From Chlamydiota bacterium (GTDB lineage: Bacteria > Auribacterota > JACPWU01), in the NCBI GenBank assembly GCA_016196885.1, contig JACPWU010000034.1:1-30836 (forward strand): a DNA stretch of 30,836 nucleotides, written 5' to 3'. The position numbers were made by a program, and so were the translations under genes. Below are positions 1-30,836 of the stretch, in pieces (position 1 is the first letter of the stretch; the number at the start of each line of letters is the position of its first letter). The notes beneath the pieces are model-generated. The model searched no databases and was not told where the DNA came from. It saw nothing but the letters and a program-made list of their open reading frames with translations.

Positions 1-19
1 GGAAATTGAGTTTATTTAT

Positions 20-1528
20 GTGACGTTCCTGCGATGGAGGAAAAAGGAAGGTGATTTGTCGATCGATTATCTTAATCTTCTACTCTTTTATGAACGACAT
101 AAACATGAATTTTATTCATTGATTGAGCGCCTTGAGAGAGAAGCCCAGCGAGCTTCTTCTCATTATGCATCAGGAAGGCGGCTGACGACTGTCGCGTTCG
201 CAATTGGAACGATTTTAGCTCGTCGTTCAGGAGGAGGAGATCCGTTATTAGGCAGATGGGTCGTCCCAGGAGCATACGCCTTTTTAAGAGAGATTATACG
301 TGGGAAAAATTGGGTGCAAGCCGCTCAGAGGGTTCTCTTAGCTGATCGCACCGAAGCCATTGATTCTCTTAAGCAGGATCTTTTATCTTCGATCGAGAAC
401 CCTTATGAATTATCCCAAGAGACCAGAGATGCTTTTTTTGCGATGTCTTCGCCTCAAGAGATCAGAGATATTCTACTGGGAAATGATGAGTCTCAAGATC
501 GGACTTCGCCCATGCTCATGATCGTCCAAGATATAGGATATAGGGCTTATCAGGAATTCTTTGATCGGCTTCAGATTTTTCATCTTACGGACCCAGAGGC
601 GGAGGATATTTTGCGGTGGCTGCGCTCTCAAAATATAACTTTGAATATTCTCATCTCAAAAGGGGATGGAGCTTTTGAACCCTTGCGTATTTCATTGGAA
701 GATGATTGGAGGGATGATCTCTTTAGGGGTATTCATCTTACTTCAGCTGTGGATTTAGAGCGTCAGGAGTATAGGGAGTTAGAAAGGGCTAACCCCAAAA
801 TGCCTTTTGAAACAATTGACCCTCTCTCACGTTTTCCTATGAGGGAAAAGGCAATATTTGATTTAAGGGTCATTAAAAATCCGAGTGAGTTTTTGATTTG
901 TGGTGATTTAGAAAAAGAACTGGGAGAAAAATTTGGCACTTTATCCTCTGCTACAAGGCGATTGTCTTACGGTATTACCTTTCTAAAAAAAGGTGATAAG
1001 CGTATCATGGCTTTGGCTGTTTTGGCGATAGGGGGTGGCAATGAAAATAATGTGCTTCAGAGCTGGGTTCTAACGGATAAAGAGGAAAATTTGATTGAGC
1101 TTGAAGAAAGAAAAACTTCAACCCTTGCTGGTGAATACGTTCAAGATCAGAATGCTTATAATCGCCTTGCAGAGAACCACGTTAGATTTTTTAGAAAAAA
1201 AGTAAAACAATCTTACAAAGGTTGGGTTTATGGAGGCTTGTATTCAGATGATGAGAGGGCGTTGGAGACTCCCAAGGTATCTTTAGATCCGCATTATCCG
1301 CGCCGGGAAGCGGATCATGCGTTAGCGCTTTTGCCTGAAGCCGCTCCATCGGTTGAAGAGTGTGAGGAATTGATTAATCGCTTAGAAATAGATCCTGCGA
1401 AAAAAGCGGAATTAATGGGAGCCTTGGAAGAACGCCGTACGGTCATCACTCCTCGAAAATTATTACCCCCCTTAGAAACTCTGGACCAGTTGAGAAGGAG
1501 GGATGTGGTTGCAGAGTTGTCGATGTAA
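20..1528 (+). CDS. hypothetical protein (502 aa as tracked), no assignable domain; possibly 5'-truncated by the window edge
   Basis: Frame is open from the window start (no in-frame stop in 2-19; first start is GTG at 20) to TAA 1526-1528. Composition is protein-like, acidic and helical. No Walker, TM or catalytic motif recognised. Confidence 0.55.
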   Translation: MTFLRWRKKEGDLSIDYLNLLLFYERHKHEFYSLIERLEREAQRASSHYASGRRLTTVAFAIGTILARRSGGGDPLLGRWVVPGAYAFLREIIRGKNWVQAAQRVLLADRTEAIDSLKQDLLSSIENPYELSQETRDAFFAMSSPQEIRDILLGNDESQDRTSPMLMIVQDIGYRAYQEFFDRLQIFHLTDPEAEDILRWLRSQNITLNILISKGDGAFEPLRISLEDDWRDDLFRGIHLTSAVDLERQEYRELERANPKMPFETIDPLSRFPMREKAIFDLRVIKNPSEFLICGDLEKELGEKFGTLSSATRRLSYGITFLKKGDKRIMALAVLAIGGGNENNVLQSWVLTDKEENLIELEERKTSTLAGEYVQDQNAYNRLAENHVRFFRKKVKQSYKGWVYGGLYSDDERALETPKVSLDPHYPRREADHALALLPEAAPSVEECEELINRLEIDPAKKAELMGALEERRTVITPRKLLPPLETLDQLRRRDVVAELSM

Positions 1529-1536
1529 AAATTAAT

Positions 1537-1682
1537 AGGCATATGCACTTGATTCCCCTTTGTAGTCGCCCGATTCATCGGGCAGATTTATGCAGGGGGC
1601 AAGGGGCATAGCCCCATGAATGGGGCGACTACAACTTCTTGCCATGGCGCTTGCTATCTAAGGGGAATCAAGTGCATATGCC
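1537..1682. mobile_element. MITE-like non-autonomous element, copy 1 (carries a REPIN-like core at 1561-1633)
   Basis: 22-bp perfect terminal inverted repeats GGCATATGCACTTGATTCCCCT (1538-1559; reverse complement at 1661-1682). Flanked by the direct repeat AAAAATTAAT (1527-1536 and 1684-1693), a putative target-site duplication. No ORF. Second copy at 4329-4459. Confidence 0.75.
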
Positions 1683-1885
1683 AAAAAATTAATTGCCATT
1701 TTACCACTTGAGGTCTCTAGAATATTTTTAAGGAGATCCCTAAAATAAACATAAAATTGACCCATTTTCATCAAAAAATGATTGAAAATAGGTCAAATCG
1801 TCAGACCCTGATTCTTCTTCCACTTTACCTTGCCGAATCATGGGAAAGATTTGTTTAAATTTTGATGACGAATCCGAAAGCATCA

Positions 1886-1894
1886 TGTTAGAAT
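1886..1894 (+). promoter_or_regulatory. candidate extended -10 promoter (TGtTAGAAT) for the small membrane protein gene
   Basis: TGTTAGAAT lies ~22 nt upstream of the AGGAGG Shine-Dalgarno (1916-1921). No convincing -35. Confidence 0.3.
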
Positions 1895-1926
1895 CCACGC
1901 AAAGATTTTATAACTAGGAGGATAAC

Positions 1927-2163
1927 ATGTTTGCAAAGGTTCCGTTGTTTTTGATCGCGATGGGTTTGGGATATTTTGTTTTGCTCAAGGGTACAGAAGA
2001 GGTGGGTTTTTTAAAGCATTTGGGCAATGTGATTGCAGGGATTTTGATCATTGGCAGTTTACTGGGATTGGGTTTGACGGGTTTTATTTTCTATCAGCAG
2101 TGTATGGGAAAGGGTACTTTCCATTGTCCCTTTGAAAAGTCGCAAGCTGTGGGTGATAGATAG
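1927..2163 (+). CDS. small membrane protein (78 aa, two predicted TM helices, Cys-rich tail)
   Basis: ATG 1927 sits 5 nt after a strong AGGAGG SD. Two hydrophobic helices (VPLFLIAMGLGYFVLL; VIAGILIIGSLLGLGLTGFIF). C-terminal CMGKGTFHCP. Confidence 0.6.
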   Translation: MFAKVPLFLIAMGLGYFVLLKGTEEVGFLKHLGNVIAGILIIGSLLGLGLTGFIFYQQCMGKGTFHCPFEKSQAVGDR

Positions 2164-2240
2164 GAAAGTTCTAATCCGTTGCTTTTTAAAAGAGTCTGTG
2201 TTTAAATGAACTCTTGATTTTCAAACTTAAAACAGTCTAA

Positions 2241-3291
<1,051 letters not shown>

Positions 3292-3293
<2 letters not shown>

Positions 3294-3472
3294 CCCGCAT
3301 TTCTTATCAGATTTCGTCGCGAGAGCGCCTGAGTCCGATTTGGATGCGAGGAAGACGACCGAGGCCATGCGAGGCATACTTTGCAGTATGTTGAGCGTGG
3401 CCGACAGAGTCTGACGACGCAGACGAGGCGGAATCGGCGCTCGCAGCAGAAATCTGATAAGAAATGCGGGCT
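3292..3472. repeat. 181-bp long imperfect palindrome between mreB and mreC
   Basis: 24-bp perfect inverted termini: AGCCCGCATTTCTTATCAGATTTC (3292-3315) and GAAATCTGATAAGAAATGCGGGCT (3449-3472). The interior pairs further (GCGAGAGCGCC/GGCGCTCGC; CATACT-TTGC-AGTATG at the centre). Overlaps the mreB stop codon. Confidence 0.8.
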
Positions 3473-3476
3473 GGTT

Positions 3477-4289
3477 TTGTTCAGAAAAAGAATACTCCTT
3501 TATCTTGCTCTTTTGTCTTTAGTGCCTCTTGTTTTCCTAGGCCTTCCTAAGGCTTTTGTTCAGCATTTGAGAAATTCCATGAATAAAATCAGTGTTTCTA
3601 CGCTTGATCTTTCTGAAAAATCTGTTCAGAAATTGAAGAATTTTTGGGGATCTTGGGGGGATGTTCAGCCTCTTCGCGACGAAAATTCGATTCTGAAAAA
3701 CCAGATCGGCCTCTTGAAATTAGAGGTGGACCAGCTCAAAAGTGCCTCTTCGGAAAATGAGAGGCTGCTAAAAATTCTTCATTTTGCCGAGGGCAGTTCT
3801 TGGAATCTCTTGCCTGCTCACGTGATTGGACGATCTCCCAGTCATTGGAATCAAAGTGTGTGGATCAGTGTTGGGGAAAACCAAAGGATTCGCGAAGGAA
3901 TGGCTGTTCTTTCTCCCGATGGGGTGGTGGGGAAAATAGTCGAGGTGATGCCGCAGTGGAGCCGCGTCCTTTTGGTCACAGATGAGAATTGTAAAATGGG
4001 TGTTGTCGCTGAAAGAACCCATGAAATGGGTATTTTGCAGGGATTGGGAGCCAAATGCGTGGTGAATTATTTACCGCGCGAAGCGGAATTAAAATCTGGG
4101 GATCGGATTTTAAGTTCAGGCTTGAGCCGATTTTTTCCAGCCGGTCTTGAAATTGGAAAGGTGATTCGAGTCCAAGACGATGCGTACGGCCTTTTTCAAT
4201 ATGCTGAAGTTTCTCCCAGTGCTCGTTTCGGAAAGTTGGAAGAAGTGCTTGTGATTGTGTCGAAGGAGAAAGAGTATGTGGAAGAATAG
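3477..4289 (+). CDS. mreC: rod shape-determining protein MreC
   Basis: N-terminal TM (ILLYLALLSLVPLVFLGL), coiled coil (LKNQIGLLKLEVDQLKSASSENERL), C-terminal beta domains (GMAVLSPDGVVGKIVEV). Synteny mreB-mreC-mreD. The ORF-track start 3381 lies inside the palindrome; TTG 3477 or CTG 3471 is more plausible, so the start is uncertain. Confidence 0.85.
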   Translation: MFRKRILLYLALLSLVPLVFLGLPKAFVQHLRNSMNKISVSTLDLSEKSVQKLKNFWGSWGDVQPLRDENSILKNQIGLLKLEVDQLKSASSENERLLKILHFAEGSSWNLLPAHVIGRSPSHWNQSVWISVGENQRIREGMAVLSPDGVVGKIVEVMPQWSRVLLVTDENCKMGVVAERTHEMGILQGLGAKCVVNYLPREAELKSGDRILSSGLSRFFPAGLEIGKVIRVQDDAYGLFQYAEVSPSARFGKLEEVLVIVSKEKEYVEE

Positions 4290-4510
4290 AAGACAGAATT
4301 CAGAACTCAGAATTCAGAATAAAAAATTAGGCATATGCACTTGATTCCCCTCAGATAGCAAGAATTTGTAGTCGCCCCATTTATGGGGCAGCCTTGTGCC
4401 CCTTGCATGGATTGCCCGATGAATCGGGCGACTACTAGGGGAATCAAGTGCATATGCCTATAAAAAATAAATAAATAACATCCTTATTATTCTGACTTCT
4501 GACTTCTGTC
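4289..4510. repeat. heptamer-arm hairpin (CAGAAYT units) with a MITE inserted in its loop
   Basis: Left arm GAAGACAGAATTCAGAACTCAGAATTCAGAATAA (4289-4322). Right arm TTATTCTGACTTCTGACTTCTGTC (4487-4510) is its imperfect reverse complement. Loop interrupted by the element at 4329-4459. Confidence 0.75.
4329..4459. mobile_element. MITE-like element, copy 2 (interior inverted relative to copy 1; REPIN-like core 4367-4435)
   Basis: 23-bp perfect TIRs AGGCATATGCACTTGATTCCCCT. Flanking direct repeat ATAAAAAAT (4319-4327 and 4460-4468). Interior is the reverse complement of the copy-1 interior, apart from a ~10-nt indel. Confidence 0.8.
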
Positions 4511-4515
4511 ATTAG

Positions 4516-5007
4516 GTGTTAAACATGCGCTTCATCAAAGAATTGTTATGCGTTTTTGTGGCTGTGATTTTTCAAAGCGAGTGGAGTGTTTTTAGAAGTT
4601 TTGATCTTCTCGCCTTGATTTCTTTTTATTTGATTTCTAAATTTCATTGGCTGGAAGGTGTTTTCTTTGCCCTTTTGGGAGGGATGGTGTGGGATGCCTT
4701 GGCGGGAGGGCCTTGGGGGCTCAAATCTACCAGTCTTCTGGTGGGTGCCTTTGTGATCGGCTTTTTAAATTCTCTTTTTTTTGAAGAGCATTGGTTAACA
4801 CGATTGGGTTTTGTGGGCATCGGCGTCATGAGTGCCTTAACTTTAGAATGGGGTTTTCATCGTCTCATGGATCGGATTTCTCTCCTCTCGCTTTCGCAAA
4901 TTTTCAAAATCAGTGCATGGACAGCCTTTGCAACACTTTTGGTTTATCCGGTGCTAGACCTGTTTTTTGGAGTGCGTGATGCTAAATGGTTGGATGCTCG
5001 AGCGTAG
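4516..5007 (+). CDS. mreD: rod shape-determining protein MreD
   Basis: Polytopic hydrophobic ~160-aa protein directly between mreC and mrdA. Start is GTG 4516 or ATG 4525. The 3' end overlaps the PBP2 start region. Confidence 0.75.
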   Translation: MLNMRFIKELLCVFVAVIFQSEWSVFRSFDLLALISFYLISKFHWLEGVFFALLGGMVWDALAGGPWGLKSTSLLVGAFVIGFLNSLFFEEHWLTRLGFVGIGVMSALTLEWGFHRLMDRISLLSLSQIFKISAWTAFATLLVYPVLDLFFGVRDAKWLDARA

Positions 5008-6745
5008 GCTCTTGTGGTTAAAAATAGCGATGATCGCCGTTTTTATTTTTTTGATGGGTGTCTTTGCTGATGTTCAACTGATTCGCCAGAGCCGTTTTTT
5101 ACAGCTTTCTCAGGAAAATAGAATCCGTCGGGTTTGGATTCCTGCTCCTCGAGGGAAGATTTTAGATCGAAAGGGAGTTCTTTTGGTTGGCAATCGAGCC
5201 AGCTTTGATGTGGCTTTGGATGATAGGGCGCTCAAGGAAAGGAAATCAGCGGTGGCTTTTTTTTCAAGCGTTTTCAATGTGTCGGCGGACGAAATTGAAG
5301 AGACGATTAAAAATCAGCGGGGGCCTGCGTATTTGCCCATCCCCATTAAGAAAGATGTGGACATGGGAGTTTTGACACAAGTTGAAGAATCTCTCCTTCA
5401 AATGCCTTGGGTGACGGTAGAGGTCAATCCGGTGCGCCAATATGTTTTAGGGAAATGTGCGGCGGGCGTCCTGGGATATGTGGGAGCGATCAATCGAACA
5501 CAGTATGAATCTTTGAAGGATTGCGGCTATCATTGGCTGGATGTGATTGGTAAAACGGGTATCGAGAGTGCCTGCGAGGCCTATTTGCGGGGTGAATCAG
5601 GAGGGATGCAAATTGAGGTAGATCATCGGGGACATCGCGAAGAAATCTTGACGATTCAAAAACCGATTCCGGGTCGAGACGTGTATTTGACACTGGATCT
5701 TGAAATTCAAAAGGCATTGGAGGAAGTATTAGAAGGGAAAATCGGAGCTGGGATTGTCATGGATCCTCGGAGTGGGGAACTTCTGGGTGTGGCAAGCTCC
5801 CCTTCTTTTGATCTGAATCTTTTCATCCGACCTGATTTAAGGAAAGAGGCTGTGAAGCTTTTTGTGGATCCCCAGAAACCTTTGGTCAATCGCGCATTTC
5901 AGGGTTTGTATTCACCGGGATCTACTTTCAAATTGGTGGTGGCTTCGGCGGGACTTGATTTAGGTTTGGCTCATTCAGCCACTTCTTTTGAATGCGACGG
6001 GGGGTTGAAAGTGGGGGGGGCTTATTTTCGGTGTTGGAAGGAGGGAGGACACGGAACGGTCACGCTCCGGGAGGCGATTCAGTATTCATGCAATGTATTT
6101 TTTTATCAATTGGGAATGATTTTAGGCCCGGAGAGAATTGCAGAGTATGCACGGCGTTTCGGATTAGGAACGGCGACGGGATTGGATGTGGGTTATGAGA
6201 GAGAGGGATTTATTCCTACTCCTCAGTGGAAGCGTCAGCAGAAAAAAGAGGGATGGTATGGAGGGGACACGGCCAATTTTGCGATTGGACAAGGATTCAT
6301 TTCGGTGACGCCGTTACAAATGGCGGTCTTGACGAGTGCCATCGCAAACGGAGGAAAATGGATGAGCCCCCTTCTTGTGAAAAAGGTCATTCTTCCAGAG
6401 GGGAGAACTTTGTTTGAGGCAAGCCCTCACGTGAAAGGGGATTTGACTTTGCCCCGAGAGGTTCTTGCAGAAATTCAAAAAGGAATGTGGGGGGTGGTGA
6501 ATGATGCGCGTGGGACGGGCCGTTTGGCCTCTCTTCCCAATGTGGAAATTTGTGGGAAGACAGGGACAGCGCAGGTGATGAAAGGAACGGAAGTCACCAA
6601 ACAGGGATGGTTTGTCTCTTATGCCCCCGCGGATCATCCTCGATTTGTTTTGGTCATGCTTGTGGAAGGGGTGTATTCAGGGGGGCAGGATGTGGCACCT
6701 TTAGCGAGAAGGGTGTATGAGCAGTGTTTTAATTATAATCAATGA
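4967..6745 (+). CDS. mrdA: penicillin-binding protein 2 (elongasome transpeptidase)
   Basis: N-terminal TM anchor and PBP dimerisation region. Transpeptidase motifs STFK (SxxK), SCN (SxN) and KTGTA (KTG). Sits upstream of rodA. The start may be ATG 4979 or 4994. Confidence 0.95.
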   Translation: MECVMLNGWMLERRLLWLKIAMIAVFIFLMGVFADVQLIRQSRFLQLSQENRIRRVWIPAPRGKILDRKGVLLVGNRASFDVALDDRALKERKSAVAFFSSVFNVSADEIEETIKNQRGPAYLPIPIKKDVDMGVLTQVEESLLQMPWVTVEVNPVRQYVLGKCAAGVLGYVGAINRTQYESLKDCGYHWLDVIGKTGIESACEAYLRGESGGMQIEVDHRGHREEILTIQKPIPGRDVYLTLDLEIQKALEEVLEGKIGAGIVMDPRSGELLGVASSPSFDLNLFIRPDLRKEAVKLFVDPQKPLVNRAFQGLYSPGSTFKLVVASAGLDLGLAHSATSFECDGGLKVGGAYFRCWKEGGHGTVTLREAIQYSCNVFFYQLGMILGPERIAEYARRFGLGTATGLDVGYEREGFIPTPQWKRQQKKEGWYGGDTANFAIGQGFISVTPLQMAVLTSAIANGGKWMSPLLVKKVILPEGRTLFEASPHVKGDLTLPREVLAEIQKGMWGVVNDARGTGRLASLPNVEICGKTGTAQVMKGTEVTKQGWFVSYAPADHPRFVLVMLVEGVYSGGQDVAPLARRVYEQCFNYNQ

Positions 6746-6753
6746 CGAGGTTC

Positions 6754-6880
6754 AAATAAAAATGTCCAATTTCAAATGACAAATAAATAACCAATGTCCA
6801 ATTTTCAATGATTCAACTCTTGGTAAATTGGCTATTGGAAATTGATTTGTCATTTGTTCATTGGGAATTTGTCATTTAAA
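6754..6880. repeat. heptamer-arm hairpin (AATGTCC/CAAATGA units) between mrdA and rodA
   Basis: A/T-rich 7-nt periodic tract AAATGTCCAATTTCAAATGACAAATAAATAACCAATGTCC..., mirrored by ...GGAAATTGATTTGTCATTTGTTCATTGGGAATTTGTCATTT. Related to the element at 18961-19055. Confidence 0.65.
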
Positions 6881-6893
6881 AAAGGGTTTTAAA

Positions 6894-7976
6894 ATGCTTT
6901 CAACTCGAGATTTGAAGCTTCTTGATTTCAGATTAATTTTTGTGGTTTGCCTTCTTTTGGGGGTCGGGCTTCTCTTTATTTACAGCGCTACTTTTCAAGA
7001 AGGACAACCGATTCACATGCTTTACAAGCAGCTTCTTTTTGTGGGCGTGGGCGCAATTGTTTTCTGGTTTGCATTGAACATGGATTTTAGGATTTTAGGG
7101 TCCATGTCGTATTTCTTTTATTTTGCGAGTTTGTGGGTGCTTGTTTGGGTGCTGGTATCAGGTGCGCTTCATCAAGGGGCCAAGAGTTGGTTTGATCTGG
7201 GTCCTTTTTCTTTTCAGCCCTCAGAACTTGCAAAGGTAGGGATTATTTTTATGCTGGCGCGTTTTCTATCCGAACATGCGCAAAAGAGAGAAACTTTTAA
7301 GTATGTGATGATTCCCATCATTTTGACGGGTCTTCCGATGGCCTTGATTATTAAGCAGCCGGATTTGGGGACGGCCATGGTTCTTGTTCCCGTTCTTTTT
7401 GGGATGCTTTTCACGGCAGGGGTTCGTAAGAGATATCTTTTCGCAGTCATTGCCCTGGGGCTGATTGCGCTCCCCGTGGGTTGGAGTTTTCTTCATCAAT
7501 ATCAGCGTCAAAGGCTTTTGGTTTTTCTGAATCCCAACATGGATCCCTTGGGTGCCGGTTACAATGCGATTCAGTCTAAGATCGCCATTGGATCTGGTGG
7601 ATTGTGGGGGAAGGGATGGTTGGAAGGGACTCAGAGTCAGTTGCATTTTCTGCCCGAGCGTCATACGGATTTTATTTTTTCAGTCTTGGGAGAGGAATGG
7701 GGTTTTGTCGGTTGTTTTTCAGTTTTGTTGATTTACCTTTTTGTGATTTTGTCAGGTTTAAGAATTGCGAGAGATTCGGGAGATCTTTTTGGCCGATATC
7801 TCTCCATAGGACTTGTTCTGATGCTGGCTTCGCATGTTGTGATCAACACGGGTATGACGGTGGGTGTGATGCCCATCACAGGGATCCCTTTGCCCTACTT
7901 AAGTTATGGCGGATCTCATTTGATGACCGTGATGGCCAGCCTTGGATTTTTGGAGAATGTTCAATTAAGAAAATGA
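6894..7976 (+). CDS. rodA: SEDS-family peptidoglycan glycosyltransferase RodA
   Basis: ~10 TM segments. FtsW/RodA/SpoVE signatures (QPSELAKV, ERHTDFIFSVLGEEWGF, PLPYLSYGGS). ATG 6894 chosen because the tracked TTG 6861 lies inside the upstream hairpin. Confidence 0.95.
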   Translation: MLSTRDLKLLDFRLIFVVCLLLGVGLLFIYSATFQEGQPIHMLYKQLLFVGVGAIVFWFALNMDFRILGSMSYFFYFASLWVLVWVLVSGALHQGAKSWFDLGPFSFQPSELAKVGIIFMLARFLSEHAQKRETFKYVMIPIILTGLPMALIIKQPDLGTAMVLVPVLFGMLFTAGVRKRYLFAVIALGLIALPVGWSFLHQYQRQRLLVFLNPNMDPLGAGYNAIQSKIAIGSGGLWGKGWLEGTQSQLHFLPERHTDFIFSVLGEEWGFVGCFSVLLIYLFVILSGLRIARDSGDLFGRYLSIGLVLMLASHVVINTGMTVGVMPITGIPLPYLSYGGSHLMTVMASLGFLENVQLRK

Positions 7977-8065
7977 CTCACCTCGGGATTCATCCCGAGG
8001 TGAGTCATCCCGAGGAAGGGCTCCCCGACGTATGTCGGGGAGCCTGACGAGGGATCTTGTTTTTT
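7973..8065 (+). terminator. double stem-loop after rodA with a distal T-run (possible terminator or attenuator)
   Basis: 17-bp perfect palindrome ATGACTCACCTCGGGAT/ATCCCGAGGTGAGTCAT (7973-8008, overlaps the rodA stop). 11-bp stem GGCTCCCCGAC-GTAT-GTCGGGGAGCC (8019-8044). The T-run at 8057-8065 is not adjacent to a stem, so this is not a canonical terminator. Confidence 0.4.
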
Positions 8066-8072
8066 CGAAAGG

Positions 8073-9611
8073 ATGATTATGGGAAAAGAAATTATCATTA
8101 ACAGTGAAGGAAGAGAAAATAGAATTGCGTTTTTAGAGGAAGGACATTTGGAGGATTTTGCCATTGAACGGGAGGCCGATAAAAGATTGGTCGGCAGCGT
8201 CTACAAAGGGATTATTGAGAATGTAGTACCCGGGATTCAAGCAGCTTTTGTAAATGTGGCTCTGGAAAAAAATGGATTTCTGCATGTATCCGACATCATC
8301 AATCCCAATGAATCTTACCGGGATATTTTGGATGAGGAAATCGAAGAGGAGCATGAGGGAGAGGCGGCCGAGGCAAATTTTGCACATGCCAGTCCTGAGA
8401 AGCTTTCGAAGAAGGCTACCATTGATGAATTGGTGAAACCCAATCAGGAGGTGGTAGTCCAGGTGATTAAAGATCCCATCGGAACGAAGGGTGTGAGGCT
8501 TTCGACCAACATCAGTCTTCCGGGTCGATACCTGGTGATGCTGCCCAATGATCCCCGTCGAGGTATTTCTCGGCGCATTGCCGACAAGGTAGAGCGGGCA
8601 CGGCTGCGTGAAATTTTGTGGTCGCTGAGGGTCCCTGAAAACATTGGCATCATCATTCGCACGGCGGGTGAACAGATGCATAAGAAATATTTCATTCGCG
8701 ACATTCGGTATTTGCTCAGCCTTTGGAAGAGGATCGAACGCCGCAAGAACGAGTTGACAGCGCCCAACTGTCTTCATACGGAACTGGACATTGTTCTCAA
8801 GACGGTTCGCGATGGCTTCACGGAATCTATTGAGAAACTGGTCGTAGATTCTCGGGATGAATTTCGAAAGATCCGAAGATTTGTCGGTGCGGTGCTTCCT
8901 CGGCTGCGTTCGAAGGTTGAGCTTTATACAGGGATTGAACCTGTTTTCGAACACATGGGGATTGAAAAAGAGATTAAGAAAATTTTTGATCGCAAGGTCT
9001 GGTTAAAAACGGGGGGCTATCTCATCATCGAACAGACCGAGGCCTTGGTTGCCATTGATGTTAATTCGGGAAGAAATGTGGGAAAGAATGATTTGGAAGA
9101 AACCATTCTGGAAACCAACATGGAGGCGGTTGAGGAGATTGCCAAGCAATTGAGACTTCGCAACATTGGTGGCATTGTCATCATTGATCTCATTGACATG
9201 AAGTCCCGTCGCAATCAAATGAAGGTCCTTCAGAAACTGAGAAATTGTCTTCGCAAAGACAAGGCCAAAACGAATATTCTCCCCATCAGTGAAATTGGGC
9301 TTGTTGAAATGACGCGCCAGAGAGTTCAGGAAAGTGCGAATAAGGCGCTTTATGAAACATGTCCCATCTGCTCGGGGAGAGGAAGCATCAAGTCCAGCAC
9401 CAGTGTGATTTTGGAGGTCTTGAGAGAGGTGAAAACCATCGTGGCCAAGAAAAAAGTGGAATCTGTAAAATTGGTACTTCATCCCAAAGTGGCGGATAAA
9501 TTAAAAGAAGACAAAATGCTTTCTTCTCAATTGGAAAAAAGCGTCAAAAACAGTTTCAGCGTGGAACGGGATCCGGAACTGCATTTGGATGATTATAGAA
9601 TTGTATACTAA
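8073..9611 (+). CDS. rng: ribonuclease G (RNase E/G family)
   Basis: S1 domain (VGSVYKGIIENVVPGIQAAFVNV), catalytic AIDVNSG motif and CPICSGRG zinc-link. At 512 aa it fits RNase G rather than RNase E. Sits after the mre/mrd genes, as in many bacteria. Confidence 0.9.
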   Translation: MIMGKEIIINSEGRENRIAFLEEGHLEDFAIEREADKRLVGSVYKGIIENVVPGIQAAFVNVALEKNGFLHVSDIINPNESYRDILDEEIEEEHEGEAAEANFAHASPEKLSKKATIDELVKPNQEVVVQVIKDPIGTKGVRLSTNISLPGRYLVMLPNDPRRGISRRIADKVERARLREILWSLRVPENIGIIIRTAGEQMHKKYFIRDIRYLLSLWKRIERRKNELTAPNCLHTELDIVLKTVRDGFTESIEKLVVDSRDEFRKIRRFVGAVLPRLRSKVELYTGIEPVFEHMGIEKEIKKIFDRKVWLKTGGYLIIEQTEALVAIDVNSGRNVGKNDLEETILETNMEAVEEIAKQLRLRNIGGIVIIDLIDMKSRRNQMKVLQKLRNCLRKDKAKTNILPISEIGLVEMTRQRVQESANKALYETCPICSGRGSIKSSTSVILEVLREVKTIVAKKKVESVKLVLHPKVADKLKEDKMLSSQLEKSVKNSFSVERDPELHLDDYRIVY

Positions 9612-9695
9612 CGAACAGCGTATAGCGTACAGCGTTCAGTTTATAAGGAGTTGATTTGTTTTTACTGACCGCTAAACGCTGTACGCTGAACGCTA
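9612..9695. repeat. heptamer-arm hairpin, NNAGCGT subfamily, between convergent rng and the histidine kinase
   Basis: Arms ACGAACAGCGTATAGCGTACAGCGTTCAG and CTGACCGCTAAACGCTGTACGCTGAACGCTA. Loop contains TTATAAGGAGTT. The right arm supplies the kinase stop codon (CTA 9693-9695). Confidence 0.8.
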
Positions 9696-10976
9696 TTTCT
9701 TTAATTTATTCTCCGCCTCTCGAATCAGTTCGATTTGGTTTTTCCCGTCTTCGGGGTAGGTTACGACGGAGGTTTTAAATTCCAAGGTGGAGGGGATGTG
9801 AGATTTAAGGGTTTCTCGAATACGAGATTCCATGACAGAGCTCCCCGATTTATCCGTTTTGGCCAGGACCATGATGTATTCTGCCGCATGGTATTTGAGA
9901 AGCGCATCTCCCGAACGCAAACGGCTGCGTATTTTTTCTTCTAAATTAAGGGCCCATTCTCTTTTCAGGGGATGAGAAGCGTCTGTATCCTGGGGGGTCT
10001 TTTCCACATTAATCAAAAGAAGAGAAAGTTTTTCGTCACGGGCTGTGGCTTGAATCAAGGCCTCTTCCAGAAGGTCATGGAATTGAAGATCAGAATTAAA
10101 AATCGGAAGGGCGAATGTAAAATTGCTTCCCACCCCTAATTCGCTTTCAGCCCAGATTGTCCCATGATGTTGTTCCACAATCGCCTTGCATATCGTAAGG
10201 CCCAGACCCATGCCTTTCCCGATGGCTTCCGATCCAGGAGCGACTGGATTATGCACTTGAACAAATTTATCGAAAATATCTACCAATTTGTCTTTGGGAA
10301 TCCCGCAGCCGTTATCAATGACTTGAATTTCCAGAAAATCTGGTTTCTTTTTGATTTGGATTTTGACGAGACCCTTCTCACGAGGTACATTTTTTAATGC
10401 ATTTCCCATAAGATTGACCAGAACTTGAATGATGCGTGTGGGGTCACAAAAGATGGGGGGGATCTCTTCTTGAGAAGAGGGAAGTTCAACTTTAATCCCT
10501 TGTCGTTCGAAAAGGGTTCTGAGAGATTGCGCCGCTTCATAAATGAGCGTCACGACATTCTGTTTTTCCCGGTGAATTCTCATTTTCCCGGATTCAAGCT
10601 TGGAAATATCTAAAAGTTCTTTGGTGAGGGTGATCAGACGTTCGATATTGCTTTTTGCGATCACCAAATAATCCTGAGTTTCTTGCCCCACTTCTCCAGT
10701 GCCATCCTCGAGGAGGGAGGAAATACATTCTCTCAAGACAGCCAGCGGGGTTCTCAGCTCATGGCTTGCCACAGAAATGAAATCTGACTTAAGCTGATCC
10801 ATGCGGAGCAGTTTTTCGCTCTTTTCTTGAAGCTTCTGATTTTTCTCGACGAGATCGTTGGTGAGCTGGTGGAGGAGGGTGCGGGTCTTTTGTAATTCCT
10901 CATGCTCGACGAGAAAACCCCGCATTTGTTTCTTGAGAGACTCCAGTTCACTTTTCCTTTTCCGAAACGAAAACAT
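9693..10976 (-). CDS. soluble sensor histidine kinase with a C-terminal degenerate GGDEF domain
   Basis: Coiled-coil N-terminus, H-box SHELRTPL, and N/G boxes (NLMGNALKN, DNGCGIP, GMGLGLTICK). The C-terminal ~130 aa align to the GGDEF fold, with RSGD-ALLKY-HAAEY. ATG at 10976 is preceded by GAGGGG; the tracked start 11039 lies in a repeat. Confidence 0.9.
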   Translation of the reverse strand: MFSFRKRKSELESLKKQMRGFLVEHEELQKTRTLLHQLTNDLVEKNQKLQEKSEKLLRMDQLKSDFISVASHELRTPLAVLRECISSLLEDGTGEVGQETQDYLVIAKSNIERLITLTKELLDISKLESGKMRIHREKQNVVTLIYEAAQSLRTLFERQGIKVELPSSQEEIPPIFCDPTRIIQVLVNLMGNALKNVPREKGLVKIQIKKKPDFLEIQVIDNGCGIPKDKLVDIFDKFVQVHNPVAPGSEAIGKGMGLGLTICKAIVEQHHGTIWAESELGVGSNFTFALPIFNSDLQFHDLLEEALIQATARDEKLSLLLINVEKTPQDTDASHPLKREWALNLEEKIRSRLRSGDALLKYHAAEYIMVLAKTDKSGSSVMESRIRETLKSHIPSTLEFKTSVVTYPEDGKNQIELIREAENKLKK

Positions 10977-11191
10977 GAAGCCCCTCTTTAAAATACAATT
11001 TAATTTCAATGACCCTTTTGTGGAGGCCATCGTGTGCAATGAAAGCCCCGCCTGCCTCTATCTCACCTCGCCCCTCCCTTATTTTGTAGTCGCCCCATTT
11101 ATGGGGCTGCCCGATGAATCGGGCGACTACACAAGCTTGAACGAGAGAGAGGAATCCAACATCCATCATCCATGATTCATCATCCACTTTC
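10977..11191 (-). repeat. copy 1 of a ~190-215 nt repeated leader block upstream of the kinase gene (contains the REPIN-like core)
   Basis: The reverse complement of 11085-11191 matches 27862-27968 with 3 mismatches in 107 nt. The remainder down to the start codon is diverged but alignable, including a conserved hairpin (11007-11032). Confidence 0.75.
11085..11131. repeat. REPIN-like doublet (two inverted GTAG-hairpin modules)
   Basis: TGTAGTCGCCCCATTTATGGGGC-T-GCCCGATGAATCGGGCGACTACA. The outer 9-bp stem TGTAGTCGC/GCGACTACA encloses two 6-bp-stem hairpins. Confidence 0.85.
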
Positions 11192-11237
11192 ACCTGAAAA
11201 TAGTCTTTAGTCATTCTTATACAATGACTCATGATAG

Positions 11238-11315
11238 CTTGTAGTCGCCCGATTTATCGGGCAATGCCCAATACCCCAATGTCATAGACCGCCCCATAAA
11301 TGGGGCGACTACAAG
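11238..11315. repeat. REPIN-like doublet with a 27-nt spacer
   Basis: CTTGTAGTCGCCCGATTTATCGGGC ... GCCCCATAAATGGGGCGACTACAAG. Confidence 0.85.
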
Positions 11316-11330
11316 GGTGATTGAGATACA

Positions 11331-11387
11331 CTTTGATTTTTGATTTGTCATTTTAATTTTTGATCTTTGGATTTTGATTTCTATTTT
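11331..11387. repeat. unpaired TTTTGAT heptamer tract upstream of pilB
   Basis: CTTTGATTTTTGATTTGTCATTTTAATTTTTGATCTTTGGATTTTGATTTC. Resembles the right arm of the hairpin at 13206-13240. Confidence 0.6.
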
Positions 11388-11408
11388 CCACTACCCACAC
11401 AAGATTTA

Positions 11409-11438
11409 ATGACTGAGAAACTAAACATATGCTATCAT
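11409..11438 (+). promoter_or_regulatory. candidate promoter for pilB (ATGACT -35, 18-nt spacer, extended -10 TGcTATCAT)
   Basis: Hexamers read from sequence. pilB ATG 11463 has no obvious SD, so a short leader is plausible. Confidence 0.25.
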
Positions 11439-11462
11439 CATTCTAACTGAATCTTCTCCCGT

Positions 11463-13139
11463 ATGCACGAAATTAATGCAGAGGCGATTGGGAAGGAATT
11501 GTTAGACCGCAAATGGATCTCCCCTGAGATTCTGGATCGAGCCTTTGAGGAGATGGGCAGGGGTTTTCCCTTTGATGAGGCTCTCTTAAAAACCGGTGTG
11601 GTGAAGGAAAGGCAATTTTATCAAGCGGTTGCAAAGGTTTTGAGACTCCCCTTCGTTGATTTGTCTGATTATCGAGTAGACCCTCAAGTGGTAAATCTTC
11701 TTTCCTCAGAATTGGCTAAAGAATTCTGTGTCTTCCCTCTTTTTAAAATCAAAGACAGTTTGGCTGTGGTGACGGCCGATCCTACCAACATGTTTGTGCT
11801 GGATCGCATTCGTGAAGAATCAGACATGATGGAGGTAGATCAAATGGTAGGGGCCCAGTCGGAAATTAAGAATTTAATTGATCAATATTATGGGGCCGGT
11901 CACTCCATGGGAAACTTGGTGGAGACTTTACAGGAAAAAGAGATACGGACGGCAGAGCCCCTTGCCGCTGAAATTTCTGCCACGGGCTCTCTCCTAGAAC
12001 AGCCGGTGGTCCAATTCATTGATTTTCTTCTAGAGCATGCAGTCAAGGAAAAGGCCAGCGACATTCATATTGAACCTGATGCGAATGCGCTTCGTGTCAG
12101 GATTAGAATGGATGGTCTTTTGCACGACATACCGGCCCCGCCTAAAAAATTTGAGTTGGCCATTATCTGTCGGATTAAAGTTTTAGCGGATATGAACATT
12201 GCAGAAAATCGCATTCCTCAGGATGGGCGTTTTTCTACCTTGGTGGGAGGAAAGAAAATTGATTTGCGTGTTTCAACCGTTCCCACGGTTTGGGGTGAGA
12301 ATTTGGCTTTGAGAATTTTAGACACAACTACGTTGAAATTGGATCTCAAAGATTTGGGTTTATCGCCTCAGGCCTTAGACCTTTTTCAAAAGTTCATCGC
12401 GAAACCTTATGGAATGATTTTGGTGACGGGTCCTACGGGGAGCGGGAAAACGACTACGCTCTATACCGCTTTACACAAGATCAATTCCCCTGAGGATAAT
12501 ATTGTGACCATTGAGGATCCTGTTGAATATCGCTTGGAGATGATTCGTCAGATTCAAGTGAATCCGAAAGTGGGTTTAACCTTTGCCACGGGCTTGAGGG
12601 CGATTGTGCGTCAGGATCCGGATGTCATCATGGTGGGAGAAATCCGGGATTTAGAGACGGCCCAGATTGCGGTTCAATCGGCCCTCACGGGCCATTTGGT
12701 TTTTAGTACGCTTCACACCAATGATGCCGCAGGGGCGGCCGTGCGCTTGATTGAAATGGGGATGGAGCCCTTTTTGGTTTCTTCTTCTGTGATTGGGGTT
12801 GCGGGGCAACGGTTGGTGAGAGTGCTCTGTCAGAAATGTAAGAAGGGGGATGTTGTTCCAGAAATGGTTTTAGAAAAATTTTCATTGAAAGGGGCTTCTC
12901 TCATGAAGGGAAGTGGATGTCAAGCTTGTCATCAAACGGGTTTCCGAGGGCGCATCGGGATTTTTGAAATTTTAGAATTGACTGAAGAAATTTGCCATCT
13001 TATTTTGATGAAGGCGTCGGCCAGCCAAATTCAGAAAAAGGCGATTGAGCTTGGAATGCAGACCATGCTCGAAGATGGTTTGGATAAAGTGAGAAAAGGT
13101 GTGACGACGTTGGATGAGGTGCTGAGGGTGGCGGAGTAG
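11463..13139 (+). CDS. pilB: type IV pilus assembly / T2SS ATPase (PilB/GspE family)
   Basis: N-terminal T2SSE_N domain, Walker A GPTGSGKTTT, Walker B DVIMVGEIRD, His box TGHLVFSTLHTNDA and tetra-Cys CQKC...CQAC. Confidence 0.95.
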   Translation: MHEINAEAIGKELLDRKWISPEILDRAFEEMGRGFPFDEALLKTGVVKERQFYQAVAKVLRLPFVDLSDYRVDPQVVNLLSSELAKEFCVFPLFKIKDSLAVVTADPTNMFVLDRIREESDMMEVDQMVGAQSEIKNLIDQYYGAGHSMGNLVETLQEKEIRTAEPLAAEISATGSLLEQPVVQFIDFLLEHAVKEKASDIHIEPDANALRVRIRMDGLLHDIPAPPKKFELAIICRIKVLADMNIAENRIPQDGRFSTLVGGKKIDLRVSTVPTVWGENLALRILDTTTLKLDLKDLGLSPQALDLFQKFIAKPYGMILVTGPTGSGKTTTLYTALHKINSPEDNIVTIEDPVEYRLEMIRQIQVNPKVGLTFATGLRAIVRQDPDVIMVGEIRDLETAQIAVQSALTGHLVFSTLHTNDAAGAAVRLIEMGMEPFLVSSSVIGVAGQRLVRVLCQKCKKGDVVPEMVLEKFSLKGASLMKGSGCQACHQTGFRGRIGIFEILELTEEICHLILMKASASQIQKKAIELGMQTMLEDGLDKVRKGVTTLDEVLRVAE

Positions 13140-13142
13140 AGA

Positions 13143-13240
13143 AAATATCAAAAATCAAAAATCAAAATGCAAAATGAAGGAGTTTATTTATTAAATTCTT
13201 CCTTAATTTTGATTTTTGATATTTGATTTTTGGATTTTTT
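13143..13240. repeat. heptamer-arm hairpin (ATCAAAA/TTTTGAT units) between pilB and pilC
   Basis: Arms AAAATATCAAAAATCAAAAATCAAAATGCAAAAT and ATTTTGATTTTTGATATTTGATTTTTGGATTTTTT. Loop contains GAAGGAGTTTAT. Confidence 0.75.
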
Positions 13241-13251
13241 AGGGGTCAAAT

Positions 13252-14472
13252 ATGCCCACATTTTCCTACCGTGCTTGTACCGATGATGGCCAGGTGATAC
13301 GGGGTTTGGTTGAAGCGATTTCTCGTGAGGCGGCCGAAGGAGAGCTCCGTCGTCAAGGTCACACGCCTTTGAAAGTGAGGGCGGCTCATCCCCAGTTTGA
13401 AAAATGGTTTGAAAGACTGGAGTTCGCCTTTGCGGGGGGGAGAGAATCCTGCATCCTTTTCACCCGCCAATTGAGAAGTCTTTTGATCGCCGGTATTCCC
13501 ATTGTCAAGGCTCTGGATGTTATTTTGAAACAGACGGACTCTAAACTTTTTAAGAGGGTGTTGGTCCAGATGTTGAAAGATATTGAAACCGGTTCAGAGT
13601 TCTCAGGCGCCTTGGCCCGTTTTCCGAAGGTGTTTCCAGAAATTTATGTCAATACAGTGAAGGCGGGAGAGGTCGGCGGTATTTTAGCTGAGGTCTTAGA
13701 GAGATTGGCGAGTTATCTGGAGTATGAAATGAAGGTCAAAAGGGAAATAAAGTCTGCTCTGAGATATCCTGTGATTGTGGTTTCTTCCCTTCTTCTTGCT
13801 TCTTTTTTCTTCAGTCTTTTTGTCATTCCAAAATTTGCCCAAATTTTTAGCACCTTAAAAATTAATCTACCTCTTCCGACACGGATTGTTTTTAAAGTTG
13901 GGACTTTTCTGGGGGCTCATGTTTTGAGCGTACTGATGGTTTTGTTTTTAATCGGCTCATCCCTCATTTTTTATGTCAGGACGGAAAAGGGACGAAAAGG
14001 ATGGGATCGGTGGAAACTTAAAATACCCATTTTTGGAGACATTGTTCATAAGACCCTTTTACTGCGTTTTTCCTGGATGCTCAGAATGATGTATCAAAGT
14101 GGTTTACCCATTGTGAGGGCGCTTCACATTGTGGGAGGGACCCTTCAGAATCGTGTCTTTGAAAAAGAGCTTCAGGAAGCGAGTCTAAAGGTCGAAGGGG
14201 GAGAGCCTCTTTCGGGTTATCTCGCAACCAGTTCTTATTTTCCACCCATGGTGACTTACATGATCGCCACGGGAGAAAAATCGGGGTCATTGGATCAGAT
14301 GTTAGACGAGGTTTCAAGGCATTATGAAATGGAGCTCAATTATAAAATTCGAAACATCATGGTGCTGATTGAACCTGTGGTGACCCTTTTTTTAGGCGTC
14401 GGAGTCCTGATTTTCACCCTCGCTGTTTTTCTGCCGATTTGGAGTTTGATAGAGATTGCTAAGAGACATTAA
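13252..14472 (+). CDS. pilC: type IV pilus / T2SS inner-membrane platform protein (PilC/GspF family)
   Basis: Two GspF-type repeats and three TM segments. 406 aa, immediately after pilB. Confidence 0.95.
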   Translation: MPTFSYRACTDDGQVIRGLVEAISREAAEGELRRQGHTPLKVRAAHPQFEKWFERLEFAFAGGRESCILFTRQLRSLLIAGIPIVKALDVILKQTDSKLFKRVLVQMLKDIETGSEFSGALARFPKVFPEIYVNTVKAGEVGGILAEVLERLASYLEYEMKVKREIKSALRYPVIVVSSLLLASFFFSLFVIPKFAQIFSTLKINLPLPTRIVFKVGTFLGAHVLSVLMVLFLIGSSLIFYVRTEKGRKGWDRWKLKIPIFGDIVHKTLLLRFSWMLRMMYQSGLPIVRALHIVGGTLQNRVFEKELQEASLKVEGGEPLSGYLATSSYFPPMVTYMIATGEKSGSLDQMLDEVSRHYEMELNYKIRNIMVLIEPVVTLFLGVGVLIFTLAVFLPIWSLIEIAKRH

Positions 14473-14507
14473 CATATTTGTTTGCAATAGGTTGCGTCCT
14501 TTTTTGT

Positions 14508-14536
14508 TTGACAAAAGGTTTTTTAGATGGTAGGTT
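14508..14536 (+). promoter_or_regulatory. candidate sigma70-type promoter for the pilin gene (TTGACA, 17-nt spacer, TAGGTT)
   Basis: Perfect -35 at 14508-14513. The -10 at 14531-14536 keeps T1, A2 and T6. Lies ~50 nt upstream of the pilin ATG. Confidence 0.35.
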
Positions 14537-14585
14537 AACATATGGAATGGGAATGCGCTTCAACCTAAATAAAAAAGGGGGAGCG

Positions 14586-15035
14586 ATGCCTATGAAAAAA
14601 GAGAGAGGCTTTACCCTCATTGAGTTGGTGGTGGTTCTCGCCATCATTGGAATTCTTGCCGTTCTCGCCTTACCGAGATTTATTACCCTGACTTCAGAGT
14701 CCCGTATCGCTAGCGTAAACAGTGTTACTGGGAGTTTACGCAGTGCTGTCGCTTTGGCGAAAGCGAAATACAGAGCTGTCGGAGATACGGCGGCCACGAC
14801 GGTTAGCATGGATGGGACCCTTGTGACTGTCACTTCAGGAGCAGGTGCCAATGCAGGTGTTCCGGCTGGAACTGCTGCGGGTATTGGAACAGCTTTGCAG
14901 GATACGACGGGTTATACGATAGATTATACGACGGCGACTGCTGTTACATTCCGTCCTTCTGGGGGTAGTTCAACGTGTCAAGCCAGTTACAGTGGGACAG
15001 ATGGGGCTGTAACGACGACAACGACTGGATGCTGA
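14586..15035 (+). CDS. pilA: major type IV pilin / pseudopilin (PilA/GspG-like), 149 aa
   Basis: Class III signal MPMKKERG|FTLIELVVVLAIIGILA with Glu at +5. SD AAGGGGGA lies upstream of ATG 14586. C-terminal Cys pair (STCQ...TTGC). The tracked start 14478 is an upstream extension. Confidence 0.85.
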   Translation: MPMKKERGFTLIELVVVLAIIGILAVLALPRFITLTSESRIASVNSVTGSLRSAVALAKAKYRAVGDTAATTVSMDGTLVTVTSGAGANAGVPAGTAAGIGTALQDTTGYTIDYTTATAVTFRPSGGSSTCQASYSGTDGAVTTTTTGC

Positions 15036-15508
15036 AGACTTCAGGTTTTACTTTGATTGAGCTTGTGGTGGTTATTTCCGTCATGGCCTTGTTGGCCGTT
15101 CTTGTCGTTTCTCGGGGTGTGACTGATTATCAAGCCCCTATCGCAGCTCAGAAATTAGCTTCTGATATTGAATATGCTCAGGCGCTCGCCGTGAGCACTG
15201 CCACTCGATGTGGTGTAGATTTCAGTGTCGCCTCCAATCGCTACACCGTTTTTTCTGGAACTCCTGCAACCCCTGTGAGCGATCCTGTAAATGGGGGGAA
15301 TTACACCGTTCAATATGGCAGTGGAAATTATTCCGAAGTGACCCTCTCCAGTGTTAGTTTCAATGCAACCACGACACTTTATTTTGATTCAAGAGGACGA
15401 CCCTTGGATTCTTCTGGGAATCTTTTAACATCGGATGGCACTGCAGTGCTTAATGGACCTCGGACGGTGACTGTGACGCAGGACACGGGGGTTGTGAGGG
15501 TGAGTTAA
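15029..15508 (+). CDS. minor pseudopilin, FimT/GspH-like
   Basis: MLKTSG|FTLIELVVVISVMALLAV prepilin N-terminus. The AAQKLASDIEYAQALA segment is typical of GspH/FimT. The ATG overlaps the pilin stop (ATGCTGA). Confidence 0.8.
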   Translation: MLKTSGFTLIELVVVISVMALLAVLVVSRGVTDYQAPIAAQKLASDIEYAQALAVSTATRCGVDFSVASNRYTVFSGTPATPVSDPVNGGNYTVQYGSGNYSEVTLSSVSFNATTTLYFDSRGRPLDSSGNLLTSDGTAVLNGPRTVTVTQDTGVVRVS

Positions 15509-15510
15509 TG

Positions 15511-15732
15511 AAAATTTTATTTAGGTGGGTCCTGTCCCTCCTCACCCAGCAAAGGAGGCCCGCTGCCTGTGGCAGAGGAAGGGCCGACTGCGGTAGTAGA
15601 TGTTTTTTTACCTTGTACTGCGTCGGCATCGGTTTCGGAGTTGTTATAGACGGAAATGTTAGAGTGAAGGACTCTACCTGCTGGCGCACGGTGGGGGGCC
15701 CCCAGTCGAGCCACCCACCTAAATAAAATTTT
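15511..15732. repeat. 222-bp element with 19-bp perfect terminal inverted repeats, inserted between two pseudopilin genes
   Basis: AAAATTTTATTTAGGTGGG (15511-15529) and CCCACCTAAATAAAATTTT (15714-15732). The interior is visibly more GC-rich than the flanks and only weakly self-complementary. Confidence 0.8.
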
Positions 15733-15744
15733 TATGGGGAGAGG

Positions 15745-16278
15745 ATGGATAGAAAATCCGGTTTCACCTTCATCGAACTTGTCATTGTCATCACAGTCAT
15801 CGCCTTGGCTTTTCCGACCCTTCTTTATTATTTTTTTAATGTAAAGGCGAGTTTGGATGAGTTTCGTCTTCGGAGCTTGGCCGTTCAATTGGCTGAGGAT
15901 TTGATGGAGGAGGTTGCATCGAAGAAATGGGATGAGAATCGAACGCAGGGACCCGTGGTCGATTCCTCAAAAACAGCTGCCGCAAGTCTGGGACCGGAAG
16001 CAGGGGAATCTCGATCTGCATCAGGGGCAACCCGTTTTGATGATGTGGATGATTACAATGGGCTTTCTGAAAGTCCTCCTCTAGATTCCCAAGGAAGTAG
16101 TATCGGTGGTTTTTCTGAATTTACCAGAACCGCTCAGGTTTCTTATGTGAATTCAAGTGATTTGGATACGACCGTTGCGAGTTCACCCCCTCCCAATTAT
16201 AAAAGGGTGTCTGTAACAGTCTCCTGGAGCGGAAGTGGGAATTCTGTCGATGTAGTGGATGTGTTTGGGAATAGGTAG
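15745..16278 (+). CDS. minor pseudopilin (PilV/GspI-like prepilin-type N-terminal domain protein)
   Basis: MDRKSG|FTFIELVIVITVIALAF, with SD GGAGAGG upstream. Confidence 0.8.
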   Translation: MDRKSGFTFIELVIVITVIALAFPTLLYYFFNVKASLDEFRLRSLAVQLAEDLMEEVASKKWDENRTQGPVVDSSKTAAASLGPEAGESRSASGATRFDDVDDYNGLSESPPLDSQGSSIGGFSEFTRTAQVSYVNSSDLDTTVASSPPPNYKRVSVTVSWSGSGNSVDVVDVFGNR

Positions 16279-16297
16279 GAAGAAAAGGTGTTTTCGT

Positions 16298-16370
16298 AAC
16301 CCCTCCAGCTCCCCTTATCCTAAGGGGAGAGTTTCTCCCCTCTTAAGATTAAGAGGGGTTGGGGGAGTTA
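16298..16370. repeat. C-rich Y-shaped palindromic element, copy 1 (reverse orientation)
   Basis: AACCCCTCCAGCTCCCCTTATCCTAAGGGGAGAGTTTCTCCCCTCTTAAGATTAAGAGGGGTTGGGGGAGTTA: an outer stem plus two inner hairpins. Homologous to 19388-19463 and part of 27757-27853. Confidence 0.75.
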
Positions 16371-16423
16371 TGAATGCTTTTTTAAAGCTTTTTTGTTTCA
16401 TCAAATACTCTAGGGCAACTCTG

Positions 16424-16930
16424 ATGAAAAATGGCCAGCACACGAAAAAAGGCTTCACCCTCATCGAAGCCCTCGCGGGCATTGTCATTATTGGGATTCT
16501 GGCAGCGGCTATCGCCATGCCTCTTAACATGGGGGCTCGCGCCTATGTGACAGGACAGAGTTTAATGCGCTCGCAAGAGATAGGACGGGTGGCCTTGTGG
16601 AGGATAGAACGCGATTTGAGAAAATTGAGAAAGGGGAATTTAACAGTTGCTGATACTTCGACACTGACTTTTACAGATGCCTATCAGGACAGCATCACCT
16701 TTTCTTTTTCGGGAGGGCAGCTTCTGAAAAATGGTTTTCTTTTAGCGGATTCTGTTTCTGCAATTACATTTACTTATTATGATTCAACCAATACGGTGTT
16801 AAGTCCTCTACCCTTGTCTCTCACGAATCGGGCCAATGTTTATATGATTCGTATGTTTCTGATCCTAACGGTAGGAGGAGAGTCCTACAATTTTGAGGAA
16901 CAGATTTTTCCAAGAGACTTGAGGTTCTGA
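16424..16930 (+). CDS. minor pseudopilin, PilW/GspJ-like
   Basis: MKNGQHTKKG|FTLIEALAGIVIIGILAAA. The body resembles GspJ/PilW (TLTFTD...ITFSFSGGQLLKNG...ITFTYYD). The tracked start 16259 runs through the repeat. Confidence 0.75.
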   Translation: MKNGQHTKKGFTLIEALAGIVIIGILAAAIAMPLNMGARAYVTGQSLMRSQEIGRVALWRIERDLRKLRKGNLTVADTSTLTFTDAYQDSITFSFSGGQLLKNGFLLADSVSAITFTYYDSTNTVLSPLPLSLTNRANVYMIRMFLILTVGGESYNFEEQIFPRDLRF

Positions 16931-18951
16931 TGAAAAAGATTCTGGGTGGGAATGAAACGGGTCTTTCCCTTCTTGCAGTCGTTTTAACCCTTTTGATTTT
17001 AGCAGTGATGGGGACTGTGATCATTTCTCAATTTGGCTCAGGGGTCACTACGACGCTCAATGAGCAAACGGTGGCGCAGGCGGCCTTTGTGACAGAAGGG
17101 GGAGAAGAGGTGGCGTTGCGCTACTTAATCGACAATGCTCGTTTTGGAGAAAATGGAGTGAGCCCCCAAACCAGCTCTTTCACAGATACAAGTTTTGGAA
17201 GAGGCAGTTTTGCGGTGTCGTCCCTTTATCCTTTGACGGCCATTGCCAATACGTCTACAGCTTTTATCAATTCTGCTGCGACCACGGTGACGGTGAACAG
17301 CACTTCTTCTTTTCCTTCTTCGGGAAGGTTGAAAATAGATTTAGAAACGATGACTTATGCGGGTAAAACGGCGACGACTTTTACAGGGTTAACGCGGGGC
17401 ACTGATGCAACGGTTGCGACAGACCATTATCAAAGAAGTCATGTGTTTATTGCAACGGTTTTAACAGCAGATCCTGGAGTTGCGGGAACGACTTTAAATG
17501 TAGCGAGTACCTCTGGTTTTTTAACCAGCGGGACACTTCGCATTGGCGAAGAATTAATGGATTATGCAGGAATCACGAGCACCACTTTTACGGGCTTGAC
17601 GCGGGGAACGCACGGGACCACCGCAGCTCTTCACGGAATGGGTCAAACCGTTTGGCCGGGTCTTCAACAATGTGAAGTCACCAGCACCGGAACAGTGGGA
17701 ACTTCGGGTCAAATGGGTTATGGGGTTCGGGTGTTTCGCCAGACGGTGAGCTCGGTTGTGTCTCCGACATTGCCTGCGCTTATTTCAACGAGTGCTGGAA
17801 CAGGTGTTGGAGGATTTTCTGGAGATGGAGGAGCTGCGACCGCAGCCCGAGTCAGCAATCCTAGAGGTATGGAAATTGATAAACAAGGCCAAATCCTTTA
17901 CATTGCGGACACGACCAATGATCGTATTAGGCAAGTGAATCTTACGACCGGAATTATTACAACGGTTGCTGGAACTGGGGTCGCAGGTAATACGGGTGAC
18001 GGAGGAGCTGCGATAGCGGCTCGTTTAAGGGCTCCCCAAGATGTTACGCTCAATGCCGATGGGAGCATTCTTTACATTACAGATACCGGAAACAATCGTA
18101 TTCGTCAGGTGAATTTGACAACAGGAATTATTACAAATTTTGCAGGTAACTCTGGAGGTGCAAGCGGAAATACGGGAGATGGCTTGTCTGCGACAGGTGT
18201 GTTGGCTCGTTTAAATACCCCGCGAGGGATTGATGTAGATCCTATCGGAAATGTTTATATTGCAGATACGAACAACAACCGTATTCGCCGGGTGACGAGT
18301 GGAGGAACTTTGCAAGCTGTGGCTGGAGATGCTGTCCTCGCTACGGCTGGAAATATTCCGTCAGCAGGGGGGGCACCGGTTGCAGTCGCAGCGGCTAGAT
18401 TTCGTCGTCCGGAAGGTGTTGCTGTGGGAATCAATGATGCTTTGATTTATCTTGCAGATACTCAAACCGGGGCTCCAGGTTCTGATCCAGGTAAAGTTCG
18501 ATTGATTAATCTTACAACGAATCTTGTCTCTAACATTGCAGGCATTGATTCAACTGGATTTTCAGGGGATGGGGCTGCAGCGACTTTGGCTCGATTGTCG
18601 AATCCCGCAGGAGTCGATGCAGATGCTCAGGGGAATGTTTACATCGCAGATACGGGGAATAACCGGATTCGAAAAGTGACAACGACGACGGGAATTATCA
18701 ATACCATTGCGGGAGACGGGACGACCCCTTTTGATGGAGACAATCAAGACGCCCGAAATGCTGCTTTAAATGCGCCGCGTGGGATTGTCCTGGATGAAAA
18801 AGCAGGAATGGGTCCTGTCACAGGAACGGCTGGACTTTCTTTGAATTACAGTCAGGATTATTATATTGCAGACACTGCACATGACCGGATCCGAAAAGTG
18901 ACCCAGGTTGAAAATTTGGAAGAGGTGGATTGGAGAGAGGTGTTTCAGTAA
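16930..18951 (+). CDS. PilX/GspK-like pseudopilin N-terminus fused to tandem 50-aa repeats and a six-bladed NHL-repeat beta-propeller (673 aa)
   Basis: Hydrophobic N-terminus NETG|LSLLAVVLTLLILAV lacks Glu+5, as in PilX/GspK. Two ~50-aa repeats end FTGLTRGT..T.A..H. Six repeats carry YIADTxNNRIR(K/Q)V. The ATG overlaps the upstream stop (TGATG). Confidence 0.85.
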   Translation: MKKILGGNETGLSLLAVVLTLLILAVMGTVIISQFGSGVTTTLNEQTVAQAAFVTEGGEEVALRYLIDNARFGENGVSPQTSSFTDTSFGRGSFAVSSLYPLTAIANTSTAFINSAATTVTVNSTSSFPSSGRLKIDLETMTYAGKTATTFTGLTRGTDATVATDHYQRSHVFIATVLTADPGVAGTTLNVASTSGFLTSGTLRIGEELMDYAGITSTTFTGLTRGTHGTTAALHGMGQTVWPGLQQCEVTSTGTVGTSGQMGYGVRVFRQTVSSVVSPTLPALISTSAGTGVGGFSGDGGAATAARVSNPRGMEIDKQGQILYIADTTNDRIRQVNLTTGIITTVAGTGVAGNTGDGGAAIAARLRAPQDVTLNADGSILYITDTGNNRIRQVNLTTGIITNFAGNSGGASGNTGDGLSATGVLARLNTPRGIDVDPIGNVYIADTNNNRIRRVTSGGTLQAVAGDAVLATAGNIPSAGGAPVAVAAARFRRPEGVAVGINDALIYLADTQTGAPGSDPGKVRLINLTTNLVSNIAGIDSTGFSGDGAAATLARLSNPAGVDADAQGNVYIADTGNNRIRKVTTTTGIINTIAGDGTTPFDGDNQDARNAALNAPRGIVLDEKAGMGPVTGTAGLSLNYSQDYYIADTAHDRIRKVTQVENLEEVDWREVFQ

Positions 18952-18960
18952 ATAAATGAT

Positions 18961-19055
18961 CAATAACCAATGACAAATGACAAATTAATTTTCAATGATC
19001 CAATGTCCAATTGGACATTCATTTGACATTGGAAATTGGTTATGGGTCATTGGTT
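18961..19055. repeat. heptamer-arm hairpin (CCAATGA/CAAATGA units) after the NHL protein gene
   Basis: CAATAACCAATGACAAATGACAAATT...CCAATGTCCAATTGGACATT...GGAAATTGGTTATGGGTCATTGGTT, centred on CCAATTGG. Confidence 0.65.
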
Positions 19056-19151
19056 CTAATTCTCTTCCAAATTCTTTTGACATCGTCCGATTCAGTTGCG
19101 ACAATAATAAGTAAGTAGTTCTTATCCGTTTTCTATGGGGGGGCTTTTGCC

Positions 19152-19382
19152 TTGCTCGTTCGAAGGGGGGAACTTGCGAAGTCTCTGGGACTTTCTTGGC
19201 CAACGGTGAAGTACTACACCGAAGTGGGCCTATTCACGCCTGTTGAACTTACTCCACATGGTCAGTTCCTTTACGATTTGGAAAAAAATCGCTCTCGCAA
19301 TCAATTGATTCAAAATTTAAAAATCAAGCGCTTTACCCTTTCTGAAATTAAGACAAGGTTAATATTGGAGGGTTTGAATTAA
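19152..19382 (+). CDS. small MerR-family helix-turn-helix protein (76 aa)
   Basis: GELAKSLGLSWPTVKYYTEVGLFTP matches the MerR-type HTH, and KRFTLSEIKTRL matches the start of the MerR dimerisation helix. TTG start, with a G-rich stretch upstream. Confidence 0.55.
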   Translation: MLVRRGELAKSLGLSWPTVKYYTEVGLFTPVELTPHGQFLYDLEKNRSRNQLIQNLKIKRFTLSEIKTRLILEGLN

Positions 19383-19387
19383 GGAGG

Positions 19388-19463
19388 TAACTCCCCCAGC
19401 CCCTCTTAAATAAGAGGGGAGAAAACCCTTCTCCGATGTGACATCGGAGGAGTTGGAGGGGTT
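19388..19463. repeat. C-rich Y-shaped palindromic element, copy 2
   Basis: TAACTCCCCCAGCCCCTCTTAAATAAGAGGGGAGAAAACCCTTCTCCGATGTGACATCGGAGGAGTTGGAGGGGTT. Confidence 0.75.
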
Positions 19464-19477
19464 CAAGGAAGGAATCC

Positions 19478-20260
19478 ATGCCCATCATTGCCATTGCAAA
19501 TCAAAAGGGAGGTTGTGGCAAAACCACAACGGCGATTAACCTTGCAGCGGTGCTAGCGGCAAAAGGATTGAGAAGCCTTCTCATTGACCTAGACCCTCAG
19601 GCGCACGCGACCCTGGGCCTTGGGTTGATGCCGGACACGCTGGACCGGACCATTTATGATGTTTTGGTTTCTTCGCGGGCCTCCCTCTCTCAGGTCATTC
19701 GTGCCACGCATGTGGAGAATCTTTTTATAGCCCCTTCAAATATTTTACTCAGTGGTGCAGATATTGATTTGGTGAACGTGATCGGTCGTGAGAATGTATT
19801 GAGGGATCATTTGTTGGCCTTGGGAGATGCCTATTCGTATATTTTGATAGATTGCTCACCCTCTTTGAGCATTTTGACGGTGAATGCCCTCACAGCTTCC
19901 GATTTTATCCTGATTCCCATTCAGACGCATTATTTTGCGATGGAGGGGATGAAACAACTTTTTACGACGATTGATTTGGTGAAGCGCCGGCTCAATCCCA
20001 ATCTTAGCATCATGGGAATTCTTCCGACTTTGTATGATCCCAGAACGAACATTGGGAAAGAGGTGCTTCAAGGGATTCGCGATTATTTTAAGGAAAAGGT
20101 TTTTCAATCAGTGATTCACATCAATACCAAATTAACCGAAGCTCCCAGTGCGGGCGAGACTATTATTACTTATGATCCACGTTCGACGGGGGCAAGGGAT
20201 TACACGCAATTGGCGGAAGAGGTCTTGAGCCTTGAACAAAAAAAAGTCGGGGTTGTCTAA
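19478..20260 (+). CDS. ParA/Soj-family deviant Walker ATPase (orphan, no parB nearby)
   Basis: IAIANQKGGCGKTTTAINLAAVLA (KGGxGKT deviant Walker A) and LLIDLDPQ. 260 aa. Confidence 0.9.
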   Translation: MPIIAIANQKGGCGKTTTAINLAAVLAAKGLRSLLIDLDPQAHATLGLGLMPDTLDRTIYDVLVSSRASLSQVIRATHVENLFIAPSNILLSGADIDLVNVIGRENVLRDHLLALGDAYSYILIDCSPSLSILTVNALTASDFILIPIQTHYFAMEGMKQLFTTIDLVKRRLNPNLSIMGILPTLYDPRTNIGKEVLQGIRDYFKEKVFQSVIHINTKLTEAPSAGETIITYDPRSTGARDYTQLAEEVLSLEQKKVGVV

Positions 20261-22049
20261 AGAGATTTCATCCATCTTTGATGGAGTGCCTGATTTGGAA
20301 GGAAATGTTCCTTCTCCTTCTCTTGCAAAACCTGCAATGGCCCCCACGGGTCGAAACGCCCTGATCCCTATCGAAAAGAGTTTTTCTTACTTTTGGGGGA
20401 GGATGCCTCGTTCTAGGTATAGGGCTGTTTTAGAGATTGGGTCTGGGTCTTTAAAATGGATTTGCTTGGAAAAGGGAAAGAAAGGTGATTTTCGCCTGGC
20501 TGGAATCGCCTATGAGATTTTACCCTTTCTTCACGATCGTGGCCAGTTCTTGAATTCTCTGAAAGAAAAAATGGGCCAGATCAGGGCTAAGGCAAAAGGG
20601 ATTTTTGAATTGGATCTTTTAATTTCTGAGCCTACCATCTTGTTTAATTCTCTCTCCATTGCAAAGGCAAATCAGGGAAGGGCGAGACAGGTGTTGTTGA
20701 CCGAAATGGTTCGTCGAAATCCTACTTTACGTGTGGAAGATTATTGGATGGGATTTTGTGTTTCCAAAAGACCTTCGCGTGAGAAACCCGACACCCTTCG
20801 TGTGATGATGGGGCAGATTAAGAAAGAGGAGCTCGAGGACTGGGTTGAGGTGATTGAAGGGGCGGGGTGGCGGGTGAGGCGTGTGGAGGGAACTCCTTTT
20901 GCTGTTGAGAGATTTTTATCCCAAGTGGGTTTGGGAAGAGGGGAAACGGTCGGGGTTTTGGAAATGGGACTTTCACATACGTCCATTCTCTTTTGTCGAG
21001 AAGGGGATATTGAATATCAAAGGCGTCTGCCCGTTTCTTCTCAGGATTTAACAGAGTCCTTTCAGAAACCTGTGGTGGTGGGAGAGACCAAATTTACTCT
21101 GACGCGTGAAGAGGCAGAGGAATTGAAATGGAGTGTTGGATTTCCCTATGGAGAAGGGGAAGTGAAAACTTCTCTGGGAAAGGTGTTGACGCATGAGCAG
21201 ATAGGATCTTTGATTCGCCTGCCTTTAGAGAGATTGGTTCGCGAAATTCAGAGCTCCATTCAATTTTATTTACATGCCTATAAAACACCCGTTCTCAAAA
21301 AGTTTTTCTTAATGGGGGATGGGACCCGCGTTCCAAATCTGGAGCGATATTTGAGAGAAGGCCTGATGCTGAGTCGGTTAGAGATTTTAAGTCCTTTCAA
21401 GATGCTTAAATGGGATATTCCTCAAGGGGATTTGGGAAATTTGGAATCCGCCTTTACTTCTGTTTTAGGGGCGGCTTTCATGGAAGAGTCGAGGCTTGAT
21501 TTAAGACCGGAAGGTATCAAAAAATTTGATAGGTTGGGAAAAATCGGGAAGGTGTTTAAGATAGCAGCGTGTGGGGTGGTGGCATTTATCGGCATCCTTT
21601 TTATTTTTGATTTTCTCGAGATTGCTCATTTGGACCAAACATTTAAGGCGACCTATGGCAATTTTGAAAAAGCCAGCGAGGCCTTGTCCCGTGTCGCATT
21701 CTTACAAGGTGAAAGAATGATTCTAAAAAGAGAAATTAATTTCTATCAAAGTGTGGTGGGGGCCCATCCTTTTTTGGATAACCTCTTAAGGGAGTTGTCT
21801 CGGGCTATGCTGGACCCAATTTACCTGAACGATCTTCATATTTCTCGAGAAAAAGATCTTTGGGTTTTGAATGTGAAGGGGGTGATTTTGGAAGGTCATG
21901 AGACCCAGGAGCACGTGCTCTCAGAGTTTCTGGTTCGTTTGGAGGATACCTATTCTTTTTTTGATACGGATTTGGTGACTTCCACCCGAACGACCTTGGA
22001 GAAACAAAATGGCCTTGAGTTTGAGATTCGATGTCGTTTAAAGACGTGA
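20232..22049 (+). CDS. pilM: PilM-PilN fusion protein (actin-like PilM domain + TM + PilN periplasmic domain; GspL-like architecture)
   Basis: PilM-like segments (VLEIGSGSLKW, LEMGLSHTSILF, FFLMGDGTRVPNLERYL). These are followed by LDLRPEG, a TM helice (IAACGVVAFIGILFIFDFL) and a coiled-coil/ferredoxin-like tail. Start uncertain: TTG 20232 overlaps parA by 29 nt; ATG 20337 and 20403 are alternatives. Confidence 0.8.
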   Translation: MNKKKSGLSKEISSIFDGVPDLEGNVPSPSLAKPAMAPTGRNALIPIEKSFSYFWGRMPRSRYRAVLEIGSGSLKWICLEKGKKGDFRLAGIAYEILPFLHDRGQFLNSLKEKMGQIRAKAKGIFELDLLISEPTILFNSLSIAKANQGRARQVLLTEMVRRNPTLRVEDYWMGFCVSKRPSREKPDTLRVMMGQIKKEELEDWVEVIEGAGWRVRRVEGTPFAVERFLSQVGLGRGETVGVLEMGLSHTSILFCREGDIEYQRRLPVSSQDLTESFQKPVVVGETKFTLTREEAEELKWSVGFPYGEGEVKTSLGKVLTHEQIGSLIRLPLERLVREIQSSIQFYLHAYKTPVLKKFFLMGDGTRVPNLERYLREGLMLSRLEILSPFKMLKWDIPQGDLGNLESAFTSVLGAAFMEESRLDLRPEGIKKFDRLGKIGKVFKIAACGVVAFIGILFIFDFLEIAHLDQTFKATYGNFEKASEALSRVAFLQGERMILKREINFYQSVVGAHPFLDNLLRELSRAMLDPIYLNDLHISREKDLWVLNVKGVILEGHETQEHVLSEFLVRLEDTYSFFDTDLVTSTRTTLEKQNGLEFEIRCRLKT

Positions 22050-22057
22050 GGGGATAG

Positions 22058-22609
22058 ATGACAAAATTCATGAGGCTTTATATAGAATGGGCTCTCTTTT
22101 TTCTTTTCGTTGCGGCTCTTTTTCTTCTCATTTATCTTCCCGAAGAGGGCCGCCTGCGTGTTAGAAAAGTAGCCATGAACGCACTCTTGATGAAGACAGA
22201 GGAATTGGAGAAAATGCCCCAAGACATTCAAGATGTAGAAAGCAAAATCAAAAATGTGGATCAGCGTATTGAAGTTTATCAAAAAAAGTTTTGGGAACTT
22301 AAGGACGTCCCTCGCGTGATGCAGACACTCTCCTCCTTGTTTGCTTCTAAACATTTAAAGGTGATGTCGATTCTTCCCAAAAGGGAATCTCAGGAGGAGG
22401 TTCCATCTATTCAGGGAATTAAGATCCCTTTGTCCGTGGAATTAGAGGGGCATTTCCAGGATTTCGCCGACATGATCAGTGAATTGGAAGATAATTCCCT
22501 GGCCTTGACTGTGGAGGATCTTCAAATTCGAAAGGAAGATCTAGATTCTGATCTTTTGCATGTCAAAATTCTTCTGTATATTTTCCTAAAAAAAGAGGTT
22601 CCTGGATGA
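22058..22609 (+). CDS. pilO: PilO-like pilus alignment protein (GspM-like)
   Basis: N-terminal TM, a coiled coil, then a ferredoxin-like C-terminus (KIPLSVELEGHFQDFADMISELE). SD GAGGGG. Sits between pilMN and the PilP-like gene. Confidence 0.65.
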   Translation: MTKFMRLYIEWALFFLFVAALFLLIYLPEEGRLRVRKVAMNALLMKTEELEKMPQDIQDVESKIKNVDQRIEVYQKKFWELKDVPRVMQTLSSLFASKHLKVMSILPKRESQEEVPSIQGIKIPLSVELEGHFQDFADMISELEDNSLALTVEDLQIRKEDLDSDLLHVKILLYIFLKKEVPG

Positions 22610-23019
22610 AAAAGATAGCAGTCGGAAGCGGCCTTCTTTTTTTAGCCATTGTTGTGGCCGCCGTCTTTCTTTTTAAATTTTGGCATGGTTCAAAACGTCT
22701 TCAGACCGGGCTTTCATTGGAAAGTGATGAAAAAATGGATGTTCTATTTCTGTCCGAAAAACGGGCGCCTTTGGATTGGGGATTGGATCCCTTTCGAAGT
22801 CCTCATCAGGTTCCCCAAAATTTATCTGTCAATTTGGGTACTTTAGATTTGACCGGGATTTTGTGGAGTAGAGAGAACCGGGCAGCCATTATCAACGATA
22901 AAGTTGTGCATACGGGGGATTCTATGGAAGGGTTTAAGATTGTCGAGATTTTCAAAGATCATCTGTTGATTGAGAAAGATGATAAGACATTTGAACTTCG
23001 TCAGAAAGGAGCTGGGTAA
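22606..23019 (+). CDS. PilP/GspC-like small periplasmic protein
   Basis: N-terminal anchor, with C-terminal LTGILWSRENRAAIINDKVVHTGDSMEGFKIVEI, typical of the PilP/GspB/MshK-type beta domain. ATGA overlap with pilO and TAATG overlap with the secretin gene. Confidence 0.5.
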   Translation: MKKIAVGSGLLFLAIVVAAVFLFKFWHGSKRLQTGLSLESDEKMDVLFLSEKRAPLDWGLDPFRSPHQVPQNLSVNLGTLDLTGILWSRENRAAIINDKVVHTGDSMEGFKIVEIFKDHLLIEKDDKTFELRQKGAG

Positions 23020-24707
23020 TGAGGAAAACCCTCGTGATGTTGTGCGTCATCCTAGGGATGGTTTCAACGATGGGGAAGGCCGCCGATGAAAAGCTTCAGC
23101 ATCAGGCATCTTTGGTGACTTTAGATTTCAAAGAGGCGGATTTGGAAAATGTTTTGAGGCTTCTCTCGGATCAATATGGTGTGAACGTTGTTGCGGGAGA
23201 GGAAGTGCATGGAAAAGTCACCGTACATCTGGAAAATGTCACGATGGAGGGGGCGTTAAAGGCTATTTTAGGGGCCAATGGCTACGGCTATGTCTCAGAT
23301 GGAAATATTTTTCGTGTTGCCCCTTTAGCCCAACTGGCCGATGAGGAAAAGACGCGCAAAGAATTAGAGGGATATGAAGGCGTGGTATCCGAAGTTATTT
23401 TACTTCATTATTTAGATGCCCAAGATGCAAAGAAAGTTTTAAGGGGACTTCTTTCTTCTCACGGTTTGATCAAGGTATTAGAACGCAAAACCCTTCCTGG
23501 ATGGCAAATCACGGGCGTGGCAGGGGGGACGGGGTTTTCAAGTTCTACGTCTTCTTCTACGAGCGGGACTTATTCTAATATGGCTAACATTTCCAATCTT
23601 GTCGGAAAAAGAACTCAGCCCGTGGAGACCTACGAACGCTCCCGGACTCTTCTCATCACAGATACGTCTAAAAAAATTCAGTTGATTAAAGAGGTTTTGG
23701 AAAAATTGGATGTGCCTCCTCAACAGGTGATGATTGATGCCATGGTGGTAGAATTGGCATTGTCAAACACGGAAGATTTGGGTCTGCGTTGGGATAGCCT
23801 CGAGGGATGGGAAATCAGTGCTGCTCCGAGCCGTACACTCACAGATGAATTCACTAAAAAAGCGGACTCTTCTGATGACTTAAGCTCGAGTGTGGATGAG
23901 GGCCTAGAGACCTCAAGGGTGAGGACGATTAACAATTTGAGTGGGAATGCGAGCTCAGATGTGACCACCAAAACGGGGGAGACAACGACGGCGACCACTG
24001 AAACGCATGATGCCTCCCATAGTAAAAGCAGAATTTTTACAGACTTGAGATCAGTGGTGCTTTCGGCGGATGAATTAAAAGTAGTTTTAAGTGCCTTGGC
24101 CAAAAAAGGAGATGTAGACGTGATTTCAAGTCCCAATGTTCTGACCTTGGACAATCACGAGGCCACGATTCTGGTGGGTGAAAATTTCCCTATTTTCACA
24201 ACCTCTGTCTCAGATCAAGGAACGGTGACAGAATCCTTTGATTATTATCAACCGGTTGGCATCAGTTTGCGTGTGATTCCTCAAGTTTCCGCCCATTCCC
24301 ATATTAACATGTTGATTCATCCTTCGATCAGTGAGATTGGCGAGTTTGTCACGGGAACGACGGGGTTAAAATATCCGAGAATCAACATTCGTGAGGCAGA
24401 CACACAGGTCTTGATTCAAGAAGGACAGACCGTAGTGATCGGGGGATTGGTGACCGGGCGCGATGAAGAGGTGGTGACACGCGTCCCTTTCTTGGGGGAT
24501 ATTCCCATCTTGGGGCTTGCCTTTCGCCATAAAAGCATTGTGAAAAAGAAAGTGAATCTATTGGTCTTTGTCACCCCTCGGTTGGTAAAACCAGATGAAA
24601 TATCAGAACAGGAAAGCCGTGTGTTTAAATATTATTTGAAGTACAAGAAAATCCAGGACGAAAAGAAAAGGGCAAAACCGAAGAAGTTTTTCTCACCACC
24701 GTTTTAG
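23019..24707 (+). CDS. pilQ: secretin (PilQ/GspD family)
   Basis: Signal peptide, N0-like domain (VTLDFKEADLENVLRLLS...GNIFRVAP) and secretin core (VISSPNVLTLDNHEATILVG; VPFLGDIPILGLAFRHK...LLVFVTPRLV). Ser/Thr-rich low-complexity stretches are present. Confidence 0.9.
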   Translation: MRKTLVMLCVILGMVSTMGKAADEKLQHQASLVTLDFKEADLENVLRLLSDQYGVNVVAGEEVHGKVTVHLENVTMEGALKAILGANGYGYVSDGNIFRVAPLAQLADEEKTRKELEGYEGVVSEVILLHYLDAQDAKKVLRGLLSSHGLIKVLERKTLPGWQITGVAGGTGFSSSTSSSTSGTYSNMANISNLVGKRTQPVETYERSRTLLITDTSKKIQLIKEVLEKLDVPPQQVMIDAMVVELALSNTEDLGLRWDSLEGWEISAAPSRTLTDEFTKKADSSDDLSSSVDEGLETSRVRTINNLSGNASSDVTTKTGETTTATTETHDASHSKSRIFTDLRSVVLSADELKVVLSALAKKGDVDVISSPNVLTLDNHEATILVGENFPIFTTSVSDQGTVTESFDYYQPVGISLRVIPQVSAHSHINMLIHPSISEIGEFVTGTTGLKYPRINIREADTQVLIQEGQTVVIGGLVTGRDEEVVTRVPFLGDIPILGLAFRHKSIVKKKVNLLVFVTPRLVKPDEISEQESRVFKYYLKYKKIQDEKKRAKPKKFFSPPF

Positions 24708-24708
24708 G

Positions 24709-24800
24709 GATAGCGTACAGCGGTTAGCGTTCAGCGTGCAGAAAAAACCAACTCCTTACAAACTGTCCGCTATACGCTGGCCGCTGAACGCTATTTTTTT
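24709..24800 (+). terminator. heptamer-arm hairpin (NNAGCGT subfamily) followed by T7: likely intrinsic terminator of the pilus operon
   Basis: Arms GATAGCGTACAGCGGTTAGCGTTCAGCGTGCAG and CTGTCCGCTATACGCTGGCCGCTGAACGCTA, then TTTTTTT (24794-24800). The right arm supplies the stop codon of the convergent receiver gene. Confidence 0.7.
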
Positions 24801-25159
24801 AAGAGTTCCTCAATCTTTTTCATCAAATCCTGACTCTCGAAAGGTTTTGTGAGATATCCATCTGCTCCGACACTCTTGGCCGTAGCAATGTCGCCTTCCT
24901 GATCGAGGGCGGTGAACATAATAATAGGAATGGTTTTATATTTGTCGTCAAATTTTAGAAGGCGGCAGATTTTATAACCGTCTAACTTGGGAAGCATCAC
25001 ATCTAGGAGAATTAAATCTGGACTTGTTTGGCGGGCGGTATCAAGCCCCGTCTGGCCATCATTTTCGACTTGCACTTCATAATTTGCATTCTCAAGTCGC
25101 TTCTTGATGAGGGTCGCCATCCATATTTCATCTTCTATCACTAAGATACGTGTGGCCAT
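24791..25159 (-). CDS. stand-alone CheY-like response regulator receiver (122 aa)
   Basis: ILVIEDE, the phospho-acceptor context DLILLDVMLPKLDG, PIIMFTAL, and GADGYLTKPF. Confidence 0.9.
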   Translation of the reverse strand: MATRILVIEDEIWMATLIKKRLENANYEVQVENDGQTGLDTARQTSPDLILLDVMLPKLDGYKICRLLKFDDKYKTIPIIMFTALDQEGDIATAKSVGADGYLTKPFESQDLMKKIEELLKK

Positions 25160-25221
25160 TTTTATGATTTATCATATCATCTTCACTTTAAAAAAACATT
25201 GTTATTTCCCTTCAAATTTTC

Positions 25222-25250
25222 TTGAATGCCTTTCGCATTACGTCTAAGAT
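25222..25250 (+). promoter_or_regulatory. candidate sigma70 promoter for trxB (TTGAAT, 17-nt spacer, TAAGAT)
   Basis: Hexamers at 25222-25227 and 25245-25250. Implies the tracked start 25226 is upstream of the transcript. Confidence 0.4.
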
Positions 25251-25276
25251 GTGAGACTGATAAAAAAAGGATGCCT

Positions 25277-26212
25277 ATGTTAGAAAACAAAATTCATAAA
25301 GTTCTCATTCTGGGCTCGGGGCCTGCGGGACTCACGGCCTCTATTTACGCAGGAAGGGCGAATCTTGCCCCTGTGGTGGTAGAAGGGACTCAGCCGGGCG
25401 GGCAGCTGACCATTACCACGGACGTAGAAAATTATCCGGGGTTTCCAGAGGGGATTCAAGGGCCTGAACTCATGGTTCTTTTTCGAAGGCAGGCCGAGCG
25501 ATTTGGCACGACTTATGTGTCCGGAGATATCACGGCCATTGATTTAAAGAAGCGCCCTTTTACGGTTTTCTTAGAAGGTTCGGAACTTAAAACAGAGACT
25601 TTAATTGTTTCAACGGGAGCTTCAGCGAAGCTTTTGGGAATTCCATCTGAAAAAAAATTGATGGGACATGGGGTATCGGCATGTGCCACTTGCGACGGTT
25701 ATTTCTTTCGAGGGAAAGAAATTGCTGTCGTGGGAGGGGGAGACACCGCGATGGAAGAGGCAAATTTTCTCACGCGATTCTGCTCCAAGATAACAGTGAT
25801 TCATCGTAGAGATCAGTTGAGGGCATCTAAGATTATGCAAGAACGCGCCTTTAAAAATCCCAAAATTGATTTTATCTGGAACGCGGCTGTGGAAGAAATA
25901 TTGGGAGAACCTGCAAGCGGCGTTCAAGCCCTTCGTCTTAGGGATACAAAAGAGAATCGTGTTTATGAAAAATCCTTTCAAGGAGTGTTTGTTGCGATTG
26001 GGCATGAACCCAACACACGCTGGTTTAAAGGGCAATTGGATTTAGATGACAAAGGCTATATGAAAACGAAAAAGGGTTCTACCGAAACCAATGTTGCCGG
26101 AGTCTTTGCGGCAGGAGACGTTCAGGATCATAAGTATCGCCAAGCCGTTACTGCAGCAGGTAGTGGGTGCATGGCCGCGATGGATGCGGAGAAATTCTTA
26201 GAACAGTTTTAG
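25277..26212 (+). CDS. trxB: thioredoxin-disulfide reductase
   Basis: FAD site GSGPAGLTASIYAGRA, redox-active CATCDG, NADPH site GGGDTAMEEA, and GVFAAGDV. ATG 25277 has AAGGA 5 nt upstream; ATG 25271 is an alternative. Confidence 0.95.
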   Translation: MLENKIHKVLILGSGPAGLTASIYAGRANLAPVVVEGTQPGGQLTITTDVENYPGFPEGIQGPELMVLFRRQAERFGTTYVSGDITAIDLKKRPFTVFLEGSELKTETLIVSTGASAKLLGIPSEKKLMGHGVSACATCDGYFFRGKEIAVVGGGDTAMEEANFLTRFCSKITVIHRRDQLRASKIMQERAFKNPKIDFIWNAAVEEILGEPASGVQALRLRDTKENRVYEKSFQGVFVAIGHEPNTRWFKGQLDLDDKGYMKTKKGSTETNVAGVFAAGDVQDHKYRQAVTAAGSGCMAAMDAEKFLEQF

Positions 26213-26270
26213 GTTTTGAGTTTTGGATTTTGAGTTTTTAACCCAAAACCCAAAACCCAAAACTCAAAAT
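26212..26270. repeat. heptamer-arm hairpin (GTTTTGR / CCCAAAA units) between convergent trxB and the DHH gene
   Basis: GGTTTTGAGTTTTGGATTTTGAGTTTTT / AACCCAAAACCCAAAACCCAAAACTCAAAAT. Confidence 0.8.
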
Positions 26271-26281
26271 TTAAGACTGCC

Positions 26282-27301
26282 TTACTCAAGCAATGCCTTC
26301 AACTCCAACACGTCTTGCTTGGTTACGGATTTGATAAATTTTTGAATCAGCTCGTCTTCGAGGATGAGAAGTTCTTCAGGGGGGATGTCGGGACAATTGA
26401 TTTTTCCTCCTGCAATCATGCCATGGCCTCCTGCGGTTCCCTTGGGATGGACCATTTTTTGAACAAGTTTCCCCGCATTGGCTCTTTCTTGAGAAGTCCT
26501 CACTGAGAGAAGCAATTTATCTTCAAATTGTCCGAGCACGAGCGACCAACTGACGCGCTCTAAGCGCAGCAAGAGGTCGGCAATGAAGGGGACATGGTCC
26601 GGATTTTGGATGATCCCAAGTTTTGAAACGATGACATTGCGATAGGTGAATGCGTTTTGAAGGGCTTGAGAGAGATTAAGAAAATAATCCCTAGAGAGTT
26701 TAGGATGTTCGATGCGGGAAAGAATTCTTTTGTGGGTGTAAGGGAAAAGTGATAAGTAAGCCTGGCGGTCTACTTCTTCTGCTTCTCGGCCCAGGTTTTG
26801 TGTTTCAGATGAAAGGCCGTAGAAAAGGGCTGTGGCCAAGGTTGCCGGAATTTCAAGTCCGCTTGCGAAGAGGTATTCTGTGAGAAGGGTAGCCGTGGCC
26901 CCATAATTTTCTCGAATGTCTAGAAAAGCTCCTTTTGTTGTTTTTCGAGGGGGATGGTGATCGATCACAATCGTAGGTGTTATGGAATGAGGTAGGGAAT
27001 TGTTACCGGTTCTAGGTTGGGTATCGAGCAAGGCAAAATGATGGTATTTTTCGAGCAGTTCTTCGTTAAGGGGAGAGGCAGGAATTTTTAGAAATTGAAC
27101 CATGGCCCTGTTTTCGGCTCGTCCCACAATGCCGCCGTAAGCAATTTTAGACCGGATTTTGAATTTTTTTGCTAGAATGTAACGCAAAGTGGCAGCGCTA
27201 GATAGGGAATCAGGATCCGGATTGTCATGGGTCAAAATTAGGATTCCATGACAACCCTTTACGGCTGCTTCTAGTTCAAGTAGTTTTTCTTCAGTACTCA
27301 T
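26282..27301 (-). CDS. DHH/DHHA1-family phosphoesterase (NrnA-like oligoribonuclease / pAp phosphatase)
   Basis: Motifs THDNPDPDSLSS, VIDHHPP and GGHGMIAGG (DHHA1). ATG 27301 (or 27316) chosen; the tracked start 27406 would overlap the divergent mutT. Confidence 0.85.
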   Translation of the reverse strand: MSTEEKLLELEAAVKGCHGILILTHDNPDPDSLSSAATLRYILAKKFKIRSKIAYGGIVGRAENRAMVQFLKIPASPLNEELLEKYHHFALLDTQPRTGNNSLPHSITPTIVIDHHPPRKTTKGAFLDIRENYGATATLLTEYLFASGLEIPATLATALFYGLSSETQNLGREAEEVDRQAYLSLFPYTHKRILSRIEHPKLSRDYFLNLSQALQNAFTYRNVIVSKLGIIQNPDHVPFIADLLLRLERVSWSLVLGQFEDKLLLSVRTSQERANAGKLVQKMVHPKGTAGGHGMIAGGKINCPDIPPEELLILEDELIQKFIKSVTKQDVLELKALLE

Positions 27302-27349
27302 GATGAATCTAGCCATTATATAGGAATTTACAGAAGTTAGGGAGAGAAA

Positions 27350-27742
27350 ATGATTGAGGTTTGCGCGGCTTTGATCGAGGAAAATGGAAAATACCTGGTT
27401 GCTCAAAGATTACCCTGTGCCAAACATCTTCCTCTTTACTGGGAATTTCCGGGAGGAAAAAGGGAGAACGGGGAATCTTTAGAGGAATGTTTGAAGCGGG
27501 AAATTTTTGAGGAACTGGATGTGGAAATTGAAGGGGGGGCTTTGTTGGGTCAGTGGTCTTACCATTATTCTGATCGCCAGGTGGTTCTTTATTTTTATGA
27601 AGCGAGCATTGTGTCAGGAAAACTTCATAAAAAAGACTGTCATGATTTTAAATGGCTAAGGCCAGACGAAATGGAGTATGATGTTTTTCCACCGGCAGAT
27701 GTACCCGTGATTCAGAGGTTGAGGGAAAAGATTAAAAGGTGA
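27350..27742 (+). CDS. mutT: Nudix hydrolase, MutT-like (8-oxo-dGTP diphosphatase family)
   Basis: Nudix box GGKRENGESLEECLKREIFEELDVE. 130 aa. SD GGGAGAG. Confidence 0.85.
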   Translation: MIEVCAALIEENGKYLVAQRLPCAKHLPLYWEFPGGKRENGESLEECLKREIFEELDVEIEGGALLGQWSYHYSDRQVVLYFYEASIVSGKLHKKDCHDFKWLRPDEMEYDVFPPADVPVIQRLREKIKR

Positions 27743-27756
27743 ATCAAAATGGGATC

Positions 27757-27853
27757 ACTCCCCCAACCCCTAACTCCCCAGGCCCCTCTTACCTTAAGAG
27801 GGGGTATTGATGAAAGAGGGGGTATTGTTTTAAGAGGGGAGAAAACCCTCCCC
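27757..27853. repeat. C-rich palindromic element, copy 3 (partly duplicated)
   Basis: ACTCCCCCAACCCCTAACTCCCCAGGCCCCTCTTACCTTAAGAGGGGG...TTTTAAGAGGGGAGAAAACCCTCCCC. Confidence 0.7.
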
Positions 27854-27861
27854 TTTGTTAT

Positions 27862-28047
27862 GAAAGTGGATGATGGATCATGGATGATAGATGATGGATT
27901 CCTCTCTCTCGTTCAAGCTTGTGTAGTCGCCCGATTCATCGGGCAGCCCCATAAATGGGGCGACTACAAAAAAAGCATGATGGGAAGAACTTTCATCGCA
28001 CACGATGATCTCGAAAGATCATCGAAATTTATATGAAAGGGCTAACC
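27862..28047 (+). repeat. copy 2 of the repeated leader block, upstream of the flavin reductase gene
   Basis: GGATGAT heptamer tract (27868-27900), REPIN-like core (27922-27968) and a conserved hairpin CGATGATCT-CGAA-AGATCATCG (28003-28024), ~23 nt before ATG 28048. Confidence 0.75.
27922..27968. repeat. REPIN-like doublet
   Basis: TGTAGTCGCCCGATTCATCGGGCAGCCCCATAAATGGGGCGACTACA. Identical to the reverse complement of 11085-11131. Confidence 0.85.
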
Positions 28048-28521
28048 ATGGATTTACAAGCAAAGAAAAAAGCTTTGAAAATGATTTCGTATGGCCTTTA
28101 TATTTTAACGGCAAAGGCGGATGAAGTGGCTGGTTGCACAGTGACCTGGCTTTCTCAGGCCTCGATGAATCCTCCGATGATTACAGTCAATCTGGAGAAG
28201 GAAAGTCATACCTATAAAATGGTAGAAAAGAGCCGACAATTTGTCGTTAATTTTTTGGGGAAGGGACAAAAGGAAATCGCTTCGAAATTTTTTAAGCATG
28301 TTCAAGTTGAAGACAGTAAAATCAATGGTTTTGATTTTAGAACTGGAGTGACAGGCTCGCCCATTCTTTTGGAGGCGGTCGCTTATCTTGAATGCCGTGT
28401 AGTGGATATTTTGAAACAGGGCGATCATCATGTGGTCTTGGCTGAGGTGATTGAGGCAGGGGTCCAAAAAGAGCTTGAACCTTTGGCATTGAGGGAGACG
28501 GGGTGGAGTTATGGAGGGTAA
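28048..28521 (+). CDS. flavin reductase-like FMN-binding domain protein
   Basis: Flavin_Reduct-type sequence (LKMISYGLYILTAK...GCTVTWLSQASMNPPMI...FVVNFL...GDHHVVLAEV). ATG 28048 has AAGGG upstream; ATG 28033 is an alternative. Confidence 0.8.
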   Translation: MDLQAKKKALKMISYGLYILTAKADEVAGCTVTWLSQASMNPPMITVNLEKESHTYKMVEKSRQFVVNFLGKGQKEIASKFFKHVQVEDSKINGFDFRTGVTGSPILLEAVAYLECRVVDILKQGDHHVVLAEVIEAGVQKELEPLALRETGWSYGG

Positions 28522-28543
28522 AAAACAGCCGTGGGCCTTGAGG

Positions 28544-28592
28544 ATTGAGTCGTGAGTGAAAAATCATACCTATAAAACTCACGCCTCACGCC
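28544..28592. repeat. short heptamer-arm hairpin (GAGTCGT / CTCACGC units)
   Basis: ATTGAGTCGTGAGTG ... ACTCACGCCTCACGCC. The loop GAAAAATCATACCTATAAA resembles the loop at 30670-30687. Confidence 0.6.
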
Positions 28593-28612
28593 TAATTTCG
28601 GACACAAATCCT

Positions 28613-28807
28613 CTAGCCCGAACGAGGGACGAGCCCCATCAAATCCACTTCTATTTTTTCTGGTGTGTTTTCCTTTGAAAGACCCATACGATTTGACAAG
28701 CGGTGCACGTGAGTATCCACCACAATTCCTTTTAGAATAAACTTTTCAATGGATGCAAACCCTAGATTGCTTGACACCGCTTGTCTGACGATCGTAGAAT
28801 GGCGAGA
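28613..28807 (-). pseudogene. nth: endonuclease III (Nth, HhH-GPD family) gene remnant
   Basis: The minus-strand frame reads ...[40 protein letters not shown]. This matches the conserved Nth block (E. coli: TIAVDTHIFRVCNRTQFAPGKNVEQVEEKLLKVVPAEF). There is no start codon, most of the N-terminal domain is absent, and the C-terminal 4Fe-4S Cys cluster is missing. Confidence 0.55.
28771..28800 (+). promoter_or_regulatory. candidate sigma70 promoter for tRNA-Cys (TTGACA, 18-nt spacer, TAGAAT)
   Basis: Perfect -35 at 28771-28776 and -10 TAGAAT at 28795-28800, ~50 nt upstream of the mature tRNA 5' end. Confidence 0.5.
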
Positions 28808-28849
28808 CTAAAAAAAAGTTTAAAAAAGGAAGAGGAGTTTCGCGACGAC

Positions 28850-28922
28850 GGCGGCGTACCCAAGTGGTTAAGGGAGCAGTCTGCAAAACTGCGATTCACC
28901 GGTTCGAATCCGGTCGCCGCCT
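28850..28922 (+). tRNA. tRNA-Cys (anticodon GCA)
   Basis: Cloverleaf folded by hand: acceptor GGCGGCG/CGCCGCC, anticodon arm GCAGT-CTGCAAA-ACTGC, T arm ACCGG-TTCGAAT-CCGGT, discriminator U. CCA is encoded at 28923-28925. Confidence 0.9.
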
Positions 28923-28930
28923 CCATTTAA

Positions 28931-29052
28931 AGCAGGGTTTAGGGCATAGGGTGTAGGGGAAAAGCAGGGCTTAGGGTGTAGGGCATAGGGGGTTCCTATT
29001 AATTGAAATCATTACTACCCTAATCCCTAAACCCTAAGCCCTGTGCCCTGCT
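28931..29052. repeat. heptamer-arm hairpin (NNTAGGG / CCCTAAN units) between the two tRNA genes
   Basis: Left arm is duplicated: AGCAGGGTTTAGGGCATAGGGTGTAGGGG and AGCAGGGCTTAGGGTGTAGGGCATAGGGGG. Right arm is CCCTAATCCCTAAACCCTAAGCCCTGTGCCCTGCT. Confidence 0.8.
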
Positions 29053-29058
29053 TTTGAA

Positions 29059-29142
29059 GCCGGAGTGGTGGAATGGCAGACACAAGGGACTTAAAATCCC
29101 TCGGCTGAATAAGCCGTGCCGGTTCGAGTCCGGCCTCCGGCA
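29059..29142 (+). tRNA. tRNA-Leu (anticodon UAA), long variable arm
   Basis: Acceptor GCCGGAG/CTCCGGC, anticodon arm AGGGA-CTTAAAA-TCCCT, variable arm CGGCTGAATAAGCCG, T arm GCCGG-TTCGAGT-CCGGC, discriminator A. CCA is not encoded. Confidence 0.9.
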
Positions 29143-29176
29143 GATTTCAATTTTTGTTAAGGAGGAAAAGGTAAAA

Positions 29177-29566
29177 ATGCTGGTAAGACAAAGTTGGCTA
29201 CAAGCAGTTCTTTTCCTTATGATTCTGAATCTCTGTGCCTGCTCTAATAAATTAACTCTTTTGGAAGATAAGCTTAAGAGAACCATTGAGGAGGGAGACC
29301 AAGGAAGAATTAAGAGACGTATCATCAGTCGTATGGGGGGAGCTTTCAATGTTGATAACGTTCAATTTAAACAAACTTTTCAAGAAGATTACACCTATGT
29401 TGCGATCGTAACTTTTAAGAAAAAAAATATTCAGGACGAGTCTCAGAGGCGGGCCCTACCGCAATTGGGAAATCTGCCGTCTACGGATCCTCGTGCAGGA
29501 CAGGTGCATGCCCGGTTCAAATATTTAGAGGAGGAAGACCGCTGGTATTTTGATCAGTTTGTCTAA
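29177..29566 (+). CDS. putative lipoprotein (129 aa)
   Basis: ATG 29177 follows AAGGAGGA. Signal peptide MLVRQSWLQAVLFLMILNLCAC with a lipobox-like L-C-A-C. The tracked start 29054 overlaps tRNA-Leu and is rejected. Confidence 0.55.
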   Translation: MLVRQSWLQAVLFLMILNLCACSNKLTLLEDKLKRTIEEGDQGRIKRRIISRMGGAFNVDNVQFKQTFQEDYTYVAIVTFKKKNIQDESQRRALPQLGNLPSTDPRAGQVHARFKYLEEEDRWYFDQFV

Positions 29567-29568
29567 GA

Positions 29569-29651
29569 CAGTACATCGTTCAACGAACATCGTACATCGT
29601 TCTGCCTCTATAGGGTTTTACGAAGTACGATATACGATGCACGAAGTACGG
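29569..29651. repeat. heptamer-arm hairpin (ACATCGT / ACGAWGT units)
   Basis: CAGTACATCGTTCAACGAACATCGTACATCGTTC versus TACGAAGTACGATATACGATGCACGAAGTACGG (about 24 of 33 positions pair), followed by TTTT. Confidence 0.65.
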
Positions 29652-29672
29652 TTTTAAAACAAGGAGGAGGTT

Positions 29673-29906
29673 ATGGCCGTTTCTGCGTATGTCTTTATTG
29701 AAACAGCACAGGCGAAGGCGAAGGATGTAAACCGTTTTGCCAAAAAGATAGAAGGCGTAAAGGCCTGTCATGCTGTGACAGGTCCTTATGATGTGGTGGC
29801 TTTTGTCGAGGCGCCTGATATTTCTGTCCTGGGAGAATTTGTGGTGGCCAAGATTCAAAATATTCCAGGGGTGATTCGCACGCTCACCAATGTGGTAGCG
29901 GAATAA
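29673..29906 (+). CDS. stand-alone Lrp/AsnC-type ligand-binding (RAM) domain protein, 77 aa
   Basis: AYVFIET...VKACHAVTGPYDVVAFVEAPD...IQNIPGVIRTLT matches the AsnC_trans_reg fold pattern. Strong SD AAGGAGGAGG. Confidence 0.75.
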   Translation: MAVSAYVFIETAQAKAKDVNRFAKKIEGVKACHAVTGPYDVVAFVEAPDISVLGEFVVAKIQNIPGVIRTLTNVVAE

Positions 29907-29909
29907 ATA

Positions 29910-29993
29910 ACGGACAGCGTTTAGCGTGCAGCGTTCAGAAAGAATGAATCAGCTCCTTATAAACTGACCGCTGACCGCTGTACGCTAAACGCT
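29910..29993. repeat. heptamer-arm hairpin, NNAGCGT subfamily, third copy
   Basis: ACGGACAGCGTTTAGCGTGCAGCGTTCAG ... loop with CAGCTCCTTATAAA ... CTGACCGCTGACCGCTGTACGCTAAACGCT. Confidence 0.8.
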
Positions 29994-30076
29994 TCTTGGT
30001 TATTCATCAAAATTCATTGACATTCAGAGGTCCCAATGCAATCATCTAAAAAAATGTAGGAGGCTAGAGTTAGAAA

Positions 30077-30625
30077 ATGACATCTCCCTTTGTTCCAAAG
30101 AAAGTTTTTTTTACCAATGGTGTGGGTTCTCACAAAGAAGAGTTGAGGTCTTTCGAGCTTGCCTTGAGAGATGCAGGTGTTGAAAAATGTAATTTGGTTC
30201 ATGTCTCTAGCATTTTGCCTCCCTATTGTAAAATCATTCCAAAGAAGCAGGGTGTGCAGGAACTTTATCCGGGTATGGTGACTTATTGCGTGATGGCCCA
30301 ATGTCGGAGCAATGAGCCCAATCGTTTGATCGTGTCTTCTGTCGGTTGCGCCGTTCCGATGGATAAGGGAATGTATGGGTATTTAAGCGAGCATCACGCC
30401 TATGGCCAGACAGAGAAATTTGCCAGTGATTATTCAGAAGATTTGGCTGCGGCTATGCTTGCGTCTACTTTGGGTCTTGAATTTGATGAGACGAAAGGGT
30501 GGGATGAACAAAAAGAACTTTATCACCTCAGTGATAAAATTGTCCGCTGTACCAATGTGACTCAGTCAGCCATTGTGAAAAATGGTTGGACGACGGTGGT
30601 CTCCGCAGCAATTTTCTTGTTCTAA
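30077..30625 (+). CDS. pdaD: pyruvoyl-dependent arginine decarboxylase
   Basis: PdaD-family sequence: PKKVFFTNGVGSHKEELRSFELALRDAGVEKCNLVHVSSILPP, with the Ser-Ser self-cleavage site. 182 aa. Confidence 0.9.
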   Translation: MTSPFVPKKVFFTNGVGSHKEELRSFELALRDAGVEKCNLVHVSSILPPYCKIIPKKQGVQELYPGMVTYCVMAQCRSNEPNRLIVSSVGCAVPMDKGMYGYLSEHHAYGQTEKFASDYSEDLAAAMLASTLGLEFDETKGWDEQKELYHLSDKIVRCTNVTQSAIVKNGWTTVVSAAIFLF

Positions 30626-30627
30626 TT

Positions 30628-30720
30628 GAGTAAAAACCTGTTGTGAGGGGTAAGGGATGAGTGGTGAGTAAAAATAAAACCTTCAAAACTCACCCCTCAC
30701 CCCTCACCCCTGTTTTACTC
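30628..30720. repeat. heptamer-arm hairpin (GAGGGGT / CCCTCAC units) after pdaD
   Basis: GAGTAAAAACCTGTTGTGAGGGGTAAGGGATGAGTGGTGAGT ... ACTCACCCCTCACCCCTCACCCCTGTTTTACTC. Confidence 0.8.
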
Positions 30721-30836
30721 CACCACCTTCCTAAAATAAACCGTAGAATCAATATTGGATGAGCCTGTCTCATTATTGCCAGACCAAATCCAATGGGCTG
30801 AGCTGTCTGTGAACCCTGAGATGTTGGTACCCCAGG
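30715..30836 (-). CDS. possible 3' end of a convergent minus-strand gene running off the window (last 39 codons)
   Basis: The minus-strand frame is open across the last 120 nt: ...WGTNISGFTDSSAHWIWSGNNETGSSNIDSTVYFRKVVE*. The stop (TTA 30715-17 on +) lies in the hairpin arm, as at two other convergent gene ends. Too short to verify, and a second frame is also open. Confidence 0.3.
   Translation of the reverse strand, partial: WGTNISGFTDSSAHWIWSGNNETGSSNIDSTVYFRKVVE

Follow-up and report, generated by a model that had tools for sequence, protein, structure and literature searches.

Stem-loop elements inside operons are not without precedent: REP, Correia and IVS-type elements are known examples. 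REP elements of E. coli stabilise upstream mRNA inside operons, and the Correia hairpins of Neisseria are RNase III substrates. The IVS of 23S rRNA are located at helix 9, 25 or 45; ORF-bearing IVS occur in hosts such as Coxiella and Leptospira, and the protein encoded, S23p (PF05635 / TIGR02436, 'four helix bundle protein'), is related to the DGR accessory protein Avd. Of the intergenic tandem repeats of prokaryotes, those with a 7-nt unit are reported to be the most abundant. Their function is said to have 'no clear clue' (PMC6344855), and an origin by polymerase slippage has been proposed for them (PMC6344855, PMC4692102). Inverted heptamer pairs forming stem-loops were reported in Xanthomonas (70 and 75 cases), where those of X. 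axonopodis pv. citri are mostly transcribed and vary in length between species while their position is kept (PMC4692102), and the stem of the Coxiella 23S rRNA IVS contains (GACAGAT)x3 and is cleaved mid-stem by RNase III (PMC4990558). With intergenic heptamers so widespread, inverted pairs in Xanthomonas and heptamers in the Coxiella IVS stem, the class is not unknown, and the preliminary description of the present DNA was wrong in naming the STRR repeats as the only analogue and in stating that no such family had been described.

The stretch of DNA analysed here (the window, 30,836 nt) presents an extreme and informative form of the heptamer puzzle, and some of its hairpins were inserted, within a cell-shape operon (mreBCD-mrdA-rodA), at sites that in relatives are stop/start overlaps. 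It contains 12 intergenic hairpins of 53-219 nt with arms of tandem degenerate heptamers, listed below with related features; z is the fold score against dinucleotide shuffles, and strand is given where assigned.

4289-4510: mreC/mreD hairpin, whole (z -13.8)
4290-4327: its 5' arm of CAGAAYT units, beginning 2 nt past the mreC stop codon (TRF period 7; pairs with 4484-4510 in the MFE structure)
4328-4460: MITE nested in its loop, with inverted repeats and a second copy at 1530-1690
4461-4510: the remainder of its loop (A-rich, then ACATCCTTATTATT) and its 3' arm of TTCTGAC units
6754-6880: mrdA/rodA hairpin, AATG-type heptamers (z -5.6; identical in an independent assembly)
9612-9697: rng/HK (convergent) hairpin, NNAGCGT family, exact loop motif on the - strand, i.e. 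in reverse orientation (z -6.2; identical in an independent assembly)
11152-11187, - strand: GGATGAT-type tract, part of a dispersed repeat (blastn), no local partner
11331-11387, + strand: unpaired TTTTGAT-type heptamer tract upstream of pilB (TRF; z +0.2)
13141-13241: pilB/pilC hairpin, ATCAAAA/TTTTGAT, loop ATGAAGGAGTTTATTTATTAA (z -6.7)
18953-19055: hairpin after an NHL-repeat gene, AATGAC/CAATG units (z -4.8)
24707-24795: pilQ/response-regulator (convergent) hairpin, NNAGCGT family, exact loop motif (z -7.2)
26204-26279: trxB/DHH (convergent) hairpin, GTTTTGR/CCCAAAA (z -10.4)
27866-27900, + strand: second copy of the GGATGAT tract, in the dispersed repeat
28540-28596: hairpin after a flavin reductase gene, GAGTSGT/CTCACGC (z -5.1)
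28850-28925 and 29059-29142: tRNA-Cys and tRNA-Leu
28927-29056: tRNA-Cys/tRNA-Leu hairpin, NNTAGGG/CCCTAAN (z -4.5; TRF period 7), with a 32-nt 5' arm that is duplicated (TRF period 32 x2)
29567-29653: ACATCGT/TACGANN hairpin preceding a small Lrp-like ORF (z -5.1)
29908-29995: NNAGCGT-family hairpin following the Lrp-like ORF, loop one mismatch away from the motif (z -6.7)
30628-30720: hairpin after an arginine decarboxylase gene, GTGAGGG/CTCACCC (z -6.4)

Among short periods, 7 is practically the only one to be found in this DNA. Tandem Repeats Finder returned more than 25 period-7 arrays at these loci, and a lag scan of the window gave 17 tracts with period 7, 12 at period 14 (2x7) and one with period 12, while periods 2-6, 8-11 and 13 gave none. 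Every one of the 12 paired loci folds into a long hairpin (z from -4.5 to -13.8), and at each of them none of 200 dinucleotide shuffles was as stable. The self-complementary heptamer hairpins first reported for at least 12 intergenic loci are thus borne out by the comparison with shuffled controls, as is the unpaired state of the tract at 11331-11387. The arms form terminal inverted repeats, and the stems are 25-45 bp long and often AU-rich, G-run heptamer types being confined to 28929-29055 and 30628-30720. Complementarity between the arms peaks at register offsets 0, +/-7 and +/-14 and is low at offsets of +/-1 to 3; mirror copying of the arms unit by unit does not emerge from this register test. 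Fold energies of the two strands differ inconsistently and thus lend no support to selection on the RNA.

That such structures are artefacts of MAG assembly might be suspected from the independent Logan contig, whose ends fall within the MITE and within a REPIN, as contigs break at repeats, and from the very short contigs on which many S23p homologues are found. The same Logan assembly (SRR12113387, L120) is nevertheless 100% identical to the window over 6.7 kb (4434-11102), two hairpins included. Comparable hairpins occur in five other MAGs/assemblies, in complete plasmids and in one rRNA operon, and the reading frames flanking the window hairpins are intact. We regard the probability of an artefact as negligible. 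Heptamer hairpins do break assemblies, and they distort gene calls through spurious ORFs that run across the repeat regions.

The hairpins fall into families that are less individual than first thought. It had been claimed that the heptamer differs at each locus; many types indeed coexist, but NNAGCGT recurs at three loci within 30 kb, and TTTTGAT and the AATG type at two each. Dispersed copies with a non-repetitive core are found in the NNAGCGT family only, the other types being single-copy in 30 kb when judged by their core. The loop motif AACTCCTTAYAAAC (0-1 mismatch) is likewise restricted to the three NNAGCGT copies, one of them inverted, and shows no enrichment when 3 mismatches are allowed. 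The shared loop motif of the preliminary description therefore holds in its exact form for one family, while related loops and proximal arm units are common to different heptamer types, with related 3' arms such as CTGACCG, CTGACTT, CTCACGC and CTCACCC; of the 19 occurrences of a looser core, AACTCYTT, in 118 kb, 4 are in loops, which is an enrichment. The TTTTGAT type is also present at pilB/pilC of L034, a locus from a related MAG, and the tract at 11331-11387 resembles, by eye, a tract upstream of pilC there. At pilB/pilC, the one orthologous pair available, window and L034 share their heptamer type but not their loop, so the notion of freely varying arms around a conserved loop fails as a general rule. 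Elsewhere, CGATTCA arms were seen at two loci of one sample (SRR22387960).

The GGATGAT tracts, which had been counted among the hairpin arms, have no local pairing partner and are instead part of a 115-nt dispersed repeat (11078-11192 and 27975-27861, 96.5% identity by blastn) with inverted copies 16.7 kb apart, which also contains a REPIN-like double hairpin. The MITE nested in the mreC/mreD loop has 24-nt perfect terminal inverted repeats, TAGGCATATGCACTTGATTCCCCT, around a double hairpin of the same REPIN-like kind. The hairpins form dispersed families with members in both orientations, and can house other small mobile elements.

All 12 hairpins lie in junctions that contain a gene 3' end, and about 40% of such junctions in the window have one; a hairpin is present at 3/3 convergent and 0/3 divergent junctions. 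Relative to the end of the preceding gene (stop codon or tRNA end), stems start at -9 to +19 nt (median 2), and they fill the junction. This agrees with the reported start close to stop codons. The neighbouring genes were confirmed (mreB/C/D, mrdA, rodA, rng, pilB, pilC, pilQ, trxB and others), and the location both inside operons and between convergent genes also stands. In the relatives L034, L037 and L038 the mreC/mreD and mrdA/rodA junctions are ATGA overlaps or gaps of at most 9 nt, compared with 236 nt and 148 nt, respectively, in the window. The whole of the 148 nt at mrdA/rodA (6746-6893) is inserted at the ancestral ATGA stop/start overlap, which is kept in L036, L037 and L038, with an 8-nt gap in L034. 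The window hairpins are therefore lineage-specific insertions exactly at gene boundaries. Their presence is sporadic among related genomes, which have such hairpins at other junctions: L036 has its own hairpin with a different heptamer at mreC/mreD, where its closest relative L038 (83% aa) has none. No clear target-site duplication accompanies the insertions, and the AATG found on both sides of the mrdA/rodA insertion may merely reflect the needs of the stop and start codons. Among the annotated ORFs of the window there is no cognate transposase (RAYT/TnpA or IS).

The close fit to gene ends and the hairpins at all three convergent junctions would also be expected if the hairpins terminated or attenuated transcription, as Rho-independent or bidirectional structures that define operon limits and adjust expression ratios within operons. 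In line with this, the relative L122 has an ordinary GC hairpin of the classical kind at trxB/DHH instead of a heptamer hairpin, and T-rich tails follow the stems at rng/HK, pilQ/RR and lrp/argDC. Against it, neither of two terminator scans reported any heptamer hairpin, and most hairpins are without a U tract: a tail of at least 5 T in 8 bases is found at 3/12 on the + strand, and no more than 3-5 of the tails are T-rich. Intrinsic terminators have short G+C-rich stems, which these long and often AU-rich ones do not resemble. Moreover, the hairpins are found between genes that overlap by ATGA in the relatives and between two tRNAs, and relatives do without a hairpin at the same junctions. A terminator role is thus quite unlikely to account for the family, and the earlier judgement that these are not plain terminators is upheld.

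A different view sees in the hairpins mere by-products of simple-sequence growth on the spot, replication slippage biased to 7-nt steps having repeatedly expanded short seeds present at gene ends without mobility, S23p link or function, and that holds that inverted pairs persist solely because palindromes correct themselves. The prevalence of heptamers among intergenic tandem repeats and the slippage origin proposed for them (PMC6344855, PMC4692102) are in its favour. The mreC gene ends in GAAGAAT, close to the CAGAATT units that follow, and the L038 spacer GCTTTTGCA resembles the L036 unit GCTTTGC; such apparently locally seeded arms favour growth in place over transposition. The first heptamer unit of the trxB/DHH hairpin contains the trxB stop codon, the C-terminal tail of TrxB being variable among relatives; copies of one family (NNAGCGT) differ in the number and order of their units; and there are unpaired tracts, as at 11331-11387. 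What this account does not explain is the non-repetitive loop common to the three NNAGCGT copies, which lie in both orientations at unrelated loci, nor the recurrence of the loop core of the window hairpin at 13143 in a non-orthologous hairpin of L121. Slippage alone does not create a reverse-complement arm, and the ORF-less hairpins of L129, described below, share a non-heptamer boundary with an S23p cassette. Growth in place seems to us unlikely, although less so than termination.

PF05635 genes are systematically bracketed by inverted heptamer arrays, which is new. The cassette consists of a 5' heptamer arm, the gene and a 3' arm that is the reverse complement of the first, the arms running up to the ATG and resuming directly past the stop codon. 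The flanks are mutually complementary (at least 20/24) in 58 of 75 metagenomic loci and in 0/38 displaced controls, and period-7 tracts stand on both sides of the gene in 50/80 metagenomic loci. Such tracts number 3.34/kb near the gene and 0.28/kb farther off, and the S23p loci gave 180 tracts of period 7 against at most 21 of any other period. Bracketed genes were found in metagenomic loci of PVC and Omnitrophota type, on plasmids of cyanobacteria and in a true rRNA IVS, with Azospirillum (23S rRNA IVS), Nostoc, Calothrix, Geminocystis, Pseudanabaena and Picosynechococcus as named cases. One cassette is found in L034, between cheB and cheA, with ATGTGTA/TACACAT arms. In L129 two ORF-less hairpins (2116-2257 and 7008-7152; z -9.9 and -5.7) stand beside an S23p cassette and have TGTGTAA arms and an inner boundary, AATTTTCC[AG]TTACAC, identical to those of the cassette. 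The bracketing, with ORF-less copies nearby, offers a concrete handle on the old heptamer puzzle. In the window itself tblastn finds no PF05635 gene, and none of the heptamers of the sampled S23p arms is present in tandem.

There is covariation between heptamer type and the similarity of the S23p proteins (rho -0.40; Mantel 0/2000), and the units keep strictly to a 7-nt phase, each having 4-5 conserved and 2-3 variable positions, as might be expected if the arrays were read by a protein. This could be an S23p/Avd-like four-helix bundle or a cold-shock-type OB-fold protein covering about one heptamer each, on single-stranded or duplex nucleic acid, with post-transcriptional or DNA-level regulation as the outcome. 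The T-rich units GTTTTGA and CATTTTG are similar to the heptamer that Csp proteins prefer. CspB is cited in PMC4679880 as binding heptamer repeats with one protein per unit. The many unrelated heptamer types within 30 kb and the lack of an S23p gene in the window speak against binding arrays, and the covariation fits joint inheritance of gene and arms equally well. We consider this very unlikely to be what the window hairpins are for; binding by a four-helix-bundle protein remains, together with slippage bias, a candidate reason for the 7-nt unit size.

We judge the chances about even that the window hairpins are ORF-less, IVS-like heptamer hairpins, belonging to a wider group of stem-loop DNA elements that lie between cistrons and have tandem-heptamer arms. 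This reading is backed by the insertions, the nested MITE, the NNAGCGT family with its common loop, the position bias and the S23p link, as well as by RNase III cleavage of the Coxiella IVS stem and by the GC hairpin that stands at trxB/DHH in L122. Our best reading is that they would be selfish stem-loops of the IVS kind, tolerated between cistrons and with arms evolving in 7-nt steps; any function is putative. They may have arisen in a MITE-like manner, as deletion derivatives or relatives of S23p cassettes, although the shortness of the window loops leaves descent from a cassette with a gene unproved, and the absence from the window of a PF05635 gene, of S23p-arm heptamers in tandem and of a clear target-site duplication counts against this reading. 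The arms would subsequently change as replication slippage adds or removes 7-nt units, and their complementarity could be kept because the palindrome templates its own repair by intrastrand template switching. Co-transcribed with the flanking genes, the hairpins would fold as imperfect RNA stems of a length suited to RNase III cleavage or to act as a barrier to 3' exonucleases. Insertion would for this reason be nearly neutral or mildly regulatory, uncoupling or stabilising the neighbouring cistrons, and at convergent junctions the hairpin might replace a terminator hairpin. It is tempting to speculate further, though we think it somewhat doubtful, that heptamer hairpins, and possibly STRR and other intergenic heptamers, are ORF-less, MITE-like derivatives of a widespread and hitherto undescribed class of selfish, IVS-type PF05635 cassettes between cistrons, whose protein acts on or is specific for its own heptamer arrays and whose long stem lets the host transcript shed the insert. 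If this causal link is true, protein-array binding, RNase III processing and genome-wide co-occurrence become testable.

The elements described here may be compared with several known systems. Like the TAACTGA repeats of Beggiatoaceae, cyanobacteria and Bacteroidetes (MacGregor 2015, PMC4679880), they are intergenic tandem heptamers of patchy distribution across phyla, with 2-6 units in the TAACTGA case and relatives that lack them at the same junction; the TAACTGA repeats differ in being direct arrays of a single unit that usually immediately precede a start codon, only one case being inverted (PMC4679880), and TAACTGA does not occur in tandem in the window. The GGGAATC pairs of Xanthomonas (Rehm et al. 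2015, PMC4692102) are convergent intergenic heptamer arrays able to form stem-loops, as in the window, but use one G-rich unit with G-quadruplex potential genome-wide, whereas the window has many, mostly AT-rich types, some with a common loop, and no GGGAATC tandem. With REP/BIME/REPIN elements and Correia MITEs the hairpins share a short palindromic form, an intergenic location at gene 3' ends and in operons, occurrence as multi-copy families of either orientation, and nesting; those elements have a fixed consensus, no 7-nt periodicity and a link to a RAYT/TnpA gene or to TA target duplications. The likeness to IVS lies in complementary termini that form an extended stem-loop at a break-tolerant site, in sporadic presence among relatives, and in the inverted heptamers that bracket S23p genes in and out of rRNA, L034 included. 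Unlike IVS, the window hairpins have no ORF, stand between protein-coding and tRNA genes and use heptamers other than those of the sampled S23p arms; an Rfam search of the window returned only the two tRNAs and placed no hairpin in a 23S rRNA helix. The STRR repeats, finally, are also intergenic tandem heptanucleotide units in several families, with the consensus units CCCCAGT (STRR1), TTGGTCA (STRR2) and CAACAGT (STRR3), none of which, in this form, is found in tandem in the window. They are direct arrays of heterocystous cyanobacteria, while the window has paired hairpins and belongs to a PVC-group bacterium; named hits outside the contig's own cluster of about 80% identity include PVC-group (Auribacterota, Verrucomicrobiae) and Omnitrophica MAGs. 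Since S23p genes of Nostoc and Calothrix are flanked by inverted heptamers, STRR and the window hairpins may nevertheless be one phenomenon.

Period-7 arrays were detected by Tandem Repeats Finder at every locus of the preliminary description. A lag-identity scan gave 17 period-7 tracts in the window; of the other periods scanned, period 14 (= 2x7) gave 12 tracts and period 12 a single one, and periods 2-6, 8-11 and 13 gave no tract. Each of the 12 paired loci folds into a long hairpin that outdoes all 200 of its dinucleotide shuffles (z between -4.5 and -13.8). The self-complementary intergenic hairpins of 7-nt periodicity proposed from the sequence are therefore real, and their arms beat the shuffled controls at every paired locus. 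In a register-shift test arm complementarity was high at offsets 0, +/-7 and +/-14 and dropped sharply at +/-1 to 3; the scores at +/-7 lie close to that at offset 0, so that mirrored arms and independent arrays look alike in this test. The fold energies of the two strands (G-U versus A-C asymmetry) were inconsistent, the + strand being better at 4 loci and the - strand at 1. The stems (53-219 nt) fill the junction; measured from the stop codon or tRNA end upstream of them, their start lies between -9 and +19 nt, with a median of 2. By our own count a hairpin is present at 12 of the roughly 29 window junctions containing a gene 3' end, at 3/3 convergent junctions and at 0/3 divergent ones.

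Genes and example heptamer hairpins of the window (genes mostly on the + strand)
mreB, mreC, mreD, mrdA, rodA, rng, histidine kinase (- strand), pilB, pilC, pilins
NHL-repeat protein, parA-like, pilM/O-like, pilQ, response regulator (- strand), trxB, DHH phosphoesterase (- strand)
Nudix, flavin reductase, tRNA-Cys, tRNA-Leu, small Lrp-like ORF, pyruvoyl arginine decarboxylase
4289-4510: hairpin at mreC|mreD
13141-13241: hairpin at pilB|pilC
9612-9697, 24709-24795 and 29910-29993: hairpins of the NNAGCGT family

That the hairpins are an assembly artefact can be set aside as practically excluded, because window positions 4434-11102, two hairpins included, reappear at 100% identity in a Logan assembly of SRR12113387 made independently; the contig concerned terminates within other repeats. 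The feature is real and striking. The record JACOUD010000016 (GCA_016178005.1, a MAG named 'Chlamydiae bacterium') is identical to the first 11.3 kb of the window, with RNase G at 100%, and more distant matches with a source name include PVC-group and Omnitrophica MAGs. The window TrxB has no exact match in the protein collection because the collection calls a later start codon (311 aa, against 328 aa for the window ORF).

The arms are less free, and the loops less conserved, than had been proposed. The heptamer was said to differ at each locus; several types in fact turn up more than once, either within the window or again in relatives, and four supposedly different types have 3' arm units that are visibly akin (CTGACCG, CTGACTT, CTCACGC and CTCACCC). 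At pilB|pilC a TTTTGAT-type hairpin is common to the window and the relative L034 while the loops are unrelated, which contradicts the notion of free arms around a conserved loop. The exact loop motif is confined to the three NNAGCGT copies of the window, one of them reversed, and was not enriched when 3 mismatches were allowed. What stands of the claim is a looser core, AACTCYTT, enriched in loops, which hold 4 of its 19 occurrences in 118 kb but account for under 1% of that sequence. The GGATGAT x5 tracts had been listed among the hairpins but are not arms; they form part of a 115-nt dispersed repeat that also contains a REPIN-like double hairpin and is present as inverted copies of 96.5% identity. 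That the arms are arrays for protein binding we consider very unlikely.

The TTTTGAT tract at 11331-11387, upstream of pilB, is indeed unpaired. By eye it closely resembles a tract upstream of pilC in L034 (13285-13345, TTTGATTTTTGRTTTGTCATTTT...), and such tracts may constitute a dispersed T-rich heptamer module ahead of pil genes. Seven GGG runs at 7-nt spacing on the + strand (28934-28990 and 29017-29042) have the potential to form a G-quadruplex, like the Xanthomonas repeats; on the opposite arm CCCTAAA/CCCTAAG matches the plant-type telomere unit, most likely by coincidence. AAGGAG in the loops was considered as a Shine-Dalgarno sequence and rejected, as no properly spaced start codon follows.

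Searches against Rfam returned no family for any heptamer hairpin and terminator scans picked up none of them. Only 3 hairpins have a T-rich tail on the + strand, and hairpins are also found between two tRNAs and between genes whose stop and start codons overlap as ATGA in relatives. In general, then, the hairpins are unlikely to be plain intrinsic terminators, as had been argued beforehand, though such a role may hold at the convergent junctions; as an account of the hairpins, terminators or attenuators appear distinctly improbable.

Comparison with five related assemblies, four from an RNase G search (about 70% amino acid identity over PBP2 and RNase G) and two from a TrxB search (one of these from the same sample as L036), shows the hairpins to be insertions. 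A PilB scan of genome contigs gave no close relative (best 50%). At mrdA|rodA the genes overlap as ATGA in L036, L037 and L038 and are 8 nt apart in L034; the window keeps the ATGA, followed by 148 extra bases ahead of the rodA ATG. At mreC|mreD there is an overlap or a gap of at most 9 nt in L034, L037 and L038, against 236 nt in the window. A separate hairpin stands at this junction in L036, with heptamer CTTTGNN and a loop of the form A-rich...CCTTGG; the closest relative of L036, L038 (83%), lacks it, and the junction has therefore been hit independently. Where the window has its heptamer hairpin at trxB|DHH, an ordinary GC hairpin is found in the relative L122, and the relatives carry heptamer hairpins elsewhere (L121 at parE|DHH and after the flavin reductase gene, L122, and the pilin genes of L036). 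The heptamer hairpins are thus insertions with fast turnover: they are placed at the boundaries of genes, belong to families that are dispersed and occur in both orientations, and are rapidly gained and lost among relatives.

It could also be argued that the hairpins are SSR by-products grown in place, and some arms do appear seeded from local sequence; we regard this origin as unlikely. At trxB local seeding was rejected. The window TrxB ends ...FLEQF*, its last two codons and stop lying inside the first heptamer (26204-26212), and the tails of relatives (P0242-P0253) are longer and variable (...YLEAKE, ...YLEEHKS), so that the array apparently took the place of the tail instead of growing out of a conserved one. 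In L121 (6931-7365) the last ~50 nt of trxB and ~90 nt downstream are duplicated directly, the copies ~115 nt apart, and just past the second copy comes a relBE/parE toxin-antitoxin pair that neither the window nor L122 has.

Other repeats of the window are as follows.

1560-1634, 4368-4435, 11082-11134, 11238-11315 and 27919-27971: REPIN-like double hairpins (GTAGTCGCCCnATTnATnGGGC and inverted partner), five copies in 30 kb, with no RAYT/TnpA gene visible in the window
1530-1690 and 4328-4460: MITE, 24-31-nt terminal inverted repeats (TAGGCATATGCACTTGATTCCCCT) around one REPIN-like doublet
3292-3472, mreB|mreC: heptamer-free 181-nt insertion with perfect 24-bp terminal inverted repeats, where relatives have ~2 nt
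15508-15735, between two pilin genes: heptamer-free 228-nt insertion with 23-nt repeats
19395-19440 and 27775-27850: recurrent hairpin CCCCTCTTAnnTAAGAGGGG followed by AGAAAACCCT, also in the relative L036 (16320-16350)

At 302 aa the TTG-start mreC ORF is longer than in relatives (~272-275 aa) and probably extends through the 3292-3472 element, and a 95-aa ORF at 27749-28036 is probably spurious, made of the CCCCTCTTAnnTAAGAGGGG/AGAAAACCCT repeats. The MITE copy at 4328-4460 sits inside the loop of the heptamer hairpin at mreC|mreD, so that other mobile elements do occur within loops. Small dispersed repeats embedded in heptamer repeats were reportedly described by Elhai in 2008.

The same architecture is found around genes of S23p (PF05635, the '23S rRNA IVS' four-helix-bundle protein). 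In L034 (20325-20915) arrays of (ATGTGTA)n and (TACACAT)n enclose a 122-aa PF05635 gene in a chemotaxis operon; the Pfam bAvd family gave a weak match to one PF05635 homologue. A metagenome scan with an alignment of 20 PF05635 homologues gave 80 loci (L039-L118), with a period-7 tract within 250 nt upstream in 57, downstream in 60 and on both sides in 50. Tract density was 3.34 per kb near the S23p gene versus 0.28 per kb farther off, and period 7 accounts for 180 tracts at these loci, any other period for at most 21. A complementary window of at least 20/24 between a locus's own flanks was found at 58/75 loci, compared with 0/38 displaced controls and 29/225 cross-locus pairs. The 5' arm reaches and often includes the ATG, and the 3' arm begins directly after the stop codon. 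Heptamer consensus covaries with S23p protein similarity (Spearman -0.40; Mantel, 0/2000 permutations); it follows that gene and arms are passed on as one unit.

Among plasmid-database matches (L123-L128), period-7 tracts flank the S23p gene on either side in 5/6. The arms are reverse complementary in Azospirillum lipoferum, where according to Rfam the cassette lies within 23S rRNA, and in Nostoc ATCC 53789, Calothrix PCC 7716 and Geminocystis; in Pseudanabaena the arrays are long and direct, and inverted copies lie farther upstream, and Picosynechococcus has shorter inverted GGAGATA repeats under the detection threshold. Cassettes in housekeeping, chemotaxis and CRISPR-cas operons have the orientation of the neighbouring genes. 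Most close homologues lie on very short contigs, as expected of repeat-flanked multi-copy genes.

Sites of S23p cassettes
L129: gatA|gatB and purE|larC
L130: proA|nadD
L125: cas10|cmr3
L126: cas6|cas4
L034: cheB|cheA

In L129 two ORF-less hairpins (2116-2257 and 7008-7152; z -9.9 and -5.7) have the TGTGTAA/TTACACA arms of the neighbouring cassette (9951-10440) and share with it a non-repetitive inner boundary, AATTTTCC[AG]TTACAC, which follows the stop codon in the cassette; their loops open with ATG and purine-rich codons, as S23p genes do. From these common features they look like internal-deletion (MITE-like) derivatives of the cassette within one genome. In the window hairpin at 13143 and in an L121 hairpin the loop reads ATG AAR GAG, a resemblance to the purine-rich 5' ends of S23p genes that is suggestive only. 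Outside the window there is good support for a link of heptamer hairpins to PF05635/IVS cassettes. Beyond a single Coxiella case we found no description of a general association in a literature of incomplete coverage.

We see an even chance that the whole reading holds, in which the window hairpins would be ORF-less members of the S23p/IVS cassette class. Their arms would change through 7-nt slippage, complementarity might be kept via intrastrand template switching in the palindrome, and the transcribed stems would be cut by RNase III or serve as 3' hairpins, which would account for their tolerance at relatives' stop/start overlaps and between tRNAs. Against this reading stand the lack of an S23p homologue in the window (among L001-L038 L034 alone has one), heptamers different from those of the S23p arms, no clear target duplication at the insertions, the apparent local seeding of arms and the inconsistent strand fold energies. 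The main value of the window hairpins is as an entry point; if the S23p/IVS link extends to ORF-less hairpins such as these, the heptamer puzzle becomes open to experiment.

Heptamer repeats are not limited to heterocystous cyanobacteria, whose STRR had been named as the sole analogue. Other-phylum control contigs, obtained through the PilB scan, contain paired heptamer-arm hairpins in Saccharibacteria (L033) and heptamer tracts in Paceibacterota (L021), Armatimonadota (L029) and Parcubacteria (L032). L033 (9855-16045) has three paired hairpins, all at the ends of genes, and in L021 (1734-3595) complementary tracts 0.9-1.8 kb apart flank fpg alone, and fpg with ruvA. Many bacteria were found to have an excess of tandem heptamers between genes (Mrazek 2007, cited in PMC4692102), and repeats of TAACTGA are known from Beggiatoaceae, cyanobacteria and Bacteroidetes (PMC4679880). 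Nor is the type undescribed, as had been thought. In Xanthomonas paired convergent GGGAATC arrays able to form stem-loops are known in 70 and 75 cases (PMC4692102), and in Coxiella a 28-bp terminal stem, which RNase III cuts in the middle, closes the intervening sequence of 23S rRNA, where (GACAGAT)x3 lies just upstream of the S23p ORF (PMC4990558). The window hairpins are a novel variant within this known, widespread and unexplained repeat type, and not categorically new.
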